The notes: generated by a model from the sequence alone, not told the origin. Numbered from the stretch's first letter, positions 1 to 64,000 are shown. The stretch is DNA of 64,000 nucleotides from Candidatus Binataceae bacterium (GCA_963803045.1 CAWDLC010000036.1:69999-133998), one strand, 5' to 3'. Numbers and translations: made by a program.

Positions 1-409
1 CGACGATAGGAGTCCAGTGCGCTTCGTCAGCAGAATTGAGCAGCCGAAGTTCACGGTACTCGGGAGCGCCTGCGACGTTCTTGCGCAACTCGACCAACAC
101 CATATTCGGACGCTCAATTGCCATCATCTGGCACACATTCCCGGGGGTCAGCTTGGGTGGAGGCGAGCTCGTCGCCGCGGTGAACGCCTCGGCGTCCCGA
201 TTCTTCGCGTCAGCGTCGTTTTCCGCGCCGCTATTTGCCGTGTAAACCGCGTGGGCAAGACTGATTACCGACGGTATCATCGAAAGCATAGGCAGCATGC
301 ATCCTGCCGTGCCGAACGCGATCACCCCGGCAAGCAGCGCGACGAGTGCCGCCGACAGACCGGCCTTCGGCATCGGGCGCTGGACTGATTTCCGGTTGCT
401 CCCCGACAT
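1..409 (-). CDS. putative lipoprotein, N-terminal part only (ORF continues past the left edge)
   Basis: ATG at 407-409 (minus) preceded by purine-rich GGAGAGGGGAGAAT. The frame is open down to nt 1. MSGSNRKSVQRPMPKAGLSAALVALLAGVIAFGTAGC.. has a signal peptide with lipobox FGTAGC. Absent from the ORF track because no stop lies in the window. Confidence 0.4.
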   Translation of the reverse strand, partial: MSGSNRKSVQRPMPKAGLSAALVALLAGVIAFGTAGCMLPMLSMIPSVISLAHAVYTANSGAENDADAKNRDAEAFTAATSSPPPKLTPGNVCQMMAIERPNMVLVELRKNVAGAPEYRELRLLNSADEAHWTPIV

Positions 410-784
410 ATTCTCCCCTCTCCTCCGAGCGCGTCTTTCACCGCCCGCAGTCTACCAGCAAGCACAAAACGAAACTAGCGGTAGGGCTATCAGCAGCTCT
501 TGCTTTCAGAAAACCCGTACCCAACCATCGTGCGATGCATCCCGCCGTCCTGCCCGGGGAATTCTTCTCAGGTTCGATCACGGACGCACGTGCACGCCAG
601 GCTCCTGGAGATTCAATCCGGTCGCTTCTGGCACGGATGGTCGCGCCTCATTTGCCAACAGAGACTTTGGCCGCGAATTGCGCGTCACTAGCCGGAAAGT
701 AATTTTCTCCGCTACCGCCGACATGCAAAAGAAGCCGCTGGCGCGCGCTATTCAGCGACTTTAGCGGAGAATCTCCGGAGACAA

Positions 785-834
785 GGACTGGGTGGCGGAT
801 GACGCAGTCTGACGCGAACCGCTCTCTGTCAACC
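785..834. repeat. ~50-bp dispersed repeat, copy 1 (partner 6087-6138)
   Basis: GGACTG..TGGCGGATGACGCAGTCTGA(C/T)GCGAAC(C/T)GCTCTC is shared in the same orientation with 6087-6138. Both copies are non-coding and lie near truncated IS copies. Confidence 0.6.
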
Positions 835-1043
835 TGTCAACCGGTTGACGCCCGGTGGTTGACGCGCGGCCAAACGCTTAAAACGATGTTATTGTATGAG
901 CAGGCCGGATGGGCCATTCGCGCGCGCGGATTAGGTTTTGAGAAGGGACAGGATGCGAAGTCGTGCCTGCCGGGTTGAAGGTCACCGACTCTCCATCTCC
1001 ATGCCCACATGCGCCATTGCTACCAGGGAAGGCGGCGGCGCCG

Positions 1044-1205
1044 TCAACGGCTCGCGACCATCAGGCCGGTCGGTCCCGGCAAGAACATTCGCTGCACATC
1101 TTGAAAGCCGGCTTCCCGCAGCCAGGCGGCATACTCGTCCTCGCTGTAGCTGGCGCCCGACTTGGTTGTCGTTGCTTCCGCGTCGTTCAGGCTGCTGTAC
1201 GTCAT
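1044..1205 (-). pseudogene. C-terminal remnant of a class-I SAM methyltransferase, cut by the IS fragment
   Basis: ..SGASYSEDEYAAWLREAGFQDVQRMFLPGPTGLMVASR* resembles methyltransferase C-termini (compare ..FTMREYRTWLKEAGFRSVKTIPAPSPSPLILATK* at 38034). The rest of ORF 1044..1313 is antisense to the IS fragment. Confidence 0.35.
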
Positions 1206-1680
1206 GGTGATTTTGAGCCACACCCGCAGGAGGATCGTTCGCTTCGACGTGACCCAGCATCCCACTTCAACTTGGCTTGCGCGCCAGGTGACCGAGTCGT
1301 TCCCGTGGGACACAGCTCCGCGCTATCTGCTGCGCGATCGCGATGCGTCGTATGGCTCGTACTTCTGCAACCGGGTCGAAGCGATGGGCGTCACCCAGGT
1401 CGTTACCGCACCGCGATCACCTTGGCAGAACGCGTACGTCGAGCGCGTCATCGGATCGATCCGGCGCGAGTGCCTCGACCACATCGTCATCTTCAACGAA
1501 CGTCACTCGAGGCGGGTACCGACCTCGTATCGAGACTACTACCATCGGTCGCGGACCCATCTTTCCTTGCAGAAGGACTGTCCGGACCCTCGCCCCGTCC
1601 AATCGGAGAATCGGGCCAAGCTGATCGCCATCGAGGAGGTGGGCGGCCTTCACCATCGTTACGAACGGCTGGCAGCCTAA
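1162..1680 (+). mobile_element. 5'-truncated IS transposase gene (rve/DDE integrase-core half)
   Basis: From FRLLYV onward it aligns with the C-terminal ~165 aa of the full-length transposase 39622..40665 (DRD, SPWQNAYVERVIGSIRRECLDH, THLSL). The HTH and N-terminal half are missing. Confidence 0.85.
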
Positions 1681-1722
1681 TTCGCGACGGCTGATCGCGT
1701 GCACGGCCGCGTCCCGGTCCAA

Positions 1723-2217
1723 TCACGAACTGGCGTGCCGCAGGAGAGCCAAAGAGACTGTCCTTGGGGATTCGTATTTGAGCGGAGAGCACGGCGTCTC
1801 CGCTAGCTTGACCGCCAGAGTCACCAAATCGATCGACGGATTATCCTCAATTTCGAAGCGAGCGAGCGAAGCCAGGTCGTTGAGCGAGCCCAGCACGCGG
1901 CGGTTCGCGGTCACGCCGATCGCAAACGAACCCATCTCTCGCACTTCCCGGCCCACCATATCCGGCCCCGCGCCGATGCCTTGCAGCACCGACCGAGCGG
2001 CATCCCGAAAACGCGGACTGAAGGAAGACGCGCCTCTGGCTTCAACAATCACCGGGAGCAGCGACCGTTCGCTAATGCAAATGATAAGCGGCACGTGCCT
2101 GACGAAAACCAGATTGGCATACCAGTTGCCGAGGCGGTTGGTCGGTGAAGGCGGATCAACGATCGCTTCCGCGCCCAGGCGTTTCAGGAGTTTGCGAGTA
2201 CAGCGGATAGTCAGCAC
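1723..2217 (-). CDS. hypothetical protein (conserved-looking; possibly DUF6933-type, unverified)
   Basis: 164-aa ORF with non-biased composition, MLTIRCTRKLLKRLG.. N-terminus. No motif I can assign with certainty. Confidence 0.5.
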   Translation of the reverse strand: MLTIRCTRKLLKRLGAEAIVDPPSPTNRLGNWYANLVFVRHVPLIICISERSLLPVIVEARGASSFSPRFRDAARSVLQGIGAGPDMVGREVREMGSFAIGVTANRRVLGSLNDLASLARFEIEDNPSIDLVTLAVKLAETPCSPLKYESPRTVSLALLRHASS

Positions 2218-2393
2218 GTTCCAGACGGTTTGGATTCAAGGGCGTGTCCGTTGAGTCGCCTGATCCGCCGGCTGACCAACTGAAAAAACCCTCGAGATTT
2301 TCCAAGGATTGACTATCGCACGCATTTGGCGTTTTGAGTAGGCACAGGGCTCGAACTCTGCGTTTGCGAAGCGCCCGCTGTCGGCGGTAATCC

Positions 2394-2447
2394 GATTCAG
2401 GATTGAAAATAGATTCAGGACTGAAAATGGATTCAGGATTGAAAATG
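2394..2447. repeat. 3 x 18-bp tandem repeat GATTCAGGA(Y)TGAAAAT(R), each unit with inner palindrome TTCAG-N2-CTGAA
   Basis: Units at 2394, 2412 and 2430, ending about 50 nt upstream of the CoA-transferase start at 2500. Candidate operator array. Confidence 0.6.
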
Positions 2448-2499
2448 GAAATTCCGGTTAACTCCTCGAAAGCCTCAGTGCAAAAAGGACCGTCCCGCG

Positions 2500-3768
2500 A
2501 TGAATGACGCTGAAGAGTACAGGGAATTGCCGCAGGCGCTCGACGGCATCCGCGTCGTAGAGCTGCCGTGCCTGGATACGATCCCGTTCATGGCAGCCGC
2601 GATGGCGGCGAAGTTGTTCGCCGATTTCGGCGCGGAAGCGATCAAGGTCGAGCCTCCGCGCACCGGCGCGAAGGAGCGCGGACTCGGACCGTTTCGCGAC
2701 GCGCGACCCGATCCCGAGACCGGCGGGCTTCATCTCTTTCTCAACACCAACAAGCTCGGCGTGACTCTCGATCTCGAGCGACCGCGCGGGCGGGACCTCG
2801 TCCTGCGATTGCTCGAATCGGCCGACATCGTATTCAACCCCAACCTGCCGGCGGTCAACGAGCGCATCGGCCTTTCCTGGCGGACGCTGGCCGAGCGCTT
2901 CCCAAAACTAATCGTCGTCTCGGTGACGTTTTTCGGCACGGGAAACCCGTACCGGGATTTCCGCGGCGGCGATCTCGTCGCGACGCATATGAGCGGGGTC
3001 GGCTGGGGCACGCCGTGGAACCAGGTGACCGATCTTCCCAACCAGCCGCCGCTCAGGATCGGCGGCCGGCAGTCGGATTACCTGTGCGCATACACTGCGG
3101 CCGCATCGGCGATGATCGCGCTGTTCCATCGCGATGCGACCGGCGCGGGCCAGCACGTCGACGTGAGCCAGTGGCTGTCGATGGTCAACATGATGAGGAC
3201 GGCGATGGGAATTTATTCGCACGAATCTCCCGGCAACCCGATATACGACCGCGTCGCAAAGCGCATCAAGCGCGGATCGCCGTGGGTCTATCCGTGCAAG
3301 GACGGATGGGTGACCTTCGCCGCCGGCGGCGATCGATTCTGGAACGCATGGAAACAGTTGATGGGAAATCCGGCGTGGATGAACCAGGAAATTTTCGCCA
3401 CCCCTACCCTGCGCATGGACAACGTCGAAAAAATCGAGGCGAAGATAAGGGAGTGGCTGCCCGCCCTTACCCGGCAGGAGGCGTTCGAGAAGGCGCAGGG
3501 ACATCACATCCCATGCTTCCCCGTTTACTCGCCGGCGGAGGTCGCGGCTAATCCGCAATATGCGGCGCGGCACTTCTTCGTCGAGCACGATCATCCGGTC
3601 GCAGGCCGCGTCACGATGCCCGGCGCGCCGTGCAAGTTCGGCGGGACGCCATGGCGAGTCAAACGCGGCGCGCCGCGGCTCGGCGAGCACAATCACAAGG
3701 TCCTGGGCGAGCAACTGAAGCTCGGCGACGCGGAGCTCGGAGCGCTTGCGGAGGAGGGAGTCATTTGA
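2500..3768 (+). CDS. family III CoA-transferase (CaiB/BaiF type)
   Basis: 422 aa. L..IRVVEL....PFMAAAMAAKLFADFGAEAIKVEPP N-terminal signature and overall family-III look. Confidence 0.85.
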   Translation: MNDAEEYRELPQALDGIRVVELPCLDTIPFMAAAMAAKLFADFGAEAIKVEPPRTGAKERGLGPFRDARPDPETGGLHLFLNTNKLGVTLDLERPRGRDLVLRLLESADIVFNPNLPAVNERIGLSWRTLAERFPKLIVVSVTFFGTGNPYRDFRGGDLVATHMSGVGWGTPWNQVTDLPNQPPLRIGGRQSDYLCAYTAAASAMIALFHRDATGAGQHVDVSQWLSMVNMMRTAMGIYSHESPGNPIYDRVAKRIKRGSPWVYPCKDGWVTFAAGGDRFWNAWKQLMGNPAWMNQEIFATPTLRMDNVEKIEAKIREWLPALTRQEAFEKAQGHHIPCFPVYSPAEVAANPQYAARHFFVEHDHPVAGRVTMPGAPCKFGGTPWRVKRGAPRLGEHNHKVLGEQLKLGDAELGALAEEGVI

Positions 3769-4976
3769 GCGCGAAGCTACCTCTCAGCGGAATCAGGATC
3801 ATCGACTTCGGATGGATTTTGGCGGTGCCTCACGCAACCGCGTGGCTGGGCTCGATGGGCGCCGACGTGGTGCGAATCGAAACCTCGCGCGCTCCCGATA
3901 TGATCCGCAGATCTACCAGCCCCAGCGGCGAAATCTTTTTCGACCGCAGCGGCGTCTTCAACGCGGTCGACTTCTCGCGCCGGAGCATCGTGCTCGACTT
4001 GACCAGGCCGCAAGCGCGTGAGATCGCGCGCCGGCTCGTGAAGCTCGGTGACGTGGTATCGGAAAACTTCACCGTCGGGAACTTGCGCAAGTACGGGCTC
4101 GGTTACGAGGATTTGAAGAAGATCAAACCCGACATCATCATGCTCTCCTGCACGCCGCTCGGCCAGGACGGCCCGTACGCGCGAACCGTGGGATGGGGAC
4201 CGACGACCCAGGCGTTCGCCGGCCTGTGTCATCTGACCGGTTACCCGGGCGGCGGTCCGTCCGGAATCGCCGCCGCGTGGCCCGATTTCGCGGTGAGCGT
4301 CGGAATTGTGTTTTTCATGCTGGCTGCCCTCCATCACCGCAATCGCACCGGCGAGGGCCAGCACCTCGACGTCTCGATGGCGGAGATGGTCACCACGATG
4401 ATTCCCGAGGCGATGATGGATTACTTCATGACGGGGCGCGATGAGGGGCCGAAGGGAAATCGCGATGACGCGATGGCGCCGCACGGCGTGTTTCCGGTCA
4501 GCGGCGATGATCAGTGGGTTGCGATCGCGATTGCGACCGACGACGAGTGGCGCGCGCTCTGCGACGTGCTCGGAGTCCCGTCGCTCGCGGCGGACCCGGA
4601 CTTCGCGCGGCTTTCGGACCGGCTTCGCAACGTCGAGATGCTCGACAGCGAGGTTGCGGCGCGCACGCGGAACTTCGGGCGCGAGGAACTCGTCGCGCGC
4701 TTGCGCGAGCGCGGCCTGGCGGCGGGCCCCGTGTATAACATAGAAGGCCTGCTGCACGATGATGTGCTCGCAAATTCGGGGATGCTCGTGAAGCTCAACC
4801 ATCGCGCCGTCGGCGAGCGAACCATCCCTGTGCTCCCGTCGCGATTCAGCGCAATCGAGCCGGCGTATCGCGGCGCTCCCACGATGGGGGAGCAGACCGA
4901 TGAAGTCCTGACCGAGCTGCTCGGTCTTTCGGCGGATGAGATCGCGAAACTCCGCGCGGACAACGTGCTCGTCTAG
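3765..4976 (+). CDS. family III CoA-transferase (CaiB/BaiF type), second paralogue
   Basis: LSGIRIIDFGWILAVPHATAWLGSMGADVVRIETS signature. TTG start at 3765 overlaps the TGA of the upstream gene (TTGA), suggesting coupling. The track ORF 3630.. starts too early, inside gene 1. Confidence 0.8.
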   Translation: MSAKLPLSGIRIIDFGWILAVPHATAWLGSMGADVVRIETSRAPDMIRRSTSPSGEIFFDRSGVFNAVDFSRRSIVLDLTRPQAREIARRLVKLGDVVSENFTVGNLRKYGLGYEDLKKIKPDIIMLSCTPLGQDGPYARTVGWGPTTQAFAGLCHLTGYPGGGPSGIAAAWPDFAVSVGIVFFMLAALHHRNRTGEGQHLDVSMAEMVTTMIPEAMMDYFMTGRDEGPKGNRDDAMAPHGVFPVSGDDQWVAIAIATDDEWRALCDVLGVPSLAADPDFARLSDRLRNVEMLDSEVAARTRNFGREELVARLRERGLAAGPVYNIEGLLHDDVLANSGMLVKLNHRAVGERTIPVLPSRFSAIEPAYRGAPTMGEQTDEVLTELLGLSADEIAKLRADNVLV

Positions 4977-5007
4977 GGTCCTGTCACCTCCTCTCCTTTT
5001 TCTGCTT

Positions 5008-5168
5008 CCTCTCCCGGAGCGGGAGAGGTTAAAGGTGAGGGTCCGCAGCGTCACGCGAGCGTCTCGCTCGCGCGACATAAGATTCCGCTTCCGCGCATCG
5101 AACGAAGATCCCGGAACCTTAAGCCTGTGCGGCCGAAAGATTCGGCGCTCTAGCGCACCCTCACCGTG
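5008..5168. repeat. hairpin-rich intergenic element bounded by inverted repeats
   Basis: CCTCTCCCG-GAG-CGGGAGAGG (5008-5028). GTCaCGCGAGCG-TCT-CGCTCGCGcGAC in the middle. Outer arms GGTGAGGGT (5034-5042) / ACCCTCACC (5157-5165). Confidence 0.5.
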
Positions 5169-5196
5169 ACCTCTTCCGTTTGCCAAACTGCGAAGG

Positions 5197-5590
5197 TTAA
5201 TGTGAGGCTGATGCGGCCGGAAAAATGGAAATTCCGGAGAGATATTGCGGCGGCGTACTCGCGATACTCTTGCTCATTCGCCGCCCGAGGCCATCGTACA
5301 CAAAGCTAGCCGTGCTCGATCCAATGATCCCTGCCAAATGGTTCCTCGCGTCCCAAGCGTAGGTGTTCGTACCGTCGTTGGTTAGATTGCCGTTGGCGTC
5401 GTAGCCCAAGGCTGTTCCGTTGAAAGCGGTCATCTCGTTGTCCGCGTTGAACGTGTTGCCCGTCACCGTCTGCGGCAGGTTGGTCTGCGTCAAAACTACC
5501 CGTCTTCTGGATCACCCGCCCATCAGCGTCATATGAGTATTCAAGATCGCTCACCGGATTACCCGCGAACGTGCAGCTCATTCCCGTTAC
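5197..5590 (-). pseudogene. RHS/YD-repeat protein fragment (frameshifted, truncated at both ends)
   Basis: YD repeats LEYSYDADGRVIQK, YDANGNLTNDGTNTYAWDARNHL, FVYDGLGRRMSK are split over two frames (switch near 5490). The 5' end abuts the IS fragment. Confidence 0.7.
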
Positions 5591-5608
5591 GTGCGGATCG
5601 GCGTCACC

Positions 5609-5995
5609 GCTGCGTTTCGTCTGCTGTACGTGAGCGTGATCCTCAGCCACGCTCGCAGGAAGATAGTGCGCACGGCTGTCACCGAACACCTGACCGCAGC
5701 CTGGCTCTCGCGCCAGGTAACCGAAGCATTCCCGTGGGACACGGCGCCGCGCTATCTGCTGCGTGATCGCGATGAGTCGTATGGCTCGTACTTCCGCAGC
5801 CGAGTCGAAGCGATGGGGGTCACGGAAGTCATCACGGCGCCGCGCTCACCTTGGCAGAACGCGTACGTCGAGCGTGTGATCGGTTCGATTCGCCGCGAGT
5901 GTTTGGATCACATTGTGATCTTCAACGAGCGCCATCTGCGCCGCGTCCTGTCCTCGTACGTCGACTATTACCAACGCACCCGCACTCATCTTTCC
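5609..5995 (+). mobile_element. IS transposase gene fragment truncated at both ends (rve core)
   Basis: AAFRLLYVSVILSHARRKIV..SPWQNAYVERVIGSIRRECLDH..RTRTHLS matches 1162..1680 and the full-length copies. Homology stops at about 5995. Confidence 0.85.
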
Positions 5996-6086
5996 GAATC
6001 TAAGCCTCTCCGGTACCCTTGTTCAGAAGAAAATGCGCGAACGTGCGCACTATTTTCGAGTTTTGTGCAGAGAGCGCAGAAATCGC

Positions 6087-6138
6087 GGACTGCTTGGCGG
6101 ATGACGCAGTCTGATGCGAACTGCTCTCCGCGTCAAAC
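6087..6138. repeat. ~50-bp dispersed repeat, copy 2 (partner 785-834)
   Basis: See 785-834. Confidence 0.6.
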
Positions 6139-6149
6139 TCCCTGATCAT

Positions 6150-6331
6150 CAGGGAAAATACAGGGAATTTTCGCGATTTCGGCTGCCTTGGGGTCGAGTT
6201 GCAGCCGAAAAAGCCTCGTCTTCTGTGGGGTTTTCATCGAAATTCCCTACTCAACCGAACAGGGAATTATTTTGGAGGAACAGGGAATTTTTTCGACGTA
6301 ACAGGGAATTCGATCCGCAGAACAGGGAAAG
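6150..6331. repeat. cluster of GGGAATT-type motifs including four AACAGGGAA(T/A)(T/A) cores in exact 21-bp phase
   Basis: Core starts at 6258, 6279, 6300 and 6321, each followed by a non-conserved 10-nt spacer. Extra copies at 6150 and 6161, and an inverted copy AATTCCCT at 6241. Confidence 0.7.
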
Positions 6332-6364
6332 CCTCTTTACCAGCATCTTTCCGGATTATAATAC

Positions 6365-6796
6365 TCAGACCGTACGTATCCTGAGGACGGGGCATGGTGC
6401 ATAGCGCAGGACTTTTTCAGCAGTGCCCCCGATCAAAAGATCAAGTAGGTGAGTTTGTCCACGCATGGACATGACTATAAGGTCAACCTTGAGCTTGCTC
6501 ACCAGCTCCCCGATTACTTCGTGAACGACGCCAAAGTGGAGTTCGGAACGGCATTTTGGGTAGATCTGCGTTGCTTCTTTCTCGAAACGCTCGAGCTCGA
6601 CCGATGCCGTCTCGCCGTAGTGCTCGAGCAATTTTGTGGGCTCATACCAGCGCGCGATCCCGTAAGGTAACGGCTCAACTACGTGAACGAGTACCACTTC
6701 GGATTCGTGCTCGCGCGCCAATTCTATCGCGTATTTTAACGCAGCGAGCGAATGTTCGGAAAAGTCAGTCGGCACCAGAATCCGTTCTATTTTCAT
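6365..6796 (-). CDS. universal stress protein (UspA family)
   Basis: MKIERILVPTDFSEHSLAALKYAIELAREHESEVVLVHVVEP.. and a C-terminal G..GSVAEKVLR-like motif. Confidence 0.85.
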   Translation of the reverse strand: MKIERILVPTDFSEHSLAALKYAIELAREHESEVVLVHVVEPLPYGIARWYEPTKLLEHYGETASVELERFEKEATQIYPKCRSELHFGVVHEVIGELVSKLKVDLIVMSMRGQTHLLDLLIGGTAEKVLRYAPCPVLRIRTV

Positions 6797-6823
6797 TGTT
6801 CTTCCTCAGACGAAGAAAAATCC

Positions 6824-7855
6824 TCAAGACTGGAAAAAAGCCATCGAGCGCAAAACCGCGAAACAGAGAATCAGCAACAGGACCCCGGTGCCAAGGCCAA
6901 TCTTCGCCCACTCGCGGCTCGTGATTCCCAGTCGGCTCGCGGCGACGATATTGGGTATGTTGCCAGTGACAAGCGCCCCTCCGCTGATTAGTAAACCGAG
7001 TAACGCCGCGCGCTGCTGATTCATACTCAGGGACGGTCCTATCTCCACGGCCGCCAGGGTCGAATTGTTGACCACCGCGGGAATGGTGTTCATCCAGAAC
7101 AGCAATCCATCTGGAAGGCGATGGATGTACGCGTCGACCACGGGCCTGAGCCCATCGGAAAGCGCCACAAGTCCGGCAATAAAAACGTACACCTTGCCGG
7201 GACGAATCAACAGGACAATCCTCCACGAATCCTTTGCTTCGGCTGTATCCAGCGGCTCGCTGGAAGCGAACGGCAAAAACAAGATAGGAGACGCGGCCAA
7301 AGTGACGCCGACAACAACGAATGGGCCGAGAAGATGGGCAAGGTACCAGAAGTCGGCGTGCAGAGAGTGGAGAACGACCGCAATACCAGGCATGCCCAAA
7401 GGCGTGAGGCCCGCACCAAAGCCGATCGCAAAACACGCAAATACGGTCGCGGCAATTTCGGCCCGTCGGTCATAACGAAGCAGGGAAACTGCTTCCACGA
7501 ACACAAGGGCAGATACGACCGGAGTTATGAAGGCTGCGAGAAAGCCAAGTACGATCGCCAGGCAGAAGCAGAGAATCCGCGGGTCCAGCAGTCGGATTAC
7601 GCGACGCAGTAGTTGATCGAGATAGTCTCTCAGGAGACGAAAAGTGGCGCCAAAAACCAGAACGGCCACCGTGAATGATAGAGGTTCACTCAAGGCCGCC
7701 CAGACGAGCGCCGCGTGGAATTGTCCCATGATCCAGGCGGTCAGCACTCCGATCAGCAGGAAAAAAAACTCCACGTTCCGCTCGATCGGCTTTACAAGGA
7801 TTGGGCCTAGCAGGACCGCTAGGATCGTCAAGGACGTAAGGATCACTGTCATCAT
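6824..7855 (-). CDS. polytopic membrane protein, putative ion transporter (resembles DUF1646 family, unverified)
   Basis: Hydrophobic throughout. Likely start at the MMTVILTSL ATG at 7855 after GGGGAG. The track ORF extends to 7954 through a Cys/Arg-rich non-membrane leader. Confidence 0.6.
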   Translation of the reverse strand: MMTVILTSLTILAVLLGPILVKPIERNVEFFFLLIGVLTAWIMGQFHAALVWAALSEPLSFTVAVLVFGATFRLLRDYLDQLLRRVIRLLDPRILCFCLAIVLGFLAAFITPVVSALVFVEAVSLLRYDRRAEIAATVFACFAIGFGAGLTPLGMPGIAVVLHSLHADFWYLAHLLGPFVVVGVTLAASPILFLPFASSEPLDTAEAKDSWRIVLLIRPGKVYVFIAGLVALSDGLRPVVDAYIHRLPDGLLFWMNTIPAVVNNSTLAAVEIGPSLSMNQQRAALLGLLISGGALVTGNIPNIVAASRLGITSREWAKIGLGTGVLLLILCFAVLRSMAFFQS

Positions 7856-8315
7856 CTCCCCACAACTAATGCAGCAATGCACCGTTCGTGCAATCACGAA
7901 AACATCAGGTTTCTTCGCGGAGCAAACTGGACGGGCGCGCCTTTGGCGCGCCAACTCCCAGTCTCCTAGTTTCGCGGTGGTGGTTTAAGTTCGATCAGGA
8001 TACACAGCCGCAAACATCAACGCGGCGCAATTCGCCCCAAAAGTGTAAAAGTTTGCCTTAAACGGCCGGCGAGGCTAGCTGATTGGAAGAACGCTGGTAT
8101 CATCGGCGTGCCGAAGCGAGTCCGCGCCTAGGCCTCAGTTCCTCAAAGGCTTATGCATCCGAAGACAAACAAGTTCGAACGCATTTCTCCTATACACCGT
8201 TTTTCGGCGAGTGCAGCGAATCCGCACTATCGGATCGCTGTCAAGTCCTCGGAGGAGTACGTCATTGCTAGGTTTGCGGATCCGAGTTCTCGGTATGCAC
8301 CGCCCAACACAGAGC

Positions 8316-8385
8316 TCAATCGAGATGATACCGTTTTCGCTTGTGCCACAGGGTCGAGATGCAGATGCCCAGCGTCGGCGCGGCC
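8316..8385 (-). pseudogene. duplicated 3' end of the sigma54 response-regulator gene (HTH tail only)
   Basis: About 56 nt nearly identical to 9010-9065. Encodes ..TLGICISTLWHKRKRYHLD*. Confidence 0.7.
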
Positions 8386-8482
8386 CTATCGCCCCTGCAA
8401 ACAGAAGCGGCAGGTCCGCTTGTTCGAACCCGCCGCTTGGCGCATCGCTGCGCGACTGACTGTTCAGCTCCTCCGCCGAGCG

Positions 8483-8989
8483 TTAGAAGGCGTAAATGAA
8501 ATTGGCGGCCAAGGTGTCCTGGCCGCGCCATAGATGAAAATTCGTGCCGGTCACCGGGTTGATGAGACTGTTGTTGGTGAACACGTTCTCATCCGAATTG
8601 TCATGCCGGTATTCCAAACGCGCGATCAGTCCGGTCACTTCGGGGATCTTGTAGCTCAACGTCTCGGTGATCTCCCACACCGTCTGCCCGATGCCCGTCG
8701 TGCGCGCTCCGTCCTTGTCCTGGAAGAATTCGCCGCGCGTCGCCGACTCGAGCGAAGGCGTGAAATCGTAAACCAGGTACTGCGCCATTCCCTGCCACGA
8801 CGCGCTGTGACCGTTGATCACGGAACCTTCTTGGGACGCGTACAGGTATTCGGTCTCCAGCGTCAGGTTGGGGATGAACGACGGCTTCCAGGTCGCGATC
8901 GGATCGATCGCGCCCAGATTGGAATTGGAATGCTGCGCACTCGTGGCCGGCTGCCTGTGTCTCGAACCTGCGATACACACATGTAACAT
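8483..8989 (-). pseudogene. outer-membrane beta-barrel porin, C-terminal fragment
   Basis: Alternating beta-strand pattern and a terminal ..LAANFIYAF*. No signal peptide, and the upstream space is occupied by the regulator stop codon at 9010. Confidence 0.5.
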
Positions 8990-9009
8990 CCTTGCCGCCC
9001 GCTATTGGC

Positions 9010-10341
9010 TCAATCGAGATGATACCGTTTCCGTTTGTGCCACAGGGTCGAGATGCAGATGCCTAGGGTCGCAGCCGCATCTTCGAGAGTTGGCGCCAAC
9101 GCGAGCACGCGCCGGATGTGCTCCTGCTCGATCTGCTCGAGCGTCGATTGCTCCGGCAGGTTTCCGTGCGGAGTGCTCGATTGGAAAAGGATGTCCGGCA
9201 GATCTTCCTTGCGCAGCGTCGCGCCGCGGCTCAGCACGACTGCGCGTTCGACGGCATTGCGCAGTTCGCGAATGTTGCCCGGCCATGAATAGGACACCAA
9301 AGTTTTGCGAGCTTCGTCCGAAAACTGCAATCCGATGCGGCTATTGCGAGCCGCAGTCTCGGCGAGAAACTTTTCGGCGAGCGGCAGAATATCTTCGGGC
9401 CGTTCGCGCAACGCGGGCACGCGGAGGTTGATGACATTTAGTCTGTAGTATAGGTCGCTGCGAAACCGCTGGGCGTTGATCTCCTGCGGAAGATTGCGGT
9501 TGGTTGCTGCGATGATACGGGCGTCGACTTTGATGGTCTCCTCTCCACCCACGCGTTCAAAACGCTCATCCTCCAAGAAACGGAGGAACTTGGATTGCAA
9601 CGCGGGCGATAGTTCCGAGATTTCGTCGAGGAATACCGAGCCGCCATTTGCCGCTTCAAGGCGCCCGGGCTTGTCTTTGATCGCGCCCGTAAAAGAACCC
9701 TTCACGTGCCCGAAGAGCTCGCTTTCCAGCAGATGCTCCGAAAGCGTCGTGCAATTGACGATGATGAACGGCCGATCGCGGCGCGGACTCCATTCGTGGA
9801 TCTGCCGCGCGAGAACGTTCTTGCCGGTGCCACTTTCCCCAGTAAGCAGGATTGTCGCGTCGCTCGACGCGGCGGCATGAGAAGTCTCTATCAGAGAGCC
9901 GAATTCAGGGCTCCCGGTTGTTAGCAGCGGTACGCCATCGATGGAATTGCGAAGGGCTCGGTTCTCAGTACGCAGTTCCTTTACTTCGAGCGCACGGTCG
10001 ACCGCATGCTGAATCTGATCGAGCGAGAATGGCTTGGTGACGTAGTCGTAAGCCCCGGCTTTAATCGCCGCCACCGCGTTCTGGATCGTGCCATAAGCAG
10101 TCATCAGTATCACGATCGTGGTCGGAAATTTTGCTTTGATCGCGTTGAGCAGCTCGAGGCCGTTCATCTCGGCCATTCGCCAATCACTGAGAACGAGATC
10201 GAACGCTCCATCGCGATCCATCACGGCGAGCGCCTCGCGTCCGTTTTCGGCTACGGCAATCTCGTGCTCCCGGGAACCCAGGAAGCGACCGAGGGCGTCA
10301 CGGATGTTTTTTTCGTCGTCAACGACGAGCAGTTTTGCCAT
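9010..10341 (-). CDS. sigma54-dependent response regulator (REC + AAA+ + Fis-type HTH; NtrC family)
   Basis: Receiver DD..D(LVLSDWRM)..T..K. Walker A GESGTGKN, ESELFGH, GSFTGA, RELRN. C-terminal HTH. Confidence 0.9.
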   Translation of the reverse strand: MAKLLVVDDEKNIRDALGRFLGSREHEIAVAENGREALAVMDRDGAFDLVLSDWRMAEMNGLELLNAIKAKFPTTIVILMTAYGTIQNAVAAIKAGAYDYVTKPFSLDQIQHAVDRALEVKELRTENRALRNSIDGVPLLTTGSPEFGSLIETSHAAASSDATILLTGESGTGKNVLARQIHEWSPRRDRPFIIVNCTTLSEHLLESELFGHVKGSFTGAIKDKPGRLEAANGGSVFLDEISELSPALQSKFLRFLEDERFERVGGEETIKVDARIIAATNRNLPQEINAQRFRSDLYYRLNVINLRVPALRERPEDILPLAEKFLAETAARNSRIGLQFSDEARKTLVSYSWPGNIRELRNAVERAVVLSRGATLRKEDLPDILFQSSTPHGNLPEQSTLEQIEQEHIRRVLALAPTLEDAAATLGICISTLWHKRKRYHLD

Positions 10342-10347
10342 CTAGAT

Positions 10348-11406
10348 TCACCGCGCGCAAGGTAGCTGGATGACAAACGTGCTCCCATTTGTGGAGGAAT
10401 CGATAAATATCCTGCCGCCGTGCGCTTCGACTATCTCTTTGGCTATGGCAAGGCTGAGTCCTGCGGACCCATTCTCAAGTCCTTCCGGCTTCCATTGGGG
10501 ACATTGTTCGAGGAGCACGTCGCGAAGCTCGAGCGGTACTCCGCGCCCTGAATCGGAAACTGATATTCGTAGCGATTGTCCGTCCCGGCCAGCCGAAACC
10601 TCGACTGATCCGCCCTCCGGAGTGAAGCGGATCGCATTGGCGACCAGACTCGATAGCACCCACGAGAGCTTCACCGGATCCCCGTAGCAGTCCAGGGCTC
10701 TCCCGAGGTGGGTCCTGAGCGCGACTTCCTTCTGCGCGGCCTGCAACAAAAACTTTTTCGTCACCGAAGTCACGAGCCTGGCGAAATCAAACGTGACGCT
10801 CCGGACTGCGATCGAAGTGGTTTCATTGCGCGTGACGTTCAAAAGACCATCGGACAAATCGCGGATGCGAGCCAAATCCTCGACCACCGTCTCGATGATT
10901 TCGTGCTGCTTCGGATCGGACGTTTTTCTCTGAAGCAATTCGATTGCGAGCGACAGCGATGTGAGCGGCGTTTTGAGTTCATTTGAAAGCGTAGCGATCA
11001 GGTTCGTGCGCGCGCTTTCCTTGTCACGAAGATAAGTCAAGTCATGAAGAGTGATCATCGTGCCGAACTGAGTGTCATCATCGAGACGCAGCGGTGCAGG
11101 CTTGAGCAGGTACGTATGATCGCGGCCGCGAACGTGCAGACTTACTTCTGCCTGCTGTTCGCCTCGTGGGTAGCCGAGAGCGCGCCGAAGAGCGGCCCGG
11201 ACATTCACGTAGTGAGGATTGTTACTTTCAAGGTCGTAGAACGAACGGCCCAGGATTTCGTGCCGCTCAATCCCAAGTATCAGTGCGGCCTGCTCGTTGA
11301 GATGGGTAACAATACCGTCGAGGTCTATCAGGATCGCAGCGACGTCGAGGGTTTCCAGGATTGCCGCCGTCCTGCCATTTTCACCAATATTGGCTGTGGC
11401 GTCCAT
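10348..11406 (-). CDS. PAS-domain histidine-kinase homologue with Asn at the phospho-acceptor position
   Basis: PAS N-terminus. The H-box reads ATLSNELKTPLTSL (AAT codon = 10981-10983). N box ANAIRFTP, G1 DSGRGV and G2 GSAGLSLAI are intact. Confidence 0.8.
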   Translation of the reverse strand: MDATANIGENGRTAAILETLDVAAILIDLDGIVTHLNEQAALILGIERHEILGRSFYDLESNNPHYVNVRAALRRALGYPRGEQQAEVSLHVRGRDHTYLLKPAPLRLDDDTQFGTMITLHDLTYLRDKESARTNLIATLSNELKTPLTSLSLAIELLQRKTSDPKQHEIIETVVEDLARIRDLSDGLLNVTRNETTSIAVRSVTFDFARLVTSVTKKFLLQAAQKEVALRTHLGRALDCYGDPVKLSWVLSSLVANAIRFTPEGGSVEVSAGRDGQSLRISVSDSGRGVPLELRDVLLEQCPQWKPEGLENGSAGLSLAIAKEIVEAHGGRIFIDSSTNGSTFVIQLPCAR

Positions 11407-11463
11407 AGAGGGGACCTAACCCAGTGCCAGCGGCACCCCGGCGTTTGCGCCGGGGGCCGCCCT

Positions 11464-11937
11464 TCAGTTTATTAGGGCGGAAACGTGATTCTCTTTGTCG
11501 ACGCCGCCGCCCACTTGGACAGCGAGCACTGGACACGGCGCCTGGCGCAGGAGCCTTTCGGCCGAGCTTACCCGAATCCTCTCGAAGAATCCGTGGTGCG
11601 AGCGAGCTGCCACCACGATGAGGTCGACATTCAGCTTTCGGGCAAGCTCCGAGATGGCCTCGTCGAGGATACCGAAATGAACTTCGCTGGTGCACTTTGG
11701 ATACAGGGCGACCGCACGCTTTGTTAACCGGGCAAGCTGGTTTCGGCCGTCCTCTGCGCAATGCTCCAGGAGCTGAGTTGAATCTGACCAGGGGCCTACT
11801 GTGTACGGCAGGGGTTCGATAACGTGCACTAGCACAATCTGTGAATAGTGCTCACGCGCGAGGTCGATTGCGCGTTCGAGCGCTGCGAGCGAACGCCGCG
11901 AGAAGTCAGTGGGCACCAGAATTCTTTCGATTTTCAT
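11464..11937 (-). CDS. universal stress protein (UspA family)
   Basis: MKIERILVPTDFSRRSLAALERAIDLAREHYSQIVLVHVIEP... ATG at 11937; the track ORF starts upstream at 12048, inside kdpC. Confidence 0.85.
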   Translation of the reverse strand: MKIERILVPTDFSRRSLAALERAIDLAREHYSQIVLVHVIEPLPYTVGPWSDSTQLLEHCAEDGRNQLARLTKRAVALYPKCTSEVHFGILDEAISELARKLNVDLIVVAARSHHGFFERIRVSSAERLLRQAPCPVLAVQVGGGVDKENHVSALIN

Positions 11938-11975
11938 CTTCGTATACCTCGGACTTGCGGCTTTAGCGTCTGATG

Positions 11976-12542
11976 CTAGTGCAGCGAGTCGAGGGCCAAG
12001 TTTAGCTTCAAAACGTTTACCCCGGGCTCTCCGAAAAGCCCAAGCCAACGGCCGTGCGTATTGTCCTGGATGAGTTGACGTACCGCGTCAGGATTGACTG
12101 CGCGGGCCTTCGCGACGCGTTCGGCCTGCAGATCGGCGGCGGCAGGACTGATATCAGGATCGAGACCGCTGGCCGAGGCAGTAACCAAATCGATCGGGAC
12201 TTGGGAAGCTTGCACGCCTTCGCTCTGCGTCACATCCTTGATCCTCTTACCAACCGAATCGATCAGGCTCTTGCTAGTAGGCCCAGCATTGGAACCACCT
12301 GAGCTGGTTGCATCATAGCCGTTGCCTGCTGCGGACGGCCGGCTGTGGAAGTATTTGGCTGAAGTAAAGCTTTGGCCGATCAGTTCGGAGCCGACGATTG
12401 TGCTATCGCGCGCGATCAGGCTCCCTTCGGCTTGACGCGGAAATATCGCGTAACCAATGGCGGTCATCGCGACCGGATAAAGGAGGCCTAGGAGGAGCGT
12501 CAAAATGACGGTCATTCGAATGGAAATCCATAATTCACGCAT
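11976..12542 (-). CDS. kdpC: K+-transporting ATPase subunit C
   Basis: N-terminal TM, ..SGSNAGPTSK.., VTASASGLDPDISPAAA, GEPGVNVLKLNLAL. ATG at 12542 preceded by AGGAGA. Confidence 0.9.
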   Translation of the reverse strand: MRELWISIRMTVILTLLLGLLYPVAMTAIGYAIFPRQAEGSLIARDSTIVGSELIGQSFTSAKYFHSRPSAAGNGYDATSSGGSNAGPTSKSLIDSVGKRIKDVTQSEGVQASQVPIDLVTASASGLDPDISPAAADLQAERVAKARAVNPDAVRQLIQDNTHGRWLGLFGEPGVNVLKLNLALDSLH

Positions 12543-12555
12543 CGCGATGAGTCTC

Positions 12556-14602
12556 CTACGCAAGATGCAGCGACACGACGATTACGTCAATCAGTTTGAT
12601 TCCGATAAACGGAACGATGAGCCCGCCCACGCCGTAGATTAACAGGTTGCGAGTCAGAATTGCGGCGGCGCTCCAGCGGACGATATTGCACGCCGCGCAG
12701 AGCCAGAGGGATCAGCGCAATGATGATCAGTGCGTTGAAGATCACCGCTGACAGAATAGCGCTCTGCGGAGTTGCTAGATGCATGATATTAAGCGACTGC
12801 AATTCCGGATACGCAAGCAGGAACATCGCCGGGATGATCGCGAAGTATTTCGCTACGTCGTTGGCTATCGAGAAAGTGGTCAGCGCTCCGCGTGTGATTA
12901 GCAACTGTTTTCCGATTTCGACCACTTCCATGATCTTGGTCGGGTTCGAATCGAGATCGACCATGTTACCGGCTTCGCGCGCTGCCTGAGTGCCGGCATT
13001 CATGGCGATTCCAACGTCAGCTTGTGCCAGTGCGGGAGCGTCATTGGTGCCGTCGCCGATCATCGCGACCAGCTTGCCCTGGGCTTGCTCGTCGCGAATG
13101 AGCCGAAGCTTGGTCTCGGGTGTGGCTTCGGCCTGGAAATCATCTACGCCGGACTCGTGGGCAATCGCGGCCGCCGTCAGCGGATTGTCGCCAGTGATCA
13201 TGACGGTCTTCAAGCCCATTGCCCGAAGCCGCGCGAAACGCTCACGGATACCTTCTTTGATAACGTCCTTGAGATGGATGACACCGAGAACGCTAGAGTT
13301 CTCGGCGACGACCAGATGGAGTGCCGCCGCTCCTTGCGATTCGCTCAACGATTCCCGCCAGCTCCGCAGACGGCGTGCCGCCATTGTCCTTGCACGAACT
13401 TGACGATCTGCTCCGTCGCACCCTTGCGGATTCGCCGGCCGTTCAGATCAACGCCGCTCATCCGCGTCGTCGCCGAGAACGGGATGAACTGCGCTTCCTT
13501 GTGGGCGAATTCGCGTCCGCGCAGATTGAAGTCACGTTTGGCCAGCGCCGTGATGGAGCGGCCTTCCGCTGTTTCGTCCGCGAGCGAGGCGAGTTGGGCC
13601 GCGTCGGCGAGCTGCTCGACTGGCACTTCGAGCATCGGTATGAACTCGGTTGCCATCCGATTGCCAAGCGTGATCGTGCCGGTCTTGTCCAGGAGCAAGC
13701 GTATCTACGTCGCCCGCCGCTTCGACCGCGCGCCCCGACATCGCGAGCACATTATGTTGTACGAGGCGATCCATGCCGGCGATGCCGATGGCCGAAAGCA
13801 ATCCGCCAATAGTGGTCGGGATCAGGCAGACCAGCAGCGCCACCAGGACCGGTAACGACAGTGTAGTGCCGCCATAGAGCGCAAAGGGCTGCAGGCTTAC
13901 GCAAACCAGCATGAATACTAGAGTCAACCCCGCGAGCAGAATGCTCAGTGCGATCTCATTGGGCGTTCGCTGGCGCTCCGCGCCCTCGACGAGGGCGATC
14001 ATCCGGTCGAGGAAAGTCTCGCCTGGATTGGCGGTAATCCGAACCTTGATCCAGTCGGAAATAACGGTGGTTCCGCCGGTGACGGCGCTGCGATCACCGC
14101 CGCTTTCCCGGATAACCGGAGCGGATTCGCCGGTGATCGACGCTTCGTTCACAGCGGCGATACCTTCGATGACTTCGCCGTCGCCCGGTATTACTTCACT
14201 GGCTTCGACCCGAACGATGTTGCCGCGTCGCAACGCCGTCGCGGAAACAATTTGAATCGCGCCGCTGGCCGTAACGAGCTTGGCTTTAGTTTCAGTGCGG
14301 GTTTTGCGCAGGTTGTCCGCCTGTGCCTTGCCGCGGCCTTCGGCCATCGCCTCGGCGAAATTGGCAAACAGCAAGGTGAACCACAGCCAAATCGCGATCT
14401 GGAATTCGAAACCCGCCAGGTTGCTTCGGGCGCCGAAGAAGTCGCGGACGAGAATAATCGTCACCGCCAATGCGGTGACCTCGACCACGAACATGACGGG
14501 GTTTCGGACCTGAACGCGCGGGTCGAGCTTTCGGAACGACTCGCCTATCGCGACCCGCACTATGCCACGATCCCAAAGGGAAGGTACTTTTCGATCACTC
14601 AT
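12556..14602 (-). pseudogene. kdpB: K+-transporting P-type ATPase subunit B, interrupted by about 4 single-nt frameshifts
   Basis: [17 protein letters not shown] and [10 protein letters not shown] are all present but spread over three frames. Frame switches near 13697, 13383, 13316 and 12675. Restoring them gives a contiguous KdpB ending ..VVSLHLA* at 12556. Confidence 0.85.
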
Positions 14603-14620
14603 GGATATTCTTCCGTCGTC

Positions 14621-16348
14621 CTAGTAGAGGTGTCCCGCCATCATCGCCAGGTGTTCGACAACCGGGCCGAGAGCCCAACTGGCAAAGAAGGTCAGCGCGC
14701 CTACGATCAATACAACTGCGATGAGCAGAATCACAAACACGCTTCCGTTAGTAGGAAATGTTCCGGCGCTCTCCGGCACCCCTTTCTTGTGTACAAGTGA
14801 ACCGGCGATAGCCAGAACCGGAATCATCATCATGAACCGCCCGAAGAGCATCACGAACCCGAGAGTCCAGTTGTAGAAAGGCGTATTAGCGCTCAGGCCC
14901 GCGAATGCTGATCCGTTGTTTGCGGCACTGGAGCTGTAGGCGTACAAAATTTCAGAAAAGCCATGTGGTCCCGGATTCGCAATTCCAGCAAGTCCCAATT
15001 TGTTCGTGACTGCTACGGCCGTTGGCAGAAGTATTACCGCAGGAAAGATCAGGATATAGAGCATCGCCAATTTCATCTCTCGCGATTGAATCTTCTTGCC
15101 CAGGTACTCCGGCGTCCGTCCCACCATCAGGCCGGCGATGAAAACGGTCAGCACCGCCATCACGATCATGCCGGCGAGACCGGTTCCTACTCCCCCGAAG
15201 ACCACTTCTCCCAAGTGCAAATTGAGCAGCGGCACCAGTCCACCGAGTGGGGTGTAGCTGTCATGCATGGAGTTAACCGATCCGTTCGAGGCGTCGGTGG
15301 TGGCCGTCGCCCAGATCGCGGAATCGACGATTCCAAACCGGACCTCCTTGCCCTCCATATTGCCGCCGCTCTGGGTTGCGGTTGCGGATTGATCGATACC
15401 CAGCTTCGCAAACTGCGGATTGCCACGCTGTTCGCTCCAGTTCGCGACTGTTACGCCCATCAGGAAAAGCAATCCCATCGCGGCAAACAGCGCCCAGCCT
15501 TGCCGCCTGTCTCCGGCCATTTTTCCAAAAGTGTGAGTCAAGCCGGCGCCCAGCGCGAAAAGCGCTATCGTCTCGAGCAAGTTGGTCAGCGGAGTGGGAT
15601 TCTCATACGGATGTGCCGAGTTGGCGTTGAAAAAACCTCCGCCATTGGTGCCGAGCTGCTTGATCGCGATCTGCGACGCCACAGGGCCCTGGCCAATCGT
15701 CTGAGTGGCATGCTCAAGAGTCTTTACTTGTGTGTACGCGCTGAAGTTCTGAGGCACTCCTTGCCAGATCAGAATCAGCGTGAACACCACGCAGATAGGC
15801 ACGAGAACCCACAGGGTTGCTCTGGTCAGATCGTACCAAAAGTTTCCGAGAGTTTTCTTCTCGCGATGCACAAAACCGCGAATCACCGCGATCGCGAGGG
15901 CAAGACCTGCCGCTGCCGAGACGAAGTTGTGGAAGGCGAGCCCGGCCATCTGGGTGAGATAGCTCATCGTCGTCTCAGGGGTATAGCTCTGCCAGTTAGT
16001 ATTGGTGGTAAAGCTAGCCGCAGTATTGAACGACGAATCGGTCGAAATTGCGCCTAGCCCTTGCGGATTAAGTGGAAGCAAACCCTGCAAACGCTGGAGT
16101 GCGTATAACACTACCATTCCGACCAGGCTAAAAAGTAACAGCGATGTCGCGTATTCGATCCAAGTCTGTTCCGTCGCTGGATCAACGCCGCACAGCCGAT
16201 AGATAAACCGCTCTACAGGCACAAGTACCGGATCCAGGAAAGTGCGCTCTCCGGCGAACACCTTCGCCATGTAGAGACCGAGCGGAACGCTGATCGCGAT
16301 AATGATCAGGGAGAAGAGCGCGATCTGAATGATTGCATTTGAATTCAT
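14621..16348 (-). CDS. kdpA: K+-transporting ATPase subunit A
   Basis: 575 aa, polytopic, typical KdpA N-terminus MNSNAIIQIALFSLII... Position between kdpF and kdpB. Confidence 0.9.
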   Translation of the reverse strand: MNSNAIIQIALFSLIIIAISVPLGLYMAKVFAGERTFLDPVLVPVERFIYRLCGVDPATEQTWIEYATSLLLFSLVGMVVLYALQRLQGLLPLNPQGLGAISTDSSFNTAASFTTNTNWQSYTPETTMSYLTQMAGLAFHNFVSAAAGLALAIAVIRGFVHREKKTLGNFWYDLTRATLWVLVPICVVFTLILIWQGVPQNFSAYTQVKTLEHATQTIGQGPVASQIAIKQLGTNGGGFFNANSAHPYENPTPLTNLLETIALFALGAGLTHTFGKMAGDRRQGWALFAAMGLLFLMGVTVANWSEQRGNPQFAKLGIDQSATATQSGGNMEGKEVRFGIVDSAIWATATTDASNGSVNSMHDSYTPLGGLVPLLNLHLGEVVFGGVGTGLAGMIVMAVLTVFIAGLMVGRTPEYLGKKIQSREMKLAMLYILIFPAVILLPTAVAVTNKLGLAGIANPGPHGFSEILYAYSSSAANNGSAFAGLSANTPFYNWTLGFVMLFGRFMMMIPVLAIAGSLVHKKGVPESAGTFPTNGSVFVILLIAVVLIVGALTFFASWALGPVVEHLAMMAGHLY

Positions 16349-16364
16349 GGTTCGATTGGTCCTG

Positions 16365-16454
16365 TCACAAGTTCTCAGGATGTAACATCGCGTAAACCAG
16401 ATAGACTGTCAGCGCGACAGCGCATATCAACCCCAAGAAATTCTCTGCGCTCAT
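16365..16454 (-). CDS. kdpF: K+-transporting ATPase subunit F (29 aa)
   Basis: MSAENFLGLICAVALTVYLVYAMLHPENL*, compare the E. coli KdpF ..YLVYALINAEAF tail. Below the ORF-track size cutoff. Confidence 0.75.
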   Translation of the reverse strand: MSAENFLGLICAVALTVYLVYAMLHPENL

Positions 16455-16534
16455 AGACTCTCGCATCCTTGGACGTAGGCGAGCGCGATCAGGAAAAACG
16501 CCACCGTCCCAATCAGTACGACTATGTCCATCAT
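16451..16534 (-). CDS. 27-aa hydrophobic peptide, first ORF of kdp operon 1
   Basis: MMDIVVLIGTVAFFLIALAYVQGCESL*. AAGGAA RBS-like run upstream. Its stop overlaps the kdpF ATG (ATGA). Analogous ORF at 22135..22230. Confidence 0.5.
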   Translation of the reverse strand: MMDIVVLIGTVAFFLIALAYVQGCESL

Positions 16535-16633
16535 GTGTGATTCCTTACCTTCCTAGAATTTGTGAAGTGGAAATCGGCCAAATTCACTCTCCGTGTTCGG
16601 TTTGCCCATCGAATCTCACCCGATGGGGTATGC

Positions 16634-16649
16634 AGCAAGGGCTGTGCCT
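16634..16649 (-). promoter_or_regulatory. sigma54 -24/-12 promoter-like element upstream of kdp operon 1
   Basis: The minus strand reads AGGCACAGCCCTTGCT, against the consensus TGGCAC-N5-TTGCW with correct GG/GC spacing. About 100 nt upstream of the 16534 start. Confidence 0.5.
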
Positions 16650-16801
16650 AACAAATTAGCCTTGAATATCCTTCTGGAGGGGCAGAAGCGGAACGCAAAG
16701 CATTAAAAATGAAATAGTGCTGACACTTCATTTTGCATTGTCGAGCGATGAGAGCCGGACAGCACGAATCGGAATCGCAGATTTCGATGTGCCCGTTCCC
16801 G

Positions 16802-16822
16802 GGGAATTTGCGCACAATTCCC
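16802..16822. promoter_or_regulatory. perfect palindrome GGGAATT-N7-AATTCCC, candidate enhancer (UAS)
   Basis: 7-bp arms, about 165 bp upstream of the -24/-12 element at 16634-16649. Same half-site as the 6258-6331 array. Confidence 0.45.
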
Positions 16823-16909
16823 GTCTAACGCTTGGCTTCCAGGTTGGGAACCTCGCCCTGCTTGAACGGACCCCGGGCGTTGCAAATACCCGAGGTCCGC
16901 GCTGCGGTT

Positions 16910-17926
16910 CTATTGAGGCTGCCCGTACTTGTTTCTCAAAGAGAGGTTGAGCTGCAGCACGTTGACGAACTTCTCACCGAAGAGCCCGCCGAGAGGCGCC
17001 TCCGCATCCGCTTCGACCATCTGCTCGATCTCGGTGCGAACCTGACCTTGATCGCGCTTGGTGTCTTTGGCCCAGGCAGAGGATACGCGATCGAGTTGAT
17101 ATTCCGCGTTCTCGAGCGTGATGTCGGGATCGAGGCCTGAGCCGGAAGTCGTCACCATGTCTCCTGGCACGTCCTGCAAGTCCGCATCGGCGTGATCCTG
17201 GCGCCACATGTCGAAGAAGTTTGACTGGATGTCGGAGCCGTCCTTGACTGGCTCGATTACCGTCTCGGTTTTTCCGTCCTTGGTCTGATGCTGCACAGCG
17301 GACGGAAATTTGCCGGGGTTCTCTTTCGAGAAACTCTCGAAGAACACAACAGCCAGGTCGGGAGCTTTAGGTTCCAGCGTCCCGGGATTGTCCTTGATGA
17401 ACTGCTGAACCTCTTTAGTATGAGTCTTGCCCCAGTCGCCTACGTACTTGCCGTGCGTTGGATCAGCGTTGACCCATCCCTGTGCCGCTGCGTTGTGAGC
17501 ATCCGCCCACTGCGCGACGATATGCGGCTGTCCGCCGAAGCTATCCTGCTGGAACCACGCTTCGATGTCGGGGGACACCAATTGACCCGCCTTTGGTCCG
17601 CTCTTGTACTTTACGATCGGACCCAAAGCCTGCGCTACGCGATAGCGCAGCATATAGTTATTGGCAGAAAGTGTGGATGAAGTCCCCGCCGATGCGTCAT
17701 AAGACGCCGCCGAAGGTCGCGGCTGGAAATACTCGTCTTTGGTAAACGGTTGCGCGATAAGCAGCGAGCCCACCGGCTTGCCGTCGGGTCCGTTGACCAT
17801 ACTGCCGTTTGCGGTGAACGGGAAAAACGTCTGCCCGATTGCCCACACGGCCAACGGATAGATTAGACAACAAAGGACTACTGTGATCGCGAGTAACCAT
17901 AGACTTTTCGATAGATAGCGCGACAT
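16910..17926 (-). CDS. kdpC: K+-transporting ATPase subunit C, long form with ~145-aa insertion
   Basis: KdpC ends are conserved (N-terminal TM, PRPSAASYDA, VTTSGSGLDPDITLENA, GEKFVNVLQLNLSL), but the protein is 338 aa versus 188 aa for the copy at 11976. Confidence 0.85.
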   Translation of the reverse strand: MSRYLSKSLWLLAITVVLCCLIYPLAVWAIGQTFFPFTANGSMVNGPDGKPVGSLLIAQPFTKDEYFQPRPSAASYDASAGTSSTLSANNYMLRYRVAQALGPIVKYKSGPKAGQLVSPDIEAWFQQDSFGGQPHIVAQWADAHNAAAQGWVNADPTHGKYVGDWGKTHTKEVQQFIKDNPGTLEPKAPDLAVVFFESFSKENPGKFPSAVQHQTKDGKTETVIEPVKDGSDIQSNFFDMWRQDHADADLQDVPGDMVTTSGSGLDPDITLENAEYQLDRVSSAWAKDTKRDQGQVRTEIEQMVEADAEAPLGGLFGEKFVNVLQLNLSLRNKYGQPQ

Positions 17927-17952
17927 CTTATCACTCCTTCAGTTCACGCCGC

Positions 17953-20132
17953 TTAGGCAGTCAAATGCAGAGCGACCAAGGCCAGATCGATCAACTTGAT
18001 TCCCCCGAATGGCATTATCACACCGCCCAGCCCCCAGATGAGCAGGTTTCTTCGGAGCAGAGCGTCGGCCCCGAGCGGTATGTACTTCACGCCCCGCAAC
18101 GCGACGGGGATGAGAGCCGGAATGATGAGCGCGTTGAAAATGACCGCCGACAATATCGCAGAAGTGGGGGAATGTAGATGCATCACATCGATCGCCACAA
18201 GCCAAGGCAGCGTTCCGGCAAATAGGGCCGGGATGATCGCAAAATACTTGGCGACGTCATTTGCTATGGAAAACGTCGTGAGCGCTCCGCGAGTCATCAA
18301 TAGCTGTTTCCCGATTTCCACGATCTCGAGCAGCTTGGTCGGATTGCTGTCTGAGATCGACCATGTTGCCCGCCTCTTTGGCGGCCTGAGTTCCTGAGTT
18401 CATCGCCAGGCCCACATCCGCCTGCGCCAAGGCAGGAGCGTCGTTGGTGCCGTCACCGATCATCGCGACAAGTTTGCCTTCAGCCTGATCCTTGCGGATA
18501 TAAGCGAGCTTCGATTCGGGTGTGCATTCGGCTACGAAATCATTCACCCCCGCCCGCTTCGCAATTGTCGCCGCGGTCAGGGGATTGTCGCCCGTGATCA
18601 TGACCGTGCGAACTCCCATCCTATGGAGTCGATCGAGACGTTCACTTATGGCGGGCTTCAAAATGTCTTCGAGTACCACCACGCCAGCCACCCTCGTTCC
18701 TTCAGTCACCACTAGCGGGGTAGCGCCCTCGGACGCGACGCTGTCAACGATTGCCTGTAGGTCTTTCGGGACATTTCCGCCCTGTCTTTGAATGTACCGA
18801 ACTACAGCATCAGGCGCGCCTTTACGAATTTGTCTTCCATCGGGTAAGTCGATTCCGCTCATGCGGGTTTGCGCAGTAAACGGAACGAAACGAGCGTCGC
18901 GAGCGTTAATTCAGATCCGGCGAAACGTTTTGCTCCTTATAGAGAGCGACGATAGTCTTTCCTTCCGGCGTCTCGTCCGCGACTGACGACCATGCCGCCA
19001 GGCGGGCGAGGTCATTCGTCGAGTAGGTGCCGACCGGGAGGAACTTGGTTGCATGGCGGTTACCCATCGTGATCGTGCCAGTCTTGTCGAGCAGCACCGT
19101 GTCTATGTCGCCCGCAGTTTCGACTGCCTTGCCACTCTTGGCGAGGATGTTGGCCTGGAGCGCGCGATCCATCCCGGCGATGCCGATCGCAGCAAGCAGA
19201 GCGCCGATAGTGGTGGGAATGAGACAAACCAACAGTGCCACCAGGGTTGGAACGTCGGTGCCGAGGCTCCTCAGTGGCTCCGAAATTCCCACGTAACCCG
19301 CCATGTATTGTTCCGCGTTCCAAGCCATCGGCCAGAGCGGAATCACAACGATCACAAACGCGAGCGTTAGTGCGGAAAGAGCAAGGGTGAGCGCAATTTC
19401 GTTGGGTGTCTTCTGGCGAACGGCGCCCTCGACCAATGCGATCATTCGATCGAGAAAAGATTCACCAGGCGCGGCCGTGATGCGCACCACGATGCGGTCA
19501 GAAAGAACGCGCGTGCCGCCAGTGACGCCGGAGCGGTCACCTCCTGCTTCGCGAATCACTGGGGCGGACTCCCCGGTGATAGCTGCTTCATCGACCGACG
19601 CGATGCCCTCGATGACCTCTCCGTCCCCCGGAATCATCTGCCCGGCTTGAACTACTACCCGATCGTCCGGTCTCAATTCGCTCGATTGAACCTCTTCGAC
19701 AATATCTTTTCCGCGCAGTCGAAATGCCGGCGTGTCGCGTCGCGCCCTTCGCAGCGAGTCGGTTTGCGCTTTGCCGCGAGCCTCAGCCAGTGCGGTAGCG
19801 AAATTTGCAAACAACACCGTCAGCCAAAGCCAGAAATCGAGCGCGATGAAATAAGTAATCGGAACTTGGCTCGCGGAGGTGCTCACCAGCGCCTGTATGA
19901 TGAAGAACAGAGTAAGCAGGGCGCCGATCTCGACCACGAACATGACGGGATTGGACCATTGGGTGTCCGGTCGCAGCATTGCGAACGCCTGCTTTAGTGC
20001 CGGTCCCACCAACTCGGGCGCAAACAAATCCAGGTGTCGGGCGCGCCTGATCGCTTGCCCCTCCCCAGGAGACCGTTTCGTCTCCGGCGCAACTACTTCG
20101 AATTGCGGCTGTATTGACTTAGATGGTTCCAT
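17953..20132 (-). pseudogene. kdpB: K+-transporting P-type ATPase subunit B, second copy, interrupted by 2 frameshifts
   Basis: [21 protein letters not shown] and [10 protein letters not shown] lie in three ORF pieces. Switches near 18906-18911 (..DLN|[17 protein letters not shown]) and 18352 (..NMVDL|[16 protein letters not shown]). Confidence 0.85.
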
Positions 20133-20190
20133 TTTTTCCTCAACTGATTCCGGCGTCGTTACGAAAATGTCGTGGCCCTTGGGAGGTCAG

Positions 20191-22008
20191 TCAGCCTCCG
20201 AACGGAATAGGACCGAAATGATCCGCCAGTGGTCCGAGTGCGGCGGCCGGCAGGAACAGCAACGCACCGATGATTACGATGGTGCTGAACAGAAGACATC
20301 CGAAGGTAAAGGTGTCGTCGCGCAAAGTACCCAGTCCGAATGGCGAACTCTTCTTCATACCGAGAAAGCCGGCCATCGCAATCGGCGCGATAATCGGCAG
20401 AAATCGCCCGAACATGATCACAAAGCCAGCGGCGATATCCCATGGCACCGCTTCAGGCGCCGGACTCGGGTTATTGTTGAGGCCATAGGTGACTCCCAGG
20501 CCATCGAAAGCGGAGCCGTTGTTAGCTGAGTCAGAGGAGAACTGGTAAACGATTTGGGAGAATCCATGCGGCCCCGGATTGCTCTCCGCTTTGATCCCCC
20601 AATTGGTTGCGGCAAACAGGCCCGTCGGCAGAAGTATTACCAGCGGATGCACAAGCAGCGCGATCATGGCGAGCTTAACTTCCCGCGGGCCGATCTTCTT
20701 TCCTAGATACTCCGGCGTGCGGCCGACCATCTGACCGACGACGAAGATTCCGATGATCAGGAATAGGAGCATGTTGACCATCCCGACGCCTTTGCCGCCG
20801 AATATGCAGTTAACCCACATCCCGAACATTGGCGACAATCCGGCGATTGGGTTCAGGCTGTCGTGTTCACAGATAATCGCGCCGCAGGTGAAATCGACAG
20901 TAAGGGCGGCGAAGGTGGAACCGGCTGAAGTCCCAAAGCGAAGTTCCTTCCCTTCGAGATTGCCAAGATGCTGATCGACCGGCAGTCCGGCCACGGCAGG
21001 CAGAGTAATAACCCGCTTGCCGCCCGGCGCTGTTGCGCTTGCGATCTCGAAGTTTTGCGGGCCGGGGTGAGCCGTCAAACCGGGATTGGGTTTAAGGGTG
21101 TCGAAGTAGATCGTCCAGAGGACGGTGCCGACAAGCAGGGTCAGCATCACGGCGAAGATCACGACCGAATGGCGGCGGCGGCTGAGCATCCGGCCGTACA
21201 TTAGAACAAGGGCCATCGGGAACAACATAAACGATGAGGTAGTGGCGATGTTGCTTCCAGCAGTGGGATTCTCAAACGGATGGGCCGAGTTCATCCCGAA
21301 GAAACCGCCGCCATTGGTGCCGAGCATTTTCATCGGCACAAACGCGGCCAACGGACCGACCACGATCGTCTGCTGCTTAGGCTGGTTGTTGTTATCAGTG
21401 CCCATTGCGGCGGGCTCGAGCGTGTTGACCTGGTAGTCGCTTTGAAAGGTCATCGGCATGCCCTGGATCAGAAACAAGATGCTCAGGACGAACGCGGCCG
21501 GAAGAAACAGGTAGATAACCACCCGCCACATATCGACGAAGAAGTTGCCGAGGTGCGAGTCGCTCCGGAATGCGCGGATGATCGCGGTCAAAGCGCACAG
21601 GCCGATGGCTGCCGACAGAAAGAACATCGGTAAACAGAAAAAGATCTGACTGAAATTCGAAAAGGACTGATCCCCAGAGTAATGTTGAATATCGGTGTTC
21701 GTGCTGAAGGAAATAACTGTGTTGAAGACAGTGCTTGGAGAAAGCATGCCGAGGCCCCTCGGATTGAGCGGCATCCACGGCTGCAACGACAGGACCAGAA
21801 AACCAAATAGGTAGAGCAGGGTGTTGAAAATCAGTAGCGCCACCGTGTACTGCTTCCAATTCTGATGACCGGAGTCGAGCTGCTTCTCGAACCATTCAAA
21901 TACGGGCCAGGGTCGATAATTCCCATCCATGATGCGAGCCATAAAGCCGCTCAAGGGGACCGCGAGGATTACGGGGAGTACTATTACTGTAATGGGCAAA
22001 AGCCACAT
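20191..22008 (-). CDS. kdpA: K+-transporting ATPase subunit A, second copy
   Basis: 605 aa, polytopic, KdpA-like throughout. Flanked by kdpF and kdpB. Confidence 0.9.
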   Translation of the reverse strand: MWLLPITVIVLPVILAVPLSGFMARIMDGNYRPWPVFEWFEKQLDSGHQNWKQYTVALLIFNTLLYLFGFLVLSLQPWMPLNPRGLGMLSPSTVFNTVISFSTNTDIQHYSGDQSFSNFSQIFFCLPMFFLSAAIGLCALTAIIRAFRSDSHLGNFFVDMWRVVIYLFLPAAFVLSILFLIQGMPMTFQSDYQVNTLEPAAMGTDNNNQPKQQTIVVGPLAAFVPMKMLGTNGGGFFGMNSAHPFENPTAGSNIATTSSFMLFPMALVLMYGRMLSRRRHSVVIFAVMLTLLVGTVLWTIYFDTLKPNPGLTAHPGPQNFEIASATAPGGKRVITLPAVAGLPVDQHLGNLEGKELRFGTSAGSTFAALTVDFTCGAIICEHDSLNPIAGLSPMFGMWVNCIFGGKGVGMVNMLLFLIIGIFVVGQMVGRTPEYLGKKIGPREVKLAMIALLVHPLVILLPTGLFAATNWGIKAESNPGPHGFSQIVYQFSSDSANNGSAFDGLGVTYGLNNNPSPAPEAVPWDIAAGFVIMFGRFLPIIAPIAMAGFLGMKKSSPFGLGTLRDDTFTFGCLLFSTIVIIGALLFLPAAALGPLADHFGPIPFGG

Positions 22009-22043
22009 AGCATTCGTCCTCTATCGAGTCTGATAGTTGATGA

Positions 22044-22124
22044 CTAAAACCACTCGGGCCGTACCATGGCCGCGAGTAGATATGCGAACACGAAGGCCGC
22101 GACGACGGCTGTTACGTAGGTCAT
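22044..22124 (-). CDS. kdpF: K+-transporting ATPase subunit F, second copy (26 aa)
   Basis: MTYVTAVVAAFVFAYLLAAMVRPEWF*. Below the ORF-track cutoff. Confidence 0.7.
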   Translation of the reverse strand: MTYVTAVVAAFVFAYLLAAMVRPEWF

Positions 22125-22134
22125 GGGCGCCTCC

Positions 22135-22230
22135 CTAAATCTTCTCGCAAGCGACGATAAACGCGAAACAAAGGCCGAGACCTAGCAGACCCAAGGCCAA
22201 TGTTGCCGGAAGCCAGATTGCGACGTTCAT
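22135..22230 (-). CDS. 31-aa hydrophobic peptide upstream of kdpF in operon 2
   Basis: MNVAIWLPATLALGLLGLGLCFAFIVACEKI*. Same position and same C-E-x-(L/I) ending as 16451..16534. Confidence 0.45.
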   Translation of the reverse strand: MNVAIWLPATLALGLLGLGLCFAFIVACEKI

Positions 22231-22772
22231 TTTCCGTTCCTCCATGGCGCCATAGCTGGCCCATCTCGATCCCCTGAAGCAAGTTTAGTGCTGCCCGAAA
22301 AGTCGGATGGTAATGGACAATAAATAACCTTATTGCCAAAGGTGCTGCCTTGATCGCGTGCGAGTGCGAAAATACTCGACACCCCCGCTTGATCAGAATT
22401 AAATATTAAATGTCAGAAGGAAGACCGCGACACGAATACAATGCCGCATTCTCGCCTTTTGTAGCCAATGGCAAGGTCAGCATCTATTACAGATGTCGAT
22501 TGAATGTAGACGCTAAGGTGTTAGATTCTGTTGGGTAAGGTTATTTGTCGGAAGATCGATATATTTCACTTATCCTGTTAACACACACCTCGATCCAGAT
22601 AGAGGACAAGCCCGACCAACGCAACGAGCAGTAACAGACCAACTGGCATAACCACCACCTATCTTCGATCGCTGGTGCGGTCCATCCTCCGCAGGGTCCG
22701 AGCTAGAGTCGCGATCCGTGCGGGCGGGAGCCCGTAGTATGCTCGCCATAGTCACTCAATCAGTGTGCGCAA

Positions 22773-23144
22773 TCAGCGCGCCGCGACCGATGCCGAAGGG
22801 TTTGGAACAGCAGCGATACGAATCGAGCGAGCGGTAGTCTCATCAGTGACAGCGGCTGGGTGATCTAACCTCAGGATGGCGATGCTTTCTGGCCGAACAC
22901 GTTCGATCAATTCGTGAGCGATTCGCGTAGCGGCATCGTCCGCGACGCTGAGGTCAATCTTTAGACGCTCGACCAGGTCGAGGACGAACTCGCGACCGCG
23001 GTAAAGCCGCTGGCGTTCACGGCTGGTCGAACGGGCCGTGCGGCGAACTTCGGTCAAGTCGAAGTCGGACAAGTTCAAGCCTTCGGCGGCTTCGGTGAAG
23101 CGGTCGAGAGTGCCTGGATCGATTACTAATTCGATTCTCTTCAT
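22773..23144 (-). CDS. PII-like (GlnB-fold) signal protein
   Basis: MKRIELVIDPGTLD...TEVRR..(T-loop-like RTARSTSRERQRLYRGREF)..KIDLSVADD.. follows the PII pattern MK.IE.I..P..LD...TEV.G.G....YRG.E....KIE.VV.D. Alternative ATG at 23156. The track start 23201 lies inside the putative promoter. Confidence 0.55.
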   Translation of the reverse strand: MKRIELVIDPGTLDRFTEAAEGLNLSDFDLTEVRRTARSTSRERQRLYRGREFVLDLVERLKIDLSVADDAATRIAHELIERVRPESIAILRLDHPAAVTDETTARSIRIAAVPNPSASVAAR

Positions 23145-23196
23145 CTTCGCACTCATGTTTGGCCGACGGGCGATTCGGCACGTTGTCTGAGGGAAA

Positions 23197-23212
23197 TGCA
23201 TGGCGCGTGCCG
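23197..23212 (-). promoter_or_regulatory. sigma54 -24/-12 promoter-like element upstream of the PII-like gene / kdp operon 2
   Basis: The minus strand reads CGGCACGCGCCATGCA (GGCACG-N4-ATGCA, correct spacing). About 40-55 nt upstream of the candidate ATGs. Confidence 0.4.
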
Positions 23213-23419
23213 ACGAAAAAACCCTGTTCTCAAAAGGATTTCCTTAAGCCGTTCGCGTGCAGAACAATTAATTTTTAAACGAGGCGAGTTTTCATTTTGA
23301 AATGTCCCGCCGCCGAACCGGTCCGAACACAAAAGCGATCTGAAGCGCAAGAGCGGAAATCCTGAACGGTTGCGCGGCTTTTCTATCGACCCAATCTGGT
23401 GCGCCATCGCGACCACCTC

Positions 23420-23435
23420 TGGCGCAAGGGTTGCT
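23420..23435 (+). promoter_or_regulatory. sigma54 -24/-12 promoter-like element upstream of the small Cys-protein genes
   Basis: TGGCGCAAGGGTTGCT, one mismatch to TGGCAC-N5-TTGCW. 42 nt upstream of the ATG at 23477. Confidence 0.5.
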
Positions 23436-23476
23436 TTAGCATGAAGTCAATGATTTGAGGTGCGTGAGCAGAAACC

Positions 23477-24015
23477 ATGAAAGCAACCGTGACACAGCGT
23501 CGTAATCTTTCTTCTATCGGGATCATCGCGCCAGTTGCGAAAACTGGGATTCAGATTCCCTTGCCAGTTTCCGCGAATGGATACCGCGAGTTGTATCGCA
23601 CGCATACCTCGCTAGGGCGCGGGTATTCCGGGAGTGCTTTTTCGCCTGAGGAGATGAAACACAACTTTGCGATCCGAGCGCTTGAGAAGCCGACTCTTTT
23701 GCACGCCGGCCATATATCTACTTGTGCGTGCGATGCCGCCAGATATTTCTGGTCAACGAGCACCGCGGCTCGATTGTAGCGATCGATCGCGATCGAAATC
23801 CGTTGCCGGAGCCCGAAAACTCAAGACAGGTTGAGACATTTGCTGAAGGTCCATGCCCCAGCTTCAAGTTCGCTCCGAAATTCCCCCGACAGGGTCGACC
23901 AGCGGCGACCGTCAAATCGAGCATGGTGAAGCTTCGCTTATTGAGGGCTTTGGCTTCTCTCACCAAGAGAGCTCAGGCCATGCTAGCGAGTACGCCTCAA
24001 GAACATCTTTTCTAG
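23477..24015 (+). pseudogene. small Cys-motif protein, copy 1 (frameshifted near 23705)
   Basis: ..MKHNFAIRALEKP.. in one frame continues as ..RPYIYLCVRCRQIFLVNEHRGSIVAIDRDRNPLPEPENSRQVETFAEGPCPSF in another. Paralogue of 24039..24509. Confidence 0.6.
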
Positions 24016-24038
24016 CAGCCTCAACTCAGGATAGTCCC

Positions 24039-24509
24039 ATGAGACGCGAGATACTCGGAGCGAACTCAGTTGGTGGAAGCGTAGCATTGTCCGCGACGCA
24101 GGAAGGCGCAGGACGCGCTAGGCGGAAGATGGCCTTCACCGCGGAGGAAACACGCCATCACTTCGCGATTGAGGCCCTGGAGAAACCCGGGTCCTTCCGC
24201 CCACAGCCGTATCTATATACGTGCGTTCGCTGCAGGTGGATTTTTCGTATCAATGATTCGCGCGGTTCGATCATTGCCTTGGACGGCTTGGGCAGGCATC
24301 TACCCGAACCCGAGAATTCCAAACGCATAGTCACCTTTCACCGAGGACCGTGTCCTGCCTTTCCAGTCTTCGAGTACCTGATCCCTGAGGTTGAGCGCGA
24401 AAGTCGACTTCTTAAGTATATGTCGAGAATTGTCGATGTGTTATGCGGTCTCATGGATGTTGGTAGATCATCGAAGCCGACTCGCAGGCAGGAAACGAGG
24501 GCGGCTTAG
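24039..24509 (+). CDS. small Cys-motif protein, copy 2 (unknown function)
   Basis: ..TRHHFAIEALEKPGSFRPQPYLYTCVRCRWIFRINDSRGSIIALDGLGRHLPEPENSKRIVTFHRGPCPAF... ATG at 24039. CxxC...CP motif. Confidence 0.55.
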   Translation: MRREILGANSVGGSVALSATQEGAGRARRKMAFTAEETRHHFAIEALEKPGSFRPQPYLYTCVRCRWIFRINDSRGSIIALDGLGRHLPEPENSKRIVTFHRGPCPAFPVFEYLIPEVERESRLLKYMSRIVDVLCGLMDVGRSSKPTRRQETRAA

Positions 24510-24746
24510 CACTCGGTATGCATCAAGGGCGTACACTTGGCCTCAAGCGGCGCGACCTGGCTTTTCTCTTCACCGTCGCATCATTTCAAATTGAAAAGAG
24601 CTGAACGGGCGATTCGAAATGTCGCCGCTGCGCGCTCAAAAAAATCGTTGGCCGGTATGATAGTTGGCGACGGCACACTTGATGCTTTCTTCCAAGGTAT
24701 GTCCGGCATCATCCCATTGAGGAAGTCGGGGTTACAAGACAGCTCG

Positions 24747-25226
24747 ATGGCGCAGCCGAATCTGAGGCTGGTCAGGAGTGACTGCAGAAGTCACATCCAG
24801 GCGATTGTTCGGACTCCAGATGAATCACCAAAGACAGCGGTGATGGTCTGTCTAACTGCCCGTAGTTCAGGCAACAGTGAACTGTTGCGCAAGGCCTACG
24901 GCGGCGCGCGCGAACATGGCGGCGAGTTCTACGCGGTCATAGTCGATTCGCCGCACACTCGATTTGGAAAGGCTCAGGTTCGTGCGCTGATCGACGACGC
25001 AATCCTCGCTACCTTCTTCGGCGCGAAAATCGTACGCCTCGAATCGTCCGACTTGGTCGGCGCTCTACTTCGGTTCGCGCGACAATGTAACGTTGGCCGG
25101 ATCTTCGTTACTCGGGACCGCCCGATTCTGTTCTCTCGACTATTTGGGCTTACTGTTTATTCCGATCTGCTGAGCCGCGGTGAAGGTTTTCGCATCGACG
25201 TTGTCGGGTTTGAACGCAGGAACTGA
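24747..25226 (+). CDS. stand-alone KdpD-type USP domain protein
   Basis: VMVCLTARSSGNSELLRKAYGGAREHGGEFYAVIVDSP..AKIVRLESSDLVGALLRFARQCNVGRIFV..IDVVGF parallels the USP segment of E. coli KdpD (ILLCIGHNTGSEKLVRTAARLA..WHAVYVETP..). ATG chosen at MAQPNL. Confidence 0.65.
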   Translation: MAQPNLRLVRSDCRSHIQAIVRTPDESPKTAVMVCLTARSSGNSELLRKAYGGAREHGGEFYAVIVDSPHTRFGKAQVRALIDDAILATFFGAKIVRLESSDLVGALLRFARQCNVGRIFVTRDRPILFSRLFGLTVYSDLLSRGEGFRIDVVGFERRN

Positions 25227-25229
25227 CTT

Positions 25230-26246
25230 TTGAATAAGGGGCCGACGGTGGACAAAGAACACGAAGATCTGGATCGTCCGATACCGCGCCCTGCTGACGA
25301 TTTCGTTCCCCTGCTCGAATCGAACGATCCCGTGATGCAGCGACTGCTGGAGAAGGCGAAGCGCGCAGCCGCGAGCGACGCGACGATTCTCCTCACTGGC
25401 GAGAGTGGTACCGGCAAGGACGTTCTTGCGCATCAGATCCACCGATGGAGCCTTCGCGCCGAATGTCCATTTGCGACCGTCAACTGTACAACTCATTCTG
25501 AACATCTTCTCGAGAGCGAGTTGTTTGGCCATACGTGCGGTGCTTTCGCCGGCGCAATCAAGAATAAGCCTGGAAGCCTCGAAGCCGCCCACGGCGGATC
25601 CATCTTCCTCGATGAAATTGCAGATCTGACTGCACCCCTTCAGACCAAACTTCTGCACTTCATCAAGGAACAGACGTTCGAAAGGATGGGGAGTGAAAAC
25701 ACTATAACGGTTGATACTCGAATCATCGCCGCGTCGAACCATGACCTGGCTTCGGAAGTTGTGGCACGACGATTCCGCGAGGATCTGTACTATCGACTTG
25801 GCGTGATCACTTTGCGAGTTCCCGCCTTGCGGGAACGTCCAGCAGACGTCCTGCCCTTGACGATTCGAATGCTTGCCGGCGCCACCGTCCGTAACCACCG
25901 TCCGGGTCTGCGTCTTTCACCCGAAACATCATCGGCACTGGTGCGTTATCGATGGCCAGGAAATATCCGTGAGTTGCGCAATGTCATTGAGCGCGCGGTC
26001 GTACTGTGCCCGAGCGACCTTGTGACGCCTGAGTATCTGCCTGACCTGCTTTGTAACGATTCACGCTTGACCACTACCCCATCGGCAAGTCTCGATGACA
26101 TCGAGCGCGAACATATCATTTGCGTTATGGCGGAAAGCCCCACGCTTGAAAGTGCCGCACACAAGCTGGGCATCAATGTCGCGACGCTGTGGCGCAGGCG
26201 CAAACGGTACGGACTCTCTTCAACTCACGATGTCCCGAGGAATTAG
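25230..26246 (+). CDS. receiver-less sigma54 enhancer-binding protein (AAA+ + HTH only)
   Basis: GESGTGKDVLA, ESELFGH, GAFAGA (variant of GAFTGA), RELRN, C-terminal HTH LGINVATLWRRRKRYGL. Only about 35 aa precede the AAA+ core. Alternative GTG start at 25248 after AAGGGG. Confidence 0.85.
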   Translation: MNKGPTVDKEHEDLDRPIPRPADDFVPLLESNDPVMQRLLEKAKRAAASDATILLTGESGTGKDVLAHQIHRWSLRAECPFATVNCTTHSEHLLESELFGHTCGAFAGAIKNKPGSLEAAHGGSIFLDEIADLTAPLQTKLLHFIKEQTFERMGSENTITVDTRIIAASNHDLASEVVARRFREDLYYRLGVITLRVPALRERPADVLPLTIRMLAGATVRNHRPGLRLSPETSSALVRYRWPGNIRELRNVIERAVVLCPSDLVTPEYLPDLLCNDSRLTTTPSASLDDIEREHIICVMAESPTLESAAHKLGINVATLWRRRKRYGLSSTHDVPRN

Positions 26247-26372
26247 CGAGCTTCATCTGCCGAGATTTCTTTCAGATGACGCGCTCGCGGAGTGAAGCTA
26301 AACTTGGCCCTCGACGCACCGCACTAAGGCCAAGATGAGACTTTGAGGCCGCATATATGAGGGGATACGAAG

Positions 26373-26841
26373 ATGAAAACAGAAAGAATTCTGATGGCTA
26401 CCGACTTTTCGCCGCGCTCACTCGCGGCGCTCGAGCGTACAATCGATCTCGCACGTGAGCACGACTCCGAGATTGTACTCGTGCACGTGATTGAGTCCTT
26501 ACCGTACGGGGTAGGCCACTCGTCAGATCCAACGAAGCTCCTGGAGCATCTAGCAGAGGACGGCCGAAACCAGCTTGCGGGGTTCACGAAGCGCGCGCTC
26601 AGCCTATACCCGAAATGCACCAGCGAACTCCATTTCGGTATCGTCCACCAAGTCATCTCGGAACTTGCCCGAAAGCTGGACATTGATCTCATCCGTGGTG
26701 GCGGCTCGCTCGCAGCGCGGATTGCTCGAAAGGATCCTGGGGAGCCTGGCGGAAAAGCTGGTGCGCCAAGCGCCGTGTCCAGTGCTCGCTGTTCAGGTCG
26801 ACGGCGGAGGCCAGAAAGAAAATCACGCGGCATCAGCCTGA
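26373..26841 (+). pseudogene. universal stress protein, third copy, frameshifted near 26693
   Basis: MKTERILMATDFSPRSLAALERTIDLAREHDSEIVLVHVIES... After DIDLI the reading continues in another frame as VVAARSQRGLLERILGSLAEKLVRQAPCPVLAVQV (one extra C in ATCCGTGG). Confidence 0.75.
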
Positions 26842-27014
26842 GCGCTGGGGAACTTAGGGCCAAGTCCATTCTCTTGCTCAGGAGAGGGCCGCTTTTCCTA
26901 TTTCACTTTCCTCCACGGGACTAGCAGGCTGTTGAGGAAAGGGTTTGATTGCTCAGTTTCATCGCGGTCTTGGAGGAAGGGAGTTATCGCTCCGGCGCGA
27001 AGCCTTTCGAAAAC

Positions 27015-29306
27015 ATGGATCTGCAAGTCATTCTGTTGTTGGTCGCTGGACTGTTGATCGCGGTCGCGCTCACCGCGCCGCTGGCTGATCGCCTCGGTTT
27101 GTCGCCGACCGTCCTGCTGGCATTGGTCGGCATAGCGATCGGACTGACGTCGATGTACCTGATGCGCGCTGAAGGCCTCGGCAGGTTCGCTTCGGTGGCA
27201 AACGTGATCGTCAATCTGCCGGTTCATCCCGACGCGTTCCTCTACATCTTCTTGCCGATCTTGGTGTTCGACGCCGCGTTGAACATCGAGGTGCGGCGCA
27301 TGATGGAAGACGCCGCGCCGATTCTGCTGCTGGCGGTCGTGGCGGTGCTGGTTGCCACCGTCACAATCGGCGCGGCGCTAATCCCGCTGGTGGCCGTTCC
27401 AGCCACCGCTTGCTTCATGCTGGGTTCGATCGTGGCCACCACCGATCCGGTCGCGGTGATCGCCATCTTCCGCGATGTCGGCGCGCCGTCGCGCCTGAAC
27501 CGGCTGGTCGAAGGCGAAAGCCTTCTGAACGACGCCGTCGCCATCACGCTATTCGTAATGTTCATGGGGACCTTGATCGGCGGGCAGCGACTCGGTTTGG
27601 GTGCTGCGGCAGTGAGTTTCGTACGTAGCTTCGCGGGCGGCATCGCCGTTGGCTATATTGGCGCACGCCTCATCGCGGGTGTCCTGCGATGGCTGCTCGA
27701 CATGCGTTTGGCGCAGGTTACGCTGACACTCGCGCTGCCGTATCTCGTCTACATCGTCGCCGAGCGGCAGCTGGGGGTTTCCGGAGTAGTTGCAACCCTG
27801 ACCTCGGGCCTTGTGATGAGCGGGATGGCGCAGCGGCGCATGTCGCCGGATGACTGGCATTTTCTGCACGAGCTATGGGAGCAGTTGGCATTCTGGGCCA
27901 GCTCGTTGATTTTCGTTTTCGCCTCACTGCTCGTCCCGCGGATGCTGTTCAACATAGGTTGGCACGACATGGTGTTGCTCGCCGTGCTGATCGGCGCGGC
28001 GATGTTGGCGCGCGCGGTCGTTGTGTTCGGCTTACTTCCTCTGATGGCCACGTTGCACCTGAGCCAGACCGTCAGCAATCGTTTCAAGGCTGTAATTCTT
28101 TGGGGCGGTTTGCGCGGCGCACTCACGCTGGTGCTGGCGCTCTCGGTGACTGAGAACACCAAGATCGCGCCGGATGTTCAACGCTTCGTCGCCATCCTCG
28201 CGACTGGTTTTGTCCTCTTCACGTTGCTCGTCAATGGCACGACGCTTCGGTTGCTGATTCGTCTTGTTGGCCTCGATCGGCTTTCCACGGTCGACCAGGC
28301 GCTGCGCGATCAAGTACTGAGACTGTCGCGCGATCGCATTTCAGACACCGTAAGGACAATCGGTACCGACTATGAATTCCCTGACGCTCTCATCTCCGAT
28401 GTGATTCGCAACCGCGCCGTCGCCGAACCCGACTTGCCCACTGATGGTGCGGCGCTGCGCTCCGGCGATGCCGGCGACTACCAGCTCCTCCTCGGTCTGG
28501 CCGCGCTAGCCAGTCACGAGCGCGAGCTCGTGTTGCATCATTTTGGCGAACGAACCATGTCCGGACGCATCGTCGAGGAGATGCTCGCCTTTGTCGGACG
28601 GCTGGTCGATCGCATTCGTGCGGGGGACCCGGCTGAGTATCTCCGCACCGCGAGACACATTGTCGATTTCTCGCCGCGGTTTCGATTTGCTCTCTGGGCC
28701 CACCGCCATCTCAGGATTGAGGGACCGCTGGTCGATCGCCTCGCCGATCGCTTCGAGTCTCTGTTGGTCCAGCAAATCGTGCTGAAGGAGCTCGAACCTT
28801 ACATCGAAGAAAAGTTGGTGCCGCTGTTGGGCGAGAAGGTGGCGTCGATGCTGCGCGAGGTGCTGCGCGGCCGTCACGAAATGACCGGCGCGGCGCTGGA
28901 CGCATTGCGCCAGCAGTATCCCGCGTATGCCGAGGAACTCGAACGGCGCATCCTGCACAAAACCTGGCTGCGCCGCGAAGACGTGGAATACCGCACCCTG
29001 TTCGAAGACGGTGTGATTGGTCCCGAGCTGTATAGCGCCCTGCGCCGCGAGGTGAAGCTCACCCGCACCGAGGTCGAGGTGCGGCCGCGTCTCGATCTCG
29101 GTCTTGAGACCCGGCAGCTCATTTCCAAGGTGCCGATATTTGCCAAGCTCACCAAGGTGCAGCTCGATACCATGGCGCGCCTGTTGCGGCCGCGGTTCGC
29201 AGTTCCCGGCGAGCAGCTCATTCGTGACGGCGACCACGCCGACGCGATGTACTTCATCTCGTCGGGCAGCGTGGAGGTGGAAGTGTGGGTCAGAAGATCC
29301 GGCTGA
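27015..29306 (+). CDS. CPA1 (NhaP-type) Na+(K+)/H+ antiporter with long cytoplasmic tail and the start of a cNMP-binding domain
   Basis: About 400-aa polytopic domain (ATTDPVAV, ESLLNDA motifs). The tail ends ..FAKLTKVQLDTMARLLRPRFAVPGEQLIRDGDHADAMYFISSGSVEVEV. ATG at 27015 (MDLQVILLL). Confidence 0.8.
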   Translation: MDLQVILLLVAGLLIAVALTAPLADRLGLSPTVLLALVGIAIGLTSMYLMRAEGLGRFASVANVIVNLPVHPDAFLYIFLPILVFDAALNIEVRRMMEDAAPILLLAVVAVLVATVTIGAALIPLVAVPATACFMLGSIVATTDPVAVIAIFRDVGAPSRLNRLVEGESLLNDAVAITLFVMFMGTLIGGQRLGLGAAAVSFVRSFAGGIAVGYIGARLIAGVLRWLLDMRLAQVTLTLALPYLVYIVAERQLGVSGVVATLTSGLVMSGMAQRRMSPDDWHFLHELWEQLAFWASSLIFVFASLLVPRMLFNIGWHDMVLLAVLIGAAMLARAVVVFGLLPLMATLHLSQTVSNRFKAVILWGGLRGALTLVLALSVTENTKIAPDVQRFVAILATGFVLFTLLVNGTTLRLLIRLVGLDRLSTVDQALRDQVLRLSRDRISDTVRTIGTDYEFPDALISDVIRNRAVAEPDLPTDGAALRSGDAGDYQLLLGLAALASHERELVLHHFGERTMSGRIVEEMLAFVGRLVDRIRAGDPAEYLRTARHIVDFSPRFRFALWAHRHLRIEGPLVDRLADRFESLLVQQIVLKELEPYIEEKLVPLLGEKVASMLREVLRGRHEMTGAALDALRQQYPAYAEELERRILHKTWLRREDVEYRTLFEDGVIGPELYSALRREVKLTRTEVEVRPRLDLGLETRQLISKVPIFAKLTKVQLDTMARLLRPRFAVPGEQLIRDGDHADAMYFISSGSVEVEVWVRRSG

Positions 29307-29521
29307 ACCCCGGCGACTTCTTCGGCGAGATGGGGCTCGTTACCGGCCAGCGCCGCCAGGGAGATGTCCACGCGCGCGGCTACTGTCAGCTCCTGGTACT
29401 AAGAGAGGTGGACTTCAAAAATCTCTTGCGAAGCGATCACGACATCCAAATGCAAATCGCCACGGTGGCAAGCGCACGCAGCATGATGAACCAGCGCGCA
29501 AGCGGCGTGAGATCGGAATAG
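29285..29521 (+). pseudogene. remainder of the cNMP-binding domain in a shifted frame
   Basis: GQKIRLNPGDFFGEMGLVTGQRRQGDVHARGYCQLLVLREVDF completes the beta-roll started at about 29150. Frame change at about 29286. Confidence 0.7.
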
Positions 29522-30350
29522 GGTGCGTGATGAAATTCTGATCATGTGACAGGTGCTGCGCGGCGACCGCCCGCAGCCCGTCGGTAAAATACGGATCACC
29601 TGTCCCTTATATGGACCCAGCCCCGAGCGAAAGTAGTTGCCGGATGAGAGTGAAGCCGCGACGCTGTGGCACCAGGCTAGTATCGTCCGCATCTTTCTCG
29701 ATGAACTTGAGGAACGCGCGAAGAAAACGCTAGGAGAGCACGAATTGCCGGCGGAGACTCGCGATTGGTTCAGTTGGGCTCGAAACCGAACCGACGCAGC
29801 CGATCCGGTTCTGAGAACGGCCGATAAATCGGTCGCTGAGAATTCCTCGCTACACGAGTGGAGCTATCGCGATCACTGAGCCCCCTTGGCAGATAGCGCG
29901 GTCGTCCCAGACTCTATGTTGAGTGACTGGCAAATTTTGGTTTCGAGCCAGACGATGCGACGGGGCAGGGCGAACCACCCGAGTGACGGGAGTTGTCTCG
30001 CGAACGGATTGAAAAATGCTTAGAGTTTGGCTAGCCGCGCGCCGAGCGTTTCGACCAACCCGGCGGGATCTCATCAATCCATTCCTGAATCTGCTCGGGG
30101 TGGTACCCACGGCGCACGCGTGATAAGTGGGCTTGGGCGACTCGTAGGGGAACACCGTATGAGCACATCATTGCAACCATCCGTAAGACGTCGCGGCCTG
30201 TTCCTCACGATCATGGCCGTGTGCTCGCAATTCTGGCAGTTTCCGACTTCACCAAGGCGCTGCAACACATGCGCAACCCTGGTTTAGGATTGTGGTACTG
30301 GGAGATCGATTCAGGCGCATCCGCGCGAACGTCTTAAATTAATTATCTCC

Positions 30351-31202
30351 ATGGCCAGACGGTTCGTAAACCGCGCCGACCGCATCGTGCGCACGCGATT
30401 GCGGGAACCTATCGGCTTCCAGTCCCTGACCGAGAACCGCGCCATTCGCCTGTCGTCCGTCACGGAGTACACCGGGCGCTCGCACTTCATGCCGTGGAAT
30501 TCCATTCTCGGGGGCGTGCACGATTTTACGAATATGGCGGGCATCTTCACACCGCTGGTTTTCGTCGAGATCGAAACTACCGACGCACCGTGCGACACGA
30601 ACGTAAAGGTCGAGGTTCGCGGAGAATCGTTTCTCGGCCGCGCGCTCGATGAATCCGGCGGGGTGCGCAATCTCGTCCGCGAAGGCAATCATACTGTGAT
30701 AGACGCTCGCGGCACGATCCTAGCGCGGGCGCGGATGCTCAACGTCCTCACGCGCTACGATCCCGATCCGGCGCGGCGCCGAGTCACGTCGCTTCCTCCC
30801 GAGCTTGGATTGGGCAGCCAGCCCGAGCGGGTGATCGAAGTTCTGCGCATCGAGAGCTTGCTCGATCTCGCGTGCAAGCCCGATTTCGAAGACGCGCGCG
30901 ATCACGTCTGGCACTATGGCCAGACCGATCCCAACCGGCACGTGAACGGAACCGCGTATCTCCGAGCGATGGAGGAATTCGTGGCCGACTCGCTTTACGG
31001 CGCCGGACATGATCTCAAGCGGCTGTTCGCGGCTCGCGCGCGGATCGTGTATCGCAAGCCGTGCTTTCGCGGCGAGGCGTATCGGCGCAGGGCATGGTTC
31101 AGCAGCGAGGCTCCGCTCGTGTTGGCAGGCGCGTTCTTCAAAGATGGCGACGATCAGCCCGCTGCGGCGATTGAACTGACACTACTGCAGCATTCCGCGT
31201 AG
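30351..31202 (+). CDS. acyl-ACP thioesterase-like (double hotdog) protein
   Basis: 283 aa. YGQTDPNRHVNGTAYLRAMEEF resembles the D.N.HVNN..Y motif of acyl-ACP thioesterases. Confidence 0.5.
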   Translation: MARRFVNRADRIVRTRLREPIGFQSLTENRAIRLSSVTEYTGRSHFMPWNSILGGVHDFTNMAGIFTPLVFVEIETTDAPCDTNVKVEVRGESFLGRALDESGGVRNLVREGNHTVIDARGTILARARMLNVLTRYDPDPARRRVTSLPPELGLGSQPERVIEVLRIESLLDLACKPDFEDARDHVWHYGQTDPNRHVNGTAYLRAMEEFVADSLYGAGHDLKRLFAARARIVYRKPCFRGEAYRRRAWFSSEAPLVLAGAFFKDGDDQPAAAIELTLLQHSA

Positions 31203-31755
31203 GCGGAACCGGCGAGGAATTCAGCCCATCAAGGGTGAATTCGTAAAGCGCACGCTCGCTGAGTAGCGCAGCGGGTCAACCCGCGTGATGCGCCTTGAGC
31301 CCCGCGTCGGGCGTCTGATCGAGGTAGTCGACGCCACTGCTTGAACGCCAGGTGGGAAGACTCTTCATGCCATGGACAGTCGCTAACGCGTTGGCGATCG
31401 CAAACGGTCGCGAAGAGTTCAGCGTAGAGTTGGCGGGCAAGACCTGGACCCAGAAACCGCAGAAGTATCACGCTAAATTCCTGAGCGCTCTGCGCGGGAA
31501 GTACACTGCGTTGCCTGACAAGAGTGCAATCGACGCGGTGCTGCAAAAGACCGGATGTCTCGCAGCCCTTCGCGAATGACGAACTGATTCCGCAACTGAG
31601 ATTTAGGGTTCCTTTTCTTTGGAACGCACAGGAACGAAGGATCGGAATCTCTTACGGCTTGCGTTTTAAGATAGTGCTCGACGAAGTCTATAGTCACACG
31701 CTGGCCGAGCGCCCGCTGCGGCCTGACACCGCAATCATTGTGAGAGGAACCGCCA

Positions 31756-32133
31756 ATGATCAAACTTGTCTATGTAGTCCGAAAGCGCAAAGAGGTCTCG
31801 GAAAAGGACTTCCACGAGCACTGGCTCAAGAAGCACGGACCGCTGGTGCGCGGCTTCGCGAAGGCGATGCGCGCCAAGAAATACGTGCAGAGTCATACCG
31901 TGTTCGAAGACGCGGGCAAACAAATTCGCGCTACCCGCAAAATGACCGAGACCTACGACGGGATCACCGAAGTATGGTGGGACACACTCGAGGATTTTAG
32001 TTCGGGCGGCGATCCCAAAGAACGCGCTGAGGCGGCGCGCGCGCTGCTCGAAGATGAATCGAAGTTTGTCGATTTCGAGCGCTCGTCGATTTTCCTCACC
32101 GAAGAGCACGAGATCTTCGACTATACGAAATAG
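31756..32133 (+). CDS. EthD domain protein
   Basis: MIKLVYVVRKRKEVSEKDFHEHWLKKHGPLV.. and a typical EthD family length. Confidence 0.7.
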   Translation: MIKLVYVVRKRKEVSEKDFHEHWLKKHGPLVRGFAKAMRAKKYVQSHTVFEDAGKQIRATRKMTETYDGITEVWWDTLEDFSSGGDPKERAEAARALLEDESKFVDFERSSIFLTEEHEIFDYTK

Positions 32134-32148
32134 TCAAAACAGCTGAAT

Positions 32149-32190
32149 CTCAAAACTCTGGACTTTTCGCCGCCTTCGGAGTTTTGGCAG
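32149..32190 (+). repeat. dispersed hairpin repeat, copy 1
   Basis: CAAAACTC-TGGACTTTTCGCCGCCTTCG-GAGTTTTG. Lies between the convergent EthD and AKR genes. Confidence 0.6.
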
Positions 32191-32235
32191 GCACAACGCC
32201 GGACGACGGGTCGAAGCGATGTACACCGCGATCGG

Positions 32236-33288
32236 CTAGCTCTTTGCCGGCGAGTTCTGCTGCACCATCATCGTCGTCAGTTGCCGCGCCATCCGCATAA
32301 AGTCGTGCGGATACGGCAGGCGCGGTTCGCTGGCCGCGTCGATCCGCTCAACGGTATCGTTGGGAAGCACAACGTCGAGCGCAGCCAGGTTATCCTTCAG
32401 TTGCTGTTCGGATTTCGGCCCCATGATCGGCGAGACGATGCCTGGACGCGCCAAGTTCCACGCGAGTGCAAGTGCGATCGGCGACACATTGAGCTTGCCG
32501 GCTTCTTCGAGCACCACCGAAACGATGGCGTGATTACGCTCGTTGAGCGCGCGCGTGCGCCACACGCGCTGAAACGGTCCCGGCGCCGCGAACCGCGTGC
32601 CCTGTTGCGGTTCTTCGCCGGGCTTGTACTTGCCGGTGAGCATGCCGCCGGCCAGCGGGCTCCACGGAATCACGCCGAGCCCGAACTTGCGGCAAGCGGG
32701 CAGGATCTCGACTTCGATATCGCGGGTCAGAATGCTGTACTGCGGCTGCAGGCTCACCAGCGGCTCCCAACCCTTCGCAGCGATGATCGAGCAGGCCTCC
32801 ACGATCTGCGACGCGGTCCAATTCGACACGCCGAGGTAACGCACTTTGCCCTGGCGGACCAAGTCGTTCAGCGTGCTGAGCGTCTCCTCGAGCGGAGTGG
32901 TCTCGTCGTATCGATGCATCTGATAGAGATCGATGTACTCGGTGTCGAGCCTGCGCAGACTGTCCTCGCATGCCTTCATGACGTGCTTGCGGCTTGACCC
33001 TGAATCAAACGGACCCGGTCCGAGCGGTGACGCCGCCTTCGTTGCGATGACGACGGCATCGCGCCGGTTCTTCACCGCCTTGCCCACGATCGTCTCCGAC
33101 TTGGTGCCGGAGTAAACGTTCGCGGTGTCGATGAAGTTGTGTCCGGCGTTCAGATACGCATGAATGATCGCTATCGACGTCTTCTCGTCGCAGCCAAACT
33201 GCTCGTTGCCGAAGTTCATCGCCCCCAAGCACAGCGGCGACACGCGCAGCCCCGACCGACCCAGATTCCTCAAACCCATTGATGCCAT
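32236..33288 (-). CDS. aldo/keto reductase
   Basis: MASMGLRNLGRSGLRVSPLCLGAMNFG..IDTANVYS..GKVRYLGVSNW.. Intact, 350 aa. Confidence 0.9.
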   Translation of the reverse strand: MASMGLRNLGRSGLRVSPLCLGAMNFGNEQFGCDEKTSIAIIHAYLNAGHNFIDTANVYSGTKSETIVGKAVKNRRDAVVIATKAASPLGPGPFDSGSSRKHVMKACEDSLRRLDTEYIDLYQMHRYDETTPLEETLSTLNDLVRQGKVRYLGVSNWTASQIVEACSIIAAKGWEPLVSLQPQYSILTRDIEVEILPACRKFGLGVIPWSPLAGGMLTGKYKPGEEPQQGTRFAAPGPFQRVWRTRALNERNHAIVSVVLEEAGKLNVSPIALALAWNLARPGIVSPIMGPKSEQQLKDNLAALDVVLPNDTVERIDAASEPRLPYPHDFMRMARQLTTMMVQQNSPAKS

Positions 33289-33351
33289 TTTGCCAATTCC
33301 TCCGATGAGTTTTCATCGCGGCGCGGGTGAGCCGAATGCCCATGCCAACCA

Positions 33352-33390
33352 CTAAAAACTCCGAAAGCGGCGAAAAGTCCATAGTTTTCG
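33352..33390 (-). repeat. dispersed hairpin repeat, copy 2 (inside duplication arm A)
   Basis: The plus strand reads CTAAAAACTCCGAAAGCGGCGAAAAGTCCATAGTTTT, the reverse complement of the consensus. Confidence 0.6.
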
Positions 33391-33559
33391 TATGGTCCGA
33401 AGTCCAGCTTTTCCGACCGGCCCCTCACGTCATTAATGTGCTTATGTCCGTATTGAGCGTTTGCCAAGCCATCTCCAAGACTCAGGATCCCGGAGGAATG
33501 CAGATCTTCTCCGAAAGCAATTTGCGCAAGCCATTGTGTTGTCTCAGGGAGGACGTTCT

Positions 33560-33928
33560 ATGCAGCGGCAAATAGTTCGGTTAACCCGACAAGAATTGTA
33601 CGAGAAGATGTGGTCGCGACCGGCGATCGCTCTCGCTAAAGAATTTGGAATCAGCGGATGCGGCCTGGGCAAGATTTGCAGTCGCTTCGAGATTCCCGTC
33701 CCTCCCCGCGGTTACTGGGCGAAACTTGCGGCAGGAAAGCATGTGACCAGGGCCCCGCTTCCGACCGCAAAATCTGACCTCCCTTCAGAAATCTTGATTC
33801 AGCCCTCGCCAGAGGGCCCTCATGCCCCCGGGGGCACGCTCTCGCGGTCGGGACGACGCCAAATCCATGGAGTAGAAAAAATCGCGGCGGCTAAATTCCA
33901 TCCCAGTACGCTGGCTGCTTGGCCTTGA
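33560..33928 (+). CDS. hypothetical protein
   Basis: ATG at 33560 after AGGGAGG. MQRQIVRLTRQELYEKMWSRPAIALAKEFGISGCGLGKICSRFEIPVPPRGYWAKLAAGK.. Duplicated at 60930..61229. Confidence 0.55.
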   Translation: MQRQIVRLTRQELYEKMWSRPAIALAKEFGISGCGLGKICSRFEIPVPPRGYWAKLAAGKHVTRAPLPTAKSDLPSEILIQPSPEGPHAPGGTLSRSGRRQIHGVEKIAAAKFHPSTLAAWP

Positions 33929-34457
33929 CTAGTCTGCTCTGAAAATTGACGCGATTCGCTTAGGGTGCTGGCTTCACTCCAGGTTTTGTAACGGTCCTTG
34001 TAATCAGTCCTTCGTGTGAATCGGATGTTGGATTGCCGCAGTTTTCGCAGTCCCGTTTCACATGTCGCATTCCGAAAGGTCCAACCTCTGCGAATGCGGT
34101 CAACGGGTCTTTCTCCTGTGTGTGGCGCGAGACGCGCGGTCAGTTTTGATGGCATAAGCTATTGGGAGCGACCGACCGTACCAAATTATCCTGCCGTGAA
34201 CAGTAAATCCTTCCTCGCCGAGGCGGAAAGATTCCTTTCGACCTGGGGCATCGGGCACGATGAACTCCACAGCATCGTCGTGAACGCCTGTCGCCTCGCG
34301 AATTGAAAGTTTTGCTCGCCGCGAAACCAGGTTGTGGTTCCTCCTAAGTTAATCCGCGCGAATTCGTTGGTGGTTTCGATGGGCCGGCGATAGCCGGCGG
34401 TGCATGGCGATGCCGACAAGTGCAGAGGTTCCGGTCGCTCGAAGCGAACCTCGAACC

Positions 34458-34615
34458 CGCACTGAGCTGCTGTTGGAATCGATAGCCTTGCGGCACCAAA
34501 TAGCTGTGCTGGAGCGCAGCTGAACTTGTCCCCCGTGTTTTCGCTTATGGGATCGGCTCTCTTGGATAACGCTTCGAACACGAATAATTTGGCCGGTTGC
34601 ATTCGTGGGTACTTG
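34458..34615 (+). mobile_element. degenerate IS remnant (transposase N-terminal region, frameshifted)
   Basis: RTELLLESIALRHQIAVLERS* then ..RLWDRLSWITLRTRIIWP.. in another frame. Resembles the N-terminal segment of rve-type IS transposases (compare LEAEILVLRQEVIVLSRK at 39622). Confidence 0.4.
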
Positions 34616-34661
34616 AACGAATCCAGCTTCAAGCAGATCCAAGACGCGATCTCTCCTGTCA

Positions 34662-35060
34662 TCAGCGGATAAACGGCTCGAGCAGCATCTCCAGCTGAGT
34701 CCCGGCGGGCATGAGGTGCGCCGCTACCTTGGCGCCTTCGTCGGTCAATCGGATGCCGGCCTGCCATGATCTGTAGGCCACCACCCGCCGGCGCTTCGAT
34801 TTCCCGAGCTGATATCGCTCAGCTTGCGTGATGGCGGGACCGTGGACGACGCGGACCAACCCTCGCCTCTGCAGCCGCTGGCAGGCACGCGATATCGACG
34901 TGTTGACGGCGTTCGACGATCCGCTATTACGCAAAACTGATTTGATCTCAGCGAAAGATAGACCCGTCTTGGGATGGGCCGCTGCTCCTGCCCACCTCTT
35001 TATCAGCGTCCAACGTAGCAGCCACTTTTGCAGGGCGGACAATTTCCGCACCAAAACCAA
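34662..35060 (-). CDS. putative winged-helix DNA-binding protein
   Basis: 132 aa. ..GLSFAEIKSVL....VNTSISRACQRLQRRGLVRVV.. looks like HTH + wing. TTG/GTG start. Divergent from the ParB-methyltransferase gene. Confidence 0.4.
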   Translation of the reverse strand: MVLVRKLSALQKWLLRWTLIKRWAGAAAHPKTGLSFAEIKSVLRNSGSSNAVNTSISRACQRLQRRGLVRVVHGPAITQAERYQLGKSKRRRVVAYRSWQAGIRLTDEGAKVAAHLMPAGTQLEMLLEPFIR

Positions 35061-35248
35061 TATAACCGTTTTTGGCCTTTCCGACCAAATATGTCAATGC
35101 TTACGGTTCTTTTATGCCCTGTTTCCGGTCGCTTTTAGTCCGCCTCCCCCAAGAATCCGGCATGCCTAGATCAGGCACGCGGCAGATTCGCTATCGTCTC
35201 GATCAATGGAGTCTCATCGACATGCGTCGAGATTAGGAGCAAGAAGAT

Positions 35249-36688
35249 ATGACCGCGTTACCAGCCAAGAGCATCGTAAGTAATTCCTTCGACCATCACG
35301 CAGACAGCAGCAGTCGACCCCGCGCCGTACACAGTGGGCAGGTAGGTGACAAGGCTGCTGGCGCTGTGACGGTCGTCTACCGCCGCATCGACGAGTTGCG
35401 ACTCGACCCTGAGAACCCCCGCGATCACAGCGCCAGGCAGATCCGACAAATCGCCCGCAGCATCGAGGCTTTCGGATTCAATTGCCCGGTGCTGGTGGAC
35501 GCCACTCTCAAAGTGATCGCTGGCCATGGCCGATTGCTGGCGGCTCGGTTGCTCGGCTGGAACGAGGTACCAACTATCTGTTTGTCGCATCTGTCCGAGG
35601 CGCAGGCGCGGGCGTACATGATCGCCGACAACCGGCTGACTGAGAACTCGGCTTGGGACGAAAACCTGCTCGCCAAGCAGCTCAAGGATCTCGCGGAGCT
35701 CGACCTCGATTTTAGTCTCGAGGCAACCGGCTTCGAGATGGGTGAGATCGACCTGCACATCGAACAATTGAATGCGGACTCCGAGGGTAAACCGGACGCA
35801 GCTGACGACCTGTCCGGTCTTTCGAACGGCCCTGCAGTATCACGACCAGGCGATTTGTGGCTGCTGCGAGGAAGCCGGGTCTACTGCGGCAGCGCCCTGG
35901 ATGCATCGGCGTATGCAACTCTGATGGACGGTGACTGTGCGGACGCGATTTTTACCGACCCTCCGTACAACGTCCGAATCAATGGCAACGTGAGCGGGCT
36001 TGGGACGGTGCAACATCGAGAGTTCGCCATGGCCTCGGGTGAAATGACCGAGGCCGAGTTCACCGGATTTCTGACCAATGCCCTCTCTCTTTTCGCCCGC
36101 AACAGCGCTGATGGTTCTCTGCACTTCATCTGCATGGACTGGCGGCATTTGTCGGAAATGCTGGCGGCTGGCAAGGCAACCTACTCCGAGCTCATGAACC
36201 TGTGCGTCTGGGCCAAGGACAACGCTGGGATGGGCTCTTTCTATCGAAGTCAGCACGAACTCATTTTCGTTTTCAAGAACGGCCGCGCGAAGCACCGCAA
36301 CAACGTCCAGCTAGGGCGGTTCGGACGCAACCGCACAAACGTGTGGCGCTACCCAAGCGCACACTCGCTCTCACGCTCGGGAGACGAGGGGAACCTGCTC
36401 GCGATGCATCCGACGGTGAAGCCGGTTGCAATGGTCGCAGACGCCATCATGGACTGTACTGCGAGAAGGGACGTCGTGCTGGACGGATTTCTGAGCAGCG
36501 GATCCACCGTGATCGCCGCCGAGCGCACAGCGCGGCGCTGTTACGGGTTCGAACTGGACCCTCTTTATGTCGATACGATTGTTCGTCGGTGGCAGTCTTT
36601 CACTCGAGACAGTGCGCAGCACGGCGCGAGTGGCCGATCGTTTGATCAAATGGAAGCGGAGGTGGAGGCAAGTGGAAAACGACAGTAA
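35249..36688 (+). CDS. ParB-like nuclease domain fused to N6A/N4C DNA methyltransferase (beta class)
   Basis: ParB-N: LDPENPRDH...IAGHGRLLAA. MTase motif IV IFTDPPYN before motif I VLDGFLSSGST. Confidence 0.85.
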   Translation: MTALPAKSIVSNSFDHHADSSSRPRAVHSGQVGDKAAGAVTVVYRRIDELRLDPENPRDHSARQIRQIARSIEAFGFNCPVLVDATLKVIAGHGRLLAARLLGWNEVPTICLSHLSEAQARAYMIADNRLTENSAWDENLLAKQLKDLAELDLDFSLEATGFEMGEIDLHIEQLNADSEGKPDAADDLSGLSNGPAVSRPGDLWLLRGSRVYCGSALDASAYATLMDGDCADAIFTDPPYNVRINGNVSGLGTVQHREFAMASGEMTEAEFTGFLTNALSLFARNSADGSLHFICMDWRHLSEMLAAGKATYSELMNLCVWAKDNAGMGSFYRSQHELIFVFKNGRAKHRNNVQLGRFGRNRTNVWRYPSAHSLSRSGDEGNLLAMHPTVKPVAMVADAIMDCTARRDVVLDGFLSSGSTVIAAERTARRCYGFELDPLYVDTIVRRWQSFTRDSAQHGASGRSFDQMEAEVEASGKRQ

Positions 36689-37181
36689 CGAACGCGGATA
36701 CCAGATCGGTTACGGCAAGCCGCCGTGCCCTACACGATTTCAGAAGGGTCGGTCAGGAAATCCCAAAGGGCGCCCGCGAGGTGCGAAGAACTACGCGACG
36801 CTCCTAATGGAGGCACTGCACGAGCCGGTCATCATCAGCGAGAACGGGCACCGGAAAAGGATTACCAAGCAGCAGGTGATCGTCAAGCAGATCGTGAACA
36901 AGGCAGCGTCGGGCGATCACCGCAGTATCCAACTCTTGTTGGCCAACCAGATTCCAGCGCGGCTCGACTCAGCTCCTAGTAAACCGCCAACGATTCTTGA
37001 CTTTCTAAAGCTCATTGACGGTAAAATTCCGGATGGGCCTAGCATCGAGGCTCAGGCTACGCCCGTGATTGAGGCGCCGCCGATAGCTATAGAACCGCCG
37101 GTGGTCAGCGAGGCCGAAATCGAACTAGCGCGCACCATCCTGGCGACGAAACCAAGGGATGAGGCGAAAGATGGCTTATGA
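36672..37181 (+). CDS. DUF5681-like phage/plasmid-associated protein
   Basis: GYGKPPCPTRFQKGRSGNPKGRPRGAKN signature. GTG at 36672 overlaps the methyltransferase 3' end. Confidence 0.6.
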   Translation: MENDSNERGYQIGYGKPPCPTRFQKGRSGNPKGRPRGAKNYATLLMEALHEPVIISENGHRKRITKQQVIVKQIVNKAASGDHRSIQLLLANQIPARLDSAPSKPPTILDFLKLIDGKIPDGPSIEAQATPVIEAPPIAIEPPVVSEAEIELARTILATKPRDEAKDGL

Positions 37182-37339
37182 CAGACAGTAGCGCCGACGA
37201 ATTCGAAATCATCGCGTCGATTCACAACCCAGTCAAGTTCGCTGCGGAGAAGCCCCAGCCCCAACCGGATGAATTTTCATTCCGGCTGATGTACCTTCTA
37301 TCCGACGTTGGTAATCACGCTTCCCTCTCCAGAGAATAG
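37178..37339 (+). CDS. possible 53-aa ORF coupled to the DUF5681 gene
   Basis: Its ATG overlaps the upstream TGA (ATGA). MTDSSADEFEIIASIHNPVKFAAEKPQPQPDEFSFRLMYLLSDVGNHASLSRE*. No recognisable motif. Confidence 0.25.
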   Translation: MTDSSADEFEIIASIHNPVKFAAEKPQPQPDEFSFRLMYLLSDVGNHASLSRE

Positions 37340-37348
37340 CTCTCGTTT

Positions 37349-37687
37349 ATGGGAATAGACGACAAAAGAAGCAGCGAAGCGATGCGGCGAGTAGCTTTCT
37401 CGGGATTCGTTCCGCATCGCCTCGAGATACCACGTAGGCCCGAGTTGTCCGCTTTTCCGCTTAACGTTCTCTTTGTGAGCAGAAAAATCAAGAATGGGGC
37501 AGAGATTTCAGGCTCGGCTCTTTACGAACCAGACTTCGATACTTATCGCAAGGATGGCGACGTCAGTTCTATGAGGTATCACAACATCTATGGCACAACA
37601 TCGCACCTCGTAATTGCCTACGATGAGAAAAAGAAACGATACCGAGGAGAGAAGTTCGTGAATGGGAACACTCGTTGCCTCCGCTGA
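37349..37687 (+). CDS. hypothetical protein (lower-GC patch)
   Basis: 112-aa ORF with Lys/Tyr-rich, non-Arg-biased composition unlike shadow ORFs. No motif. Confidence 0.35.
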   Translation: MGIDDKRSSEAMRRVAFSGFVPHRLEIPRRPELSAFPLNVLFVSRKIKNGAEISGSALYEPDFDTYRKDGDVSSMRYHNIYGTTSHLVIAYDEKKKRYRGEKFVNGNTRCLR

Positions 37688-38033
37688 CGGTGGAGACGAT
37701 TGGCAGCGGTTTTTCGCGCAGTTGACAATGCCCGGTCTTGCAAATGGTGAACACTGTAAATTCAGCCAGGAGAAGCAGGAAGCTTATCGCCGTCGAACCG
37801 GAGCGCGCAGCATTTGCAGGCTTCGCCGAGATGAAACTCGAGGGTCCCCTGCCCTCGTCGCGCGACTTTCATTGACCGCGCGCACGGACGCCCGCGGCGA
37901 ATTCAGGAGCAGCGGTCTAACCAATTCCTTATGTCTCGCGGCTCCGACGTATTACATCGTTACGGCAGCTGGTTGCCCATCGCCCGTACGCGTCGGCACA
38001 AGGCGCGCCGGTATGCGGAGTCGCGATCGCAGT

Positions 38034-39042
38034 CTACTTTGTAGCAAGTATCAGCGGCGATGGAGACGGCGCCGGGATCGTCTTGACGCTGCGGAATCCC
38101 GCTTCTTTCAACCATGTACGGTACTCGCGCATCGTGAAAACGTCCGCGCCGGGCGTCGCGCGAATCAGCATGTTGAGCCCGAATAGCATCGGTATCACTG
38201 GCCCGGTCCGTTCGTCATTCGGGATGTAATCCGCGATTAGAAGCTGACCCTTGTCCTTGAGGGCAGCGGCGGTTTTCCCAATCAGCTTCTGCCCCCACTC
38301 GGCGCCCTCGCCATGGATAATGTGGCCGAAGATCGTGAGGTCGTACTTGTCGCGGCCGAAATCCAGCTCACGAAGATTCCCTTCGATGTAGTCGTAGCGA
38401 TCGCCAACTCCGTAGCGCGCCGCGTACTCGCGGGTTATGGTGGTGACTGCCGGGAAATCCACCACGGTCACGCGCGCCTTTGGGCTGGCTTGTGCAAAGG
38501 GAAGCGACCACGCTCCCGAGCCGGCTGCGACGTCCAGGATCGCTGAATATTTTCCTTACCCGCGCCGCTCCGATCGCCGCTACCGCCGCCTTGGCCGGTA
38601 CGTAGCTCATCGGAAATATCATCCGCACCAGCATCGTGAAAAACTGGACCGCCGCCTCGGCTCCGGGCGGCGCGAGCGGCCGCCCGGAACGGACGACGTC
38701 TGCCAGTTGCGAAAAGGCCATCGCGCCGCCCTTGACGAACTGTGCCCCACCTTCGAAGTAGAGCTCGCTCCCGCGCGCCAGGAAGGTTGCCGAGACAGGC
38801 TCCAGCGAGTACAGGTCACCCTTGCGGCGGAGATACTTGAGCGCCACCAGGACGTCCAGCAGGCGGCGCATCGCGCTGGAGTCCGCTCCGGCCGCCGCTG
38901 CGACGTCGGCGGCGGTGCGCTTGCCGCCGGCAATCAGCGTGAACACGTCCAACTCCAGACCTGCCGCGATCGTCAATGACTTCCACGTGCCGTAAATGTC
39001 GTTGGTCAGCGCAATTGGTGACGGAGTCCTGGTCTTCGCCAT
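38034..39042 (-). pseudogene. O-methyltransferase (dimerisation + class-I SAM domain), frameshifted near 38545
   Basis: MAKTRTPSPIALTNDIYG..DVFTLIAGGKRTAADVAAAAG..LLDVLVALKYL.. then, in another frame, ILDVAAGSGAWSLPFAQ..VVDFP..GHIIHGEG..EAGFRSV. ATG at 39042 after GGAGGAAA. Confidence 0.75.
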
Positions 39043-39364
39043 CCCGGGAATTTCCTCCGAGGTGAGGCTCGCATCAGCGCCACGCGGTTTGCAAGCGGCC
39101 AGAGTTGGCGCAGGCGCCCGCAATCGCCACCACTGTGGAGATCGTCGCGCAGGAGACCAGGCCGGGCGCCTTCTCGACCTGGTGAGATTGCTTGCGCGCT
39201 CCAAGCACTCGTGTCGGCTGCATCTCCCAGGGTCTTGAAAGCGGCTGGCGCATGCAGATGCCGGCGGTGTACTTAGGAAAAATGGAGAATTGCGGATTTC
39301 TATGAAACAAAACGATGAAACGCATGAGCTTAAGCATGTCGGCCGCACCGCGGCGGTGACTCGC

Positions 39365-39410
39365 GAAACTCTAGACTTTTCGCCGCTTTCGGAGTTTTTG
39401 GTAGCCACAG
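39365..39410 (+). repeat. dispersed hairpin repeat, copy 3
   Basis: GAAACTC-TAGACTTTTCGCCGCTTTCG-GAGTTTTTGGTAGCCACAGGG. Confidence 0.6.
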
Positions 39411-39575
39411 GGCGTCAGGATAGTTGTAATCGACGACGAGGCTATCGAGGAATCGACGCGCGGCTGGCTTCTTGACCAAGTGCGAAAACGCGCCCGCCAC
39501 GCACTTGTAGCCTACATCGCCGCGATTCACAGTCCCGAGACCGAGCGGCGCGCGCGTGCACATAGCGTCCAGTAC

Positions 39576-40690
39576 TTGTCGATACCGAAAACCTGATCCG
39601 GGGTGACGGGCCATTCGGACTGTGATACTCGAACGTCCGATGCTCGAGTTTCTGATCAAGTTCATCAAGTTCCTGCTCGTCGTACGATCCCGACTGAAGT
39701 CACGGGCGAGACTCGAGGCTGAAATACTGGTGCTGCGGCAGGAGGTGATCGTGCTGAGCCGCAAGTCCCGGTCTCGGGTGTGGCTGAGAAACATCGACCG
39801 GCTGATCTTGGTGTGGATGTACCGAGTGTTCCCCTCGATTCTGGATGCGATCACTGTCGTTAAGCCCGAGACCGTGATCCGCTGGCATCGACAGGGGTTC
39901 CGTGCGTATTGGCGCTGGAAGTCTCGCCGGCGTGGTGGCCGCCCGAGAATCAAGCGCGAGATCCGCGATATCGTCCGACGGATGAGCATGGAGAACCCAC
40001 TATGGGGAGCGCCGCGGATACACGGCGAACTGTTGATGCTCGGCATCGAGGTCGCCCAATCAACCGTGGCGACGTACATGACCAGGCGGCAGGGGCCACC
40101 CTCGCAGGGCTGGAAGACATTCCTGCGCAATCACGCCGCGGGGATCGCGTCTATCGATCTGTTCGTGGTTCGCACCATCTCCTTCAAGCTGCTCTACGGC
40201 TTGGTCATTCTTCGCCATGCCCGAAGGCGATTGGTGAGAATCGGCGTGACGAGCAATCCTCTTGCCGAGTGGATCGCTGGACAGGTGACTGATGCCTTTC
40301 CCTGGGACGAAGCACCGCGCCACCTGATTCGCGACCGCGACGGCGCTTTCGGTCCAGTGTACGCCCGGCGCATTCGCGCAATGGGGATCAGAGATCGCCC
40401 TAAGGCGCCACGCTCGCCGTGGCAGAACGGGCACGTTGAACGGCTCATCGGATCGATACGTCGCGAATCACTCGACCACCTCATCGTGTTCAGCGAAGCG
40501 CACTTGCGCGCTGTCCTGAAGGCTTACGCGTCGTACTACAATGAGGTCCGGACCCATCTCTCATTGGAGAAAGATGCTCCAGATTTTCGGCCTACGCAGA
40601 AGATCGGCCGCATCGCAGTGATACCAATCCTCGGCGGCCTGCATCATCAATACGTGCGGCTTTAGGTTTTGAACAGGCACAGGCAGCTTG
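39576..40690 (+). mobile_element. intact single-ORF IS element (rve/DDE; IS481-like architecture, family unverified), copy 1
   Basis: Left end TTGTCGATACCGAAAACCTGATCC is shared with copy 2 at 53846. The right end, around AGGTTTTGAACAGGCACAGG, is partly complementary. Boundaries approximate. Confidence 0.7.
39622..40665 (+). CDS. IS transposase (HTH + rve integrase core, DDE)
   Basis: 347 aa. WGAPRIHGEL, D(ASIDLF)..D(RDRDGAF)..E(NGHVERLIGSIRRESLDH). Confidence 0.9.
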   Translation: MILERPMLEFLIKFIKFLLVVRSRLKSRARLEAEILVLRQEVIVLSRKSRSRVWLRNIDRLILVWMYRVFPSILDAITVVKPETVIRWHRQGFRAYWRWKSRRRGGRPRIKREIRDIVRRMSMENPLWGAPRIHGELLMLGIEVAQSTVATYMTRRQGPPSQGWKTFLRNHAAGIASIDLFVVRTISFKLLYGLVILRHARRRLVRIGVTSNPLAEWIAGQVTDAFPWDEAPRHLIRDRDGAFGPVYARRIRAMGIRDRPKAPRSPWQNGHVERLIGSIRRESLDHLIVFSEAHLRAVLKAYASYYNEVRTHLSLEKDAPDFRPTQKIGRIAVIPILGGLHHQYVRL

Positions 40691-40804
40691 GGCGTAACAT
40701 TGCCAGTCTTCCCGCGTTTCCTTGCGCGCGGATGAGGTTTTGAGGAACCACAGTTTTTGAGGAACCACAGCATGAAAGCGCTCTTGAGAACGGACCCGCG
40801 AGTA

Positions 40805-40900
40805 GGGAGATGCTCCGGATTTTCGGCGGGCGCAGAAGATCGGCCGGATCGCAGCGATTCCAATCCTTGGCGGGCTGCATCACCAATACGTCGGCTTTAG
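40805..40900 (+). mobile_element. 3'-end remnant of a related IS
   Basis: GGAGATGCTCCGGATTTTCGG..GGGCTGCATCACCAATACGTCGGCTTTAG parallels 40566-40665. Preceded by a 2x TTTTGAGGAACCACAG tandem repeat at about 40737-40770. Confidence 0.65.
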
Positions 40901-40917
40901 TTGTGACTAGGGACTGG

Positions 40918-41196
40918 CTAAGCACCTAAGTAACTAAAGGCCGCCCAGTAGTAGGGATGAGCAAATGTGCGACCTTTCGGATCGGAAAGCAGGACCTCTT
41001 GACAGAGCGCATTGGCCACCTGCGCCGGCATGCGGCCCACAGTGGCTGCCGAGAGGGAGTATTCTTTTTTCTCCCCATTGGTTGAGTCCCGCACCCACTG
41101 CTGCGCCTCCCGTAACGCTTCCACCGGTTCGCGCCCTTCTTTGCGCCACAATTCGTAAAGGCGAACCATCAACATCATCGTGCTGATGTCGGCCAC
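40918..41196 (-). pseudogene. CHAT-domain protein, C-terminal fragment
   Basis: ..ALREAQQWVRD...FAHPYYWAAFSYLGA* is the typical CHAT C-terminus. The upstream part is missing. Confidence 0.6.
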
Positions 41197-41247
41197 CGAC
41201 CAGAGCGATGCTGTAACCCCTGCAACCCCTGGCCGATTGCGCGCTAG

Positions 41248-42369
41248 TTAGGGCGCGTTGTTGTTCAGGAGCACGCAGCCTGAGCCGGACGTGCTCAGAT
41301 TGCCGCTCTTGTTATGAAGTGCGGTGGAGGCGACGACGTTGCTCGGACAACTATCGATCTCCAAGCCGTCTGACTTATTGGAGTCGGCGACGCTGCGGAC
41401 TATAACGTTTTCGCCCGTGCTGCCGTGGAGGTGTATCCCGTTGTCCTTGTTGTGACTGGCCGTGCAGCCGGTCACGAGCGCGCCGTCGCCGCCCAGCTCG
41501 ATACCGTCGGTAGTGTTGTCATTTGTGGTGCTGCCGTTGACCAGCACGTTGAAGCTCGATGAGAAGACGCCATCATCCCCGTTGCCCCCGAGCTTGCTGT
41601 CGTTCACCGCATCATCGCCATTAACGTCGGCGCCGTCCGTGCCATTGTTCATGATCGTGCTGGCGAATATTGAGTTGTCGCCGCCGCTAACCGCATCGAA
41701 GCCGGCATCTTTGTTGCCGGTTAGCTTTGATGAATCCACGAAGTTGCCGCCGCCCCTGATGCTCACGCCGTCACCGCCGTTATTGAGCGCGTTAACGTTG
41801 CTCACCAGATCGTCGCCGCCTCCTTGGACGATGCCGCCATCTGTGTTGTTCTTTGCGACCACATTGGCGACTGTGTTGTCCCCGCCGTCGATCTCGAGCC
41901 CCTCCTCTCCGTTATTCTCGACGGTGACGGAAGTGATCGTATTGTTTCCGCCGTCGATAAATATGCCGTCCTCGCTGTTGTGCGACGAAGTGATCGAGTC
42001 GATGCTTGCGTCGCCGCTATTGGACAGGTCGATGCCGTTCTGGAACTTGCTGATCGTTCCGTTGGCAATAATGATCTGGTTGAAGTGGGACCCGTTATCC
42101 GTGACCGCGCTGTTGCTTCCGCTATTTGGGCCGGTGATGGAATGGCCGCCGAGATCGAGCGCGACATTATCGGCCGCGATGATGAAGCAGTTGCCAGCGG
42201 AGCTAAGGTTCTTGGTAAGCTTAAAGGTCCCCGCTGCGGAGAGCGTCGTGCACGCGGACACCGGCGTCGCCGAGATGGCGTGGGCGTCTTTGGCCGCGCC
42301 GACCAGGATCAGCCCCATGAGCAACGCGACCAAGGCCAGCGAACTCATCCTGATTGCCTTGTTGAACAT
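41248..42369 (-). CDS. secreted right-handed parallel beta-helix repeat protein (Gly-Gly turn version)
   Basis: Signal peptide MFNKAIRMSSLALVALLMGLILVGAAKDAHA. Six or more 22-aa coils ..IDGG(N/D)NT......NN...G.. ATG at 42369 after GGGGAGGAG. Confidence 0.8.
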   Translation of the reverse strand: MFNKAIRMSSLALVALLMGLILVGAAKDAHAISATPVSACTTLSAAGTFKLTKNLSSAGNCFIIAADNVALDLGGHSITGPNSGSNSAVTDNGSHFNQIIIANGTISKFQNGIDLSNSGDASIDSITSSHNSEDGIFIDGGNNTITSVTVENNGEEGLEIDGGDNTVANVVAKNNTDGGIVQGGGDDLVSNVNALNNGGDGVSIRGGGNFVDSSKLTGNKDAGFDAVSGGDNSIFASTIMNNGTDGADVNGDDAVNDSKLGGNGDDGVFSSSFNVLVNGSTTNDNTTDGIELGGDGALVTGCTASHNKDNGIHLHGSTGENVIVRSVADSNKSDGLEIDSCPSNVVASTALHNKSGNLSTSGSGCVLLNNNAP

Positions 42370-42386
42370 CGCTCGCTCCTCCCCTT

Positions 42387-43520
42387 TCAGTCCTGGGTGC
42401 AGGTCCCGCTGGTGACGTCCAGGTTCGTGCCATTGCCGCCGGCGGTCAGCTTCAGGATATTGCCCGGGCATTTGATGTCCACCCCGTCGACGGTGTTGTG
42501 CCTGGCGCTACTTCTGATGACGGCATTGCCGCCGGACGTGCCGGTGAGCGTGATTCCATTGCCGGTGTTGCCGTCGGCGGTGCTGCTGGTCACCAAGTCG
42601 AAGCCTCTACTGCTCACTCCCCGGTCGAGGGCAATTCCATCGCCCCCGTTGTTACTGGCCGTGGTTTGATTCACGAGGTTGTCGGAACCGGTGAGATTGA
42701 TTCCGTCGCCGGTGTTTTTCTCGACCTTGCTTCCATCGACCGCGGTGCAGCAGTCGATCGCCGCGATGCCCGTGCCGGTGTTTTTCTCGACCGTGCTGTT
42801 GCTGACAATGTTGCAGCATTCCGGCATATCGATGCCATCAGCGGCATTGTTCATGACCTTGAGATCAGCCAGGTAACTGCAGCACTCGTCGACCTCAACT
42901 CCGGTACTCGTGTTGTTCGTCGCCGTGCTGTCGGTGATCAGGTTGCAGCATTCCTCGATGAAGATTCCCCTGCCGGTGTTGCCATTGGCAGCGACATTAG
43001 CGACCGTGTTGCAGCACTGGTCTATCTCGAGCCCATTAGAGCCATTGTTTTCGAAAGTCGAATTGGTGACGGTGTCAATCCCGCCTCCGAGCAGAACGCC
43101 GTCGGCCGTGTTGTTGGAGGAGTTGAGATTGTCGATCGTGTCGAAACCGCCGTTGGTGAGGGAGACACCCTCAGCGAAGCCTTTGATTGTGCCGTTGACG
43201 ATTACGGTATGAGCCGCGCCGGTTCCGAGATCGGTGATCGCGCTACCAGTGCCGTTGCCGGTGATTTTGTGATTGTTCAGGTCGATCCCGACCGAGTTGG
43301 TGGGAGAACCGCCGCTGGTGCCGTTGCTGGTGAGCACGAAGCAATTGCCAGTCGCGGTCATGTTGCCGGTGAGGATGTAATTCCCCGGAGTATTGATCGT
43401 CTGGCAGGCCGAGAGTGGGGTTGGAGCCGTAGCCGAAGCCGCGGGCGTCACCGCCGCCACGCCCAGAAGTGCCGCGAGCACAACGATAGATGCGCGACCG
43501 AAGCCGATTTTGCCGAGCAT
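42387..43520 (-). CDS. secreted right-handed parallel beta-helix repeat protein with Cys-Cys ladder
   Basis: Signal peptide MLGKIGFGRASIVVLAALLGVAAVTPAASA. 22-aa coils, five consecutive ones carrying CC at residues 169/170, 191/192, 213/214, 235/236 and 257/258. Confidence 0.8.
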   Translation of the reverse strand: MLGKIGFGRASIVVLAALLGVAAVTPAASATAPTPLSACQTINTPGNYILTGNMTATGNCFVLTSNGTSGGSPTNSVGIDLNNHKITGNGTGSAITDLGTGAAHTVIVNGTIKGFAEGVSLTNGGFDTIDNLNSSNNTADGVLLGGGIDTVTNSTFENNGSNGLEIDQCCNTVANVAANGNTGRGIFIEECCNLITDSTATNNTSTGVEVDECCSYLADLKVMNNAADGIDMPECCNIVSNSTVEKNTGTGIAAIDCCTAVDGSKVEKNTGDGINLTGSDNLVNQTTASNNGGDGIALDRGVSSRGFDLVTSSTADGNTGNGITLTGTSGGNAVIRSSARHNTVDGVDIKCPGNILKLTAGGNGTNLDVTSGTCTQD

Positions 43521-43639
43521 GTAGTTCCCTCTCTCGCCGCCACTAGGGCCACTTGCCCAGCGCGGCTCCGATCCCACGAACGAAGTGATAATTAGCGCGC
43601 GATCCGTACAGTGTCAACTTAGATGTTCGAAACGCGATT

Positions 43640-44359
43640 GTGATACTCGTCGCCCGCCTCGACACCGTACAGTTTCGCGGTCATCTCGACATGTCAGTCC
43701 CGATCGTGCAGCTCAACTATGGGGTGACCGACCGTATCCAAGCGCGGATCGCGGGCGAAATCCCGATGACCACCGTCGCACCCGACAACGGACGGCGTGC
43801 GATCGGCTTCGGTGACCTATCGGCTGGCCTCAAGTATCGATTTATGGACCAAGTCGACGGCCTCGAGGACGAGGATACCTGCGATCCGCGGCAATCGGAG
43901 GCGTCCTACGGAATCCGCGGGCCGTTTTCGATCTCAATTTTTCCGCAATTCAGTTTTCCCACGGGCGCGGTGAACCAGGGGCTCGGTTCCGGAGAATATT
44001 CGATGGAAGTTCCGCTCGATGTAGCACGCAAGTTTGGGGATCTGTTCCTCATCGGCGAATTCGCCTTTCTCTGGAGATATCACGATCGGTCGCTGCCCAA
44101 TGAGATCGCGCTTGGTCTCGCGGCATATTATTCGGTTACTCAGCAGCTGGACTTGCTCGGCGAACAGCGGCTGAATTTTCAGACTTCGGGACATGGCGCG
44201 ACGCTTTGGCTGATGGACGTGGGAGCGCAATACCAGATCAATGATAGCTTCGCCTTGTTCGGTTCGGTGGGCACGAATGTCGCGGCTACCTCTGCGGTAG
44301 CACCGTCCAATTTGACGACGGTCATTGGCGTCGATTGGACGATTCCAATCAATTGGTAG
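43640..44359 (+). CDS. outer-membrane beta-barrel protein (MetA-pathway/transporter-like), probably 5'-truncated
   Basis: Alternating strands and aromatic girdle, terminal ..VDWTIPINW*. No signal peptide at the available start. Confidence 0.45.
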   Translation: MILVARLDTVQFRGHLDMSVPIVQLNYGVTDRIQARIAGEIPMTTVAPDNGRRAIGFGDLSAGLKYRFMDQVDGLEDEDTCDPRQSEASYGIRGPFSISIFPQFSFPTGAVNQGLGSGEYSMEVPLDVARKFGDLFLIGEFAFLWRYHDRSLPNEIALGLAAYYSVTQQLDLLGEQRLNFQTSGHGATLWLMDVGAQYQINDSFALFGSVGTNVAATSAVAPSNLTTVIGVDWTIPINW

Positions 44360-44387
44360 ATCGGTTGATCATGAACGCCAATCTCAC

Positions 44388-44747
44388 ATGCGCGCTCGTC
44401 CCGACTGTGTCCGCGATGTCCTGTCCGAGGACTGCCTTACAGAATCCGCCGAAGCGTTGAAACTGTCCGAATTCAACGTGACCGAAGTTCGCTGCACACC
44501 CGGAGGGTTCTACCACAGTCGCGAGTCTGTCCTCGACTCGGTCGCTCGCTTCAAGATCGACCTCACTGTCGTGGACGATGCGGCTACGCGAATCGCGCAC
44601 GAGTTGATCGGAAGCGTTCGGCCAGAAAGCCTCACTATCCTGAAGTTGGATCACTCAGCCCCCGTGACTGATGAGGCCGCCGTTCGCTCGACTCGTAACA
44701 CTGCCGTTCCACTGACGCTGACGCCGGCATCGGTCGCCGCGCACTGA
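44388..44747 (+). CDS. degenerate PII-like paralogue
   Basis: ..LKLSEFNVTEVR......FKIDLTVVDDAATRIAHELIGSVRPESLTILKLDH.. parallels 22773..23144 but with a shortened T-loop region and an unclear N-terminus. Confidence 0.35.
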   Translation: MRARPDCVRDVLSEDCLTESAEALKLSEFNVTEVRCTPGGFYHSRESVLDSVARFKIDLTVVDDAATRIAHELIGSVRPESLTILKLDHSAPVTDEAAVRSTRNTAVPLTLTPASVAAH

Positions 44748-45853
44748 TTGAACCACTAGTGCGGGCCGGGGGTACGAGTTGGGCTCGCGTGAATCGCGAC
44801 TGCGAGCATAGACTCGGCGGGCAGGGCCGCAAAGAAGGCGATTTCTGCCGTGGTGCCATCCAAAGTCGTTAAGCATAGTGGGCATCGATCTGACGCTTCC
44901 AACTGGCTAGTAAATCTCCGGCGTTCATCGCGGTTGCTTCAAGGTGCGTGATCCGACGGATCCGACAATCAATCGCTCGCTGCTTGAAATGTCGCGAGGA
45001 TGCCGCGATCGACGATCTAACGAACTCGCGACTGGTCGCACCAGCGTGATCAGAGGCTCGCATCAGACTTCAGATGTTCCAAATCGGTGTCCTAGAATTT
45101 GAACACTGGTGTCCAAAAATTCGACATGACTTAGCCGATTTAGAAACAAAGCACGAACACAAAGGTCGTTTGCCTAACAAAGTTGGACTGTGCACGCTTC
45201 GCCACTATGGCACAGCACTTGCGCGGAAGGGAGGATAATAGATATGCGATCCGCCTGCTGGCGGCTCGGCTAGTCTGATCCTCCCGCGGAAAGAACCTAA
45301 CGTTCGGTCGACATCGGCGAAATGGGTCCACAAGGCTTGCGAATGCTCGCCTAGACCAAGCCTTTTGAATTCGCGCACCTCGATTTTCGTCAGGAGAGGG
45401 GCAGCTCGATGGAGGGCCGCCTTAGTCAGATAGCGCAGGACCCCAAACGGCCTGGGTGTTAACAGGGTGCGCTCATCGTCGCTCTTATCCCAGCGGCGCC
45501 CCAGACACTGGTTGGCGGTGTAAAACCGAAATGGTGGGAGATCTTTCGTTGATCGCGTTGAAGTGGTCTTTTACTTTCGAACTTTCTCCACCCCGCAGAC
45601 AGAATAAGAACTCCCTATTACACAAACGAGAACTTCAAGAGAACGACTGCATACCTGGATTACCTTAACCTCGCTACACGCGAGCAGAGAAACGGCAAGG
45701 AGCCAACCCCAACAAAGACCACCGTCGCAGAAGTACCACGCAAGAGAACCGCGAAGATTTCACATTTGCCAGCCAAATGTCGGCCTATTTCCGGCAACTT
45801 TGCTGGATCGGCATTTGGACGGCTCAACCGCAGGCGCAGCCTGAAGGGAGCAA

Positions 45854-46783
45854 GTGATGGGGTCCTACGATGAAAATCAGAATCACTGGGCGATCATCTT
45901 GGCGGGCGGAGAGGGGAAGCGCTTATCTTCGCTGACGCAGCGCATCGCCGGTGATGGCAGGCCGAAACAGTTCTGCTCTGTGATCGGCGATTCATCGTTG
46001 GTCGAGCAAACACGCCGTCGCGTTTCTCTATCCGTCGCAGACGACCACACCATGGTCGTGTTGACTCGCGCACATGAGGGTTACTACGGACCGCTGCTTG
46101 GAGATATGCGGCGGCAAAACCTCGTGATTCAGCCCGACAACCGTGGCACCGCCGCGGCGATCCTCTATTCGCTACTCCGATTGTCAAAATTGGCGCCCAC
46201 CGCATATGTAGCGTTGTTACCTTCGGATCACTTTGTAAGCGACGACCGGCATTTCATGCGCCACGTTGATCTGGCCTTCGATGCCGTCAGACTCCGACCC
46301 GACCTGACCGTGCTGCTGGGCATTGCTGCAGACAGCAGCGAAACTGCGTACGGCTGGATCGAACCCGGGCAACCGATAGGTACGGAGCATGCAGGCATTT
46401 TCGATGTTCGTCGGTTCTGGGAGAAACCGTCGGCGGAATTGGCCAAACGACTTCTTGATCGCGCTTGCCTGTGGAACAGCTTCGTGATGGTGGCTCGTTT
46501 ATCCACGCTCTTGGGACTTATCATGGTATCCGCGCCGGAACTCTACCGCTCCTTCGCACTCGTAAGTCGGGCACTCCTGACCAGCTCGGAGGAGCGATCT
46601 GTCAAGCTCTTGTACTCTTCCATAGACGTTACGGACTTCTCACGGGACGTTTTGGCCAGGTGTCCGATCAATCTTGCCGTGCTTCCGGTTCACGGATGCG
46701 AATGGAGCGATCTCGGCGAGCCAGTGCGCGTGATCGAAGTCTTGAGCCGTCAGAGAATCCAACCTCGATGGAACGCGGCCTGA
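45854..46783 (+). CDS. NDP-sugar pyrophosphorylase (mannose-1-phosphate guanylyltransferase-like)
   Basis: WAIILAGGEGKRLSSLT...RPKQFCSV..LPSDHFV. Confidence 0.75.
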   Translation: MMGSYDENQNHWAIILAGGEGKRLSSLTQRIAGDGRPKQFCSVIGDSSLVEQTRRRVSLSVADDHTMVVLTRAHEGYYGPLLGDMRRQNLVIQPDNRGTAAAILYSLLRLSKLAPTAYVALLPSDHFVSDDRHFMRHVDLAFDAVRLRPDLTVLLGIAADSSETAYGWIEPGQPIGTEHAGIFDVRRFWEKPSAELAKRLLDRACLWNSFVMVARLSTLLGLIMVSAPELYRSFALVSRALLTSSEERSVKLLYSSIDVTDFSRDVLARCPINLAVLPVHGCEWSDLGEPVRVIEVLSRQRIQPRWNAA

Positions 46784-46786
46784 TGC

Positions 46787-47158
46787 ATGGCGACGATAGC
46801 GGGCAAAACGCCCGAAGGGGACGCGTGCGTGAAGGCCGGGCAGTTGCGAGTCAATCCAGCCGAACCCGGTTCAAGCAGCGTACCTTCGTGCTCGGCGCGA
46901 TCTATGCGCGGTTCCCTGGAATCATCGGAATCGCTGGTAAAGGGTCTCTTTGTGGCGTTCGTTTGCAATGAGTGCGGAAGCACTGTCACCAGAAGATTGC
47001 TCTACTGCAGCGACGACGCTGCGCTGTATCATCTTGAGTGCACTAACGGCCACAAACACCATCGAGTGGCCAGCCGGTCCCCAGAGCAGCCAAAGGATAC
47101 CGAGGCTGGAAAGCCGTCGCCCGCATTCGTGATAGTCGAGTCATGTGACTGCACTTGA
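46787..47158 (+). CDS. hypothetical protein with possible zinc-ribbon
   Basis: Starts 4 nt after the upstream stop. FVCNECGSTV...LECTNGHKHH. Confidence 0.3.
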   Translation: MATIAGKTPEGDACVKAGQLRVNPAEPGSSSVPSCSARSMRGSLESSESLVKGLFVAFVCNECGSTVTRRLLYCSDDAALYHLECTNGHKHHRVASRSPEQPKDTEAGKPSPAFVIVESCDCT

Positions 47159-47164
47159 AGATTC

Positions 47165-48118
47165 GTGCCAGACTCCCTGAGGAGGAAGGCGAAAAGGGGC
47201 GAGGTTGTCAACGCCGATCGGAATGCGAAAATTTCATTCGTAGTTTTCCTTATCATTGCACCCTTGATTTTGGCTGCATTTTCATTCTATTTGCACATCT
47301 TTGCCGGGTATTGGATAACGCTGTCGCGCCAGCGACCAGCTCCCTATCCAGCAAGCGGAGAAGCACCGCATACGGAACTTCCGTTCGTTTTCAATCTGCA
47401 ATCTCGCACTGCCAACTGGCTTTCCAAATTCCTATTTTACTGGCTTGTTCCTGTTATTCTGGGAGTTTTCGTCTGGAAGGCGCTGCCGCGACCTGAAGGG
47501 CCTGTATTGGTCAGTCTTACTAGTGCCTTCATTGCAGTATTTCTTTTTCTCCAGCTACGCCGTCGCTCTGATCGAACGCGAAAAAGTTCTAGACTTATGC
47601 TTTGGCAGGCGCTGCTCTGCAGCATTGTTATTACCATTCTACCGATCTGCTTTCTGCTGGAAGGAAAATCGCTGCCGAGTCGTCAGTTACATCTGGGGAA
47701 AGCGCAGTTGGAGCAACAGGACCTGAGAGGATTGAATTTGGAGGGCGCGAACCTGGCGGGCGCGCACCTGAGCGACGCGGAACTGAAGCAGGCGTACCTG
47801 ATGAGCATGCACCTAGGGGGCGCGGACCTGATGGGCGCGGATCTGGATCACGCGCACCTGGAGTATGCAGACCTGTTCTACGCGCATCTGAACAGCGCGT
47901 ACCTGGGGGGCGCGGAGCTGGCGTACGCGGACCTGAAGGGCGCGCACCTGAACAGCGCGGACCTGAACGGCGCGGACCTGCGCTACGCTAACAATCTGAC
48001 GCAGGAGCAGGTCGATTCAGCTAAAGGTGACGATGAGACCGAGTTGCCGCCGCAAGTCCGCAAACCGGAATCATGGAAGAAGAAGGTGGCGACTACTTCA
48101 CCGACGGCTCCGCATTGA
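47165..48118 (+). CDS. membrane-anchored pentapeptide-repeat protein
   Basis: About four N-terminal TM helices, then about 25 A(D/N)LxG-type pentapeptides (ANLAGAHLSDAELKQAYLMSMHLGGADLMGADLDHAHL..). Confidence 0.8.
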   Translation: MPDSLRRKAKRGEVVNADRNAKISFVVFLIIAPLILAAFSFYLHIFAGYWITLSRQRPAPYPASGEAPHTELPFVFNLQSRTANWLSKFLFYWLVPVILGVFVWKALPRPEGPVLVSLTSAFIAVFLFLQLRRRSDRTRKSSRLMLWQALLCSIVITILPICFLLEGKSLPSRQLHLGKAQLEQQDLRGLNLEGANLAGAHLSDAELKQAYLMSMHLGGADLMGADLDHAHLEYADLFYAHLNSAYLGGAELAYADLKGAHLNSADLNGADLRYANNLTQEQVDSAKGDDETELPPQVRKPESWKKKVATTSPTAPH

Positions 48119-48336
48119 CATACCCAGTGTGGTTCCTGGAATTTTTCGCTAAACGTCTCCGAAGAAACACTCTTGGAATTCGAATCGACCGCGGGAAATA
48201 GCTCCTACCCCCAGAGCGCTTCAACGGTCGTAATTGTGCTTGGACGAAGCGGGCGAAACAAGCTCTCTTGACAAGAAGTGGGCAAAAAGTAGAAGCTGCG
48301 CCAAACCTCATAGGCTGGCAAGAGGAGGGAGATGCC

Positions 48337-49197
48337 ATGGACATTTCCTACCGAGGTGTTGGTCTGATTTTGGGCGCTGTCGCGCTTGCTCTGCTTGCTC
48401 CTCGAACCACTGCTATTGCCTCGCCCGCGGGAGTGCAGCGAACGTCGGCGGTGGTGGCTGAATCAGGTGGCGCCGACACGAACGCCTCGCCGAGTGCGAC
48501 CGATGCGGGAACTGGATCAACCGGTACAGGTGGCGCGGCTGGAGCGTTTGCCAACGCGGGCACCGGAGCCGAACCGGCTGCCCGTCCGACTCGACTCTTG
48601 GTGCTCGGCATTTGTGCTGGCGCGCTCCTCGTAATCGCCGCCGTGCTCCTCTCAGGGCAGCTGAAGCTCCTAATCGTCGGCGAGGACAACCGCTACAGCA
48701 ATTCCAAGTTTCAAATGGCGCTGTGGTTTTCCGTCCTGATTGTGAGCTACACGGCCGCGTTGTGGCTTCGCTGGTGGAAGGGCGACCATGAGATCGGAGG
48801 CGTAGGGATCCAGCCTTACCTCCTGGCTCTTTCGGGCGCGAGCGCGTTCACCCTGGGTGCAGCCAAGGGTATTACCACTAACAAGCAGGCCACCGCGATC
48901 CAGAGCGGTACCATCGGGAAGGTCAAGGCGCTCACTCCGCAATTCCCGTACGACCTGTTTCACAACGACAACGGCCAGGTGGACTTCGGCGACTTCCAGA
49001 TGTTCTTCATAACGCTAATTGCTGCAGCTGTGTATTTGCTGCAGGTGTTTCATTTCCTGGGTACTCCGCTTGTAGGCGACGCGACGACTCATATCCTTTC
49101 GCTCCCGGAGGTCGACTCGACACTGCTGGCTGCTTTCGGGCTGGGCCAGGGCGCATATCTAGTCAAGAAGTATGCTGGCAATCCGGGCGAATCATGA
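48337..49197 (+). CDS. integral membrane protein, unknown function
   Basis: ATG at 48337 after AGAGGAGGGAG. N-terminal TM, Ala/Gly/Thr-rich linker, then several TM helices. Confidence 0.6.
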   Translation: MDISYRGVGLILGAVALALLAPRTTAIASPAGVQRTSAVVAESGGADTNASPSATDAGTGSTGTGGAAGAFANAGTGAEPAARPTRLLVLGICAGALLVIAAVLLSGQLKLLIVGEDNRYSNSKFQMALWFSVLIVSYTAALWLRWWKGDHEIGGVGIQPYLLALSGASAFTLGAAKGITTNKQATAIQSGTIGKVKALTPQFPYDLFHNDNGQVDFGDFQMFFITLIAAAVYLLQVFHFLGTPLVGDATTHILSLPEVDSTLLAAFGLGQGAYLVKKYAGNPGES

Positions 49198-49242
49198 TCG
49201 ATTCGGCATCGCTGCCTAATCGATGACCGAAAAGGTTAATAG

Positions 49243-50886
49243 ATGCCGTTCAATCTCGATCTAATCGAAACGGTTGCGGTTGTTATCATGGAAAACCGCT
49301 CGTTCGATCACATCCTGGGCTATCGCAGTCTTCCCGCTTACGGAAAAGATGTTGATGGGCAAAGGCTCGATGCGAACTGGCTCGATCGATACACCAACAG
49401 CTTTAACGGCAACCCGGCTCAGCCCTTTTATCGCTCCGACCTTGAGCTCTCCGGCGATCCGCCGCATGAACGTGGGGAAATGCGGGTGCAGATTGGCGCG
49501 GATTTCCCCTGGCCCGGCGGTTCGGCGCCGATGAACGGCTTTGCATTGAATTATGCGACCGGGCCTGGTGTACCGGCGTCGGCATATTCGGAAGTTATGG
49601 GTTACTACACGCCAGCCGAGGTGCCCATCTCGCATTTCCTGGCTGAGAATTTCGCGATCTGCGATCGATGGTTCTCCTCTCTGCCGGCCAGCACCCAACC
49701 GAACCGCTTGATGGCGATGGCAGGATACTCAGAAATCGACAACACCTTCAGCGACACGGTTCCCGACCAGGAACTGGTCTATGACTGGTGTGATCGTCAG
49801 GTGCCTCCGGTGCGCTGGCGCGTCTATCACGAGGGGTGGCCCTTCTTCATGGTGATGCCTCGGTGGCGTCTGACGATCGTCGCTGACGCGGTGGCCCAGG
49901 ATAAGTTTCGATCGCTCGACAAGTTGGAAGAAGATTTGAATTCGGCAGACCCGTTTCCTCAGCTGGTCTTTCTCGAACCCAAGTATACCGACGATCACTT
50001 CAGCGCTCCCGTACCCAGCGACGACCATCCGCCTTCCTCCGTTGCCGGCGGACAGGCTTTCCTGCAGCGCGTCTACGCGGCTTTTCGCAATTCGCCACGC
50101 TGGGACCATACGCTCATAATCATTTTCTACGACGAGAACGGCGGCCTGTTCGATCATGTCTCTCCGCTGGCTGTTCCAACTCAAATAGCCGGCGCCGCGA
50201 GCTTTGCCACTACCGGAATTCGGGTGCCCGCATACCTGGTATCTCCGCTGGTGAACGCGGGTAGAGTATTTCACGGCGCGCTGGATCACACCTCGCTCCT
50301 GCGTTTCATCGGGCAGAAGTTTGGTTTCGACGGCCTCTACTCGGACGTCGTAACCCAGCGCGCCTCCGGCAGTATTGCGCTGCAGAGCATCGCCGACGCA
50401 CTAAACGTCGTGGGCACCAACCCGGTCGTCAGGACTGATTGCCCGCCCTCCCCAAACTACGAATTCCCGCGTATCAGCAACGTGCCTCCGGCGGAGCGTC
50501 CGATAACCGCAAATTCGCAAGCTTTCGATCATGCGCTGTTAGAGGTTCGCCGCGAGCAAGCGAAGGATGGCGCGTGCAAATTCCCCGAATTGGCGGAGTT
50601 CTTTACGAGTCCGAGCCAGGCCTGGCAACTGCTTCAAACAGAAGCGCGTGCGCATGGCTACTCCTTTCATCCTGATTGTCAGCATCTGGCGCGCCAACTG
50701 GCTGAACGCGCCGACGTGCAGATCCTCAAGGAAGGTGGAGGACGTAAGCGGCTGGCGCGAGCGAGATTGGCTGATTTTACGCGAACGATGGTTTCGGACG
50801 CACGACTGGTAGGTGAAAAGCGCACGATTCGCGAGTCGCACTTTCGCAGCGCTCTCGCGCGTCATTCCACGTGGCCGCTCATATGA
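49243..50886 (+). CDS. phosphoesterase family protein (phospholipase C / AcpA-like)
   Basis: VAVVIMENRSFDHILGY at the very N-terminus (no signal or Tat peptide), ..FYDENGGLFDHV.., GIRVPAYLVSP. C-terminal ~150 aa without a motif. Confidence 0.8.
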   Translation: MPFNLDLIETVAVVIMENRSFDHILGYRSLPAYGKDVDGQRLDANWLDRYTNSFNGNPAQPFYRSDLELSGDPPHERGEMRVQIGADFPWPGGSAPMNGFALNYATGPGVPASAYSEVMGYYTPAEVPISHFLAENFAICDRWFSSLPASTQPNRLMAMAGYSEIDNTFSDTVPDQELVYDWCDRQVPPVRWRVYHEGWPFFMVMPRWRLTIVADAVAQDKFRSLDKLEEDLNSADPFPQLVFLEPKYTDDHFSAPVPSDDHPPSSVAGGQAFLQRVYAAFRNSPRWDHTLIIIFYDENGGLFDHVSPLAVPTQIAGAASFATTGIRVPAYLVSPLVNAGRVFHGALDHTSLLRFIGQKFGFDGLYSDVVTQRASGSIALQSIADALNVVGTNPVVRTDCPPSPNYEFPRISNVPPAERPITANSQAFDHALLEVRREQAKDGACKFPELAEFFTSPSQAWQLLQTEARAHGYSFHPDCQHLARQLAERADVQILKEGGGRKRLARARLADFTRTMVSDARLVGEKRTIRESHFRSALARHSTWPLI

Positions 50887-50948
50887 GCGGCCACGCATGA
50901 GCTTTGCATAGTTTCACGACACTAGAACACCAAAGGGGGAAATCAGCC

Positions 50949-52556
50949 GTGTTGAATAGCAACCGGCAATCAACGCAAAACTCATCGGCGCGGGGTGCGT
51001 CAACTGAAGGGTCGGCGATTCGTACTCAATGCGCATTCGCCGCACTGCTGGTGGGCTCTCTGATCGCGTCCGGCTGTGCGAGTGTTGAGCTGTACCCGCC
51101 CGGCCCGGTGACCAGGAACTTCAGCAAAGAGAGTTGCCTGAGCCTTACTCTTCCCAAAGAGCCGGTCTGTTCGTCAAATGACACGCTCGAGAACGGCATT
51201 AATTGCGCAACGACAACGCGCGACAACTACGGCGTCTTCCTGGAATGCCGTGAGAGCCGGCAGCTGGTCGCGGGAGCTACGGTCGCGATGCTCGCGGCTG
51301 GCGCCGCCGGGGTCGCCGCCGCAAGTGTAAGCGCCGCTGGAGCAGCCGCGCTGGGAGCCAGCGCCGGCGCTGGCTTGGCGCTTGACTACGCAACCTACAA
51401 CAAAGTGAAGACGAAGGCATATTCGGACGCGATAATGCAGTTGCAGTGCGTAATCTCTAAATCAGAACCGCTCCAGGGAAAGCTCGCGGGGTTGCCGGAT
51501 GTGAGAAATGATCTCACCTACGGAGCGAATGACGATAATCTGCGCAACGCAAAGCTCTGCCTCAACAGCAATAGGTCCGATGCATCCCTGCTCAACCTTG
51601 CGGCTGCCAAGTATGATCTGGCCAAGCAGCATGAAACTGCGGCGAGGGATCGATTGGCGCTTATGAACGTTGAGTTGGTCGAGGCCGTTGACTCAATCGA
51701 CGTGCGCGCCTTCGCCGAGGCGCAAAGCGGAGTTCCCGACGCCGCGCAGATAGAGCAAGCCGTCAAATCGGTGAACTCGGCAATGCCGTCGACGAAGGCG
51801 CCCCCCGCCGCCGGTGCCCAACCTCAGGCAGAAAAGCAGGCTGTGAAAGCGCCAGCCAACTGTGGCGACATAGACCACCTGATTCAATCAACGACCGAGC
51901 TTACTTCACGCCTTAACAAGGCGGTCGCTGACCTCAAGCTGCCTGAGAAAGGCTATACTGAGTGTTTGGCGCTCAAAACGCAGGACAATTCCACATCGGG
52001 CAAGTCTACATCTTCGAAGAGCAGTTCAACCACAAAGAGCGGTTCCAGCGGAAAGACCGCTAACACGTCATCAGCCTCATCGGCTGCCGACGGTAACAAC
52101 GCTGATAGCAGCAGCAGTAGCAAGCCATCGGACCAAAGCGAGCCGCAGCCCAAACCGGACAAGATCGCCTTTCAGGTTTTGCCGGCCGACGTCGTATCCG
52201 TCGACAAAAGCAAATCGACCACCCTCAAGTTAATCGGAGGGGCTCCGCCCTACCATTGGTCAGTCGTTGACGACGACCTATACGTCGAAACCGCGAGCCA
52301 GACCGATTTGTTCGTTACAATCGAGGTGAAGTGGAGCGCCGACGCGGGTGAACATCGCTTGCTCGTGTCCGATCAGGATGGAGCGGAAGTTGTGGTGTAT
52401 ATGAACCAGAGCTCGTCGACGACGAACACGACGGCTGGTGGCAAGACAAAAGCCTCCGCGAGCGGCGGCAAGAAAGGCGGATCGACCGCCGGAGGAGGAA
52501 AGGTAAAAAGTAGCACCGCCTCCGGCAGCTCGGGACATGCCAAAGGGACCGAATAG
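50949..52556 (+). CDS. lipoprotein with Ser/Thr-rich linker and C-terminal Ig-like region
   Basis: Lipobox LIASGC. GTG at 50949 after AAAGGGGGAAA. Long S/T/G low-complexity tracts. Confidence 0.6.
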   Translation: MLNSNRQSTQNSSARGASTEGSAIRTQCAFAALLVGSLIASGCASVELYPPGPVTRNFSKESCLSLTLPKEPVCSSNDTLENGINCATTTRDNYGVFLECRESRQLVAGATVAMLAAGAAGVAAASVSAAGAAALGASAGAGLALDYATYNKVKTKAYSDAIMQLQCVISKSEPLQGKLAGLPDVRNDLTYGANDDNLRNAKLCLNSNRSDASLLNLAAAKYDLAKQHETAARDRLALMNVELVEAVDSIDVRAFAEAQSGVPDAAQIEQAVKSVNSAMPSTKAPPAAGAQPQAEKQAVKAPANCGDIDHLIQSTTELTSRLNKAVADLKLPEKGYTECLALKTQDNSTSGKSTSSKSSSTTKSGSSGKTANTSSASSAADGNNADSSSSSKPSDQSEPQPKPDKIAFQVLPADVVSVDKSKSTTLKLIGGAPPYHWSVVDDDLYVETASQTDLFVTIEVKWSADAGEHRLLVSDQDGAEVVVYMNQSSSTTNTTAGGKTKASASGGKKGGSTAGGGKVKSSTASGSSGHAKGTE

Positions 52557-52612
52557 TCCAGGGAGACGAACTAGTTTCAAGCTATGGTCCATATGGCGTC
52601 GCCGTAGTTGAG

Positions 52613-52905
52613 ATGGAGCCGGATTTCGTCGATATACTGCGCAAGGAGATCCCTCTATCTCCTATCGAGATAACTATTCTCAGATCGGCCGGGGTGCGAT
52701 CCTTCGGCGACCTAGACAGTCTGCTCCGGAATTTTCCATCGTTGCGGCATACGGGGCTGAGGTTACCAACACTCGCCCGCGTAGCTCTCGGTCGAATCGA
52801 TTCTCGGTTCGCCGCCGCTGCCGCCCGCATCGATTCGTTCGCTACCCGGCCGCGGCACCACAAGGGCGCTTCGCACCCCGCGGGGGAATATGGTCGCCGG
52901 GGACT
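52613..52905 (+). CDS. helix-hairpin-helix-like N-terminal module, probably the 5' part of the peptidase gene
   Basis: LSPIEITILRSAGVRSFGDLDSLL resembles HhH (RpoA-CTD-like) motifs. The frame becomes Arg-rich junk after about 52900, where the next frame becomes protein-like. Confidence 0.35.
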
Positions 52906-52908
52906 CAG

Positions 52909-53733
52909 GTGCCGATGCCACCGGCCCCTGCAGCGTCTCCGGCACCGCCGCCCGCTGGCGGAATCGATCTCCGGGTTCCGCAATGGCCGGTGCGCAACCA
53001 GGGTGAGCGCGACACTTGCGTAGCTTTCGCCTCCGCCGCATGTGCCGAGCGGGTGAGTTTTGATGGCAGTGCCGCCGGCGGACCAACCGCGCTTTCCGAA
53101 CAGTTTCTGTACGCGGTGATAAAGACACAGACTGACGACACTCTCGTAGACTACAACAAAGAAGCCACTCATCTTCAGTATGCACGCGACGCGCTTCAAA
53201 ACTACGGGATCTGTCCGGACAGTATCTGGCCATACGTTCCGGCGCGGCTTTCGGACATCTCTCAGATAGGTGGGGGCAATCCCTGGGCAGCGGCGATCGC
53301 CGCCGCCGCCGCGAACAAATGTCCGCCAAGAGAATACCAATCGGCAGGCAACGCAGGAGGTTGGGCCGCTAAAGTTCTCGCTGCTATGCAAGGCGGGCGG
53401 CCAGTAGCAATCACACTTCCGATGTTTGCCGACGCAGAGCGAAAGGCAATCAACACCTGGGTTACCGCCTCGGCGGTCCAATATGGCCGTGTAATCAATC
53501 CTCCCCCGACCAGTCAGTCACAGGTCGACGCTCATGCTGTGTGCGTGGTCGGGTTCGTACCGATTGCTGATTCTACAGAGCCCCTGGGCTACTTTATTTT
53601 CCGCAATAGTTGGGGCACTGCTTGGGCGGTTGATGCACCTTCCCCGGGAAATAGCTATGCGCCTGAACCGGGATACGGCGACGTTTCCGCCTCGTATGTC
53701 GATCAGTTCCTGCTCGAGATGCTGGAGCTCTGA
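52909..53733 (+). CDS. papain-like (C1 family) cysteine peptidase
   Basis: Q..C: VRNQGERDTCVAFASAA. His: DAHAVCVVGF. N-S-W-G: FRNSWGTAWA. Pro-rich linker at its start, no signal peptide. Confidence 0.8.
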   Translation: MPMPPAPAASPAPPPAGGIDLRVPQWPVRNQGERDTCVAFASAACAERVSFDGSAAGGPTALSEQFLYAVIKTQTDDTLVDYNKEATHLQYARDALQNYGICPDSIWPYVPARLSDISQIGGGNPWAAAIAAAAANKCPPREYQSAGNAGGWAAKVLAAMQGGRPVAITLPMFADAERKAINTWVTASAVQYGRVINPPPTSQSQVDAHAVCVVGFVPIADSTEPLGYFIFRNSWGTAWAVDAPSPGNSYAPEPGYGDVSASYVDQFLLEMLEL

Positions 53734-53845
53734 CTAGAGAATTGAGCAGGTTATTCGCATACCCAGACTTGAGTTGTACCGTCTGCCGCGCTGGATGTCT
53801 TTCCTCGATGGAGACTTCTTGCTCAACAGCGCAACTTCACCCCGG

Positions 53846-54950
53846 TTGTCGGTACCGAAAACCTGATCCCGGGTGACGAGACAGTCGGACTGTGATAGTC
53901 GAACGCCCGATGGTCGAGTTTCTGATCAAGCTGCTGCTCGTCGCGCGATCCAAACTGAAATCACGCGCGAGACTCGAGGCCGAAAACATTGTCCTGCGGC
54001 GGCAGGTGATCGTACTGAGCCGCAAGGCTCGGTCGCGGGTGCGGCTCCGGAACATCGATCGGCTGATCTTCGTCTGGTTGTGCCGAATGTTCCCCTCGAT
54101 TCTGAATGCGATCACTGTGGTCAAGCCCGAGACCGTGATCCGGTGGCATCGGCGCGGGTTTTGCGCCTATTGGCACTGGAAATCCAGCCGAGTTAGTGGC
54201 CGTCCCAAGATCGACCGCGAGATCCGCGACCTCATCCGACGGATGAGCAAGGAGAACCCACTGTGGGGAGCGCCGCGGATACACGGCGAGTTGATGATGC
54301 TCGGCATCGAAGTCGCCCAATCAACCGTGGCGAGGTACATGACCAAGCGTCAGGGGGCGCCCTCCCAGGGTTGGAAGACATTCCTGCGCAATCACGCTGC
54401 CGGCATTGCTTCTCTTGATCTTTTCGTGGTGCGAACGATCTCGTTCAAGCTGCTCTACGGCTTGGTCATTCTTCGGCACGCGCGAAGACGATTGGTTAGC
54501 ATTAGCGTGACGAGCAATCCGACTGCCGAGTGGATTGCAGGTCAGGTAACTGATGCCTTTCCCTGGGACGAAGCGCCGCGTCACTTAATTCGTGACCGCG
54601 ACGGCGCGTTCGGTCCGGTTTACACCCGCCGAATTCGTGCAATGGAGATCCGCGATCATCCTACCGCACCGCGCTCGCCGTGGCAGAATGGCCATGTCGA
54701 GCGGCTCATCGGATCGATACGTCGCGAATCCCTCGACCACCTCATCGTGTTCGGCGAAGCGCACTTGCGGGCTGTCCTGAAGGCTTACGCTTCATATTAC
54801 AATGAGGTCCGGACCCATCTCTCATTGGAGAAAGATGCTCCAGATTTTCGGCGGACCCAGAAGATCGGCCGCATCGCCGCGATTCCAATCCTTGCAGGGC
54901 TGCATCATCAATACATCCGGGTTTAAGTTTTGACCCGGGACACGGCGCAG
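53846..54950 (+). mobile_element. intact single-ORF IS element, copy 2 (same family and orientation as 39576-40690)
   Basis: Shared left end TTGTCGGTACCGAAAACCTGATCC. Boundaries approximate. Confidence 0.7.
53892..54926 (+). CDS. IS transposase (HTH + rve integrase core, DDE)
   Basis: 344 aa, about nine in ten residues identical to 39622..40665 by eye. Confidence 0.9.
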   Translation: MIVERPMVEFLIKLLLVARSKLKSRARLEAENIVLRRQVIVLSRKARSRVRLRNIDRLIFVWLCRMFPSILNAITVVKPETVIRWHRRGFCAYWHWKSSRVSGRPKIDREIRDLIRRMSKENPLWGAPRIHGELMMLGIEVAQSTVARYMTKRQGAPSQGWKTFLRNHAAGIASLDLFVVRTISFKLLYGLVILRHARRRLVSISVTSNPTAEWIAGQVTDAFPWDEAPRHLIRDRDGAFGPVYTRRIRAMEIRDHPTAPRSPWQNGHVERLIGSIRRESLDHLIVFGEAHLRAVLKAYASYYNEVRTHLSLEKDAPDFRRTQKIGRIAAIPILAGLHHQYIRV

Positions 54951-55008
54951 AACTCCAATGTTTTCAGAGCATACGGAATTATGACCAGCCACAACAGGTC
55001 CGCCGCGT

Positions 55009-55476
55009 CTAAAATGACGGGCCAGAGCTCCGCAACTCGTCGCGGCACACTTCGCTGAACGCACGAAAGGGATCCATCGCGTCGCTGTTCACTATGCCTC
55101 GTATGTCGCGAAACGTTATGTTCGGCGCCTCGTACGTTTTGATGATGGTGGACGCAAGGCTTTCTGCGGTTTCGACGATCTTCGGCGACGATAGAACCCG
55201 CATCCTGCCGATCAGGGCGTACAGTTTAACGAACTTGGCGATCTGCGCCTCGCTATGTCCTAAAGCATCTCCATACAATTTCGTCGCTTCCTCGATAAAG
55301 TCCTTATATAACTCTTCCCGCCTGGCTTTATTGTGCGCCAGTTGCTCCGATCGGGCTTGAGCATTCTGGCTCAGCCATGACGCCCCCAACGACGTCAGGC
55401 CGCCTATAAGTGATCCAGCGAGCGCGGCAAACGCGGAAAAGTACTCTGAGTTCATAGTCGCATCCTCATCGGCCAC
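55009..55476 (-). CDS. hypothetical protein
   Basis: 155-aa ORF in a lower-GC patch. N-terminal TM-like FSAFAALAGSLIGGLTSLGASWL, then helical Lys/Glu-rich. Alternative ATG at 55455. Confidence 0.5.
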   Translation of the reverse strand: MADEDATMNSEYFSAFAALAGSLIGGLTSLGASWLSQNAQARSEQLAHNKARREELYKDFIEEATKLYGDALGHSEAQIAKFVKLYALIGRMRVLSSPKIVETAESLASTIIKTYEAPNITFRDIRGIVNSDAMDPFRAFSEVCRDELRSSGPSF

Positions 55477-55518
55477 AGGTCAGGTTTTGAGAAGGCACAG
55501 CTTCCAGCATCAGATGCG

Positions 55519-58500
55519 TCAGCCGCTTTTCGCCGCACGGTCGGCTGTAGGCACAGCGGACACTTGGGGCGGATGCTTCTGCTCCGTGGGCCCTGCTTCG
55601 GGCTTCTCTCCCTGGCGGATATGCGCCAGCCGCTCGACGATCACAAAGAGGGCGGGAATGAGGAAGATTGCGAAACCCGTGGAGAAGAACATGCCGGTTA
55701 TGGTGACCGTCCCGATCAGACGGCGGGCTTGGCCGCCGGCGCCCAAAGCGATCCATAAAGGAGACAGGCCGATGATGAAGGCGAAGGAGGTCATGAGAAT
55801 GGGCCGCAGACGCACGCGGGCGCCCTTGAGCGCCGCCGAGACAATAGACTCGCCCTTCTCCAGCTCGGCTTTGGCAAACTCGACTATCAAGATGGCATTC
55901 TTGGCCGACAGACCGATCAGCATTATGAGACCGACCTGGGCATAGACGTCGTTGTCGAGATGGCGTGACCATAGGCCAAAGAATGCGCCACATACGGCGA
56001 CCGGCACGCTAAGCAGCACGCTGAAGGGCAGCGACCAGCTCTCATAGAGGGCAGCCAGGATCAGAAATACAAACACCAGCGACAGCGCGAAGACTTGAGC
56101 CCCACCGCCGGCGACAGCCTGCTGGTAAGACATTCCATTCCAGGCATACCCCATATCACGGGGGAGGGCCTCGTTTGCCAGCTGGTCCACCGCGTCCATC
56201 GCTTGGCCGGTGCTGTAGCCGGGAGCCGGCGCCGCGTATATCTCGATGCCGCGGTACTCGTTGAAGCGGGTGGTATATTCGGGCCCGAACGCCCGCTTCA
56301 TGTCGACCAGCGTCGACAGCGGAACCATCGAGCCCGCGTTGTTTCGGACGTAAAACTGACCAATGTCAGTCGCGCTGATTCGGTACTGCGGCTCCGCTTC
56401 CACGAACACCTTCCACACGCGCCCGAAGCGGTTGAACTGGTTGACGTAATAGCCACCAAGCAGGGTCTGCAATGCGCTGTACACGTCTTCGATAGGAACG
56501 CCGAGCTTGAACACCTTGTCCTTGTCAACCGCAGCGAACAACTGCGGAACCGCCGGGTCGAACAGGAGGTACATAGGCCCAATCTCGGGCCGTTTTTTCG
56601 CCGCGGCAAGGAACTTGCGAGTATTATCCCATAGATAATCGACCGTTTTGCCGGCCCGGTCCTGAACGAAGAAATCGAGACCGCTAGCCTGGCCGATGCC
56701 GGGAATCGCCGGCGGCAAGAATGCAAAAGCTTGCGCCTGAGGCAGCGCCGCCAGCTTGCGGTTGAGGTCAGCTACTATCGCTGGGGCTTGCTGAGCAGCG
56801 GTCCCCCGCTGGTCGTAGGGCTGCAGTTGACAGAAATAGGTTCCGCTTCGGGGGCTGCTCAACTGGGTGAGTAAGTTTAAGCCGGAGCTCGAGCTATAGT
56901 AGCGGATCGCAGGTTCGCTCCTGATGATTTGATCGATTTGCTTCATCGCGGCGTTAGTCCGCTGGAGCGAGGCAGCCGCCGGAAGCTGGACGTTAATTAG
57001 AAACCAGCCCTGGTCTTCGTCAGGCAGGAATGATTGCGGCAAAATCTTTCCCAGGCCGCCGGCAAGTACAGCAAAACCCCCTAGTACAACGATCGCCACC
57101 ACGACCTTACGGATGAGCAGATCGCAGGTCCGGATGTAGCCATTTTGCGCGCGCGCAAAACCCGCGTTGAACATTGCGAAGAAGCGAGCGAGTGGTCCGC
57201 GGCCGGTGCTAGTGCTTTTTGGACGCAGCAGAATTGCGCCGAGCGCCGGGCTCAGCGTGAGAGCGTTGAAGCACGAGAGCAGCACGGAAAATGCGATGGT
57301 TAGTGCGAACTGGCGGTAAAGCGAGCCCGTTATTCCCGCCATGAATCCGGCCGGGATAAACACCGCGGAGAGCACCAGCGCGATTCCGACCAGCGCCCCG
57401 CCCACCTCGTCCATAGCTTCCCGCGCCGCGTCGCTGGGCGACCGTCCCTGCTCGATCTTTGCCTCGATCGCTTCGACCACGACGATAGCGTCGTCCACCA
57501 CCAGGCCTACCGCCAGCACCAGCCCCAAAAGCGCAAGCGTGTTGACCGTGAACCCTACCGCCGGGAAGAACATGAAAGCTCCTACCAGCGAGACGGGAAT
57601 AGTAAGCAGCGGGATCAACGTCGCCCGCCAGCTTTGCAAAAAGATGTAGACCACCAGGATCACGAGGCCGATTGCTTCCAGCAGCGTCTTCACGATCTCC
57701 CAGGCACCCTCGGTGACGGGGATAGTCGTGTCCAACGTTAGATTGGCTTTCATGTCTGCGGGAAAATGACGCTCGAGTTCGGCCATTTTGGCCTTCGCCA
57801 GGTTGGCGGCGGCGAGCGCATTGGAGGCCGGGTTCTGGAAAAGGCCGATGATCGCAGCCGGCGCTCCGTTGAAGGATGCCTGCTCCGTGTAGGTTTCCGC
57901 GCCGAGATCAATCCGGCCGACATCCTTTAGCCGTACGAGCGATCCGTCCGGGTTGGCGCGAATAATAATTTCCCCGAACTCCTCCGCCTTCATCAGGCGG
58001 CCCTGTGCGCGCACGGTGTAGGTGAGTTGCTGGCCCGGCGGGGCTGGCTCACCTCCGAGCTGGCCCACGGGATTGACCACATTCTGGGCCGCGATCGCAT
58101 TCTCGAGATCTGCTACCGTCAACTGAAGCTTGGAGAGGACATCTGGTGCGACCCAAATCCGCATCGCATAGTTGGACGCTCCATATAACTGGATCTGGCC
58201 GATGCCGGGAATCCGGGCAAGCTCGTCTTTGATATTTATCGCAACGTAGTTGGCCAAAAATGTTGCGTCCCAGGTCCTGTTCGGCGAACTTACCGTAAAC
58301 ACTAGCAACGGGATGCCGACCGTCTGCTGCGTCGTCAGCCCATAGCTGTTGACCTGTGCAGGCAGGCTCGAGGTCGCCTGGGACAGCCGGTTCTGGACTT
58401 GAACCTGGTCGATATCGACATCACTGCCAACCTCGAAACTGACCTGCAGCGTCATCGACCCGTCGTTGCCGTTGATGGACTGCATGTAGATCATGCGCTT

Positions 58501-58716
58501 GGCGCCGTTGACCTGCTCCTCGATCGGGGTGGCGACGGAAGCCTCGACGGTGAGCGCATCCGCGCCGGTATAGATCGCCGTGGTCTGGATCTGAGGCGGC
58601 ACGATGTCGGGGAACTGCGCGATTGGAAGCCGGAGCGCCATCACTGCACCGGCGATAACGAAGAAGATCGAAATAACGACGGCAACGATCGGGTGATTGA
58701 TGAAAAACTTCGACAC
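55519..58716 (-). CDS. RND efflux permease (HAE1/AcrB-like)
   Basis: GTG at 58716 gives [23 protein letters not shown].., the canonical RND N-terminus, about 1065 aa. The track ORF extends 32 codons further into the adaptor gene. Confidence 0.9.
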
Positions 58717-58720
58717 TGCT

Positions 58721-59905
58721 CTAGCTCTGGGGGCTTGAGGCCGCGCCGGGCGAGGGCGCTTCGCCGGCAGATCCAGGCGTACTCTCCGGTGCAGGCTGGG
58801 CGGGCATAACACGCGGTTTCACTTCCATCCCGTCGTGAACCATCTGCAATCCCTCGGTGATGACGCGTTCGTCGGGCGAGACTCCCTTCTCGATGATTCG
58901 AAGGCCGCCTGCCTGCTTGCCGATCTCAACGGTGCACATCGTCACTTTGTTGTCCGAGCCCACGACGGCGACCTGGTATTGCCCCTGGGTCTCGAGCACG
59001 GCGTTCTGCGGGACGAGCAGTGCGTTATGCCGGACGTCGGTGGGGGCGCGGATCTTCGCGTACTGACCAGGGCGCAGAATATTGTCGGGGTTCGGAAAAG
59101 TTGCCTGAAGCTGAATCGTACCGGTCTGGATGTCAACCTGCCGATTGGCGGCGTAAAACTGGCCTGGATGTTGGTAGGTCTGGCCATTGTCCAGAATCAT
59201 TTGGAATGGCAGCGCCGGCATCGCGACTCCGCTCTCCACCGCGTTAATCCGTGCCGCGAACTGCAGGTAGACCTTCTCGGGGATTGGGAATGTGACTTTG
59301 ATGGGGTCGAGCTGCGAAACTGTCGTCAGCAGAGTCGTGGTGCTGACCAGGTCGCCGACCTGGGCCTGCGCGATTGCCGCGACGCCATCTATCGGCGAGT
59401 AGACCTTGGTCCATCCGAGGTTGAGCCTGGCGTTCTCGACCGCCGCCTCATCGGCCTGCACTTGCGCCGCGCTTCCCCTAAACGCCTGGGTGATGTGGTC
59501 GAAAGTCTCCTTAGGAATCACCCGTTGTTTATAGAGCACGGTATCACGGTCAAGGTCCTGTTGATTTTGTTTTAGGGTCGCTTGTGCCTCGGCGAGTGTG
59601 CCGAGCGCCTGGTCGAGCCCGGCCTTATACTGGCGATCGTCGATCTCGAACAGCAGTTGATTGGCGTGCACGTGCGAGCCGTCTCGGTAATCCTGCTTCA
59701 GTAAATAGCCGGAGATTTTTGGATAGATCTCGGCGTTGACGAACCCAACGGTGGTGCCGACAAAATCCGAGTACGATGTCACGTCCTGCTGGATGACCGA
59801 CGTCACGACAACCTCTGGGGTGGGCGCCAGCGCGGGGGTCCCCTTCTTGCAGCCGATCGCAGCCAGCGACAACGTTACCGCGAAACCCGCGTAGAAGAGC
59901 CTCAT
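58721..59905 (-). CDS. RND efflux periplasmic adaptor (MFP) lipoprotein
   Basis: [19 protein letters not shown] lipobox. Coiled-coil and beta-barrel MFP pattern. ATG at 59905. 4-nt gap to the permease. Confidence 0.85.
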
Positions 59906-60158
59906 AGCTATCCTCTGCCGCTCGCGAGCATGGCGCAAACTGATCACTGTCAGGCGCGAGCTGCAAGCTTCGACCTTGATGATGCGCACACCCAAGTCGT
60001 TGAAGATCGTCGTGCCGAACAGCCCACCAACCATTCCGCGATTTTAGCGTTCTTTCCTTTTGTCTGCGAGAGTTTTTCCCAAAGGGGAAATAGCAGCTTA
60101 GCGGATTTTCTTCTACCTAAAGGAACCGGAGAAGCTCAGATTGCCCGCAGCAGCTGAT

Positions 60159-60782
60159 TCATGCTCGCTTCTCTCCGTCGAGAACCGAGTCAGTACCGCT
60201 CGCGTAATCGTCCCGTATGGTCAAAGTATTCGTCATTTGGCGCTGGGAGGGTGGTCTCACCTCAGCCGTTGAGCAGCTGGTCAATACTCGACCAGAATAG
60301 GAACAAGTTGACTTCTGCAGGCCTCCAAACGCGATCATCACAGCTGGATTTCCAAACGCCTGCCAGAATCCATTCCAAACGCCTGATGGCTGCGCCCATT
60401 CGCTTACACTCACCCCGAACAGAATGAAGTTTACCCAAGCGAGCCAGAAATAGGGGATGTCGTTATGTCCAGTGAGCAACTCCGTTTCTTCTTCTGGGGG
60501 CTGCTCTTCGATGCCGGCTTGGCTTAAGTAGATGAACCCCGTCACGATGTAAGCCACTTGGAAACCTACATAGACGCCAAGCGGTAAACCCATACGCCAC
60601 CATGACCAATCGATCGTGCCCAGGAATTTCAATAGGGTTAGTACGGCGGTGAGAAAACCGCACAGGTACAGCCCCGTGGTTTGAATGCCAGAGTCGCTCA
60701 ACCCTCGCCCTTCAGGCTGCTTGGCGCTGATAGTACCGTAGCAACCCACCGAGTCGTTCGCGGCACTGCACCGCGCCGACAC
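60159..60782 (-). CDS. hypothetical membrane protein (start uncertain)
   Basis: Several TM-like stretches (LYLCGFLTAVLTLL, LPLGVYVGFQVAYIVTGFIYL, YFWLAWVNFILFGVSV). The 5' end overlaps the integrase fragment, so the real start is probably internal. Confidence 0.35.
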   Translation of the reverse strand: MSARCSAANDSVGCYGTISAKQPEGRGLSDSGIQTTGLYLCGFLTAVLTLLKFLGTIDWSWWRMGLPLGVYVGFQVAYIVTGFIYLSQAGIEEQPPEEETELLTGHNDIPYFWLAWVNFILFGVSVSEWAQPSGVWNGFWQAFGNPAVMIAFGGLQKSTCSYSGRVLTSCSTAEVRPPSQRQMTNTLTIRDDYASGTDSVLDGEKRA

Positions 60783-60933
60783 GGGGAATATCGATTGATG
60801 CTGGAAACAGCAAGACGTTGCCTATGCCTTGGTGATTGCGCTCGGCATGGTAGTGCGCCACAAATTCGTTCAGCGCTCGCTGCAATGAAGCTTCGCTGAA
60901 CAGTATCAGCCTGGAGAGACATTCTTCCTTCAC
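60712..60933 (-). pseudogene. C-terminal fragment of an unrelated rve-type transposase/integrase
   Basis: ..LNEFVAHYHAERNHQGIGNVLLFP.. is the typical tail of DDE integrase-core proteins. Only about 70 aa present. Confidence 0.6.
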
Positions 60934-61229
60934 CGATCGGCTCGAAGCTGCTCCGGCAAGGCAGCTGCCGGGCCCTCTGGCGAAGGCTGAATCAGGATTT
61001 CTGAAGGGACGTCGGATTTTGCGGTCGGAAGCGGGGCCTTGGTCACATGCTTTCCTGCCGCAAGTTTCGCCCAGTAGCCGCGGGGAGGGACGGGAATCTC
61101 GAAGCGACTGCAGATCTTGCCCAAGCCGCGTCCGCTGATTCCAAATTCCTCAGCGAGAGAGATCGCCGGTCGCGACCACATCTTCTCGTATAGTTCTTGC
61201 CGGGTTAACCGAACTACTTGCTGCTGCAT
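60930..61229 (-). CDS. hypothetical protein, truncated duplicate of 33560..33928
   Basis: MQQQVVRLTRQELYEKMWSRPAISLAEEFGISGRGLGKICSRFEIPVPPRGYWAKLAAGK... Diverges after ..IQPSPEGP, where the duplication ends. Confidence 0.5.
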   Translation of the reverse strand: MQQQVVRLTRQELYEKMWSRPAISLAEEFGISGRGLGKICSRFEIPVPPRGYWAKLAAGKHVTKAPLPTAKSDVPSEILIQPSPEGPAAALPEQLRADR

Positions 61230-61397
61230 AGACATCCTCCTTTGGACAACACCATGGCTTGGCCGCAAATTGCTTTCGGAGAGAGATCTGCATTCCTCCA
61301 GGATCCTGAGTCTTGGAGATGGCTTGGCAAACGCTCAATACGGACATAAGCACATTAATGACGTGAGGGGCCGGTCGGAAAAGCTGGACTTCGGACC

Positions 61398-61443
61398 ATA
61401 CGAAAACTATGGACTTTTCGCCGCTTTCGGAGTTTTTAGTAGT
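61398..61443 (+). repeat. dispersed hairpin repeat, copy 4 (inside duplication arm B)
   Basis: GAAAACTATGGACTTTTCGCCGCTTTCGGAGTTTTTAGTAG. Confidence 0.6.
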
Positions 61444-61502
61444 TGGCATGGGCTTTCGGCCAACCCGCGCCGCGATGAAAACTCATCGGAGGAATTGCCA
61501 GC

Positions 61503-62550
61503 ATGGCATCAAAGGGTTTGAGGAATCTGGGTCGGTCGGGGCTGCGGGTGTCGCCGCTTTGCCTGGGGGCGATGAACTTCGGCAACGAGCAGTTTGGCTG
61601 CGACGAGAAGGCGTCGATCGCAATCATTCATGCGTATTTGAACGCCGGACACAACTTCATCGACACCGCGAACGTTTACTCTGGCACCAAGTCCGAGACG
61701 ATCGTGCAAGGCGGTGAAGAACCGGCGCGATGCCGTCGTCATCGCAACGAAGGCGGCGTCGCCGCTCGGACCGGGTCCGTTTGATTCAGGGTCAAGCCGC
61801 AAGCACGTCATGAAGGCATGCGAGGACAGTCTGCGCAGGCTCGACACCGACTATATCGATCTCTATCAGATGCATCGATACGACGAGACCACTCCGCTCG
61901 AGGAGACGCTCAGCACGCTGAACGACTTGGTCCACCAGGGCGAAGTGCGTTACATCGGCGTGTCGAACTGGAGCGCGTCGCAGATCGTGGAGGCCTGCTC
62001 GATCATCGCTGCGAGGGGTTGGGAGCCGCTGGTGAGCCTGCAGCCGCAGTACAGTATTCTGACCCGCGATATTGAAGTCGAGATCCTGCCTGCTTGCCGC
62101 AAGTTCGGGCTCGGCGTGATTCCGTGGAGCCCGCTGGCCGGCGGCATGCTGACCGGCAAGTACAAGGCCGGCGAAGAACCGCGACAGGGCACGCGGTTCG
62201 CGGCGCCGGGAGCGTTTCAGCGCATATGGCGCACGCGCGCGCTAAACGAGCGCAATCATGCCATCGTCTCGGTGGTGCTAGAAGAAGCCGGCAAGCTCGA
62301 TGTGTCGCCGATCGCGCTTGCACTCGCGTGGAACTTGGCGCGTCCGGGCATCGTCGCACCGATCATTGGGCCGAAATCCGAACAGCAACTAAAGGAAAAC
62401 CTGGCTGCGCTCGACGTTGTGCTTCCCAACGACACCGTTGAGCGGATCGACGCGGCCAGCGAACCGCACCTGCCGTATCCGCACGACTTTATGCGGATGG
62501 CGCGGCAACTGACGGCGATGATGGTGCAGAACTCGCAGGCGAAGAGCTAG
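61503..62550 (+). pseudogene. aldo/keto reductase duplicate with a 2-bp deletion
   Basis: Reads GAGACGATCGTGCAAGG, where the intact copy has GAGACGATCGTGGGCAAGG (after 61706). The frame shifts at ..SETIV|, and the rest resumes at 61714..62550. Confidence 0.85.
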
Positions 62551-62682
62551 CCGATCGCGGTATACATCGCTTCGACTTATAATCCTGCGTTGTGCCTGCC
62601 AAAAGCTCCGAAAGTGGCGGGCAACAGCCGAGATGATGGATCGCTCGAGCTTAAGCCTGCCGGCGATATTGCGTCGGTGGAT

Positions 62683-62733
62683 CCAAAAATTCCTGACTTT
62701 CCGGCACGTTCGGAGTTTTTGGTAGCGACAGGG
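62683..62733 (+). repeat. dispersed hairpin repeat, copy 5
   Basis: CCAAAAATTCC-TGACTTTCCGGCACGTTC-GGAGTTTTTGG then TAGCGACAGGG. A degenerate sixth copy lies at about 62597-62620. Confidence 0.55.
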
Positions 62734-62739
62734 TTCGGG

Positions 62740-63101
62740 GCAAGGCGCAGCGTGCCGAGACGATGAAGTTCCTGCGATCGCATGGTCTCTACTACACCTC
62801 GATCGATGCGCCCGAAGACAACTCGATCGTACCCTCATTTGTCGAAGCGACCGGGGACTAGGTGTACATGCGCTTTCACGGCAGGAATCGCGACAACTGG
62901 TTCAAACGGAACATCACGCCCGCCGAGCGGTTCAAATATCTGTACTCGGAGCGCGAGCTTCAGTCGCTCGCGCGAGGTCTGCAAAATCTGGAAGAAAGAG
63001 GCGTCAAGCGTGCGTATGTGATCTTCAACAACTGCTACCAGAATTTTGGAATCATGAACGCCACCACGATGGCTGCGATTCTTCGTGGCCGCGGACAATA
63101 G
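62740..63101 (+). pseudogene. DUF72 protein fragment, 5'-truncated and with an in-frame TAG
   Basis: ..FLRSHGLYYTSIDAPEDNSIVPSFVEATGD*VYMRFHGRNRDNWF..YLYSERELQ..AYVIFNN. TAG at 62859-62861. Confidence 0.65.
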
Positions 63102-63308
63102 CCGTCAGCCGGAAAGGTGGCTGTGGCCGGGCCAGACGGAACAAAATGATCAAGGGTATCGCATATCTTGAAGGGAGCATCTCGATTGCGATTCTCGCAG
63201 ATGACTCAAGTTACGGTCCAGATGAGAATTTTTGGCAAGGACAGACCGGTTTCGTATCTGGCGATGAGAACCTCGGTGCCGCCGGTATAACCACGAACAG
63301 GAAAGAGT

Positions 63309-64000
63309 ATGGCCAGTCACGACGTTTGGGATCGAATCGCGCCCGGTGAGGCCATAAGCGGCCCCAGCCTAGAGGTCACCCAGGAGAGTATCCGCGAGTT
63401 CGCGGAAGCCTCGCTCGACTTCAACCCGCTCCATCTCGACGACAAATACATGGAGGGGAGCTTCGGCAAGACCCGGTTCGGCGGGATTATCGCGCATGGG
63501 ATGATGACCTTCGCCCTTATCACGCGCACCATGACCGACTGGCTCGGTCCACGCGGCGCAATCCATCGGCGGCTCGAAACGCGATGGCTAAGGCCGGTGC
63601 GCGTGGGCGATACGATCGCCGCGCACGCACGCGTCTCGGCAAAAGTCGCGACCGACAAGGGCCGCTGGCTCCAGTTCGAAGTCGAGGTCAAGAACCAGCG
63701 CGGCGAGACCACTGCCACGGGCGATGCGATGGCGGAGTTTCGCGGGACGCCGCGCTTAGCGGCAGCAGGTGGCGGGCCGGCCGCGGGCGTGAGTGGCGCA
63801 AGCCGCGCAACGACTGGCACAGAGAGCGTTTTCGATCCGGCCGCCTTCGAGCGCGACTTCTGGAAAAAAGCGGACAAACGCAAGACCTGGGATGAGATTG
63901 TCCCGGGCGAACTGCGCAGAACCTTTCCGGTCACGTTGACTGGCGAGGCGATCCAGCGCCTTGCACGTTCGGTGGGTGACCTGAACCCGCTCTATTTCGA
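63309..64000 (+). CDS. MaoC-like (R)-hydratase/dehydratase, double hotdog, 3' end outside the window
   Basis: ATG at 63309. ..FAEASLDFNPLHLDDKYMEGSFGKTRFGGIIAHGMMTF.., and a second ..VGDLNPLYF motif at the window end. No stop before 64000, so it is missing from the ORF track. Confidence 0.75.
   Translation, partial: MASHDVWDRIAPGEAISGPSLEVTQESIREFAEASLDFNPLHLDDKYMEGSFGKTRFGGIIAHGMMTFALITRTMTDWLGPRGAIHRRLETRWLRPVRVGDTIAAHARVSAKVATDKGRWLQFEVEVKNQRGETTATGDAMAEFRGTPRLAAAGGGPAAGVSGASRATTGTESVFDPAAFERDFWKKADKRKTWDEIVPGELRRTFPVTLTGEAIQRLARSVGDLNPLYF

Follow-up and report, generated by a model that had tools for sequence, protein, structure and literature searches.

DVU3334, a sigma-54 response regulator of Desulfovibrio vulgaris Hildenborough, was found by DAP-chip to bind the kdp promoter region in vitro (Rajeev 2011; PMC3333781, PMC4641369). 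The operon of this regulator encodes a split KdpD, composed of DVU3336 (sensor and Usp) and DVU3335 (PAS kinase); for DVU3334 the evidence is confined to binding in vitro, and a reporter assay gave no meaningful result (PMC3333781, PMC4641369). Short KdpD proteins function through their N-terminal atypical Ser-kinase domain, which almost all species retain (PMC11018627). The original prediction for the locus described here, which knew of no characterised example of sigma-54 control of kdp, has to be corrected in the light of D. vulgaris: such wiring is not unprecedented, and the present locus differs in its His-less partner kinase.

The window, i.e. the whole 64-kb stretch of DNA that was analysed, belongs to an uncultured soil Binataceae (Binatota) and carries two tandem kdpFABC operons on the minus strand. 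We propose that this island is a Binataceae locus for Kdp high-affinity K+ uptake, and the sequence makes it likely that its transcription is enhancer-dependent and organised around one regulator in the circuit described below. The enhancer-dependent (sigma-54) control, which was the core of the original prediction, is well supported because synteny, GG-N10-GC elements and upstream TTTCA/TGAAA repeats are kept in about 30 Binataceae loci.

Organization of the kdp island

Every gene of the initial list was found in its place with Pfam; the numbering of the operons was ambiguous, the usp, kinase and activator genes following the operon at 16534-11976 and the divergent genes facing that at 23144-16910; the former (downstream) is named here kdp2 and the latter (upstream) kdp1. 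The kdp2 operon begins with a conserved 27-aa hydrophobic ORF (MMDIVV...GCESL; 16451..16534), followed by kdpF2 (16365..16454, 29 aa, Pfam PF09604, E = 5.8e-9), kdpA2 (14621..16348, intact, 575 aa), kdpB2 (approximate limits 12556..14602, frameshifted) and kdpC2 (11976..12542). It continues with usp1, encoding a UspA-family protein (11464..11937), a gene for a soluble PAS-HisKA-HATPase protein (10348..11406) and the gene for an NtrC-type response regulator (REC-AAA+-HTH_8; 9010..10341), all on the minus strand; the predicted gaps of 38, 57 and 6 nt between kdpC2, usp1, the PAS-protein gene and the regulator gene are exact. The kdp-(usp)-PAS protein-regulator synteny was observed in the loci L001-L033, and a survey of kdp genes beside sigma-54 activators, suggested with the original prediction, gave the order kdp-(kinase)-activator in about 30 Binataceae loci.

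In kdp1, also on the minus strand, a P-II-like gene (22773..23144, 123 aa) precedes a conserved 31-aa hydrophobic ORF (MNVAIWLP...ACEKI; 22135..22230), kdpF1 (22044..22124, 26 aa, PF09604), kdpA1 (20191..22008, intact, 605 aa), kdpB1 (17953..20132, frameshifted) and kdpC1 (16910..17926), so that KdpF, KdpA, KdpB and KdpC are all encoded in both operons. The kdpC1 product has 338 aa and carries an insertion of about 150 aa, and its length is matched in L137, L141 and L144. Directly 3' of kdpC1, a conserved GC hairpin (16861..16900, minus strand), which was read from the sequence and missed by the computational scan, is probably the terminator dividing the two operons. The P-II-like protein scores 18 bits with PF00543, under the curated cut-off of 25 bits, and its homologues are labelled P-II family in the source databases; by eye, a T-loop-like LYRGREF is seen and the GDGKIF-type B-loop is missing. 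A 23-aa membrane peptide encoded 3' of this gene (22578..22649, minus strand) is found in L132 too, with no kdp nearby.

The divergent set facing kdp1 on the plus strand starts with Cys protein 1 (23477..24015, frameshifted), which has a zinc-ribbon-like core and matched no Pfam family, and its paralogue Cys protein 2 (24039..24509), where H102, C124, C127 and C167 are invariant (numbering of ORF 23853-24509). They are followed by a stand-alone KdpD-type USP domain (24699..25226, start codon at 24699 or 24747), the receiver-less AAA+-HTH protein Act2 (25230..26246), the UspA-family protein usp3 (26373..26841, frameshifted) and an NhaP-type cation/H+ antiporter with a C-terminal cNMP-binding domain (26949..29521, frameshifted), Act2 and the last two being assigned by Pfam. 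This divergent module is also present in L033, L137, L141 and L144. A riboswitch search found none.

Promoter elements and candidate enhancers

The -24/-12 elements predicted before both operons are present and conserved in orthologous loci, but raw matches to the pattern are at chance level (74 in the window versus 66 expected) and AG stands at -24 in the element proximal to kdp1. For kdp2, the element P1 (AGGCACagcccTTGC; 16635..16649, minus strand) is of a GG-N10-GC type that 21 of the 26 orthologous upstream regions carry 220-420 nt before kdpA, with a variable spacer and both GG and GC kept; a random stretch of 600 nt would give an equally good match with a probability of ~0.1. In these 21 of 26 cases it stands directly upstream of the kdpF-proximal ORF. 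A candidate enhancer for P1, the inverted repeat AAAATGAAG-N11-TTTCATTTT (16700..16740), is conserved in 13 loci.

The kdp1-proximal variant (CAGCACtaaacTTGC; 22279..22293, minus strand) fails GG-N10-GC, with AG in place of the near-invariant GG, and is kept in L002, L012, L029 and L137; this AGCAC-N5-TTGC element sits behind a palindrome related to the TTTCA/TGAAA repeats. Three further -24/-12 elements were located: P2 (CGGCACgcgccATGC; 23198..23212, minus strand) 5' of the P-II-like gene and P3 (TGGCGCaagggTTGC; 23420..23434, plus strand) 5' of the Cys-protein genes, both conserved in 6-8 loci, and P4 (CGGCACacttgATGC; 24671..24685, plus strand) 5' of the USP-like gene, conserved in 6 loci (L033, L137, L139, L143 and L144 among them). 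Only two perfect TTTCA-N3-TGAAA palindromes exist in the 64 kb, one between the divergent P2 and P3 (23290..23302), a candidate enhancer, and the other 75 nt upstream of P4 (24584..24596). The spacing of the conserved TTTCA/TGAAA inverted repeats would fit that of enhancer sites, 80-150 bp upstream. No sigma-70-consensus site was detected upstream of either kdp operon by sequence scan.

Regulatory proteins

The response regulator (PF00158, E = 6.8e-66, plus a C-terminal HTH_8) has intact D8/D9, D53, T81 and K103 and the loop GSFTGA, and D53, T81, K103 and G(S/A)FTGA are kept in the alignment of about 25 orthologues. GSFTGA is counted among the tolerated GAFTGA variants (PMC4641369).

The adjacent PAS protein, predicted as a PAS kinase homologue, does have the PAS, HisKA and HATPase domains (Pfam) but lacks the phospho-acceptor His, which is replaced by Asn in the H-box (LSNELKTPL), and this Asn is kept in the clade of the window. 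The protein retains the N box and G1 (DSGRG), with a degenerate G2 (GLSL versus GLGL). Across the orthologous loci, the H-box residue is Asn in 11, Gln in 5, His in 5 and Ser in 1, and the kinase gene is absent in 4; within this one group of orthologues, different clades have acquired Asn, Ser or Gln, and in some lineages the gene has disappeared. With Asn at this position, the protein would not autophosphorylate on the canonical His, and it is probably a pseudo-kinase.

The USP-like protein of the divergent module is 39% identical to the USP domain of the KdpD of L024 (E = 5e-22). The idea of split KdpD-like parts holds for this stand-alone domain, which is demonstrably KdpD-derived, but not for the PAS protein, a generic HisKA protein without the catalytic His. 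The Firmicute c-di-AMP motif (A/G/C)xSxSxxN(Y/F) (PMC8214093) was absent by eye from the orphan USP domain. Its gene is separated by 3 nt from that of Act2 (PF00158, E = 4.5e-62, plus HTH_8), a paralogue of the response regulator (59% identity) in which the HTH is near-identical. The GAFTGA loop of Act2 is broken, GAFAGA being found in the window and GAFDGA in L033, L137 and L141.

Alternative controllers and the integrity of the locus

The absence of the KdpD sensor and of KdpE from the window, noted in the original prediction, was borne out by tblastn with E. coli KdpD and KdpE over the 64 kb. Residues 1-230 of E. coli KdpD, covering the N-terminal domain (PF02702), gave no hit in the window (best E = 2.2), and the same query matches L024 at E = 4e-74; among 33 Binataceae loci in which the 10 kb upstream of the regulator were covered, the domain was found in L024 alone. 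Residues 396-660 (membrane/GAF sensor) found no match in the window, where the sole HisKA protein is soluble with Asn at the His position. No OmpR-type KdpE was found in the 64 kb, the sole match to E. coli KdpE being the receiver of the sigma-54 regulator, and rpoN was found neither in the window (tblastn with E. coli RpoN) nor in the fetched loci. On another reading, kdp would in fact be controlled by a canonical KdpD/KdpE pair, or by a short KdpD, located elsewhere in the genome, with the sigma-54 regulator and its elements acting as a second, stress-related input or serving mainly the accessory genes. The view taken here is of 64 kb of the genome, kdp in D. vulgaris is among the targets of three different response regulators, and P2 and P4 also precede P-II-like and USP-like genes away from kdp (L132, L139, L143), all of which would agree with such a controller. 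We nevertheless regard it as unlikely: in the window only usp and the PAS-protein gene separate the regulator gene from kdpC, in about 30 loci the regulator gene comes immediately 3' of kdpC or of the PAS-protein gene, and the position of P1, the lack of a sigma-70-consensus site upstream of kdp and the finding of the KdpD N-terminal domain in L024 alone among the 33 loci (10 kb upstream of the regulator) all argue against it.

A different concern is raised by the frameshifts, at least ten single-base events affecting kdpB1, kdpB2, usp3, nhaP and one Cys gene. Four single-base insertions interrupt kdpB2 (~13700, ~13393, ~13315 and ~12672) and a fifth falls at the kdpB2/kdpC2 junction (~12550); kdpB1 has two (~18914 and ~18353), the gene of Cys protein 1 has a 1-nt deletion at ~23698, and usp3 and nhaP are shifted at ~26694 and ~29286. 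Both kdpB frames are thus interrupted as sequenced, and DKTGT is present in both KdpB proteins after frame correction. If these shifts were real, the island would be decaying and non-functional, with a dead kinase, a crippled Act2 and a circuit no longer operating here. The density of the shifts in some 20 kb, when other large genes of the window, such as those of AcrB (1097 aa) and the two KdpA proteins, are intact, their positions outside homopolymer runs and a truncated porin fragment directly 3' of the regulator gene could be read in this way. In contrast, the window-specific changes in kdpB2 (12 non-synonymous to 41 synonymous) indicate a constraint like that of kdpA2 (3:12) and the regulator (10:21), and once the frames are corrected, the proteins keep 96-98% identity with intact orthologues, also past each shift. 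Moreover, the kdpB genes are intact in L001 and L137, similar split genes occur in other long-read MAG loci (L006, L008, L032, L033), and the His-to-Asn and GAFTGA changes are kept across species and are therefore not the decay of a single genome. Assembly errors are the most likely origin of the frameshifts, and we give little credence to decay. A contig of run ERR11596056 (L145) is 100% identical to the window over 21522-23678.

Proposed circuit and evolution

In the enhancer-dependent reading, kdp2 would be transcribed from P1, and since it encodes its own NtrC-type regulator, positive autoregulation is proposed. The regulator most likely binds the TTTCA/TGAAA repeats located 75-120 bp upstream of P1-P4; the P-II-like gene would be under P2, the Cys-protein genes under P3, and the genes of the USP-like protein and Act2 under P4, and kdp1 would depend on its own variant element behind the related palindrome. 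Gene content, synteny and the conservation of promoters and repeats are observed, and from there we infer the pairing of proteins with sites and the signal sensed.

The island probably originated from a Desulfovibrio-type arrangement of kdpFABC, a short KdpD (Ser-kinase domain and USP), a PAS kinase and a sigma-54 regulator, as still seen in L024. In the clade of the window, the Ser-kinase domain of KdpD would have been lost from the locus, and the PAS kinase would have lost its membrane/HAMP part and the phospho-acceptor His. The residue substitution being observed, we infer that the PAS protein without His is probably a phosphatase or a binding modulator of the regulator and not a phosphodonor. 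NtrB H139N and EnvZ H243V, which are laboratory mutants, are kinase-dead but phosphatase-active. In the second module, Act2 would be a duplicate of the regulator that has no receiver and a broken GAFTGA loop and shares a transcript with the orphan KdpD-USP; it probably modulates the same enhancers by site competition or mixed rings.

Comparison with known systems

In its layout, the window resembles DVU3334-DVU3339.1 of D. vulgaris, where one operon comprises kdpFABC and then the genes of a PAS kinase and of a sigma-54 response regulator; the D. vulgaris regulator targets its own operon, and OmpR-type KdpE is absent in both. Within the Binataceae, L024 presents the whole D. vulgaris layout, with KdpD-N/Usp followed by a His-bearing HAMP-PAS kinase and the regulator. 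The window differs by a plain UspA-type gene in place of KdpD-N/Usp between kdpC and the kinase, a short, soluble and His-less PAS protein, a duplicated kdp operon, and the additional receiver-less regulator paralogue and orphan USP domain.

PspF and HrpS, controlled in trans by PspA and HrpV respectively, are receiver-less enhancer-binding proteins with an intact GAFTGA loop. Act2 is like them in consisting of AAA+ and HTH only, and it is translationally coupled to a small protein, a possible controller, whereas the GAFAGA and GAFDGA of the Act2 orthologues fall outside the tolerated variants listed (PMC4641369).

With E. coli KdpD/KdpE, the island shares the target kdpFABC and a USP domain of the KdpD kind; it differs in having neither the KdpD N-terminal domain, nor the DUF4118/GAF membrane sensor, nor an OmpR-type regulator, and its predicted promoters show -24/-12 and not sigma-70 elements. 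As in the short KdpD/Usp proteins, of which Deinococcus geothermalis KdpD (Silberberg 2024, PMC11018627) is one, the USP of the island is detached from any histidine-kinase domain; L024 has a short KdpD, whereas the island retains the USP domain only. Finally, Caulobacter DivL (PMC4211667) is comparable to the PAS protein in being a HisKA/HATPase fold without phospho-acceptor His, under selection and beside a phosphorylatable response regulator; DivL, however, has Tyr at the His position and senses a single-domain regulator in the cell-cycle network, whereas Asn, Ser or Gln occupies this position here.

Gene content and conservation of the kdp island

All of the genes named in the original prediction were borne out by Pfam, but its numbering of the operons was ambiguous: downstream of the operon at 16534 to 11976 (minus strand, here kdp2) come the regulators, and opposite the operon with its start at 23144 (here kdp1) lie the divergent genes. 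kdp2 contains, in order, a 27-aa hydrophobic ORF, kdpF, kdpA, kdpB and kdpC, and is continued by a UspA-type gene, a PAS-HisKA-HATPase gene (10348-11406, minus strand) and the gene of a REC-AAA+-HTH_8 protein of the NtrC type (9010-10341, minus strand, hereafter the regulator), with gaps of 38, 57 and 6 nt. kdp1, which ends at 16910 on the minus strand, consists of a 31-aa ORF, kdpF, kdpA, kdpB and a long kdpC (338 aa), preceded by a P-II-like gene (22773-23144) and then by a 23-aa membrane peptide. A conserved hairpin 3' of kdpC1 probably separates kdp1 from kdp2. The plus strand carries two paralogous Cys proteins, a stand-alone USP domain of the KdpD kind (24699-25226, hereafter the USP-like protein), a receiver-less paralogue of the regulator (Act2, 25230-26246), a usp gene and an NhaP antiporter with a cNMP-binding domain.

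As predicted, tblastn searches of the 64 kb with the E. coli KdpD and KdpE sequences found neither the KdpD N-terminal domain nor an OmpR-type KdpE; the membrane/GAF part of KdpD was likewise absent, as was rpoN (E. coli RpoN query). The Rfam scan of the window matched no family, and thus no c-di-AMP riboswitch, and the tRNA scan found zero tRNA. The regulator is 87-93% identical to Candidatus Binatus and other Binataceae MAG proteins from peat and soil, which assigns the window to an uncultured bacterium of the Binatota. Window positions 21522-23678 recur at 100% identity in L145, a short contig obtained independently (run ERR11596056). The synteny of kdp with a sigma-54 activator gene, for which a survey had been proposed, is kept in about 30 Binataceae loci, where the regulator gene directly follows kdpC or the PAS-protein gene; in many of them, kdp operons occur in tandem.

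At the edge of the island, an OmpL-like beta-barrel porin gene (PF07642, 8483-8989, minus strand) encodes the C-terminal half only (profile positions 200-339 of 339) and looks like a truncated remnant, since it is half-length and abuts the regulator stop codon. A DUF1646 membrane protein (6824-7954, E = 1.2e-78) lies just outside the island on the same strand. Further away, two regions on the plus strand (35249-37181 and 53892-54926) hold mobile-element-like genes, namely ParB_N plus an N6/N4 DNA methylase, a DUF5681 protein and an ORF that by eye looks like an IS-type integrase.

Putative sigma-54 promoters and repeats in the kdp island

Across the window, TGGCAC-N5-TTGC-like matches are in no excess (74 versus 66 by chance). 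Upstream of kdpA, the top-scoring site is an RGGCAY-N5-TTGCT element in 21 of 26 orthologous regions; it is located 220-420 nt before kdpA and roughly 30-100 nt 5' of the first small ORF, and about 1 in 10 random 600-nt stretches reaches its score. Its GG and GC are constant and its spacer differs (AGCCC, GCTTT, AGCAA, AGCTC, CGCTG, TCTTG). The window copy, P1, is at 16635-16649 on the minus strand, upstream of kdp2. Three further elements are conserved in relatives: P2 (23198-23212, minus strand) before the P-II-like gene, P3 (23420-23434, plus strand) before the Cys genes and P4 (24671-24685, plus strand) before the USP-like gene. Only two perfect TTTCA-N3-TGAAA palindromes occur in the 64 kb, 75-120 nt upstream of P2/P3 and of P4; they are longer in relatives (GCATTTCA-N3-TGAAATGC), and a related inverted repeat at P1, AAAATGAAG-N11-TTTCATTTT, is kept in 13 loci.

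The -24/-12-type elements predicted before the operons are thus present. The upstream element of kdp1 itself (AGCAC-N5-TTGC) has AG at -24, kept in L002, L012, L029 and L137, and is a candidate sigma-54 promoter. This variant stands behind a different palindrome, ACATTTAAA..TTTAAATGT. In four relatives (L002, L012, L029, L141), an orphan kdpA without kdpB or kdpC lies behind the same variant element and precedes a complete kdp operon; in L029, an ammonium-transporter gene ends directly upstream of it. A simple scan found no sigma-70-consensus site in either kdp upstream region. Taken together, synteny, conserved elements and conserved repeats make the predicted sigma-54 control of kdp well supported by comparative evidence, although this control is not new in kind.

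Interruptions of the kdpB genes

Both kdpB genes are interrupted in the window, a point absent from the original prediction. Relative to the locus L001 (93% nucleotide identity), kdpB2 contains single-base insertions at ~13700, ~13393, ~13315 and ~12672, with a fifth at ~12550 in the kdpB2/kdpC2 junction. kdpB1 has insertions at ~18914 and ~18353. The usp3 (~26694), nhaP (~29286) and first Cys (~23698, a deletion) genes are also shifted. None of these frameshifts falls in a homopolymer run, and the large genes elsewhere in the window are intact.

We read these frameshifts as probable assembly errors. The alternative, a real and very recent pseudogenisation, would account for the same interruptions and is in our view very unlikely, since kdpB2 is no less constrained (12 non-synonymous against 41 synonymous window-specific changes) than kdpA2 (3:12) or the regulator (10:21), the segments 3' of each shift keep 96-98% identity to intact orthologues, and kdpB is intact in L001 and L137. 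Moreover, similarly split genes are seen in long-read MAG loci (L006, L008, L032, L033), which also argues for errors. The contig L145 stops at window position 23678, 20 nt short of the frameshift in the first Cys gene, which fits a sequence ambiguity at that spot. Neither KdpA2 nor the two frameshifted KdpB fragments that were looked up gave an exact database record. The inserted bases at 18914, 18353 and 13315 lie in ATCT or GATC contexts (GGAT[C]TG, GATCT[C]A, CCAT[C]TGG), which may reflect a systematic basecalling or methylation-related error pattern.

A PAS protein without the phospho-acceptor histidine

In the PAS protein, the sequence LSNELKTPL occupies the place of the HisKA motif SHELRTPL, with Asn at the phospho-acceptor position. 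This Asn is shared by the window, L001, L003, L005, L007, L009, L011, L014, L015, L032 and L033; the residue is Ser in L002 and Gln in L016-L019 and L021, and the His is retained in L012, L020, L023, L024 and L029. The G2 box is degenerate among the His-less proteins, and four loci (L022, L026, L027, L031) have no kinase gene in the interval from kdpC to the regulator. In the orthologue alignment, the regulator residues D8/D9, D53, T81 and K103 are kept everywhere. Since the phospho-acceptor substitutions and gene absences vary by locus while these residues stay, the cognate PAS protein appears to have lost its kinase function several times, with a receiver still seemingly built for phosphorylation. 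NtrB and EnvZ mutants made in the laboratory, with the His changed to Asn or Val, lose kinase activity and are still active as phosphatases. DivL is a natural pseudo-kinase (PMC4211667).

About 3 kb downstream of the Act2 orthologue, the locus L141 encodes a DUF4118-HisKA-HATPase kinase and a GerE-type response regulator (13384-15134). DUF4118 is the type of membrane domain found in KdpD, and the window has nothing comparable to this kinase, which might serve as an alternative phosphodonor.

Act2 and the USP-like protein

Act2 has no receiver; its AAA+ and HTH parts are 59% identical to those of the regulator, and the recognition helix is nearly the same. As read from the sequence, Act2 retains intact Walker A, Walker B and Arg-finger motifs. 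Its loop is GAFAGA in the window and GAFDGA in L033, L137 and L141, whereas every regulator orthologue has G(S/A)FTGA; replacement of the Thr of GAFTGA is outside the variants considered compatible with activation (PMC4641369). A metagenome scan with Act2 patterns returned generic enhancer-binding proteins only (at most 48% identity) and no orthologue.

The USP-like protein shares 39% identity (E = 5e-22) with the USP domain of the KdpD encoded in L024, and its family, which JGI labels KdpD, comprises about 167 proteins 160-200 aa long. Its gene has its own predicted sigma-54 promoter and palindrome, even away from kdp (L139, L143). By eye, the published Firmicute c-di-AMP motif (PMC8214093) is absent from this protein, and for that reason c-di-AMP binding is not claimed. 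In three loci, the USP-like gene has a divergent neighbour that encodes a small cNMP-binding protein (L137 8296-8769, L139 8172-8699, L143 8160-8627), two of them with no kdp nearby.

Small proteins associated with kdp

The family of the Cys proteins has about 200 close members, with invariant H102, C124, C127 and C167, and its profile retrieved 222 small proteins and no fusions from 1.8 billion representatives; no Pfam domain was found in eight of the longest of these. In L024, a member lies between kdpC and kdpD. The AlphaFold model of the full 218-aa ORF was unusable (pLDDT 52). An 88-aa core, modelled from a deeper alignment (pLDDT 86), shows a beta-hairpin CxxC, and its Foldseek search against the PDB gave nothing significant. 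The best matches are 32-column zinc-ribbon stretches of RNA polymerase I subunit A12.2 (E at least 0.6), so that the modelled likeness to zinc ribbons would be local only and not significant.

The P-II-like protein appears to be a member of a divergent, Binataceae-specific P-II group, and its gene precedes kdp in the window, L002, L005, L014, L015, L033, L137, L141 and L144; in L022 and L027, the gene before kdp has a C-terminus that, on reading, resembles it. A role as strict kdp marker was rejected because the L132 copy lies away from kdp, with the same promoter. In the KdpC of the kdp1 type (16910-17926, minus strand), a ~150-aa insertion divides the domain into two Pfam stretches, giving 338 aa compared with 189 aa for kdpC2 (ATG at 12542); the 338-aa length is conserved in L137, L141 and L144. 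The hydrophobic ORFs of 27-31 aa directly upstream of kdpF (16451-16534 and 22135-22230, minus strand) end in (G/A)CE(S/K)(L/I). They are conserved in nearly all related loci, match no Pfam family and could encode an extra Kdp subunit or a leader peptide.

Proposed mechanism and comparison with known systems

We infer that the regulator, when phosphorylated, would bind the TTTCA/TGAAA repeats and activate the sigma-54 holoenzyme at P1, leading to more pump and more regulator, and likewise at P2-P4. The His-less PAS protein, with its PAS domain sensing a cytoplasmic signal, would lower or gate the activity of the regulator by phosphatase action or by binding to the receiver. Act2, with the DNA specificity of the regulator and no sigma-54 contact, would compete at the enhancers or form mixed rings, and would answer to the USP-like protein encoded on the same transcript.

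A bolder joint reading, which we regard as rather unlikely, is that Kdp control in this Binataceae clade has left both His-Asp phosphotransfer and KdpD. The PAS protein, whose His became Asn, Ser or Gln independently in different clades and whose gene has been lost elsewhere, would then be a selected pseudo-kinase that solely dephosphorylates or sequesters the regulator. Act2 (GAFAGA/GAFDGA), no longer able to contact sigma-54, would set the output by enhancer occupancy or hexamer poisoning under the control of the orphan USP domain acting as a small-molecule or protein sensor, and the KdpD Ser-kinase that otherwise switches KdpB off would have been replaced, for example by the P-II-like or the zinc-ribbon-like Cys proteins.

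In a lineage widespread in peat and soil, kdp loci without the KdpD N-terminal domain or a working cognate kinase keep a strongly conserved sigma-54 promoter and enhancer architecture. They offer a natural experiment on the dismantling of a sensor module while its output persists, and on what pseudo-kinases and GAFTGA-less enhancer-binding paralogues do. The small soluble parts of the circuit lend themselves to tests in E. coli, despite the organism being uncultured.

Kdp is a textbook target of a simple two-component system. The original prediction knew of no characterised example of the sigma-54 type; a precedent is DVU3334-DVU3336 of Desulfovibrio vulgaris (PMC3333781; regulon table in PMC4641369). 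There, the kinase is "split into two ORFs", DVU3336 with the K+ sensor and UspA and DVU3335 with the kinase domains, and the DVU3334 motif is also conserved in D. vulgaris Miyazaki and Syntrophobacter fumaroxidans (PMC3333781). The evidence for DVU3334, a sigma-54 response regulator, is in-vitro binding (DAP-chip) at the kdp promoter region, and an E. coli reporter for the DVU3334 pair gave no meaningful result (PMC3333781). In the Binataceae locus L024, the layout is the same: kdpABC is followed by a Cys protein, a KdpD of 386 aa (PF02702, E = 2.5e-93, plus Usp), a HAMP-PAS-HisKA-HATPase kinase of 601 aa and, last, a sigma-54 regulator; the likeness to DVU3334/DVU3335 is one of gene layout. 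The KdpD N-terminal domain inhibits KdpB as an atypical Ser kinase and, across 5495 species, is "preserved in almost all versions" of KdpD (PMC11018627); of 33 Binataceae loci, only L024 yielded it, and the window locus lacks it. Because the D. vulgaris precedent and L024 share their layout, the system of the window appears to be a reduced derivative of a known type, and what sets it apart is the dismantled sensor side: the KdpD Ser-kinase domain is missing, the kinase has no phospho-acceptor His, and a paralogue without GAFTGA stands next to an orphan USP domain.
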